Position numbers and translations under genes: made by a program. A stretch of 34,297 nt of DNA from Candidatus Hodarchaeota archaeon (GTDB lineage Archaea; Asgardarchaeota; Heimdallarchaeia; Hodarchaeales; Hodarchaeaceae), in contig JAHQWW010000028.1 in the NCBI GenBank assembly GCA_029856365.1, positions 1 to 34,297 on the forward strand, read 5' to 3'. Positions 1 to 34,297 of the stretch are shown piece after piece. The first letter of the stretch is position 1. Every line of letters begins with the position of its first letter. Below the pieces are notes generated by a model. It was not told the origin of the DNA. It saw nothing but the letters and a program-made list of their open reading frames with translations, and did no database searches.

Positions 1-359
1 ATACAGACCCAAGTACTTATACGATCTACAGGGATGGGACAAGAATCATTAATGGTACATGGAATACAAATGTCTCCATCACGATCAATGTAGATGGACA
101 TACTACTGGTTTCTATAACTACACAATTGTGGTCTATGATTTATATAATAATACTGCCACAGAAACAGTAATAGTGGAAGTTACCAATCCTAGGAGTACA
201 ACTATTATTACTACAACAACTCAAATGACAACTAATATTTTGACTACAGCTTCTACAACTGGAAGTACGCTAGGTTTTACATGGTTTAGCATTCTGTCGA
301 TGATAATATTTCTACTTTTGAAAAAATATAAGTATTTGGGTCAAAAATACTTGAGATAA
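1..359 (+). CDS. C-terminal part (5'-truncated) of an Ig-like-domain cell-surface protein with Thr-rich linker and C-terminal membrane anchor
   Basis: The frame is open from position 3, upstream of the listed start at 129: TDPSTYTIYRDGTRIINGTWNTNVSITINVDGHTTGFYNYTIVVYDLYNNTATETVIVEV. This is a beta-rich Ig-like module of the type common in Asgard surface proteins. It is followed by a T/S-rich stalk, LGF, a hydrophobic helix and a KKYK basic tail (PGF-CTERM-like). TAA stop at 357-359. Confidence 0.85.
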   Translation, partial: TDPSTYTIYRDGTRIINGTWNTNVSITINVDGHTTGFYNYTIVVYDLYNNTATETVIVEVTNPRSTTIITTTTQMTTNILTTASTTGSTLGFTWFSILSMIIFLLLKKYKYLGQKYLR

Positions 360-531
360 AGTAATTCTATTAGGGGAGCGGATTTAGCAAAAAATACAAT
401 AATGGCTCTTATAGATTGAGGAAAGTACAAAATCTCTTAAAATATAAGTATAAATAATCTAATTGTAATTATATTCGGCGCCAAAAATAGTATTTATAAT
501 GAGTGATCTAGAAAATATAAGGTTGAAAAAA

Positions 532-1023
532 ATGCCAGGTTATTCTACTCATTTTTTTGTTGGATTCTTGATTGCAATCCCTTTTTTCCACTGGGATGAA
601 AAGGATCGTTTAAAAACACTAGTATTAGGGGCTTTTGCGGGGATAATTCCTGATATTGATGGGATCTGGGCTGTAATTACTGTCGAGACTGGAAATCCAA
701 CGCTGGACTATCTCTTCTCCCATCGTGGATTTTGGCATAATCCATTTCTTCCACTTTTATTTGCAATTTTTTCAGGTGTATACCTCGCGATCATCTTCTT
801 CCCTCAACGAAAGATGGCAAAAGACCATTTTTGGTCACTATCACCTATCGTTCTTGCATGGTTTTCTCACTTAATCCTCGACTTCGGATTTACTACCACA
901 AACAATATTCCCGCATTAATCTTTGAATTACCATTTATTGCTGTTTACGCGTTGGATCAAATATCTGCATTCGCTATTTCGGCTCTTTTTGGATATATCC
1001 TCTGGAAACGAGCTGGTTCGTGA
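532..1023 (+). CDS. Membrane-bound metal-dependent hydrolase, YdjM/DUF457-like
   Basis: Family motifs TH (YSTH), PDID, HRGFWH and SHLILD lie between hydrophobic helices. ATG at 532 (MPGYSTH) follows GGTTGA. The track start at 499 is an alternative. Confidence 0.85.
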   Translation: MPGYSTHFFVGFLIAIPFFHWDEKDRLKTLVLGAFAGIIPDIDGIWAVITVETGNPTLDYLFSHRGFWHNPFLPLLFAIFSGVYLAIIFFPQRKMAKDHFWSLSPIVLAWFSHLILDFGFTTTNNIPALIFELPFIAVYALDQISAFAISALFGYILWKRAGS

Positions 1024-1438
1024 TCATAGTTAGAATATCTTCATTCTCATCTTTAATAAAGCAAGAAATAGGTGCTGCAACAAATAACTGGTAGTATTGA
1101 GTATTAGGAAGAACCAGAACATGATGAAACAATCAACTTGACTCGAATAAGATCAATCCAAAAAATCATTAAATACTATCAATTAGTGTACAGTGTAAAA
1201 ATACTACGAATTTTCCAGTAGTCATCATCAGAAATTCTTCCTTCTCTTTTTAAATGAGATCACTAGGAGGTTAAGAAAAATAAATATATATAGAATATTA
1301 AAGAATGGTAAAAGTAAAATCAAGTTTCTTCAAATACACTCATTTTTTACTAAGATTAGCTTCCTATTACAATCTAAAAAATTTTAAGGAGGAAAGACAA
1401 AGAGAGTAATCATTTGTGTACCTCCTTCTATTTATAAT

Positions 1439-4400
1439 CTACTCTTCTAATCTCTCTGCGATGATTGGTTGATTCGAAGAGTCAATTGAATGGGGAAGAG
1501 AAAGTTCCACCAGGAGCTTGAGCTTAACTGCTTTCTTTAGAAATTTAATAGCCTCAATTCGCTTAAAATTTGAGCCCAACTCACCTACAATTGCCTCAGG
1601 GAAGGAATATCCAATTTTTGATACAGAATAGATCTTTTGATTTATTATATCCCACATTCTATGTTCTTTTCTAGATAGTATATTGTTATTCCTCCTCCTA
1701 ACGCCTCCATTCAACGCCAGGGGTGAACAGTAATATAGAGGAAGATGCTTGTGAATGATTCTTCTCACTTTTTCTACTGAGATATGATTGGGAGAAATGT
1801 AATTTATTAATTTATCAGCAAAATTGTCTTCAATTTCTTGCCCAATGTGTCGTATGTAAACACGGAAAGTTTTTGGAAGAACTTTATCCGAAATGATAGC
1901 AATGCTTGAATACTTGCCATTCCAGACAAGCATATTTAATCCTTTACGGCTTAGGGCTTCAAATTCGGTTTTTTGTCCTTGTATTACCTCTTCCTCAGAG
2001 CGTGCCATCATTCTCGTGGTAACATCTTTCATGAAATCTGAAATAGCTGTTGAAAGTCCCGACAGGACATCAATATCGGCCTCAAAGTCGTGGAAAGTCT
2101 GTTCATTGTAAAATTGAACCCCAAAACTGGTGCGACAAAAAATCACACGTATAGACTTCATGGCATTGTACTTTTGTACAATACTTAGTTGAATCGTTCG
2201 TGATCTACGGCGATGATGATGTATTAGGACGATTACAGAAGAGAAAGCAATTAATAACGCAAAAATGGTGATTAACACAGGATCAAGGCTAAGGATAGTT
2301 TCTCCATTATTATATTTGATTTCTATATCATTGAATTCATTATACTCATAAAATCTCTTATTTCCGTTCTTATCCACTGTCTCGATTTTATAGATTATTT
2401 TCCAATTAGTTTTATTCTGTATAAATGGAATAGTGGCGCTATAAATCTGAATCGTTTCACCATTTGTGTTTTCAATAGAATCAGAAAGCATTTCAACTAA
2501 TCGCCATTTTTGTACTTCATCATGGTTCAATGAAGATCCAAACCCTATTGGCTCAGCTTCGGTCTTATTAATAGCTTTAAAGTAGTAATATAAGATAACT
2601 TTTTCTATTCCTGAATCAAATTCTTGTATTTCTGCGCAGAAAGTGATTTTGGTGGGATCTTGCTCAAGATTCTTAATATAGGTATCTTTCACCCTCGGAG
2701 GAGTCGAATCTTCGATGGTAAAGATATAGGATTTGGTGCAATCAATTTTATAAGAAATATCTTCATATCTTTGTGTTGTAGATGTAGCTATGATCTCCAC
2801 AATGACCGTTTTATTGATGAACGAAGCATAATATTTTTCTGACAGGGGAAATTCGACTTTCCAAGGGGATTTGTAACGTTCCTTGGTCTGTTCATCAGTC
2901 CCATTAAGGATAATTTTAAAACGAACTTCGGAAATTATATTGCGAACATCGCTAGCATTGACCCAGAGGTCGTAATACCCTTCTCTTTCAGTATCAAATC
3001 CAAAGTTATTAATGGATGGTCTACTTTCAATTATAACTGATATATCTAATTTTGGCCCATTTTCAATCCCATCGAAGGGATAAACTTCAACAGTCCAAAC
3101 TTCACCTGCATGGGTCTTGCTAGCAGAAATAAACTTCCAACCATCATATTCGGATTGATAAATTCCATTAACATACCATCTTAACATTGTTAAATCGTCT
3201 TTTCGATATGAAACACCTGCTACAAAAGTATAGTTGATATTTATGTCTTGATCTTCTATAAAAAATTGTGGATGATCATCATTACCTATAAATTTTAAGT
3301 TAGTCACCGTGGGGTAGCCATTTCCTATTATAATAGCGGATGAGTTGACCCAGCTACCATGATCAAGCCTTCGGTCTCTTGGGCATACACTTACTATCCA
3401 AACGTCCCCTTTCGTTACATATCTAGACTCAACATAATGATTTTGTAATTCATCAATTAATATGCCATTTCTATACCATCGATATTGAGCATGAACGACT
3501 AAGCCATTTTCAACCTCAATATCAAATATATCTAAACCTTCACCACTATCGATATCTTTTGCTGAATAATTTACATAAAGGGGAATTCTTGGGGAGTAGA
3601 ATGTGCTATTATTGGCACCTAGAATATTTGGTGGAGCTACTAGTTCTGGGGGAGTATTACCCACAATGATGAACCCTGATTGAGGTTCTAAAACTGATTC
3701 ACCATAATCATCCCCATCGTAAGGTTTTATTATACAATAGATATAATCACCTGCAGCAATATAAGAATTAGGCAATAATATCATTGTTAACGGATTCCAA
3801 GTACCCAAATGACGTATATTCCAAGATATTTCTGTTTTGTCTTCATCTCCATCAAAGTCAACAAACTCATAAAAAATAACAACATCATCACTAGTGGTAT
3901 TTCCCCCGCTTATAGCCACATTCAGTATGTATGGCTTAGAGTTTTGAATTTCTGTTCCTGCCCACTTTTTTTCTGACCAATCAGAACCATCGAACACCCT
4001 TACTTCAAAAATCCAAACCTCTCCTTTTGAGGTATATTTAGGAAGTACTGTTGTACTGTTTTCCAAGAAAGGGACTTCGATATTATTTTTTTTCCAAACA
4101 ATATAATAAGAAACAAGTGAGTCATTGTCGGCTGTATCGCTAGCCTCGAAGGTTGCAACTAAAGTGTCGTTGGTATAAACAGATCCATTTGGAAATAAAG
4201 AAGTACAAACGATCTCAGGTTTAGTATTACCAATAGTGACGTTAATCGAAAGACTGAACCAATTACCGAAGTCTATTCCATCCTTTGGGTGAATTTTATA
4301 ATGCCAGACCTGATTTTTAGCTGTATAAGTGGTAGGAACAGTTTTAGAGTCATTTAAGGCCCCCTGTAACACCCCATCTTTGTACCAAAGAATTTCACTA

Positions 4401-7400
4401 CCATTTTCAGTCTTACTTTTAGGATCATCAGGATCGTGATATATGTATGATGCTGTAAGATTATCCCCAGTCTTCGGGCTAGTGGGTGTTATAGTAAGAC
4501 TACTAGCAGTCGGGGCTGAGTTACCAATTGTTACATTGTTCAAACACCCCACCCAATTTCCAAAATCACTCCCATCTGATGGCCTAGCTTTATAATGCCA
4601 TACCTGTCCTTTACCTGTATAATTCGCAGCAACAGTATTAGAACCACTCAAGATTTCTTGTAAAACACCATCCTTATACCATAAAATCTCTGTGCCAATT
4701 TCAGGGTCCGCGTCAGCATCATTGTAAGTATAGTTTACTATCAGGATCTGCCCTGTCATAGGGCTATTTGGGATTATAGTCAGATCATTAGCTGAGGGTG
4801 CTGTGTTCATAATAGTAGTTATTGGGGATGTTTGTAGATCCCCCAAGTTACTACCATCGCTAGGTTCGATGGTAAAGTACCAGGTCTCTCCCTTAGTTGT
4901 AGCAAATGCAGGGATGGTGGTCTGGTTCTCATAGGTTGGTTGTTCTTCTTCATTCTTATACCAACGAATATATGAACCACTTTCCAAATCTGAGTCAGCA
5001 TCAGAATAATTATATGCTATAGAAAGAATATGTTCAGTTTTTGGATAACTAGGTGTTATGATCAGATCACTGACAAATGGAGCTGTGTTGGTAATAATAA
5101 CACTGGGTGAGGTTTTTATGTTACCATAATCGGAACCATCACAGGGTTGTATAACAAAGTACCAAGTTTCTTCTTTACTAGAACTCGAGGCGAATACACT
5201 GGTTTGATTTTCAAGAGCTAGCTGTTCCAATCCATTTTTGTACCACCGAATAATTGATCCGTTATCAGGATCAGTGTCTGCATCAGTATAGAGGTAGAAT
5301 GCCGTGAGATCATCACCAGTCTTCGGGCTACTTGGAGTGATCTCTAAATCACTAATTAGGGGAGAGGTGTTATGAATGGTAACATTAACAGGACTGGAAA
5401 ACCAAATTCCGTAATCGGTGCCATCGAATGGATGGATCTTGAAATGCCATATATCACCCTTGGTAGTATTACCAACACCCACAGTGAATGCACCATTCAA
5501 AACGGTTTGTAACACTCCGTTCTTATACCAAATAATTTCTGTCTCTTTTTCGAGATCCGCGTTTACATCCGTATAGATATAGTTTGCTTTAAGTTCATGA
5601 CCAGTTTTCGGATAACTAGGAGTTATAGTAAGATCACTGACAGAAGGAGCTGTGTTATTAATCGTCGCATTTATAGGAATCCTTACCCACTCACCAAAGT
5701 CAGTGCTATCTGATGGATGAACTTTGAAAAACCAAACTTGCCCCTTGATAGTATAATTGGCGGTGACAGTTATAGATCCATTCAAAGCTGTTTGTAGTAC
5801 TCCGTTCTTATACCAAATGATTTCTGTCTCACCCTCTGGATCTGCATCTACATCTACATAAGCATAACTTGCAACAAGGTCTTCACCAGTTTGAGGGTTA
5901 CAAGGAGTTATGGTCAAATCACTAACAGAAGGTGCTGTGTTCGCTATAGAAACACTAGGGGATATCTTTAGAATCCCATAATCACTACCATCACTAGGTT
6001 CGATGGTAAAGTACCATATCTCCCCCTTAGTTGTAACAAATGTGGGGATGGTGGTCTGGTTTTCATAAGTTGGTTGTACTTCTTCATTCTTGTACCAACG
6101 AATATATGAACCACTTTCCAGGTCAGAGTCAGTATCAAAGTAATTATAATTTACTATTAGATCATCTCCAGTTTTCGGATTAATGGGTGTTATGGCTAGA
6201 TTACTGACAGATGGTACCGTGTTCACAACCGTTATATTTATCGAAACGCTTACCCAATTACCAAAGTCAGTTCCATCTGAAGGTTTAACCTTAAAACTCC
6301 AAACTTGCCCCTTGGCTATATATGTGGAAAAAACAATAGTCGAATCGTTTAAAAATCCTTGCAGCTTGCTATCCTTAAACCAAATAATTTTCGTTCCACT
6401 CTCGGGATCCATGTCAATATCAATGTAAGTATATTCTGCTTCGAGATCGTTCCCAGTCCGAGGTTCAATAGGTGTGATTATGAGATTTCCAGCAGAAGGT
6501 GCAGTATTATTAATTGTCATATTCATCGAAACACTTACCCATTGGCCAAAATCATCTCCATCCTTTGGGTGAACTTTATAATGCCAGACCTGTCCCTTGC
6601 CAGTATAACTGGTAAATACAACTGTGGAACCATTCAATGCCTCCTGTAGCACATCGTCTTTGTACCAAATAATCTCAGTTCCTATCTCGAGATCTGAATC
6701 AGCATCAAAATAGTCATAATTGGCTATCAGATCATCTCCCGTCCTCGGATTAGTAGGTGTTATGGTCAAATTACTGACAAAGGGTGCTGTGTTCGCTATT
6801 GTTATAATGGAGGACCATCCCTGACTGCCATAATCGCTCCCATCGCTAGGTTTAACGGAAAATTGCCAGTTTTCTCCTTTGTTTGTGATTGATGCGGGGA
6901 TTGTTGTCTGGTTCTCATAAGCTAGTTGTTCCAATCCATTTTTAAACCAACAAATAATTGATTCAATTTCAGGATCCATGTCAGCATCGATGAAAGTATA
7001 ATCTGCATTAAGATCATGCCCAGTTTTAGGTCCACTAGGCGTTATGGCAATATTACTGGCAGATGGCGCCGTATTAACAATGGTTATGTTTATAGGACTC
7101 TCAACCCACTCACCATAGTCTGTTCCATCTGATGGTCTGACTTTACAATGCCACTCCTGTTCTTTAGTAGTATAACCAGATAAAACGAATGTAGATCCAT
7201 TCAAAGCTCTTTGCAGCTCACCATCCTTGTACCAAAGGATCTCTGTTCCATTCTCGGAATCTAAATCAGGATCAATGTAGCTGTAACTTATAAAAAGTTT
7301 ATCCCCAGTTTTTGGCTCATTAGGCGAGATAATCAAACCACCAACAGATGGAGCAGTATTCTGAATCGTAACATTTTCAGGAACACTTGCCCAGTTACCA

Positions 7401-10400
7401 AAATCTTTTCCATCTCGGGGCCTCACCTTCACGTGCCAATTATCACCTTTTACGGTAGCAGTAGAGGGAAGAATTTGTAGGTTATCATACTCACTTACAT
7501 GATCGCCATTACGATACCATCGATACTGTGATCCTAATTCCTCATCTCCATCAATATCGTGAAATGTCCAATTGATAAACAGACTGTTGGCTTGAATAGG
7601 ATTACTTGGAATTAAATTGAGGAATCTTGCCTCAGGTGGATTATTTGGAGGGACTTGAATACCCACAGAGGGGGAAATCTCCAAACTACTCAGGTCTACC
7701 CCATCGCTTACTTGGATAGTGAAATACCAAATTTGGCCTACTGTTGTATTCCCAGCGGCAATAGTTAGAATATCATTGAGAGAGCTTTGAAGAACATTAT
7801 CTCGATACCACCGTATTTCACGTGATGTATTTACTTGGGAATCACCATCGTAATCAGAATAAAGATAGGTTGCATGGAGGTCTAAGGTTTCATTAACAGG
7901 TGATTCTTCAAGAATCTTGACATTTGATACCGTAGGGGGAGTATTACTAATGGTAACATTAGTAGGACTTCCTATCCATTCACCAAAAACAAAACCATCT
8001 TTTGGTCTGACTTTAAAGTGCCAAATCTGTCCTTTACCAGTTAAATTATCTTGTACAGTGGTTGATCCATTTAATCCCCCCTGTATCACACTATCTTTGT
8101 ACCAAATAATCTCCGTCCCACTTTCTTCATCTAAATCAACATCTAAATAGGAATAACTTGCGACAAGGTCATCACTCGAAGTTGGATAACTAGGTGTTAT
8201 GGTCAAATCACTGACAGAAGGAGGGGTATTAGTAATGGTGATATTAACTTGTGAGCTTGCCCAGCTACCAAACTCTGTTCCATCAGATGGACGAACCTTA
8301 CAATGCCACTCCTGGCCTTTAGTCGTATAGCTAGCAGTAACAACTGTTAAACCACTCAAAGCTTCTTGCAGTATGTTATCCTTATACCAAACAATCTCAG
8401 TCCCGATTTCTAGGTCATTATCGGGATCTGTGTAAGTATAACCTATTATAAGATTATGTCCAGTCTGCGGACTAGTAGGCGATATGCAAATATCATTTGC
8501 AGAAGGTGCTGTGTTGACTATAGTAATAATAGAAGAGGCTTTCTGACTGCCAAACTCGCTTCCATCACTTGGTTCAATAATAAAGCACCAGTTTTCCCCC
8601 TTACTCGTGGTTGAAGAGTGAACGAAAGTCTGGTTCTCATATACAGGCTGTTCGATACCATTTTTGTACCACCAAATTCGAGATCCACTTTCAGGATCAG
8701 TGTCCATATCCGAGTAGCTATATGCTGCTGTAAGATCATCACCCGTCATTGGATTACTAGGTGTTATGATTAGATTACTGACAGAAGGAGCTGTGTTTCT
8801 AATTGTGATGACTGGGGATGTCATTAAGTCTCCATAGTCAGTACCATCACTAGCCTGGGTGGTAAAGTACCAATCTTCCCCTTTACTTGTTGCCGCTGCA
8901 GGGATGGCGGTTTGATTTTCATATACGGATTGTTCGATACCATTTTTGTACCATTGAATATGAGACCCATTTTCTGGGTCCGAATCGGGATCTGCATAGG
9001 TATAACTAGCCAAAAGATCATGCCCAGTTTTTGGAGCCACTGGTGTTATTGTGAGGTCAGTTGTGGCTGGAGCCGTGTTGTTAATGGTAATATTGGACGT
9101 ACTACTCACCCACCCACCAAAGTCAGTACCATCTGACGGTCGAACTTTACAATGCCAGACCTGTCCTTTGGCAGTATAAATATTAAGTACAGTAGCAGAA
9201 TCGTTTAAGGTATCTTGTAGTACTCCATCCTTATACCATAAAATATTGGTGCCACTTTCAGGGTCATCGTCAGGATCCACATAAATGTAATTAGCTGCCA
9301 ATTCATCGTTTGTCCCAGGATCATTAGGTATTATGTTTAAATCACTAGCTGAGGGACCTGTATTCATTATAGTGACGATTTGGGACGTTTGCAGGGTTCC
9401 ATAGTCACTACCATCATTGGGTAGGATGGTAAAATACCAATTTTCCCCCTTTTTTGTGGCTGCTGCAGGGAGGGTGGTTTGGTTCTCATACATCGATTGT
9501 TCGATAGCATTTTTGTACCAACAAATTCGAGACTCACTTTCTGGATCTGAATCAGGATCTGAGTAAGTGTAAAATGCGAACAAGTCATTTGTTGTTTGTG
9601 GGTTATTAGGGGATACATCTAAATTACCAGCTGAGGGACTAGTATTGGCAATCGCGACCATGGGAGAGGGTTGCAGATTACCATAATCTGTTCCATCACT
9701 GGGCTGGACTGTAAAGTACCAGGTTTCCCCCTTACTTGTCACTGCTGCGGGGAGATTAAGCTGATTCTCATACCCAGGTTGTTCTATGCCATTTTTGTAC
9801 CACCGAATAATCGACCCACTTTCGAGATCGGAATCAGGGTCAGTATAGCTATAACTTGCGGTGAGAGCATCCCCAGTCTTTGGTTCACTAGGGACTATGG
9901 CAAGGCTGCTGACTGAGGGACCTGTATTGACAATCGTGACTATGGGAGACGTTTGCATATTGCCATAATCTGTACCATCGCTGGGTAGGATAATAAAGTA
10001 CCAGTTCTCACCTCTTTTCGTGGCTGCTGCGGGAAGAATAGACAGGTTTTCATACCCAGGCTGTTCTATGCCATTTTTATACCAACGAAATATTGATTCA
10101 CTTTCCATATCGTTATCAGGATCAATATAGATATAATTTGCATATAGATCGTTTTCAGTTTTTGGTTCACTTGGAGTTATAGCTAGCTCACTCGTAAATG
10201 GCGCTGTATTAGCAATCGTAACATTAATTGAGCTATCCACCCATTCACCATAGTCAATCCCATCTGATGGTCGAACTTTACAATGCCAGACCTGTCCTTT
10301 AGCAATATAACTGGAAGGAACAATTGTAAAATCTTGTAGGGCTCCAACAAGTACACCATCCCTATACCATAAGATCTCAGTCCCACTTTCAGAATCTGAG

Positions 10401-13400
10401 TCTTCATCAGAATAGATATAATTCAATGAAATTTCATCGATTGATAAGGGATTGCTAGGAATTATTACTAAATTCTTAATTGAAGGTGCTGTATTCACAA
10501 TGTTGATAATGGAAGACGATTTCAGGCTCCCATAATCGGTTCCATCATAAGGCTGAATAGAAAAGTACCAGTTTTCCTCCTTATTGGTGGCTGCTGCAGG
10601 GATAGTAATCAGGTTCTCAAGGCCAAACTGCTCAACTCCATCTTTGTACCACCTAATAATTGATCCGCTTTCAGCATCTGAATCAAGATCATTATAATTG
10701 TAAGATGCTGTGAGGACGTCTCCCGTCTTTGGAGTATTAGGTATTATAATAAGATCACTTACCGAGGGTGCCGTATTCCTAATCGTGATGATAGAGGACA
10801 ATACCAAGGTTCCATATTCAATCCCATCGCTAGGCTGGATAGTAAAATACCAATTTTCCCCTTTACTAGTAGCGGTATAGGGAATAATTGTTTCATTCTC
10901 ATAGTCAAATTGTTCAATCCCATTTTTGTACCACCGAATAATTGACTCACTCTCAGGATCCGAATCGGGATCTGTATAGATATAAATTGATGTAAGATCA
11001 TTTACAGTTTTTGGATTATTAGGTTCTATTGAAATATTACTGATAGACGGCGCTGTGTTGGCAATAGTTACGTTGACTGAAACACTAATCAAATCACCAA
11101 AGTTTATACCATCAGATGGACGGATCTTGAGGTGCCATTCCTGTCCTTTGGTAGTGTAACTGGCTGCGACAGTCGTAGACCCATTCAAAGCTCCTTGAAG
11201 TACGCCATTTTGATACCAAAAGATCTCTGTCCCACTTTCGGGATCTGAATCAGCATCGGTATAGACATAACTTGCTACAAGATTCTGGTCGGTTAGAGGC
11301 TCATTAGGACTTAAAACTAATCCGTTAGCTAATGGTTTTGTATTCGTTATAGTAATGATAGGAGACATCTTCAGATAACCATAATCATCCCCATCACAAG
11401 GTAAAATAGTAAAGTACCAATTTTCCCCTTTGCTCGTGGCTGAGGCAGGTACGGTCGTTTGGTTCTCATAAGCAATTTGCTCATCATCATTTTTGAACCA
11501 GCGAATAATTGATCCGCTTTCAAGATCAGAGTCAACGTCGAGATAATTATAACTTCCTTTAAGATCATCTCTAGTCTTCGGTTTATGGGGAGTTATATTA
11601 AGATCGCTCACGGATGGAGCTGTATTACAAATCGTGACAATGGGGGAAAATACCATACTACCATACTCGATATCATCGCTGGGTTGGATGGTAAAATACC
11701 AATTTTCTCCTTTAGTAGTTATTGAAGCAGGAATAATTGTTTGGTTCTCATAAGCGGTTTGTTCTACACCATTTTTGTACCACCGAATAATAGTCTTATT
11801 TTCTGGATCTATATCAGGATCTTGAAAATTATACCATGCTATTAGGTCATCCCCGATTTTTGGTTCACCAGGTATTATAACCAAATTACCAACACCTGGA
11901 GCTGTATTACCAATCGTAACATATAGCGGGGTAACCACCCATTCACCAAAGTTAATCCCATCTGATGGTCGAACCATGCAATGCCACACCTCCCCTTTAG
12001 CTGTATAACTAGCAGAAACAGTCTTAGAGCCATTTAATGCTCCTTGTAAAACCCCATCCCTGTACCAAACAATCTCAGTACCAGTCTCAATATCAGTGTC
12101 AAGGTCAGTATATGAATAGCTTACTGTAAGATCATTGATCGATTTAGGACTACTTGGTGTTATGGCCAAATTAATTATTGATGGTTTAGTATTCACTATA
12201 GTAACGATGGGAGACGTTTTTACATTACCATAATCGCTACCATCACAAGGTAGGATAGAAAAGTACCAATTTTCTCCCTTGTTGGTTGCTGAAGGGAGGA
12301 CACTGGTCTGATTCTCATAAGCGGTCTGTTCTATGCTATTTTTATACCATCGAATGAATGTTCCACTTTCAGGATCTAAGTCCATATCAGCATAGTTGTA
12401 ACCACATACGAGTTCATGACTTGTTTTTGGAGTATTGGGTGTTATGGCAAGATTATTTACAAATGGTACTGTGTTAACAACTATCACGATTACTGAAGTT
12501 TTAATACCACCATAATCGGTACCATCACTAGGTTGGATACTGAATAACCAGTTCTCTCCCTTTCTGGTTGCTGAAGCGGGGACAGTAGTCTGGTTCTCAT
12601 AAGCGGTCTGTTCAATACCATTTTTGTACCACCGAATAATAGTTTCACTTTCAGGATCTGCGTCAAGATCTTGAAAATTATACCATGCTATTAGATTATC
12701 CCCAATTCTTGGTTCACTAGGCATTATGGCTAAATTACTGGTACTTGGAGCTGTATTATTAATCGTAACATTCAGCGGGGTAACCACCCATTCACCAAAG
12801 TCAATTCCATCTGATGGTCGAACCATGCAATGCCACACCTCCCCTTTAGCTGTGTAACTAAGAGAAACAGTCTTAGAGCCATTTAGTGCTCCTTGTAAAA
12901 CCCCATCCCTGTACCAAAGAATCTCAGTACCAGTCTCGTTGTCATTATCAACATCAGTAAAGCTATAGCTTACTGAAAGACTGTGGTTAGTTCCTGGATC
13001 AATTGGTAAAATAGTTAAATAACTAATTGAAGGTGCAGTGTTTGCGATGGTGATCATTAAAGAAGTTTTAAGATTCCCATAGGAGGTTCCATCGCTGGGC
13101 AGGATTGTAAAGTACCAAGTTTCCCCTTTACTCGTTGTTACTGCAGAGAGGGTGGTTTGGTTCTCGTAACTGGGCTGTTCTTCCCCATTTTTGAACCAGC
13201 GAATGTAGGAATCACTCTCTAGATCACCATCGACATCTGTGTAGCTATAGCTCGCTACGAGGGCTTCTCCTGTTACAGGGTTCTCTGGTGTTATAGATAG
13301 ATAATCGACTGATGGAACAGTGTTATTTATTACGATAGTTGGGGAAGTTTTCAAGTTCCCATAATTGATGCCATCGCTTGGTTGGATTGTAAAGTACCAA

Positions 13401-16400
13401 TTCTCTCCTTTACTCGTGGCTGTTGAAGGGAGGATAATCTGATTTTCATAAGAAACCTGTTCCAAATCATTCTTGTACCAACGAATAATTGACCCAATTT
13501 CTGGATCTGAATCAAGATCACTATAAATATAACTCGCTGAAATATCATGGGTAGTTCCTGGATTATTAGGTATTATGGCTACTTCATTGGCAATTGGTGC
13601 TGTGTTGTCAATAGTTACATTGTTTTGGCTTCCTAACCAATCACCAAACTCTGTGCCATCAAAAGGGCGAATTTTGAAATGCCATACTTGTCCTTTAGTA
13701 GTATAACTAGCAAAAATTCTTGTTGACCCGTTCATAATACCTTGTAGAACCTCATTTTCGTACCAAAGGATTTCTATATTTATTTCGGGATCTCCATCTA
13801 CATCAGCATAATTATAACTTATCATAAGGTCATCTTCTGTCATAGGACTCCCAGGTATTATGAACAGATCACTTGTTGAGGGTGCTGTATTCACTATGGC
13901 AATAATAGAGGATGATTTCATATTACCATAGTTGGTGCCATCACTAGGTTGGATAGTAAAGTACCAAATTTCCCCCTTATTCGTATTTGCTGCGAAGATG
14001 GTAGTTTGGTTTTCGTAAACAATCTGTTCTTCCCCATTTTTATACCAGCGAATGTATGATCCAGTTTCAGGATCTGAATCAAGATCATTGAAAGTATAAC
14101 TAGCTGAAAGATCCTGCTCTGTTTTAGGGTTACCAGGTAATACAGACAATTCATTGACAAATGGGGGTGTATTTCCAATGGTAACATTAATTGTACTACC
14201 TAGCCACTCACCAAAATCAACTCCGTCTGATGGCCGAACCTTGCAATGCCAGATTTGTCCCTTGGCTGTAAGAATTGCAATTACAGTCATGGACCCGTTC
14301 AATGCTCCTTGTAATACCCCATCCTTGAACCAAATGATATTAGACCCACTTTCAACATCATTGGTGTCAAGATCAATCCAATAATATCTTACGCTTAATT
14401 CATTGGCAGTTTTGGGGTCTTCGGGGTTGATAACAAGACCCTCAATTGAAGGAACAGAGTTCCCAATCGTTAAATTGGTCGATACACCTGTGATATTGCC
14501 AAAGTCTGTCCCATCGCGAGGTCTTACCTTGGCATGCCAGATATCACCTTTTACTGTAGCTGCGGATGGGAGGGTCTGCAACCCATCATAATCATTCATA
14601 TGGACTCCATTACAGTACCAATAATATTTTGATCCAGATTCACTGTCTCCATCCTCATCAAAGAATGTCCAAATTACATTCAAATTATTACTTGTAGTGG
14701 GATTTTCAGGTGTTATGTACAAGAGCTTTGCTTCGGGTGGAGTATTTGGTGGTACTTCTATACTAACAGAGGGAGAAATCCCCCATTTGCTTAGATTTAT
14801 TCCATCGCTCACCTGAATAGTGAAATACCAAATATCTCCCGATATGGAACTACCATTATCTACTATTAATGAATCATTAAGTATTTCTTGAAGAATTCCA
14901 TTTTTGTACCAACAGATCCTTCGTGAGGTATTTTTTTGCACATCATTATCATAATCTGAATAAGAGTAAGAAACATGAAGATCAGAATCATTGGAAACTG
15001 GTGAACTTTCAAGAATTTTAACATCTGAGACTATAGGTGGAGTGTTATGGATTGTGACATTTATTAAACAGCCTATCCAGGAACTGAAATTATTGCCATC
15101 TGATGATCGAACTTTACAATGCCACACCTGCTCTCTATCAGTATAGCTTGTGGGAACATTCATTGAACCATTCAAAGTTCCTTGCAACATTCCATCTCTG
15201 TACCATAAGATTTCATAGCTAGATTCGAGATCTGAATCAACATCCGTGTATATATAGCTTACTTTAAGGTCTTGATTAGCTTGAGGTTTATTGGGGACTA
15301 TTAATAAACTATCAACAAGAGGAGCTGTGTTTTGGATCGTAATATTGTTTAAAACGCTAACCCACTCGCCATAGTCAGTACCATCTGACAGTCTGATCTT
15401 ACAATACCAGACCTCTCCTTTGGTAGTATAACTAGAAGAAACAATCATAGATCCGTTCAATGCTCCTTGCAATACCCCATCCTTGTACCACAAGACCTCG
15501 GTACTAATTTCAGGATCATTGTCAGGATCACTATAGGTATAATTAGTTGTAAGGTCATCCTCGGTCTTTGCACCGCTAGGCATCATGGTTAAATCACTGA
15601 TAGATGGCGCAGTGTTTGTTATAATGATAATTGGAGATATTTTTAGACTTCCAAAGTCTGTTCCATCGCTTGGTTGGATCGTAAAGTACCAGGTTTCCCC
15701 TTTGTTAGTAGCTGAGTTAGGAATGATGGTTTGATTTATATAGCTTGGTAGAAGATAGCCATTCTTGTACCAACGAATATAAGATCCATTTTCTTGGTCT
15801 CCATCAGGATCAACAAAGATATAGTTTGCTGTAAGATTATCTCCAGTTTTCGGATTATTTGGAGTTATGATAACACCACTTGCTGTAGGAGCAGTATTAC
15901 CAACAGTTATATTTATAGTAACACTTACCCATTCACCAAAGCATATCCCATCTGATGGACAAACCATACAATGCCATTCCTGCCCTTTAGCTGTAAATGT
16001 AGCTGGAACGAGAATAGAATCGTTTAAATCCTCTTGCAGCACGTCATCTTTGAACCAACGAATCATGGTTCTATTCTCAATATCTAAATCAGGATCTATA
16101 AAAGTGTAAATCACTATTAAATTGTCTTTTGTCGTAACATTCTCTGGTATTATAGCTAGCTCACTTATAGATGGTGCAGTATTACCAATGGTAACATTAT
16201 ATAGGACTTCCATCCAAATCCCGAAGTCAGAACCGTCTGATGGGCGAATTTTGTAATGCCAAACTTGGCCTTTAGTAGTATAACTAGCAGGGACAATCTC
16301 GGAATTATTAAGATCCTTTTGCAGGATACTATTTTGGTACCATAGGATTTCGGTACCACTCTCTGGATCATTATCAGGATCCATATAAGTATAATTTACT

Positions 16401-19400
16401 ATAAGATCATGACTAGATAATGGTTCAGTGGGCATTATTATTGGACTACTTGAAGTTGGTACCGTGTTTGTTATAATTACTGATGAAGATGTCTTGACAG
16501 TTCCATAATCAGCACCATCACAAGGATGAATGGTCAAGTACCAAATCTCCCCCTTATTTGTCATTTCTGCGGGGACAGTAGTTTTATTCTCATAACTGAG
16601 CTCTTCAGCACCATTCTTATACCAGCGAATTATTGATCCGTTTTCAGGATCACAATCAGGATCAGTATAAGTATACGTCATTATAAGATCGTCTCCAGTT
16701 TTTGGAGTATAAGGTGTTATGAACAGATCACTAATTGAGGGTTCTATGTTAATAACTGTTATATTACTTGAAACACTTATCCAGTCACTAAAGTCCATAC
16801 CATCATATAATTTAACTTTGAAATGCCAGACCTGTCCTTTAGCTGTGTGATTGGAACTAACATAGAGCGAATCGTTCAAATTGTCTTGTAGGACCCCATC
16901 TTTAAACCAAATGATATTTGTTTCGCATTCGGGGTCTGCATCATTGTCCTTGTAATAATAGGTTGCAAATAGAACATCTTCCGTGATGGGATTCATAGGA
17001 ATAATAGCTAAATCGCTAGCAGAAGGAGGTGTATTATTTATCGTAATATTATTTTGAACAATGGCCCACTGCCCAAAATCAGTACCATCTGATGGTCGTA
17101 GTTTATAATACCAGTCCTGTCCTTTTGCAGTGTAACTAGCCAGAACAGTTCTTGAACCGTTCAACATTCCTTGCAGTACTCCATCCTTGTACCATAGGAT
17201 CTCGGTTCCACTTTCCAGGTCTGAGTCAAGATCAGCATAAATATAACTTACTGTAAGGTTATCCCCTGTCTTAGGTTCATTAGGAATTATTATAAGATTG
17301 CTAACTGAAGGTTCAGTGTTCATAATTGTAACCGTTGAAGAAATCTTGGGAATCCCATAGTCGAAACTATCCCTAGGTTGAATTACAAAGTACCAGTTCT
17401 CCCCTCTGTTTGTTGCTATAGAAGGAATGGTAGTCTGGTTTTCATAAGTAGTTTGCTCCTCCCCATTTTTATACCACTGAATAAATGACCCACTTTCTAA
17501 ATCAGAGTCAGGATCTGTATAGCTATATGATGCAGAAAGCTCGTCACCAGATGTTGGCTCATTAGGGACTATAGTAAGATCAGCAACAAAGGGTGCTGTG
17601 TTTACAATCGTGATATTAATCGGAAGGTCAATCCACTCACCAAAATCCGTTCCATCTGATAGCTTAAGTTTGTAATGCCATTCTTGCCCTTTTAAGGTGT
17701 GACTCGCAGGAACAGTTATTGAACCATTCAGGATTCCTTGTAGTATACCATTCCTATACCAAAGGATTTCCATTCCACTTTCGGGGTCTGAGTCTGGATC
17801 TATGTAAGTATAACTCGCTATCAGGTCATCTACCACTTTTGGATTGATAGGAGTTATGATTAGGTCAATTGCGAAAGGCACAGTATTACCAATAGTAACA
17901 TTGGTTGAGATACTTATCCACTCACCAAAATCTGTCCCATCTGATGGGCGAACCTTGCAATGCCACACTTGTTCTTTCGCAGTATAAGTAACAGGAACAG
18001 TGTTTGAATAATTCAAACCTCCTTGTAACACCCCATTTTTGTACCAAAGGATTTCTGTCCCACTTTCGGGATCCGAATCAACATCAGCGTAGCTGTATAT
18101 TACCATTAATTCATTACCAGTCTTCGGCTCATTAGGCGTTATACTCAAATCACTGGCCGATGGTACCGTGTTCGCTATATTAATCATTGAAGAAGTTTTA
18201 AGATTACCATAGTTAATTCCATCACTGGGTAAAACTGTAAAGTACCAGTTCTCTCCCCTATTTGTAGCTGAGGGGGGGACAATAAGCTGATTTTCATACG
18301 CAGGTTGTACTATCCCATTTTTGTACCACAAAAGAATAGTCCCACTTTCTTGATCTCCATCAGAATCAATGAAGGTATAACTTGCCATTAGATCTTGATT
18401 TGTTTTCGGATTATTGGGAGCTAAATCAAGATTACTTGCTAAAGGGGCAGTATTAGCTATTGTCACAATAACTGATGTCACCCAATTGGAGTAATTAGTA
18501 CCATCGTGAACACGCATCGCAAAGAACCATTCTTCTCCATTAGTGGTCTCTTCAGAAGGGACAGATATTTGATCGTTGATAGAAACTACTAAATATCCAT
18601 TTTTATACCATCTTATCTGTCGATTGATTGTGTTTTCGTCATCATCGTCATAATCATAATAAGAGTAGATAGAAGACAAGACAGAATCAGTGGTTGGTAT
18701 ATCAGGAGCAATATAATAGTTTGAAAGTTCTGGGATTGAATTATACACAGTGATGTTTAAAGACCAGATTAGTTCACCAAAATTTTTACCATCCTTTGGT
18801 TGTACTGAAGCACACCAAACATCACCTTTGATCAGCGCATAAGCTGGAATCTGTTTCATATCATTATAAACTGGTTCGAAAACTGAGTTTTTGTACCAAC
18901 GAATTTCAGTACCTTCTTCACTATCGCCATCTTGGTCATAAAAATCATAATTCAAGGATAACGTATTGCAACTATGAAGAGGATCAGGGGAGAGAATCAA
19001 GTTAGAGGCAATAGGTGCTATGTTCACTTCACCTTGATGTTTACTTGAAGTGTAAGAGTTACCCGCGGTGTCATTAACAATGATTTCAAATAAAATAGTG
19101 CCTGCATTCATTTGAAGAGTGTCATTAATATACCCCGAAATTGTAGGTTTCATTGTAGCTGTCAAATCATTACGTGCTATTCCAGCGCACTGTGTTACAT
19201 TGACAAGTACGGAGTCTATTTCTCCCCAGGAATCGGTCACGTTGGCATTAAAGGTGCCAAAAGAACCGATATATCGATAATATTCCCAATCTAGCACATT
19301 AGGAAAAACTGTATCGTAATTGAAAGTTATATTTTTTACAATTGACCCCTCAGTCAAGTAATTACCTGAAGAATCAGTTGTATTGCAAATCTGATATTTA

Positions 19401-22057
19401 ATGAAGTCATTAAAATTAATTGATGAAGGTTGATAAACCCAAAAACCCGTTTCATTCAATATCATATCATTCCATGTCTCGTTCAACTTAAGCATAACGG
19501 TCTCAACATTGGACATGCTATCAGAGATATTTGCCCAGAATTGAGGGAATCCATTTCCAGTATCATCCACACCAAAATCATGGATAATAGGAGGCAAATG
19601 ATCTGGAGGGGGTAAACTGATGATTTGCCAACATTCTTCATGTTGATCATAGTTATCTGTTGTTCCATGATATTGCGTACTCGTCCATTGAGACCCAGAA
19701 ATCAGTCTCGGGAGGTTTTTTTGGCGAGGAAAAGATAATCCAGTACCCCTCGTAGATGAACTTCGAACGATTATAGTTCTATCAGGATCAACCTGATTAG
19801 GTATATCATTAGTTAAAGAATTTGATTCAGAATTTGGAGGATCCCAATTATAATTCCCTCGCTGGACATAAATTCCCTCTTCTGGAGGATGTTCTATTAC
19901 ATACCAACGAATACGGTTTGCATATGAAGAGCTGTCATATCGTCCAAAAGTGACTTCATTTGTATCAGTTATTTGCCCAAATATAGAAGTTTGCTGGAGT
20001 CCGTTGTCTGTACAGTCATACGTGAAATAAACCCAGCTAGAGCTCATATTCACCACAGGATCGTTGGGACTCCCAGAAGCAGCAATTAAATCAGTTATCT
20101 GTGCTGGAGAACTAATTACTACTTCTCCAGTATAAACAGCGTATTTTGATGGCCATTCTATAACTTGAAATCGAATTATTGCATCAGTGCTAGTAGCTGC
20201 CCCCGCTCTTTCAGCCATTACTGTTGTGGTATTAAAAAGTTCCACAGTTGCAAAGCCATCTTTGGTATCTTGTTGTGTAGCAGAAGGCTCATTTACTCTA
20301 CTATGTCCTATTACAAGTGATCTCGAAGGATCAACCATAGAGACTGACGCTGTATTACTCGCTTGACCTGCCCCGATACTAATTGATCCTCGCTGAACAT
20401 AAATTTCAGGACTCTCTACAATCCACCATGAAACATAAACATTTGAATCTTCTACAACTCTATCAAATGTTAGATGAGTTGGTGAACTAATATAACCACT
20501 GACCTGATGTTCGCGGGGATGGCTAGCAGAGCTGCTTCCTGCATAGTACATTATCAGAAAGGCCTGACTTGGGTCAACAGTTCCTCCAATATGTTGAATA
20601 GATTCAATCCCACTTAAAAACTGAAAAGAACCATGGTAAGTTCTGAAGCCAGTAGTACTACCCCCAAAATATTCTTCCTCTTTCTTAATAGAATAAAAAC
20701 TCTTAGGATTATTTTGGTTATTGTACTCTGTTATGATCCAGCTGAGGGGGCGTGAAATACTAGAAATTCGAACCTCGTCAATTATCCCATCAAACCATGC
20801 TTGACCATTTCCCAATTGCCCAGTGTCAACATTTCCACCTCCGATATTCCAATCACTATTCCAAGCAAGATTTGCGTTATTACCATTACTCCAATCTGTT
20901 GAATCTGTATCGTCTAATCCATTGATGTAAATCTTATTGTTTGCCAAGTTATTTGTATCTAATACACATGTAAAGTAATACCAAACGCTAGCTGACCACG
21001 TTCTAGTTTCTGTCCACTTATACATTACATCGCCATTTTCAATTTTAAATACAAGACCACCATCTTCTCCTTGGCTATAATCTATCCCAGTGAGGATGAT
21101 TGCCATATCTTGATCATTTGACGCAAATTTTTCTAACAGAAGTAATGACGTTGAAGAAGAGCTTGAATGACCACTATTAAGCTTAAACCATCCCGAAATA
21201 GTCACATCTGTACTTGGATTAAGAGTGGAATTTGGTGGGATATTTATTTTATCGTTTGCTCCATCAAAATTTTGCCCATCACAAATCTTACCTGTAAAAT
21301 CATCATTCCCGTCTTGAATGCCATGAATAAGGTTTATGGTTGAGTCATAATGAGCTGCTCCTGAATTTTCATCCATCACAGCTTCATTGAAGTGCAAAAC
21401 TGTAAGATAATTAGAATCCCAGACACCAGTAGGATTTTCCTGAATTCCAATATTATGATTTCCATAATACATCGAAATAGTGGTATTAATCGTACTCGAT
21501 AAGTTGGGAATTCTGACCCAAGCCACTAAATGAGCATGGGTGGAGTTATATGTTTGATTGAAGTATTCCAATTCATGATCGAGCTTTACACCTGTTATAT
21601 CAGCAAATAGAATATCGTCACCATCTGCTTGTACATCTAAATGCAGATCGCTATCGTATAGATCGATAAGTACTGGGAAATCTTGTAAGTCTGCAGCAAC
21701 TTTCATTGAATTTATCGTTATATTTTTCCGATATCGGAACGAAATATCTCCCCAATTACCTCCTAATTTAACTGAAGATTTTACAATAAAATCCTGCTGA
21801 TCAAGTAATTCATCATTAGGATCATTATTTGACTCTGGAGGGAATGATTGATAACTATTCCAGTCACTCTCCACAGTTCCGTTCATTTTATCAAAACAAT
21901 CAAGCATAGTAACATTACTTATCAAACGTGGGACTACTTGAATTTTTTCTATCATTTCAGGAATTTTATCATTCTGAATTTGGATGGAGGGTATAATGAC
22001 GTTGATAAAAAAAACCACACATATTGAGTATGATATAAACCGTGGAGGCACCCTCAA
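1439..22057 (-). CDS. Giant (6872 aa) single-pass surface adhesin/receptor-like protein: DUF2341 + LamG + VQRG repeats + ~56 Ig/cadherin-like repeats + TM + cytoplasmic longin/roadblock-like and wHTH-like tail
   Basis: Uninterrupted 20.6-kb ORF with a TTG start (GTG at 22051 is an alternative) and a hydrophobic N-terminus (ISYSICVVFFINVII). Domain motifs are listed in the sub-features. One TM helix, PVLITIFALLIAFSSVIVLI, is followed by HHHRRRSR. Confidence 0.95.
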   Translation of the reverse strand: MRVPPRFISYSICVVFFINVIIPSIQIQNDKIPEMIEKIQVVPRLISNVTMLDCFDKMNGTVESDWNSYQSFPPESNNDPNDELLDQQDFIVKSSVKLGGNWGDISFRYRKNITINSMKVAADLQDFPVLIDLYDSDLHLDVQADGDDILFADITGVKLDHELEYFNQTYNSTHAHLVAWVRIPNLSSTINTTISMYYGNHNIGIQENPTGVWDSNYLTVLHFNEAVMDENSGAAHYDSTINLIHGIQDGNDDFTGKICDGQNFDGANDKINIPPNSTLNPSTDVTISGWFKLNSGHSSSSSTSLLLLEKFASNDQDMAIILTGIDYSQGEDGGLVFKIENGDVMYKWTETRTWSASVWYYFTCVLDTNNLANNKIYINGLDDTDSTDWSNGNNANLAWNSDWNIGGGNVDTGQLGNGQAWFDGIIDEVRISSISRPLSWIITEYNNQNNPKSFYSIKKEEEYFGGSTTGFRTYHGSFQFLSGIESIQHIGGTVDPSQAFLIMYYAGSSSASHPREHQVSGYISSPTHLTFDRVVEDSNVYVSWWIVESPEIYVQRGSISIGAGQASNTASVSMVDPSRSLVIGHSRVNEPSATQQDTKDGFATVELFNTTTVMAERAGAATSTDAIIRFQVIEWPSKYAVYTGEVVISSPAQITDLIAASGSPNDPVVNMSSSWVYFTYDCTDNGLQQTSIFGQITDTNEVTFGRYDSSSYANRIRWYVIEHPPEEGIYVQRGNYNWDPPNSESNSLTNDIPNQVDPDRTIIVRSSSTRGTGLSFPRQKNLPRLISGSQWTSTQYHGTTDNYDQHEECWQIISLPPPDHLPPIIHDFGVDDTGNGFPQFWANISDSMSNVETVMLKLNETWNDMILNETGFWVYQPSSINFNDFIKYQICNTTDSSGNYLTEGSIVKNITFNYDTVFPNVLDWEYYRYIGSFGTFNANVTDSWGEIDSVLVNVTQCAGIARNDLTATMKPTISGYINDTLQMNAGTILFEIIVNDTAGNSYTSSKHQGEVNIAPIASNLILSPDPLHSCNTLSLNYDFYDQDGDSEEGTEIRWYKNSVFEPVYNDMKQIPAYALIKGDVWCASVQPKDGKNFGELIWSLNITVYNSIPELSNYYIAPDIPTTDSVLSSIYSYYDYDDDDENTINRQIRWYKNGYLVVSINDQISVPSEETTNGEEWFFAMRVHDGTNYSNWVTSVIVTIANTAPLASNLDLAPNNPKTNQDLMASYTFIDSDGDQESGTILLWYKNGIVQPAYENQLIVPPSATNRGENWYFTVLPSDGINYGNLKTSSMINIANTVPSASDLSITPNEPKTGNELMVIYSYADVDSDPESGTEILWYKNGVLQGGLNYSNTVPVTYTAKEQVWHCKVRPSDGTDFGEWISISTNVTIGNTVPFAIDLIITPINPKVVDDLIASYTYIDPDSDPESGMEILWYRNGILQGILNGSITVPASHTLKGQEWHYKLKLSDGTDFGEWIDLPINITIVNTAPFVADLTIVPNEPTSGDELSASYSYTDPDSDLESGSFIQWYKNGEEQTTYENQTTIPSIATNRGENWYFVIQPRDSFDYGIPKISSTVTIMNTEPSVSNLIIIPNEPKTGDNLTVSYIYADLDSDLESGTEILWYKDGVLQGMLNGSRTVLASYTAKGQDWYYKLRPSDGTDFGQWAIVQNNITINNTPPSASDLAIIPMNPITEDVLFATYYYKDNDADPECETNIIWFKDGVLQDNLNDSLYVSSNHTAKGQVWHFKVKLYDGMDFSDWISVSSNITVINIEPSISDLFITPYTPKTGDDLIMTYTYTDPDCDPENGSIIRWYKNGAEELSYENKTTVPAEMTNKGEIWYLTIHPCDGADYGTVKTSSSVIITNTVPTSSSPIIMPTEPLSSHDLIVNYTYMDPDNDPESGTEILWYQNSILQKDLNNSEIVPASYTTKGQVWHYKIRPSDGSDFGIWMEVLYNVTIGNTAPSISELAIIPENVTTKDNLIVIYTFIDPDLDIENRTMIRWFKDDVLQEDLNDSILVPATFTAKGQEWHCMVCPSDGICFGEWVSVTINITVGNTAPTASGVIITPNNPKTGDNLTANYIFVDPDGDQENGSYIRWYKNGYLLPSYINQTIIPNSATNKGETWYFTIQPSDGTDFGSLKISPIIIITNTAPSISDLTMMPSGAKTEDDLTTNYTYSDPDNDPEISTEVLWYKDGVLQGALNGSMIVSSSYTTKGEVWYCKIRLSDGTDYGEWVSVLNNITIQNTAPLVDSLLIVPNKPQANQDLKVSYIYTDVDSDLESSYEILWYRDGMLQGTLNGSMNVPTSYTDREQVWHCKVRSSDGNNFSSWIGCLINVTIHNTPPIVSDVKILESSPVSNDSDLHVSYSYSDYDNDVQKNTSRRICWYKNGILQEILNDSLIVDNGSSISGDIWYFTIQVSDGINLSKWGISPSVSIEVPPNTPPEAKLLYITPENPTTSNNLNVIWTFFDEDGDSESGSKYYWYCNGVHMNDYDGLQTLPSAATVKGDIWHAKVRPRDGTDFGNITGVSTNLTIGNSVPSIEGLVINPEDPKTANELSVRYYWIDLDTNDVESGSNIIWFKDGVLQGALNGSMTVIAILTAKGQIWHCKVRPSDGVDFGEWLGSTINVTIGNTPPFVNELSVLPGNPKTEQDLSASYTFNDLDSDPETGSYIRWYKNGEEQIVYENQTTIFAANTNKGEIWYFTIQPSDGTNYGNMKSSSIIAIVNTAPSTSDLFIIPGSPMTEDDLMISYNYADVDGDPEINIEILWYENEVLQGIMNGSTRIFASYTTKGQVWHFKIRPFDGTEFGDWLGSQNNVTIDNTAPIANEVAIIPNNPGTTHDISASYIYSDLDSDPEIGSIIRWYKNDLEQVSYENQIILPSTATSKGENWYFTIQPSDGINYGNLKTSPTIVINNTVPSVDYLSITPENPVTGEALVASYSYTDVDGDLESDSYIRWFKNGEEQPSYENQTTLSAVTTSKGETWYFTILPSDGTSYGNLKTSLMITIANTAPSISYLTILPIDPGTNHSLSVSYSFTDVDNDNETGTEILWYRDGVLQGALNGSKTVSLSYTAKGEVWHCMVRPSDGIDFGEWVVTPLNVTINNTAPSTSNLAIMPSEPRIGDNLIAWYNFQDLDADPESETIIRWYKNGIEQTAYENQTTVPASATRKGENWLFSIQPSDGTDYGGIKTSVIVIVVNTVPFVNNLAITPNTPKTSHELVCGYNYADMDLDPESGTFIRWYKNSIEQTAYENQTSVLPSATNKGENWYFSILPCDGSDYGNVKTSPIVTIVNTKPSIINLAITPSSPKSINDLTVSYSYTDLDTDIETGTEIVWYRDGVLQGALNGSKTVSASYTAKGEVWHCMVRPSDGINFGEWVVTPLYVTIGNTAPGVGNLVIIPGEPKIGDDLIAWYNFQDPDIDPENKTIIRWYKNGVEQTAYENQTIIPASITTKGENWYFTIQPSDDIEYGSMVFSPIVTICNTAPSVSDLNITPHKPKTRDDLKGSYNYLDVDSDLESGSIIRWFKNDDEQIAYENQTTVPASATSKGENWYFTILPCDGDDYGYLKMSPIITITNTKPLANGLVLSPNEPLTDQNLVASYVYTDADSDPESGTEIFWYQNGVLQGALNGSTTVAASYTTKGQEWHLKIRPSDGINFGDLISVSVNVTIANTAPSISNISIEPNNPKTVNDLTSIYIYTDPDSDPESESIIRWYKNGIEQFDYENETIIPYTATSKGENWYFTIQPSDGIEYGTLVLSSIITIRNTAPSVSDLIIIPNTPKTGDVLTASYNYNDLDSDAESGSIIRWYKDGVEQFGLENLITIPAAATNKEENWYFSIQPYDGTDYGSLKSSSIINIVNTAPSIKNLVIIPSNPLSIDEISLNYIYSDEDSDSESGTEILWYRDGVLVGALQDFTIVPSSYIAKGQVWHCKVRPSDGIDYGEWVDSSINVTIANTAPFTSELAITPSEPKTENDLYANYIYIDPDNDMESESIFRWYKNGIEQPGYENLSILPAAATKRGENWYFIILPSDGTDYGNMQTSPIVTIVNTGPSVSSLAIVPSEPKTGDALTASYSYTDPDSDLESGSIIRWYKNGIEQPGYENQLNLPAAVTSKGETWYFTVQPSDGTDYGNLQPSPMVAIANTSPSAGNLDVSPNNPQTTNDLFAFYTYSDPDSDPESESRICWYKNAIEQSMYENQTTLPAAATKKGENWYFTILPNDGSDYGTLQTSQIVTIMNTGPSASDLNIIPNDPGTNDELAANYIYVDPDDDPESGTNILWYKDGVLQDTLNDSATVLNIYTAKGQVWHCKVRPSDGTDFGGWVSSTSNITINNTAPATTDLTITPVAPKTGHDLLASYTYADPDSDPENGSHIQWYKNGIEQSVYENQTAIPAAATSKGEDWYFTTQASDGTDYGDLMTSPVITIRNTAPSVSNLIITPSNPMTGDDLTAAYSYSDMDTDPESGSRIWWYKNGIEQPVYENQTFVHSSTTSKGENWCFIIEPSDGSEFGSQKASSIITIVNTAPSANDICISPTSPQTGHNLIIGYTYTDPDNDLEIGTEIVWYKDNILQEALSGLTVVTASYTTKGQEWHCKVRPSDGTEFGSWASSQVNITITNTPPSVSDLTITPSYPTSSDDLVASYSYLDVDLDEESGTEIIWYKDSVIQGGLNGSTTVQDNLTGKGQIWHFKVRPKDGFVFGEWIGSPTNVTISNTPPTVSNVKILEESPVNETLDLHATYLYSDYDGDSQVNTSREIRWYRDNVLQSSLNDILTIAAGNTTVGQIWYFTIQVSDGVDLSSLEISPSVGIQVPPNNPPEARFLNLIPSNPIQANSLFINWTFHDIDGDEELGSQYRWYRNGDHVSEYDNLQILPSTATVKGDNWHVKVRPRDGKDFGNWASVPENVTIQNTAPSVGGLIISPNEPKTGDKLFISYSYIDPDLDSENGTEILWYKDGELQRALNGSTFVLSGYTTKEQEWHCKVRPSDGTDYGEWVESPINITIVNTAPSASNIAITPSGPKTGHDLNADYTFIDADMDPEIESIICWFKNGLEQLAYENQTTIPASITNKGENWQFSVKPSDGSDYGSQGWSSIITIANTAPFVSNLTITPTNPRTGDDLIANYDYFDADSDLEIGTEIIWYKDDVLQEALNGSTVVFTSYTGKGQVWHYKVHPKDGDDFGQWVSVSMNMTINNTAPSAGNLIITPIEPRTGNDLEAEYTYIDIDMDPESGTKIIWFKDSKLQGFLNDSTIVFSTYIAKGQVWSFKVKPSDGTDFGNWVSVSINITVVNTVPSVSNLAITPINPKTGDDLIVNYNYFDTDSDLESGSYIRWYKNEEVQPTYENQTTIPTFVTTKGEIWYFTIEPSDGSDYGILKISPSVSIANTAPSVSDLTITPCNPQTGEDLVASYAYVDVDADPEGETEIIWYKNGVLQTALNGSITVTANYTIKGQVWFFKVHPSDSTDFGEWVRIPINATINNTAPSVSDLTITPSYPKTGHELKANYIYTDVNADLEKETEIIWYKNGVLQTVLNGAFTVGVGNTTKGDIWHFKIHPFDGTDYGIWFSSPVNVTIHNTSPLISDLEITPSSPKTGDDLTAFYLYTDADTDPDNGSIIRWYKNGLEQLALENQTSVFASSSSKEETWYFVIQPCDGSDYGNIKTSPSVIITNTAPFVSDLIITPSYPKTEHILSIAYNYSDADSDLESGSYIRWYKNEEEQPTYENQTTIPAFATTKGETWYFTIEPSDGSNLGDLQTSPITTIMNTAPSANDLTIIPNSPMTGQILIVNYTYNDADADPEIGTEILWYKDGVLQEILSGSNTVAANYTGKGQVWHYKARPSDGSDFGNWVGCLNNVTIGNSAPTASSLTITPTSPKTGDNLTASYIYHDPDDPKSKTENGSEILWYKDGVLQGALNDSKTVPTTYTAKNQVWHYKIHPKDGIDFGNWFSLSINVTIGNTKPEIVCTSLFPNGSVYTNDTLVATFEASDTADNDSLVSYYIVWKKNNIEVPFLENSTTVLPKYTSKGEVWIFEVRVFDGSDWSEKKWAGTEIQNSKPYILNVAISGGNTTSDDVVIFYEFVDFDGDEDKTEISWNIRHLGTWNPLTMILLPNSYIAAGDYIYCIIKPYDGDDYGESVLEPQSGFIIVGNTPPELVAPPNILGANNSTFYSPRIPLYVNYSAKDIDSGEGLDIFDIEVENGLVVHAQYRWYRNGILIDELQNHYVESRYVTKGDVWIVSVCPRDRRLDHGSWVNSSAIIIGNGYPTVTNLKFIGNDDHPQFFIEDQDININYTFVAGVSYRKDDLTMLRWYVNGIYQSEYDGWKFISASKTHAGEVWTVEVYPFDGIENGPKLDISVIIESRPSINNFGFDTEREGYYDLWVNASDVRNIISEVRFKIILNGTDEQTKERYKSPWKVEFPLSEKYYASFINKTVIVEIIATSTTQRYEDISYKIDCTKSYIFTIEDSTPPRVKDTYIKNLEQDPTKITFCAEIQEFDSGIEKVILYYYFKAINKTEAEPIGFGSSLNHDEVQKWRLVEMLSDSIENTNGETIQIYSATIPFIQNKTNWKIIYKIETVDKNGNKRFYEYNEFNDIEIKYNNGETILSLDPVLITIFALLIAFSSVIVLIHHHRRRSRTIQLSIVQKYNAMKSIRVIFCRTSFGVQFYNEQTFHDFEADIDVLSGLSTAISDFMKDVTTRMMARSEEEVIQGQKTEFEALSRKGLNMLVWNGKYSSIAIISDKVLPKTFRVYIRHIGQEIEDNFADKLINYISPNHISVEKVRRIIHKHLPLYYCSPLALNGGVRRRNNNILSRKEHRMWDIINQKIYSVSKIGYSFPEAIVGELGSNFKRIEAIKFLKKAVKLKLLVELSLPHSIDSSNQPIIAERLEE
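1442..2281 (-). other. TM helix (~2222-2281) and ~260-aa cytoplasmic tail: longin/roadblock-like domain (~1740-2155) followed by a wHTH-like C-terminus
   Basis: IRVIFCRTSFGVQFY (beta hairpin), DIDVLSGLSTAISDFMKDV (helix), EFEALS/NMLVWNG/SSIAIISD (three strands) and two further helices give the bb-a-bbb-aa order of the longin fold. The terminal LSRKEHRMWDII...EAIKFLKKAVKLKLLVEL resembles a winged helix. Confidence 0.65.
3026..19024 (-). repeat. Tandem array of ~56 Ig/cadherin-like repeats (~94-100 aa; mostly 282-285 nt each)
   Basis: Manual count gives 56 units over aa ~1012-6344. Consensus NTAP.vs.L.ItP..PkT.ddL.asY.Y.DpDsDpEsG..I.WYK(N/D)G..........T.KG(E/Q).W.f.i.PSDG.d(Y/F)G. Units 53-56 are more divergent. 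Confidence 0.92.
11897..12937. repeat. Recent intragenic direct repeat pair: 11897-12088 vs 12746-12937 (offset 849 nt = 3 units)
   Basis: Manual alignment shows ~11 mismatches in 192 nt (~94% identity). Confidence 0.85.
19612..20650 (-). repeat. Four ~85-90-aa beta-rich VQRG...VD.S...F.R...W.(V/I)IE repeats (H-type-lectin/tail-fibre-like, inferred)
   Basis: Units seen: YHGSF..VDPSQ..LTFDR..VSWWIVE; VQRGS..VDPSR..VMAER..IRFQVIE; VYTGE..VNMSS..VTFGR..IRWYVIE; VQRGN..VDPDR..CWQIIS. Confidence 0.7.
20680..21754 (-). other. DUF2341 + LamG/concanavalin A-like domain pair within the giant protein
   Basis: DUF2341 signature: W..FRYRKNITI...DFPVLI...DGDDILF...LDHELE...WVRIP...MYYGN. LamG-like signature: FDGANDKI, TISGWFK, WYYFTCV, KIYING, FDGIIDEVRIS...WIITEYNNQ. 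Confidence 0.85.
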
Positions 22058-22483
22058 GCTGTAATCTCTTCCATGTATCTCTATTATTAAAGATTAATGG
22101 ATTGAAACTTTGTAAAAACTGACTTCCCCTGTGGAAATTCAAATACTGTGTCCTCGGGCTTATCATGACGAAGACTGTTATTTTATATTAAGCTCATCGA
22201 GTTTCAGAGAGTTTACTAGTGAAAGCGAATAGCTAGTTGAGCATTGTCAACGTAAGGTATTCATCCGGTGTTGGTTGATATATACCTTTCCAAATGAATA
22301 TTCAGCCTATGTTCCCCATTTGATATTTTTTGAGTGTGTGCGCTTGCGCGCATGTTTTTTGATACATCTAGTATAACTTGAAAAAAAGGTGTAACTGAGA
22401 AAAAAACGAAGAATATTCAAACCAACACTTCAGGGATAAGAAGAATTTTGTCATAAAAACCTGGTTTAACTAGGAAAGTTCTA

Positions 22484-22897
22484 TCAAATTGATTGATACT
22501 GACCACTTAAAATTTGCTCGATTCTTTGTTGTTTTCCTCTCGCCAAGATATTAAAGATTCGTCCATTCCCAGGTTCAGTTGAAAATTCATGGATTACCAA
22601 TTGATATTGTTGGAAAATTGAAAAGATAATCCAATCGATATCTGACATCTTTTTCGTCCAGATATCACTCTCACTTTTAAAAACATCAATGGTGAGAGCC
22701 AATTCTGCATGGGTTATTTCTGCTTTTGGAATTCCTAATTTCGTTGTGATCTTTGTAAGCAACTCTTCTAAGTTCGGTATTTTTGTAAGCGTAAAATCAT
22801 CTGGTATGGCAATAATGTAACTTGAAGAGGATTGTTCTCGAATCAAGTCATCCTGCTTTTTCATCAGAGTTCTCTCCGTATTATACTTCAAGTCCAT
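22484..22897 (-). CDS. Hypothetical protein (~137 aa, alpha/beta)
   Basis: ORF with GGAG(TG) RBS before ATG at 22897 (the track start is GTG at 22903). Protein-like composition; no family recognised. Confidence 0.7.
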   Translation of the reverse strand: MDLKYNTERTLMKKQDDLIREQSSSSYIIAIPDDFTLTKIPNLEELLTKITTKLGIPKAEITHAELALTIDVFKSESDIWTKKMSDIDWIIFSIFQQYQLVIHEFSTEPGNGRIFNILARGKQQRIEQILSGQYQSI

Positions 22898-23273
22898 TAT
22901 CACTCCTATTTAAAGACTAGTAAATTCTTTTCAAACTGGATTACTAAATCTGAAAATGGAGATTTCGTTCAACAATCAAATAAGAAATAAATTTCCTTGC
23001 TTTGATCTTACTAAAAACTGGAGGAAGATTTTACTTCAATTATTCCTTAGTAAAAATCCTATTGTTTTATGTAAAGCGGAAGTTGACAACAGCTTGAATT
23101 TAAAGAACTGAAAATCATCCTTACTTCATTTAAAGAAACAAAGAGAGAATATTTTTGCACTAACAAGAGATTTGAAGATATTTCATAATAGGAAAAACTG
23201 GATAATACTATAGCTTGAATGGTTAATTTTAAGAGAGGTTTGATTCCACAAGAACAACCGACATACTAATGAT

Positions 23274-23278
23274 GGTGA
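23274..23278 (+). promoter_or_regulatory. Archaeal-type Shine-Dalgarno GGTGA
   Basis: The same GGTGA precedes the ATGs at 24052, 33228 and (minus strand) 29878 with 4-7 nt spacing. Confidence 0.65.
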
Positions 23279-23284
23279 GTTCCA

Positions 23285-23875
23285 ATTAGCCCAGTCTGCA
23301 AAAAATGTAAAAATTATGTAATGAGTTTCCCGTGTTCACATTGCGGTAGTGAGGAATCCTTTTCAGATCGGAAAGCCGACGATTTCAAACCCATTGTACC
23401 TATCGAGCTTCAAGGCGATTTTTCGGAGCCACCAGAATTCAATTCACCTCCTTCTTCGATCTCCATCCCCCATTCTACCAAATCAAATACCAAACCTGTT
23501 TCTAAATCACCTGTTCCGAAAGATCCGCCAGATACTTCTCCAATTCCTCCTATAGTCCCCTCTCCAAAATCAGATGTTAAACCAGGTATTCTAGAAGGGC
23601 CACCTAAAATGTCACCTAAAGCCCCTACTTCCTTAAAAGATTCCTCTATGAAAGAGGCTTATGGAATAAATCATGTTGTTGAAAGGATGGTCACCAAGAC
23701 TGAAGACACCGATTATAGAACTTTTGTCAAACATCACTTATTTGAAATAGAAACAACTATTCAGAGTATCCAGACTGATATACAATCGTTAATTGAAGGC
23801 CAAAAACACATCGAAAGTATGTTAGAAGAAAAAGAAGAACAGAAATCTCAGAAAAAGAGTCGCTGGAAAAAATAA
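23285..23875 (+). CDS. Zinc-ribbon / Pro-Ser-rich / coiled-coil protein (probable ATT start)
   Basis: The in-frame upstream extension gives ISPVCKKCKNYVMSFPCSHCG (CxxC-x8-CxxC). It is followed by a PxxP-rich linker, a heptad-like helix (LFEIETTIQSIQTDIQSLIEGQKHIESML) and a basic tail. GGTGA at 23274-23278 lies 6 nt before ATT at 23285. Confidence 0.8.
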   Translation: MSPVCKKCKNYVMSFPCSHCGSEESFSDRKADDFKPIVPIELQGDFSEPPEFNSPPSSISIPHSTKSNTKPVSKSPVPKDPPDTSPIPPIVPSPKSDVKPGILEGPPKMSPKAPTSLKDSSMKEAYGINHVVERMVTKTEDTDYRTFVKHHLFEIETTIQSIQTDIQSLIEGQKHIESMLEEKEEQKSQKKSRWKK

Positions 23876-24051
23876 CCTGGAACTTAAAATTAGTCTACTT
23901 TCAAATAAACTGTTCTTTTCACTATAACAGGTTGCTTTTCTACTTTTATCTGATATTAGCTTTGAAACGGATTTAAATCGTACTATTTTTTCTTAGTTTT
24001 TTCCAGGAAAAAGCTTAAAATGATGTATTTTTTCGGAATAAAGGTGATAAA

Positions 24052-24279
24052 ATGAATTTAATTAAAATAGTGGGTGGTCTTATAGTAATCTTTGGCGCGT
24101 GCATCACTTTAGTAAGTCCCTTAATACTACTTATTGGTCTCGGTATGGTAGATAATATCCCTAACACTCTTCTAGGAATTGAATTAACCCAATTCACTGG
24201 AATAGTGATGGCTGGAGTAGTCTTCATTGTTGGGGCTATCATCGTACTCGTTGGGAAAGGCCTATGGGAAAGAGAATAG
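24052..24279 (+). CDS. Small two-TM membrane protein
   Basis: GGTGATAAA-ATG start and two Gly-rich hydrophobic segments. Confidence 0.8.
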   Translation: MNLIKIVGGLIVIFGACITLVSPLILLIGLGMVDNIPNTLLGIELTQFTGIVMAGVVFIVGAIIVLVGKGLWERE

Positions 24280-24461
24280 TCTCTATAAAAAAAATTGGAT
24301 TTTGATTAGCTTTAGTTCAAGGCTATTTTGTCACAGATGAAGTTAATTAAAAGAATCAAACCTATTTTTCTTTTTTAAGATTTTAAAAATTTGTAGACAA
24401 ATATATTTTCATTCTTTATTTAGTTCGATCTAAAAATAATTTTCATTTGTTGGTGGTAAAA

Positions 24462-25205
24462 TTGGGCAATAGTTTTGAAAAACTTAATATTATTATCCAT
24501 GATGGAAGAGAAGAACCCGTTGAACTAGAACGGATGACCGAATTTGAAAAATATGCTTATGAAAGGTTTTACGAACCAGGTCGTGAGTATGATACAACAA
24601 GACAAATCGAAAAACTCGGCCCAGTTCTTATAGATTTCACTAATGTTCATAGTTGGGCTAAAGATATCCCTGACATCGATCCACGAAGCGCACGATTGTT
24701 CTCTATTTGGTTTGAAGATGGGAAAACTGATGAAATTATTGGAATAGCTCACGGCTTTTTTCTTTTGCTTCCTTTTTTGATATCTTCTACTACTCCTTAT
24801 GAGTATTATTCGTTTCAAGAAAATGTTCCTTACTTTCCAATAGCGATTATTTATACAGTTAGAACAACCATTCAAAATGAAATGCAACTTGATCTATTCT
24901 TTGATCGCCTACGGGAAGGAATATCATCAAATTGGAAGAAAACTCGTACTAGTGTAATCAATCGTCTTCCTAAGGGATCTGATTTATGGAAACGCTACAT
25001 TCTTTCTTTTGAAAACATTATTCATTTTAGTTTCCTCTGTCCATCGATTGATCGTGAGATAATTGATGCTTTAGAACGAAATGAATATCGAATAACAAGT
25101 GTATTCCAGCTTCTAGCATCCCCAAGTCCTTCATACGATGAAGCTACCATTGCTCATCACCTCCACACCGCTCGGAAAATACTCAAAGAAGTAAATACTA
25201 AGTAA
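24462..25205 (+). CDS. Hypothetical protein, possible degenerate GNAT fold
   Basis: GGTGG RBS lies 5 nt before TTG at 24462 (track start 24447). LFSIWFED/EIIGIAHG hairpin, IAIIYTV strand plus helix, IHFSFLCP strand and IIDALERNEYRI resemble GNAT motifs D/A/B. Confidence 0.7.
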   Translation: MGNSFEKLNIIIHDGREEPVELERMTEFEKYAYERFYEPGREYDTTRQIEKLGPVLIDFTNVHSWAKDIPDIDPRSARLFSIWFEDGKTDEIIGIAHGFFLLLPFLISSTTPYEYYSFQENVPYFPIAIIYTVRTTIQNEMQLDLFFDRLREGISSNWKKTRTSVINRLPKGSDLWKRYILSFENIIHFSFLCPSIDREIIDALERNEYRITSVFQLLASPSPSYDEATIAHHLHTARKILKEVNTK

Positions 25206-25667
25206 AAGAAAGATCGTCCATTGTAGGAAGTAAATGAAGAACTTCTGCATTGTCAAATCAACCTACTTATATTAAAAAGGCAAGAATGGAATTCCAAACA
25301 ACGCAGTAGATACCCAGTCCAAAAATGAAGTATTCAAATAAAAATACTAATCTAAATCCACAGCACTCAAAATATCACATACGAGTTGAATCATCTCTGT
25401 GTATTGATTTGGGTACGTATCGAAGACGGTGCCAATAGCTGTTGTATAAAAACAAGGATTACCGCAAAGTAAAAACCCTCTCCAGCAAGGAACCATCTAC
25501 ATTCATGAAGATTATTAATTCATTAAGATATTTTTACTGAAATAACAAAATACACAACTTAGGGTTGATGTACCAATTGGGTGTAATATAACATTTTAAA
25601 AATAGGCAATTCCTTTTGAAAGATATTTTTAATGTTAATCTTATAGAAACACAATTTTAAATAATGA

Positions 25668-28600
25668 TCATTGGTCAACAGAGATTGTAGGAGTCACTTT
25701 GGTTCGAAAACTGCCAATAGGTTCAAGTTTATCTTTCATGTAGTCTTCTATGGCCTCAAGGATTATTGATTTTAGCTCTGGCATCATTTTGGGTAACATA
25801 GTAGGAAAAATTTTCTCCAATGTATATGGTAATACACGATCCATTCTCTTTTTCATTTGAGGATACTGATTTAAACCAGGGATTGATAAAAACATATATT
25901 CTTGGATTTCAGGAAGCATATTAGACATGGTTTTGGACCACATAAGTTTGAACATCGTTGTCATCACCCAGGGAAGTTTATCCAAAACTCTAAAGATCGG
26001 ACTCATAATATAACTAAATCTAATGACTTTCAATCCATTGAATATTGTTTTAAAGCCCTCTGGTATTGCTTCCATTATCTCAGGCATCATTAATGACATC
26101 ATTTTGTTTAGTCCATGGGGTGTCATAAGCAAAATGGCAGGTTCAAAAACATGGTTCCAGATATGAAGAACTGTGGGAGTCGGATCTTTAACAGGTATTT
26201 CGCCCATTCCAACTAATACAATGTCAGTGAGATCTTTAATTGGAATATTAATGTTATTTTTTGCTGCTCCTATCCGCAGCTGAAACTCACAACAAGGGCA
26301 AGTTGTATAAATCTCTTCTGCTCCAACATCCTGAGCCTCTTCAAGTCTGATCTTAGCTAATCGATTTGAAGCCTCCCAATTCCCCATTCTCGTTATAACA
26401 GAACCACAACACAAAGAATTTTCTCGATGATGCTCCATTTCTCTAAGATTTAATCCAGGAATAGCTTTCAGTACATTTCGAGGATTTTCATAATAATCAG
26501 AAGGACGAAATAAGTGACAACTATCGTGCCATGTTACGATCCTCTCAATGCTTTGAGAAAATTTGATTTTTCCGTCACTAACAAGTTCATCAATTACCTT
26601 TGAGACATGAATGAATTCCACTTCATCCCAAATTTTTTTCAATTTTGGATACTCATCTATCATCTTTTCTATAAATATTGGATAAAAATAAGCCATCGAA
26701 GTATAACATGCTGGACAAGAAATAATAAGTTTTTTTATACCATTTCTGTGGATATTTGTTATGTTATTTACCATAGTTTCTTTAAAAACATCCCATAAAC
26801 CAGCCATCATCATAGGGGCTCCACAGCATCCTTCATTATCCAGTATGGTAAAGTTTACCCCTCCTACTTTCAAGATACGCGTTGCTCCTGAGGCAATGTT
26901 TGGCATCAAATAACTAGCAGTACAGCCACTCCAGTAACCAATATCGGCTTTTTTACCAACGAAAGGTTTGATTTCTTCTGGAACCCAGTCAACACGGTGA
27001 TTTGGATCATGGCTCCATATATTCTTTCCTGTAACAATTCCTCCTGCCATTAAGTGGAAAGCTGGGAAAGTTGCACATTGTTTACTATTAATCAGGATAC
27101 CCCGCATTTCTTCAAAAAGAGATTCAATAGAGATATTTAATTGACAAATCCCTGGTTGCTCACAACGAAAACAAGTTGTACATAGAATAAATTCACTAGC
27201 GAGCTCATCTGTAAGCTTTACTTTACCTTTAGCTAGTTGAGTTAAATAATAGAATTTACCACGCGGTGAGGCTTTTTCCAATCTTCGTCCTTCAAATATA
27301 GTACAAACCTGTTGACAATAGCTGCATTGAGCACAGCTAAATGCTTCATTAACTAGTTCCTCTGGGAGATACTTAGCTCGACGTCTTCCATGTAAACCAC
27401 GAGCAATTACCTCTATGAGGGGAAGGAAAGAGCGGACAACGGGGAAGTTAGCCATGAACATGGCCCACCATAACATTTTTGCTTTTGGAAATAGAACTTT
27501 ACCAGGATTAAGAAGATTGTGAGGATCATTTATGGTCTTAATAACCTTTAAATCCTTTATGAATTCCTCTCCAAATATATTCTTTGCTTCTGAGGTAAAA
27601 AACAAACCTGTTCCATAAGTGTGACCTTTATTCTTTTTTAAAATCCGCAAAAACTTCAAACTACGTGAAAATCTGAGAGGATATCCCCAAGAACGTTCAT
27701 CACCAAGACTGAACGCGAGAAGAATAACATTGCTAGATGTTGTCATTGTTCCCTCAATGGCTATACTCTTAATAGCTGACTCAATTCTACTTAACGCTAC
27801 AGCAAGATGGTTAATTTTTATAATTCCCTCAGAAGGAACAAGAGTCGGTCCAAGCCGCTTAAATCTTAACGGATAAAAGCGTTCTTCCCATTGATGAGCG
27901 GTAAGAATATGTTTTAACTCTTTACCCCCATATTTCTTAGCAAGATTCACAATGGAATCACGAACTTTCTCATATATTTCTGAATGAACGACAACCATTA
28001 CAAAATAACGATCTTCTGGAAGAGGAAGTTGAAATACCTCCAATCCTTTAAGAAAAACCTTTTCTCCTTTATCAGGAAATCCTTTAATAGTTCTTAGAAC
28101 CTTTGCTGGCTGTGTTTTCACTGTTAAGTTCTTTAATTTCATGAGCTCGGGTGTGAGAAAGCTAATATGCCAAATGGGAAGTTTTTTTGCAGCCACTTCC
28201 TGAAGAAATGATTGTAGCGCTTCTGGTGTTGGAATACCAACGCCAATGGGTTCATATCGCTGTTTCTCATCAATTTTGACCGTTATTTTCGAAATAATCC
28301 CCATAATCCCTTCTAAACCATAATAGTACTTTAAATCATCTCCCACGACTGTTTTTGCCACTCCATCGAGACTTATTACTTCAATAGAATGAACAATGTT
28401 CAAAAAGCTACCATTTTCATAAGAACCAATTCCTGATCCTCCCATAGCAAAAAATCCTCCCACAGAACTCCCTGGCGCGGAGGTGGGATATATTTTAAGC
28501 CCTAAAAAATATTTCTGTAGCTCCTGTTCTAAATCTTTCCAAATAATTCCTGGTTCCACAGTTACAAGCTTTGCATCCCTGTCGATATTTAGTACCTTTC

Positions 28601-28898
28601 GAAACCACGTGAAATTCAAGACCAACCCTTTATTGATTGGTACTGCTCCACCATAACCAGCAGTACCCCTACCTCGGGGTGTGATTGGCATTTTGTACTT
28701 TCGAGCTATCCTTAAGGCTGATTTAATGTCATCATTACTTTCGATTCTAATTACAGCATCTGGAATAGTTTTCAAAAACTTTAAAATTGGTGAAGGTATA
28801 ACAGAAACATCATGGCTATTTAATTTTCGTTCGATATAGTCAAACGAAACTTTATTATCAAATACTTCTCTTAACTCTGAAATATATTCAGATTTCAT
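25668..28898 (-). CDS. FAD-binding (PCMH) + 2x[4Fe-4S] + two CCG-domain fused oxidoreductase (GlcD/GlcF, D-lactate/glycolate dehydrogenase-like)
   Basis: FAD oxidase motifs ITPRGRGTAGYGGAVP, VTVEPG, SSVGG and DPHNLLNPGK. Ferredoxin motifs CAQCSYCQQVC and CTTCFRC...IC. CCG motifs GC...EGCCG...SCPAC and HDSCH...LCCG...TCPCC. ATG at 28898 is preferred because it avoids overlap with the upstream gene. Confidence 0.92.
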   Translation of the reverse strand: MKSEYISELREVFDNKVSFDYIERKLNSHDVSVIPSPILKFLKTIPDAVIRIESNDDIKSALRIARKYKMPITPRGRGTAGYGGAVPINKGLVLNFTWFRKVLNIDRDAKLVTVEPGIIWKDLEQELQKYFLGLKIYPTSAPGSSVGGFFAMGGSGIGSYENGSFLNIVHSIEVISLDGVAKTVVGDDLKYYYGLEGIMGIISKITVKIDEKQRYEPIGVGIPTPEALQSFLQEVAAKKLPIWHISFLTPELMKLKNLTVKTQPAKVLRTIKGFPDKGEKVFLKGLEVFQLPLPEDRYFVMVVVHSEIYEKVRDSIVNLAKKYGGKELKHILTAHQWEERFYPLRFKRLGPTLVPSEGIIKINHLAVALSRIESAIKSIAIEGTMTTSSNVILLAFSLGDERSWGYPLRFSRSLKFLRILKKNKGHTYGTGLFFTSEAKNIFGEEFIKDLKVIKTINDPHNLLNPGKVLFPKAKMLWWAMFMANFPVVRSFLPLIEVIARGLHGRRRAKYLPEELVNEAFSCAQCSYCQQVCTIFEGRRLEKASPRGKFYYLTQLAKGKVKLTDELASEFILCTTCFRCEQPGICQLNISIESLFEEMRGILINSKQCATFPAFHLMAGGIVTGKNIWSHDPNHRVDWVPEEIKPFVGKKADIGYWSGCTASYLMPNIASGATRILKVGGVNFTILDNEGCCGAPMMMAGLWDVFKETMVNNITNIHRNGIKKLIISCPACYTSMAYFYPIFIEKMIDEYPKLKKIWDEVEFIHVSKVIDELVSDGKIKFSQSIERIVTWHDSCHLFRPSDYYENPRNVLKAIPGLNLREMEHHRENSLCCGSVITRMGNWEASNRLAKIRLEEAQDVGAEEIYTTCPCCEFQLRIGAAKNNINIPIKDLTDIVLVGMGEIPVKDPTPTVLHIWNHVFEPAILLMTPHGLNKMMSLMMPEIMEAIPEGFKTIFNGLKVIRFSYIMSPIFRVLDKLPWVMTTMFKLMWSKTMSNMLPEIQEYMFLSIPGLNQYPQMKKRMDRVLPYTLEKIFPTMLPKMMPELKSIILEAIEDYMKDKLEPIGSFRTKVTPTISVDQ

Positions 28899-28927
28899 GT
28901 TAAAACCTTTATATTCATTCTTTAGAA

Positions 28928-29878
28928 TCAGATTGCCCAATTATCCGTTACATTTCTATAATTAGGATCATCCCAATAATTTGTTGCAGGAAAATTGACA
29001 TAAGGAGGAAAGGGAGGCCATTCAACTTTGGGATTGTAATCACTTCGGATAATTTTTCCTTGGTTCCAAAAAGAATGAAACTCATCTGAGTAATACCCTG
29101 TAACAAACATTGATTCTCTCTCTAAGGAAGGATAATAGCCCTCTTTTTCACGATCATCTTGATTAAACGCAACAAAACATAACGGTTCAATGATCTGCCC
29201 CTCAATTTCACCTATTTGATAGGTTTGACGAGTATGCATGAGAGAAATCCCATAAGTATCTACAATTGGTAACAATTCTTCAATTATGTCAGGAAATACA
29301 TGGAAACTCATAAGAACAATGATGACCCTTCCTCTTAATTCTCCTATTGTAGGCCAAGAGCTTCCAGGCCCACCAAATTGTTGTAAATATTCTTCCTTGA
29401 TATAAAGTCTTTCCCAACGATTGGACTCGTTTTTAAATTCAAAGGCATTTGATATTTGCTCATTAAAACGAATAAGGCCATATCTCTTGTGAGGACGATT
29501 ACCTCGATCTTGGAGATCTCTTTTGATATCTAAAAAAATAGTAATAGGTGCATGATTGGGCTTTCGTTTGGACCAGTTATTTATAACTTCTAACCAGTCT
29601 TTAAGATTATTACTCCGTGGATTTCCAGACGCTTTATGATTTACTTCATGTCCAGGGGCCCAATGACCGACCTTGAAGCTACCTTTTCCACGAAAAATTT
29701 TCAGAAGAGTCAAAAATCTCTTTATTCGTTCAAATAACGTCCAACTATCATGAATATCGAGCTCAAAGCCCCGGATTCCATAATCAAGCTGACGTATTAA
29801 TGACCACCGATAAGAATTATGGGTTGTCATAAAAATACTCTTGTTATAAGGTTGATCATCAGATATTCCATCAGTCAT
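28928..29878 (-). CDS. Ca2+-dependent phosphoinositide-specific phospholipase C-like protein (PI-PLC X-domain TIM barrel)
   Basis: Motifs THNSY, QLDYGIRGFELDIH, GH, L..WL..I..WS...PNHAPITIFLDIK and WPTIGELRGRVIIVL. GGTGA RBS; no signal peptide. Confidence 0.85.
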   Translation of the reverse strand: MTDGISDDQPYNKSIFMTTHNSYRWSLIRQLDYGIRGFELDIHDSWTLFERIKRFLTLLKIFRGKGSFKVGHWAPGHEVNHKASGNPRSNNLKDWLEVINNWSKRKPNHAPITIFLDIKRDLQDRGNRPHKRYGLIRFNEQISNAFEFKNESNRWERLYIKEEYLQQFGGPGSSWPTIGELRGRVIIVLMSFHVFPDIIEELLPIVDTYGISLMHTRQTYQIGEIEGQIIEPLCFVAFNQDDREKEGYYPSLERESMFVTGYYSDEFHSFWNQGKIIRSDYNPKVEWPPFPPYVNFPATNYWDDPNYRNVTDNWAI

Positions 29879-30084
29879 AATTTTTCACCTATAAATCTTA
29901 AGAAAGATAGATATAATACACTACACAGCCATTTATAATATCTTCGTTCATATTTTGGGTTTGAAGAAAAGAGAAAGTTCATGTCTAAATCATAAGTGAA
30001 TGGAATAAAATGCCTCTTGATGGTTTTTTAATTTCGGCAGATAAGAAAATAACTGCTAAGATTTCAACAATAGATAGATTTTAG

Positions 30085-30810
30085 TCATTGGGGTCGAAAA
30101 ACGTGTTCAGGAGGATCAGTTTCGATCACTAAACTGCTAGAAATATTCCATGACTCTATCATTCCACCCCATACTGGTTTTATTTGTGACCTTGGCCTCA
30201 AATACACATTAACCCAATCATAAGGAGGAATCATGACATGCCAAGAAAGTTCTAATTCCCAGGTCTCAGTTTTCAATAAATAATGTTCAACAACAAGTAA
30301 ACCAGCATCATTGCAAGATATTTCCCAAGGAGTATTACTATTGATGTTGAAATCGGGTTTATTTTGGGAAAAATACGTTATAAACGGAGCTAATTTTTCA
30401 TAAGCTTGTTCCTGCTGTGATCCTTCCCATTCCCAAACATTCAGGATAGCAAAATCAGATATCTTACCTATTCCAACTTCTAATTTAATTGTTTGTCCAG
30501 TGTGAGTATTATTCGGATAAAGTAAAACTTCTAGAACCGAAGGAGTTGTTAGAGACCATATTTTATATTTGGTTTCTATAGTAACGTTTGTTGATATTGT
30601 TATTTCTGGTATATTTTGTTGTGTTTTGCTTGAAATGTTTACAATATACCAAGCAAAATTATTTGAACAAGAGTTTATTCTTTTTGTAACTATTTCTACA
30701 CTTATAGGGTCAGTATTATTGTTATTAATTAATAAATTTCCTATTAAAAAACCGCCGATAATAGCTAAACCAACTAAAATAAGCCCAATCCATACTAAGG
30801 TCTTCGACAT
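30085..30810 (-). CDS. N-terminally anchored membrane/secreted hypothetical protein
   Basis: N-terminal TM helix (LVWIGLILVGLAIIGGFLIG), a beta-rich extracellular part with several NxS/T sequons, and a Trp-rich C-terminal domain (WELELSWHVMIPPYDW). Confidence 0.8.
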   Translation of the reverse strand: MSKTLVWIGLILVGLAIIGGFLIGNLLINNNNTDPISVEIVTKRINSCSNNFAWYIVNISSKTQQNIPEITISTNVTIETKYKIWSLTTPSVLEVLLYPNNTHTGQTIKLEVGIGKISDFAILNVWEWEGSQQEQAYEKLAPFITYFSQNKPDFNINSNTPWEISCNDAGLLVVEHYLLKTETWELELSWHVMIPPYDWVNVYLRPRSQIKPVWGGMIESWNISSSLVIETDPPEHVFRPQ

Positions 30811-30995
30811 GATTTGTTAACCCTTAATTACTATTAAATTTTATTTAATCATTTTAGATATTAAAGAATGTTTTTGATGCAAATAATACTAAAGGCTGGA
30901 TTAACACCTAAAAAAATTTTTTAGTATATCCTCTAGCTTGGGACATTCCCAAAAAAAGTAAATACACAAATGGGCACCCTTCCTATCTTAATTCT

Positions 30996-31961
30996 CTAAC
31001 CTAATTTATTCAGAATGAATACCTTTCCCTCGTTTTTTGTTTTCCCCTGCGATATTATGCTCTTTTGGGGTCTATCCTGTTCTGATGAATTAAGTACGAG
31101 AGAGCGTAAAAATATACTAACGGAATGGCTTCCTTCTAAAGACTCTCCTGTAGTTACAGGGAGGCAATATTCAATTGTCAGTTTATTTGATTCCAGGGAT
31201 AAGATGGCGACTATAGCATTTTCAATAGCTTGTAGATCTCCCTGCTGGTACGTTAAGACAAGTAAATTCGGTTGGAAATCTGGATTAAATTCAATGAATT
31301 GATCGAAAAGCGATTTATAAACCATGAAACTGTACATGGGATTTAGAAAAAGGGCTTCAATTTTCTTGATAATTGTATTATATTTCTCTCTCCATCCATA
31401 TCCTAAATCGTGTAAACATGAAGATTCCATCCGAATGATGTCGAGATCGTTCTCTGTGGACTGTTTAAATTGAAATGACACAGTTTGTAAAGGAAAAATA
31501 CTAGTTATTTCTTCAATCTGGATATATTCACCCAATCCCGAGAGACAAATGAGATCAAACCAATAAGATCCGCCTTTGGATTTATGTGTTATTATACATG
31601 AATCCTGGGAATCATCTTTTTCAAGGAGATGAAATAAGTTATTTATTTTCTTTACCATCTTTTTTCCTGCTAAGTAAGGGATACCATGACCATACAAGCC
31701 CTCACACAAGAAAAAAATCCTATAATTCCCACTCTGTACCGTAAATATACCCATTCCCTCTAATTCAGGGATGGCGTGGCCAAAAACTCCTGACATCGTA
31801 TAATGAGGTGCTTTTTCCACCTCAGCGAGTGCCAATGCTAGCGCGGTATATAATGCTCCCCCTAATTCAGGTTCGAGCTCAATACCCCCTCTTAAGTGAC
31901 AGTGACCAATGATATGCATGCATGGAAGATGTTGAATCCAAATTTGGCTTACGACTACCAA
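30996..31961 (-). CDS. Hypothetical protein with N-terminal longin-like domain
   Basis: 321-aa ORF with a TTG start. VSQIWIQH/MHIIGHCH hairpin, LEPELGGALYTALALALAEV helix, GIFTVQSG/YRIFFLCE strands and a following helix match the longin-like pattern (by eye). Confidence 0.65.
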   Translation of the reverse strand: MVVVSQIWIQHLPCMHIIGHCHLRGGIELEPELGGALYTALALALAEVEKAPHYTMSGVFGHAIPELEGMGIFTVQSGNYRIFFLCEGLYGHGIPYLAGKKMVKKINNLFHLLEKDDSQDSCIITHKSKGGSYWFDLICLSGLGEYIQIEEITSIFPLQTVSFQFKQSTENDLDIIRMESSCLHDLGYGWREKYNTIIKKIEALFLNPMYSFMVYKSLFDQFIEFNPDFQPNLLVLTYQQGDLQAIENAIVAILSLESNKLTIEYCLPVTTGESLEGSHSVSIFLRSLVLNSSEQDRPQKSIISQGKTKNEGKVFILNKLG

Positions 31962-33227
31962 TAAGAATCCCCATAGAGGATGTACTTCTAGTAAAAATCA
32001 CTTAAGGAGGGAAAAACTGTTGTCTTGGGATATTTAACCTAGAACTCTTTTTACAAAACATGGTCTTTCTAGTTAAACTAGTTATGTTTTGAGACAGTTC
32101 CCTTAATTGATTCGCATTATAATTTGGAATTCATGATTATAAAGTATTCCAAATAATGCTCCATGAATCTGCGGAGAGTCTCTCTAGAGCATTTTGGTTA
32201 AACAATATGTGAAGATTATTGTTTAAAGGAGAACAGAAACAGTAGCTATATCACTTTATTCCCAATTTTCTTCCTAATAAATATTATACTAGACTGATTA
32301 TCCTGGTAATATGAGGTTCACAAATTATTAATTCAGTTTGTTTAATAAAACAAATTAAAAAAAGAATTTGAATTGAATAACATTTACATAAATAAATTAT
32401 GATTCTTGGGTTATTGGTTATAAGAAAGAAAAAGATTTTTTTCAAGTAAGTTTGAATATTGAATGGTTTCTTATTTTTTATCTCCAAATTAAAATAAGGA
32501 GGAGGAACATGAGGAATTGTAAAACTCTATTTTCGCTAGAATAGTAGTTGAGGTGCTTCTCTATTAATGAATCCCATTTGATTAGACTTATAAATGAAGA
32601 AATATTTTATTATAATTGAAAATACAATGACTTCAAATCCGAATAAACTTCAATCTGAAGGAGATATCACAGAAATCGTTGAAATATTAAAATTTCTGAA
32701 CTATGATGGTACAGTTAGCTTTCTTGACATAGATTCCATTGTAGCAGTTCAATAACTATAAATATCATCTTAAGCGGCTGGGTCGGAGCCTTTTTAAAAC
32801 AAGTCCCTCTAACGTTCTAGTCTTCAATGTTAAGGTCTAGAATAACAAAAAAATAGTAAGAACCTTATTAAGGCTTAAAAGGCTGGGTCTTTTTGGACCT
32901 TATATGAAAATATTATCAAATCTTTACTCAGTCATCCATTGTATGTTAATGATCAATTTAAATGCCCCTAAATCAATCAATTTAAGATTAACTTCCCTCG
33001 AATTCAATTGTAACTAAGAATAATTAGATTTGATTTACAGAAAAGGTAAAAAAGATTAGTTTTATTGGCATTTTTTCCACTTAGAATTCTTTTAACACAA
33101 TTGTACTGTAATTACACCTGCATTACAATTCTTATCTAAATAAAGGTAATAAAAGCACAAACAAGTCAAGTAAAAAAGCATAAACATACAGAGTAAAAAA
33201 GAAAATTATCAATATTGGTGATATATT

Positions 33228-33650
33228 ATGACTCAAAGAGTTGAGAAGAAACTTGGTCCAATTACTATTGTCCCCAATAGAGATTGGAAGATTCTATTTT
33301 TAGTTGCAGCTGTTTTTTTAATATTTTCTGTAGCATTCCTAGCTCCAGAAGAAACAACGCAGGAAACTTTCGATTTAATGCAAGGACTGGTTTTTACACT
33401 AATCGGTATTTATGGAGGAATTCGTGGTAGGGGTGAGCAGAAGAGTACTGAAGCAAACGCGGTTGATAATGAGAACAACACATTTGGAGTAAAAGCTGGG
33501 GTCTTTCGTGGCTTAGCAGCTATTGTAGTATTGTTTTTAATTGGTTACGCCTTCCTTGTCTCTGAACATGACAAATTGGTGTTTTTAATACTTTCATTTA
33601 GCGAATTATTAGGAATCAGTATTCCTCCAATTGCCAAAGGGGAAGCATAA
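33228..33650 (+). CDS. Small multi-pass membrane protein (3-4 TM)
   Basis: GGTGA RBS. Hydrophobic segments ILFLVAAVFLIFSVAFL, LVFTLIGIYGGI, LAAIVVLFLIGYAFLV and LVFLILSFSELLGISI. Confidence 0.8.
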   Translation: MTQRVEKKLGPITIVPNRDWKILFLVAAVFLIFSVAFLAPEETTQETFDLMQGLVFTLIGIYGGIRGRGEQKSTEANAVDNENNTFGVKAGVFRGLAAIVVLFLIGYAFLVSEHDKLVFLILSFSELLGISIPPIAKGEA

Positions 33651-33890
33651 GAATAATTAAGTTAACTTAGTTAATAAAAAAGAGATATTTGGAGATTTGA
33701 GGAATAACAATTTAATTTTATCTTTATTCATATACTAAGCTTACTAAAGAATTGTGAAGAAAGGTAAAAATACACAAAAGTATAATTTTGTTCGGTCTAG
33801 TTCTTATTCTCGTGATGAGATCTTTTGAAATAAACCAAATTGTTGGGAGTAGTGATGAAGCTGCTCAAAAAGACAGGGTACGTGTCCTGA

Positions 33891-34297
33891 TTGAATAAGA
33901 CTAATTACTCACCACCTCCCCCCAATAATCTTCAACCAGAGCAAATTATTCATGCCTACAAACCACCATTTTTTCAAATACTTCGATTTGGATTTCTTGG
34001 GCTATTACTGTTTATTATTGGCCTTCTATTGTTATTTATTGGGTTCAATATAGTATTAAATCCCGATATTAACGCTAATCTCATTAATATGTGTTTAACC
34101 ATTGGGTTGGGGGTCATTCTTATTGTAATATCCTCCAAACTCTTTACAGAATCATTAACCTCTAGAATACTCATTACAGAGGACGAAATTAGGATAAAAA
34201 GATATTTCAGAACAGCAACTGTTCTTTTAGAGAATATTTCAACAATCACAATAGTCTATTCAATTCCCTTTTTCAGAAAACAAAAATATGCAAGATT
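33891..34297 (+). CDS. 3'-truncated two-TM membrane protein with a bacterial-PH-like domain (not in the ORF track)
   Basis: TTG at 33891, just after an in-frame TGA, opens a frame that runs to the window end: MNKTNYSPPPPNNLQPEQIIHAYKPPFFQILRFGFLGLLLFIIGLLLLFIGFNIV...MCLTIGLGVILIVISS...RILITEDEIRIKRYFRTATVLLENISTITIV. Confidence 0.8.
   Translation, partial: MNKTNYSPPPPNNLQPEQIIHAYKPPFFQILRFGFLGLLLFIIGLLLLFIGFNIVLNPDINANLINMCLTIGLGVILIVISSKLFTESLTSRILITEDEIRIKRYFRTATVLLENISTITIVYSIPFFRKQKYAR

Follow-up and report, generated by a model that had tools for sequence, protein, structure and literature searches.

Reading frame and assembly of a giant archaeal gene

The stretch of DNA analysed here (the window; 34,297 nucleotides) comes from a Hodarchaeales-type archaeon and encodes a protein of 6872 residues, in which an ectodomain of several thousand amino acids is followed by a membrane-spanning helix and a folded tail. 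This raises the question of whether a gene of such length is genuine and, if so, what role a cell could have for a very long surface fibre coupled to an intracellular domain. From the open reading frame list and its translation, the gene was identified as a single intact frame of 6872 codons without internal stops (Table 1). Alignment with an annotated ortholog, P0003, placed the TTG start of the frame at residue 1 of that protein.

Misassembly of the central repeat array is unlikely, because its repeats have diverged: the 56 modules are all distinct, with a mean pairwise amino-acid identity of 45% (maximum 77%), no 50-mer recurs within the DNA of the reading frame, and TRF analysis placed DNA identity among the repeats at no more than 74-79%. 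The proposition that the reading frame is an assembly artefact, with an artificially concatenated or expanded array, could appeal to two relatives with tails 80-82% identical to that of the giant (P0002 and P0059), both of which are truncated by contig ends inside their arrays, which shows how difficult arrays of this kind are to assemble. It could also appeal to the ortholog P0003, which possesses 6 modules only, a roughly nine-fold difference in array length. We nevertheless regard an artefact as very improbable, given the mutual differences among the 56 modules and their lack of repeated 50-mers, a frame that stays open across 20.6 kb of DNA with a GC content of 34-42%, and the regular period-three pattern of module subtypes described below. 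Furthermore, proteins of 3780-7591 aa possessing DUF2341 and Laminin_G_3 head domains are present in other Asgard MAGs, specifically those of Thorarchaeota and Hodarchaeales, and a cultured Asgard archaeon with a closed genome is described as encoding a 5416-aa protein, LOKIASV2_19760, with 54 FN3 domains (bioRxiv 10.1101/2025.07.22.663070).

Table 1. Features of the giant gene and its product, with positions in the window (aa, residues of the full protein; tail residues are numbered from the first residue of the 260-aa tail).
Feature	Position	Strand	Basis
Whole gene, 6872 aa plus stop codon	1439..22057	-	Open reading frame list, translation
N-terminal hydrophobic segment, aa 7-27, signal peptide or signal anchor	21977..22039	-	Kyte-Doolittle; aligns with P0003 N-terminus
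DUF2341, aa 145-223	21389..21625	-	Pfam PF10102, E 5.7e-7, 30.3 bits (cut-off 23.4)
Laminin_G_3 / concanavalin-A-like lectin domain, aa ~265-435	20753..21265	-	Pfam PF13385, E 1.2e-12, 48.7 bits (cut-off 27.6)
Remaining head, aa 470-1011	19025..20650	-	Pfam: weak Big_13 match near end only; 72% identical to P0003
Array of 56 tandem FN3/Ig-like modules, 94-95 aa each, aa 1012-6344	3026..19024	-	HMM segmentation; AF2 doublet; Foldseek and VIA
Membrane-proximal stalk, aa 6345-6591	2285..3025	-	Pfam: no match; homologous to stalk of paralog C23
Single TM helix, aa ~6592-6612, then HHHRRRSR	2222..2284	-	Hydropathy scan
Basic juxtamembrane helix, tail residues 1-21	2159..2221	-	AF2 helix 2-22, pLDDT ~93
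Predicted longin-fold domain, tail residues 22-165	1727..2158	-	AF2; Foldseek; VIA
Predicted C-terminal small helical domain, tail residues 166-246	1484..1726	-	AF2 secondary structure, pLDDT 84-97

Topology and architecture of the ectodomain

A Kyte-Doolittle scan of the protein identified two hydrophobic segments only, at residues 7-27 and 6585-6615 (core ~6592-6612), with the basic sequence HHHRRRSR directly C-terminal to the TM helix. The ectodomain is acidic (pI 4.2-4.4) and its repeats hold 120 NxS/T sequons, whereas the tail is basic (pI 9.67) and holds none. The type-I topology with one TM helix proposed in a first-pass annotation of this DNA is consistent with each of these features, since there are two hydrophobic segments as expected, the tail side bears the positive charge, and every sequon falls on the opposite side. 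The same annotation had placed a lectin-like tip at the end of the protein, and both the DUF2341 and Laminin_G_3 domains were indeed found above the Pfam gathering score, with the same Laminin_G_3 match in the head of P0003. At the other end of the protein, residues 6340-6872 matched no Pfam family.

The array was expected to comprise about 56 acidic, Ig-like modules, and an HMM built from its units delimited exactly 56 in tandem, 54 of them full length and two degenerate. Subtype clustering revealed two main module subtypes alternating with a period of three, together with a two-module cassette that is present twice, 25 modules apart. Sequence searches with the modules found no match to Pfam fn3, a weak match to the NCBIfam model ZirU_fam (66 bits, below the cut-off of 100), and no match in a profile search of PDB sequences. 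An AF2 model of two consecutive modules (pLDDT 96.7), on the other hand, matched the Fn3-like modules of CbhA (3pdd; E 2.3e-6) as well as titin and NCAM in Foldseek, and titin A77-A78 in VIA (Z 10.4 over 177 residues). As modelled, the modules are seven-stranded beta-sandwiches of the FN3/Ig tandem type. This finding departs from the earlier description of the array as cadherin-like: no cadherin Pfam family was detected at E up to 0.1 in residues 1100-2000 and 5700-6560, and the top 50 Foldseek and VIA matches listed were FN3/Ig tandems (CbhA, titin, NCAM, LAR, PECAM), with no cadherins among them, such that the term is probably best taken as an analogy.

The modules hardly vary at five acidic positions (D30, D32, D34, E36 and D78) and not at all at linker positions N1 and P4, the junction motifs being DxDxDxE, SDGxDxG and NTxP. 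The acidic residues would be placed in the BC and FG loops of the FN3 fold, at the N-terminal pole beside the linker, and conservation of these loops suggests that module junctions may be stiffened by Ca2+. Assuming ~4 nm per module, the rod would measure roughly 200-250 nm.

Predicted fold of the cytoplasmic tail

The first-pass annotation had also proposed a folded tail of the longin/roadblock superfamily, a proposal with which structure prediction agrees. The 260-aa tail was modelled by AF2 with a pLDDT of 82.7 and a pTM of 0.77, and its elements (E24-31, E36-41, H50-81, E87-92, E95-101, E105-111, H118-139 and H149-165) follow the beta-beta-alpha-beta-beta-beta-alpha-alpha topology of longin domains, with their five-stranded antiparallel sheet; confidence is moderate for the long first helix (pLDDT 60-68). 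In VIA the best match was to Sec22b (Z 13.1, rmsd 2.7 A, 126/128 residues), with synbindin at Z 12.4, TRAPP, VAMP7 and Ykt6 at ~10-11 (Ykt6 10.5), MglB at about 8.8 (8.6-8.9), and a Lokiarchaeota Roadblock-Longin protein at 8.8; Foldseek matches comprised zeta-COP, LAMTOR, Sec22b and MglB. Alignments with roadblock proteins and MglB end near tail residue 140, whereas those with longins span residues 22-165, which favours the longin topology with its two C-terminal helices. We therefore predict that the tail contains a longin domain. The assignment rests on predicted structure, since the tail has no Pfam or NCBIfam match, a profile search of PDB sequences returned nothing relevant, and 50 tails of the family searched against Pfam Longin, Sybindin, Sedlin and Robl_LC7 yielded no significant match (one tail reached Robl_LC7 at E 0.021).

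The C-terminal small domain comprises three helices and a short strand in the model. By its secondary structure it appears winged-helix-like, a reading that is unconfirmed because the subdomain found no sequence match in PDB or Pfam. Co-folding of two copies of the tail scored 0.01 against a mark of 0.42, a value that speaks neither for nor against dimerisation.

Distribution of the tail family across Asgard archaea

Whether the tail recurs behind varied ectodomains, a question raised by the first-pass annotation, was answered in the affirmative. The tail family was identified in 255 of 300 genomes sampled from the phylum and forms 57 representative clusters among 1.84 billion proteins, and its named relatives are all from MAGs of Hodarchaeota, Hodarchaeales, Heimdallarchaeota, Kariarchaeaceae or Promethearchaeota. 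In most of 50 cluster members checked, the tail is C-terminal and preceded by a TM helix, and in 55 of the 66 members examined, which span several GTDB families, a TM helix with a basic stretch behind it was found directly upstream of the tail; a minority of the family are soluble proteins. The genome of the window alone possesses five membrane proteins with this tail. Two of these paralogs, C120 and C7, have tails 39-40% identical to that of the giant and ectodomains that share nothing detectable with it. More generally, the module of ~240 aa and two domains retains 20-40% identity between paralogs with unrelated ectodomains. The tail defines an unnamed family and is a portable module of single-pass surface proteins that occur Asgard-wide.

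Gene neighbourhoods were compared for 63 tail-family loci from the window's genome and 52 other genomes. No neighbour family was common to the whole set, and no synteny was found between the window and the contig of the ortholog. The commonest neighbour cluster was a Ras-family GTPase (19 loci), followed by ABC ATPases and methyltransferases. Ras-like GTPase genes lie within 6.5 kb of 19 of the 63 loci, against ~10.5 expected from the density of small GTPase-like open reading frames in the window's genome (66 in 4.24 Mb). We find no clear GTPase enrichment in these figures, because the genes are seldom adjacent, are mostly on the opposite strand, and most of the loci bearing them fall into a few orthologous locus groups. 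Following the background-density comparison and the grouping of orthologous loci, GTPase neighbourhood was rejected as evidence for a partner. At individual loci, a Ras-family GTPase gene was identified 2.6 kb upstream of C120, and a gelsolin gene ~1.1 kb downstream on the same strand in 6 loci of one paralog subfamily, a linkage found mostly within one genus and for a different paralog from the giant.

Comparison with known systems

LOKIASV2_19760, from Nerearchaeum marumarumayae, is described as a protein with a signal sequence, FN3-like domains of several subtypes with matches to CbhA FN3, and a segment spanning the membrane; its reach is estimated there at ~250 nm (bioRxiv 10.1101/2025.07.22.663070). 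Compared by that description, the giant of the window shares this combination of signal sequence, membrane-spanning segment and tens of FN3-like domains in several subtypes, and resembles it further in module number (56), in the family of its best PDB matches (CbhA/titin), and in estimated length. The two differ in host, LOKIASV2_19760 being from Promethearchaeaceae, and the passages that describe LOKIASV2_19760 mention no cytoplasmic domain such as the predicted longin tail found here. The earlier suggestion of an undescribed system consequently stands for one part and falls for another: in the literature searched we found no paper describing a membrane-tethered longin tail or its fusion to a giant FN3 array, while giant Asgard FN3-array proteins (the 2025 preprint) and longin expansions were already known.

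With eukaryotic longins (Sec22b, Ykt6 and VAMP7; TRAPP synbindin/Trs23, Bet5 and sedlin) the tail shares its predicted fold and topology over the whole domain, at Z 10-13, rmsd 2.7-3.8 A and 120-136 aligned residues, with a sequence identity of 5-13%. Longin SNAREs carry the longin domain at the N-terminus and the TM helix at the far C-terminus. In the giant this order is reversed, with the longin domain directly after the TM helix, a huge ectodomain preceding it, and no SNARE motif. Ragulator, with its LAMTOR1-anchored roadblock dimers, and the SRP receptor, with the SRX longin-like domain of SR-alpha on SR-beta, are membrane-held platforms that dock small GTPases, and the structural matches of the tail include chains of LAMTOR and SRX. 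Those platforms, however, depend on a lipidated or separate subunit for their membrane attachment, whereas the tail here is fused to a surface protein. Longin and roadblock dimers also serve as small-GTPase platforms in MglB, Ragulator, TRAPP and Mon1-Ccz1 (PMC10933270), and Asgard genomes carry dozens of such domains (Tran et al. 2024, PMC10933270). MglB and the Asgard roadblock and longin proteins (PMC10933270; PDB 8yqg) belong to the same predicted fold superfamily as the tail, but the Asgard forms described are soluble or GTPase-fused, the word "transmembrane" being absent from the text of PMC10933270; the tail differs from them in its fusion to a type-I surface protein and in its additional C-terminal helical domain.

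In overall plan, the giant resembles LapA, SiiE, Bap and Fat/Dachsous, each with a long surface rod of tandem beta-sandwich modules. The likeness to Fat/Dachsous extends to a single TM helix with a folded cytoplasmic tail, and the conserved acidic loops of the giant could bind Ca2+ at module junctions. The T1SS adhesins LapA, SiiE and Bap end in a secretion or sorting signal and, to our knowledge, none of them has a TM helix and cytoplasmic domain at its C-terminus; the C-terminus of the giant consists of a TM helix and a 260-aa folded, basic tail. Its resemblance to giant adhesins and cadherins is one of design and not of family.

Proposed function and alternative explanations

Taken together, these findings make it probable that the protein is a glycosylated, adhesin-like surface fibre with a membrane-tethered longin docking tail. 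The DUF2341 and LamG lectin-like head would be displayed at the end of the 56-module FN3/Ig-like rod, from where it may act in adhesion, and the fibre would be anchored by its single C-terminal TM helix. As this helix runs on into the short basic helix of the tail, the longin and small helical domains would be held at the inner membrane face. There, the tail may serve as a docking platform, tethered to the membrane, through which surface proteins are coupled to partners in the cytoplasm; of these, small GTPases or GTPase regulators would be the likeliest by analogy with well-studied longin/roadblock systems. Longin domains also act without GTPases, in SNARE regulation and as coat adaptors. Information could flow in either direction, as outside-in sensing or as inside-out positioning and sorting of the fibre.

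A somewhat unlikely alternative holds that the protein is a passive coat or adhesion fibre, with a longin tail that serves only as structural anchor or in sorting and assembly (by spacing or clustering surface proteins, for example, or guiding their insertion), neither signalling nor a GTPase being involved. The lack of a conserved GTPase or other partner gene adjoining family members fits this explanation, as does the change in array length from 56 to 6 modules between orthologs, which would be expected of a spacer or coat under diversifying pressure. In addition, hhalign found no relation (probability <1%) between the longin tail and the tails of the other Asgard DUF2341/LamG giants, indicating that the ectodomain is not dependent on the longin tail, and the prediction reported for the cultured relative is that approximately a quarter of its proteome is exposed at the surface, including many FN3 proteins that resemble adhesins (bioRxiv 10.1101/2025.07.22.663070). 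A plain anchor, however, needs a TM helix only, and would not account for a two-domain module conserved across the phylum; longin-type folds, moreover, almost always serve protein-protein docking.

The first-pass annotation had instead favoured an outside-in contact receptor. On such a reading, binding at the tip would alter the oligomeric state of the tail, which would then switch a small GTPase or recruit membrane-remodelling or actin machinery. The layout of lectin head, single TM helix and folded tail is receptor-like, and the 66 small GTPase-like open reading frames of the genome, the Ras-family GTPase near C120 and the gelsolin genes would all be in keeping with such a mechanism. Nevertheless, it is difficult to picture a signal being carried down a flexible 200-nm rod and across a single TM helix unless by clustering, GTPase genes near family loci do not clearly exceed background and show no operon-like arrangement, and the gelsolin linkage belongs to another paralog; we consider this explanation quite improbable. 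A further reading, in which single-pass receptors across the phylum use their longin (and winged-helix-like) tails to recruit GTPases or their regulators at contact sites, seems unlikely. Were this receptor class real, it might represent an archaeal forerunner of the coupling of eukaryotic surface receptors to GTPases for membrane and cytoskeleton remodelling, with the 200-250-nm fibre as its longest-reaching member; should the tail prove only an anchor or assembly module, the result would still help to annotate a large, as yet unnamed family.

Returning to the docking-tail reading, Asgard archaea of this kind live as syntrophs in close contact with partner cells, and a link between long adhesin-like fibres and eukaryote-type intracellular machinery would thus bear on models of how the host of the mitochondrial ancestor held and sensed its partner. 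A predicted longin module placed immediately after the TM helix in many surface proteins offers a concrete handle on what the dozens of small GTPases and longin/roadblock domains of Asgard genomes do in cells lacking internal compartments, and on how they are tethered to membranes. The tail is small, confidently folded in prediction, and expressible alone for partner searches.

Gene model and membrane topology

The first-pass annotation had described the 6872-aa protein as a candidate cadherin-like giant adhesion receptor whose longin/roadblock-like tail might relay to GTPase machinery. What it saw in the sequence is confirmed, and its reading is partly supported: the architecture holds, as does the longin fold in the predicted models, cadherin membership is not supported, and signalling is a proposal. 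The protein provides a physical connection, open to testing, from the Asgard cell surface to a protein fold of eukaryote type. Given a GC content of 34-42%, its 20.6-kb open frame is not explicable by chance, and its start codon aligned with residue 1 of the annotated ortholog. A hydropathy scan identified only two hydrophobic segments, the second immediately followed by HHHRRRSR. The region between them is acidic (pI 4.2-4.4), with 120 NxS/T sequons across the repeats, versus a basic tail (last 260 residues, pI 9.67) with none. This pattern of charge and sequons is that of the originally proposed type-I protein, with a putatively glycosylated ectodomain and a predicted cytoplasmic tail.

Features of the giant protein, its genomic surroundings and selected family loci
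Feature	Position	Strand	Description
Giant ORF	22057 down to 1439	-	6872 codons, TTG start, zero internal stops
Hydrophobic segments	residues 7-27 and 6585-6615		hydropathy scan
DUF2341	residues 145-223	-	Pfam, above gathering score
Laminin_G_3	residues ~265-435	-	Pfam, above gathering score; concanavalin-A-like lectin superfamily
Module array	residues 1012-6344		56 modules in tandem, 94-95 aa each, an exact count by unit-derived HMM
Period-three alternation	3026-19024	-	mean identity maxima at offsets 3, 6, 9
Basic juxtamembrane helix	tail residues 2-22		predicted model
Beta-beta-alpha-beta-beta-beta-alpha-alpha domain	tail residues 24-165		predicted model
Small three-helix unit and short strand	tail residues 184-239		predicted model
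139-aa ORF	22484-22903	-	immediately upstream of giant, same strand; zero Pfam matches
1090-aa fusion	25668-28940	-	FAD-binding oxidase domain, 4Fe-4S dicluster, two CCG cysteine-rich domains
316-aa protein	28928-29878	-	PF16670, E 1.4e-9
FG-GAP tail protein and its downstream neighbour	L033:6477-8657; L034:3-6347		tail protein ~720 aa, apparently soluble; neighbour ~2115 aa
Gelsolin-repeat protein	L022:13795-14958		Pfam Gelsolin, E 7e-23; five similar loci
Surroundings of the paralog on contig C120	L015, 3-4751, 9957-13089

Head and module array

The DUF2341 and Laminin_G_3 matches indicate that the suggested lectin-like tip is real. The anticipated array of about 56 acidic Ig-like repeats was likewise recovered: a two-module unit, folded with an alignment of the other 52 overlapping doublets (pLDDT 96.7), most closely resembled the Fn3-like modules of CbhA (Foldseek E 2.3e-6), then NCAM and titin, and aligned with titin A77-A78 across 177 residues (VIA-align Z 10.4). 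The modelled modules therefore match tandem FN3/Ig domains. Cadherins were absent among the top-listed Foldseek and VIA-align matches of the doublet, and cadherin Pfam models had zero matches in the scanned repeat regions; the cadherin-like assignment is not supported. Invariant or near-invariant module residues comprise N1 and P4 of the linker, D30/D32/D34/E36 and D78/G79; in an FN3 topology these residues would map to the BC and FG loops and so to the linker-side pole, from which we infer, reasonably, a putative Ca2+ site per module junction.

The modules form two main subtypes in a period-three alternation, and a distinct two-module cassette (modules 15-16) recurs at modules 40-41, exactly 25 modules apart. 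This non-random order points to super-repeats of the titin kind and to a large duplication inside the array. The module type also occurs in 17 other ORFs of the source genome, with 1-17 copies apiece. Collapse or chimeric assembly of the array is unlikely on sequence grounds, since its modules are diverged (mean between-module identity 45%, maximum 77%), its DNA contains zero repeated 50-mers, and TRF identity reaches at most 74-79%. A clear ortholog from a Hodarchaeota MAG (P0003, MFX0181445.1), 72% identical across the 1011-aa head and 63% in the tail, counts just 6 modules within its 2149 aa; either array length is highly variable among relatives, or the ortholog's assembly has collapsed. 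Its contig and the window are not syntenic, and the 139-aa ORF has no apparent counterpart upstream of the ortholog, judged by gene sizes and Pfam calls.

A 2025 preprint describes in Nerearchaeum marumarumayae a titin-like, membrane-bound protein of 5416 aa whose 54 FN3 domains fall into five subtypes; it has a reach of ~250 nm and, as in the present giant, a structural match to CbhA (bioRxiv 10.1101/2025.07.22.663070). The giant FN3 fibre is therefore an already known kind in Asgard archaea.

A predicted longin-type cytoplasmic tail

The tail was folded with an alignment of 50 relatives from a phmmer search (pLDDT 82.7, pTM 0.77), its long first helix being of moderate confidence (pLDDT 60-68) and its final 17 residues disordered. 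Foldseek matches belonged only to the longin/roadblock superfamily (zeta-COP, sigma-adaptins, LAMTORs, Sec22b, MglB, synbindin and LC7). VIA-align placed longin domains on top, led by Sec22b (Z 13.1, rmsd 2.7 A, 126/128 residues), Synbindin (12.4), TRAPP Trs23 (11.2), Sedlin (10.7), VAMP7 (10.6) and Ykt6 (10.5); MglB scored 8.6-8.9 and a Lokiarchaeota Roadblock-Longin protein (8yqg) 8.8. Alignments to MglB stop at about residue 140, whereas those to longin domains reach 165, which places the predicted domain in the longin type and bears out the fold first suggested. From the secondary structure of the model alone, the C-terminal unit may be read as winged-helix-like. Sequence models from Pfam, NCBIfam and the PDB gave zero significant matches to the tail.

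Longin domains are known in large numbers in Asgard archaea, some fused to GTPases (PMC10933270 among sources). In the searched literature on Asgard longin proteins and on membrane or extracellular longin domains, we found no surface proteins described in which a longin domain follows the TM helix. The suggestion of an undescribed system thus holds only in part: within the papers searched it stands for the TM-tethered tail, and it falls for the giant FN3 fibre and longin abundance, both already published.

Distribution of the tail

Searching the last 260 residues against 1.84 billion representative proteins with phmmer returned 57 clusters only, and named relatives were exclusively Asgard MAGs (Hodarchaeota/Hodarchaeales, Heimdallarchaeota, Kariarchaeaceae and Promethearchaeota). 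In the 50 matches checked, which come from proteins of 265-3305 aa, the tail occupies the C-terminal end or comes close to it. In most, a hydrophobic helix and basic stretch precede it; a few matches are fragmentary or show no clear helix. By profile search, 255 of 300 sampled genomes of the phylum carry the tail (85 of the 90 of high quality), usually in several copies. Five tail-bearing membrane proteins occur in the source genome (contigs C5, C7, C120, C23 and C45); the ectodomains of those on C120 and C7 have no detectable similarity to that of the giant, yet the tails are 39-40% identical. Recurrence behind varied ectodomains was thus observed. A TM helix lies immediately upstream in 55 of 66 members examined (63 loci), a count outside which falls a weaker, below-threshold helix at L069; the clear exceptions are soluble tail-bearing proteins. 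One such apparently soluble protein, with FG-GAP (integrin-alpha-like) repeats, occurs in 6 genomes of one GTDB family, immediately upstream on the same strand of a ~2115-aa protein with TPR, SNAP-like and MIT-like matches.

Related DUF2341/LamG-type heads were found in 17 proteins of 3780-7591 aa from Thorarchaeota and Hodarchaeales MAGs. Most of these carry a TM helix close to the C-terminal end, plus a tail of ~190-260 aa. The longin-tail HMM matched none of the 17, and profile-profile comparison (hhalign) with two alignments of their tails gave nothing (probability below 1%), which argues that head, rod and tail are shuffled independently, as judged from sequence. Among giants of 3780-6536 aa (P0067, P0069-P0071, P0073 and P0074 from Hodarchaeales or metagenomes; P0065, P0066 and P0075-P0080, mostly Thorarchaeota), some carry 16-23 copies of the same module, and the tails after the TM helix form two other conserved families. 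One opens with a GVVVSFFDQRHGPIPI hairpin and could be another longin/uDENN type.

Genomic neighbourhoods and the GTPase question

Forming dimeric small-GTPase platforms is the best-known role of longin and roadblock domains (PMC10933270). Clustering all genes within ~6.5 kb of the 63 loci identified a Ras-family GTPase as the most recurrent neighbour (19 loci), versus a chance expectation of ~10.5 derived from 66 GTPase-like ORFs per 4.24 Mb of source genome. These genes are seldom adjacent, mostly on the opposite strand and mostly from few orthologous groups, and the excess is not taken as enrichment, in agreement with the report that Asgard GTPase genes generally lie outside operons with longin or roadblock genes (PMC10933270). 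With neither clear GTPase enrichment nor synteny at the ortholog, we infer a possible tail-GTPase link from the predicted fold.

Behind the C120 paralog, in the same orientation, comes a surface protein of >1583 aa with subtilase S8 and CARDB domains; a 231-aa Ras-family GTPase lies ~2.6 kb upstream, also on the same strand, and the interval holds genes for MscL and a proline-rich protein. In most of 6 loci, a ~2060-aa tail-bearing paralog subfamily has the gelsolin-repeat gene ~1.1 kb downstream and in the same orientation; these loci are mostly of one genus, and the linkage may be inherited synteny only. Elsewhere in the window, the 1090-aa fusion resembles, by its domains, a D-lactate/glycolate oxidase carrying a heterodisulfide-reductase-type module. 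The 316-aa protein, whose gene overlaps the end of the next by 13 bases, matches Ca2+-dependent phosphoinositide phospholipase C, unusual in an archaeon.
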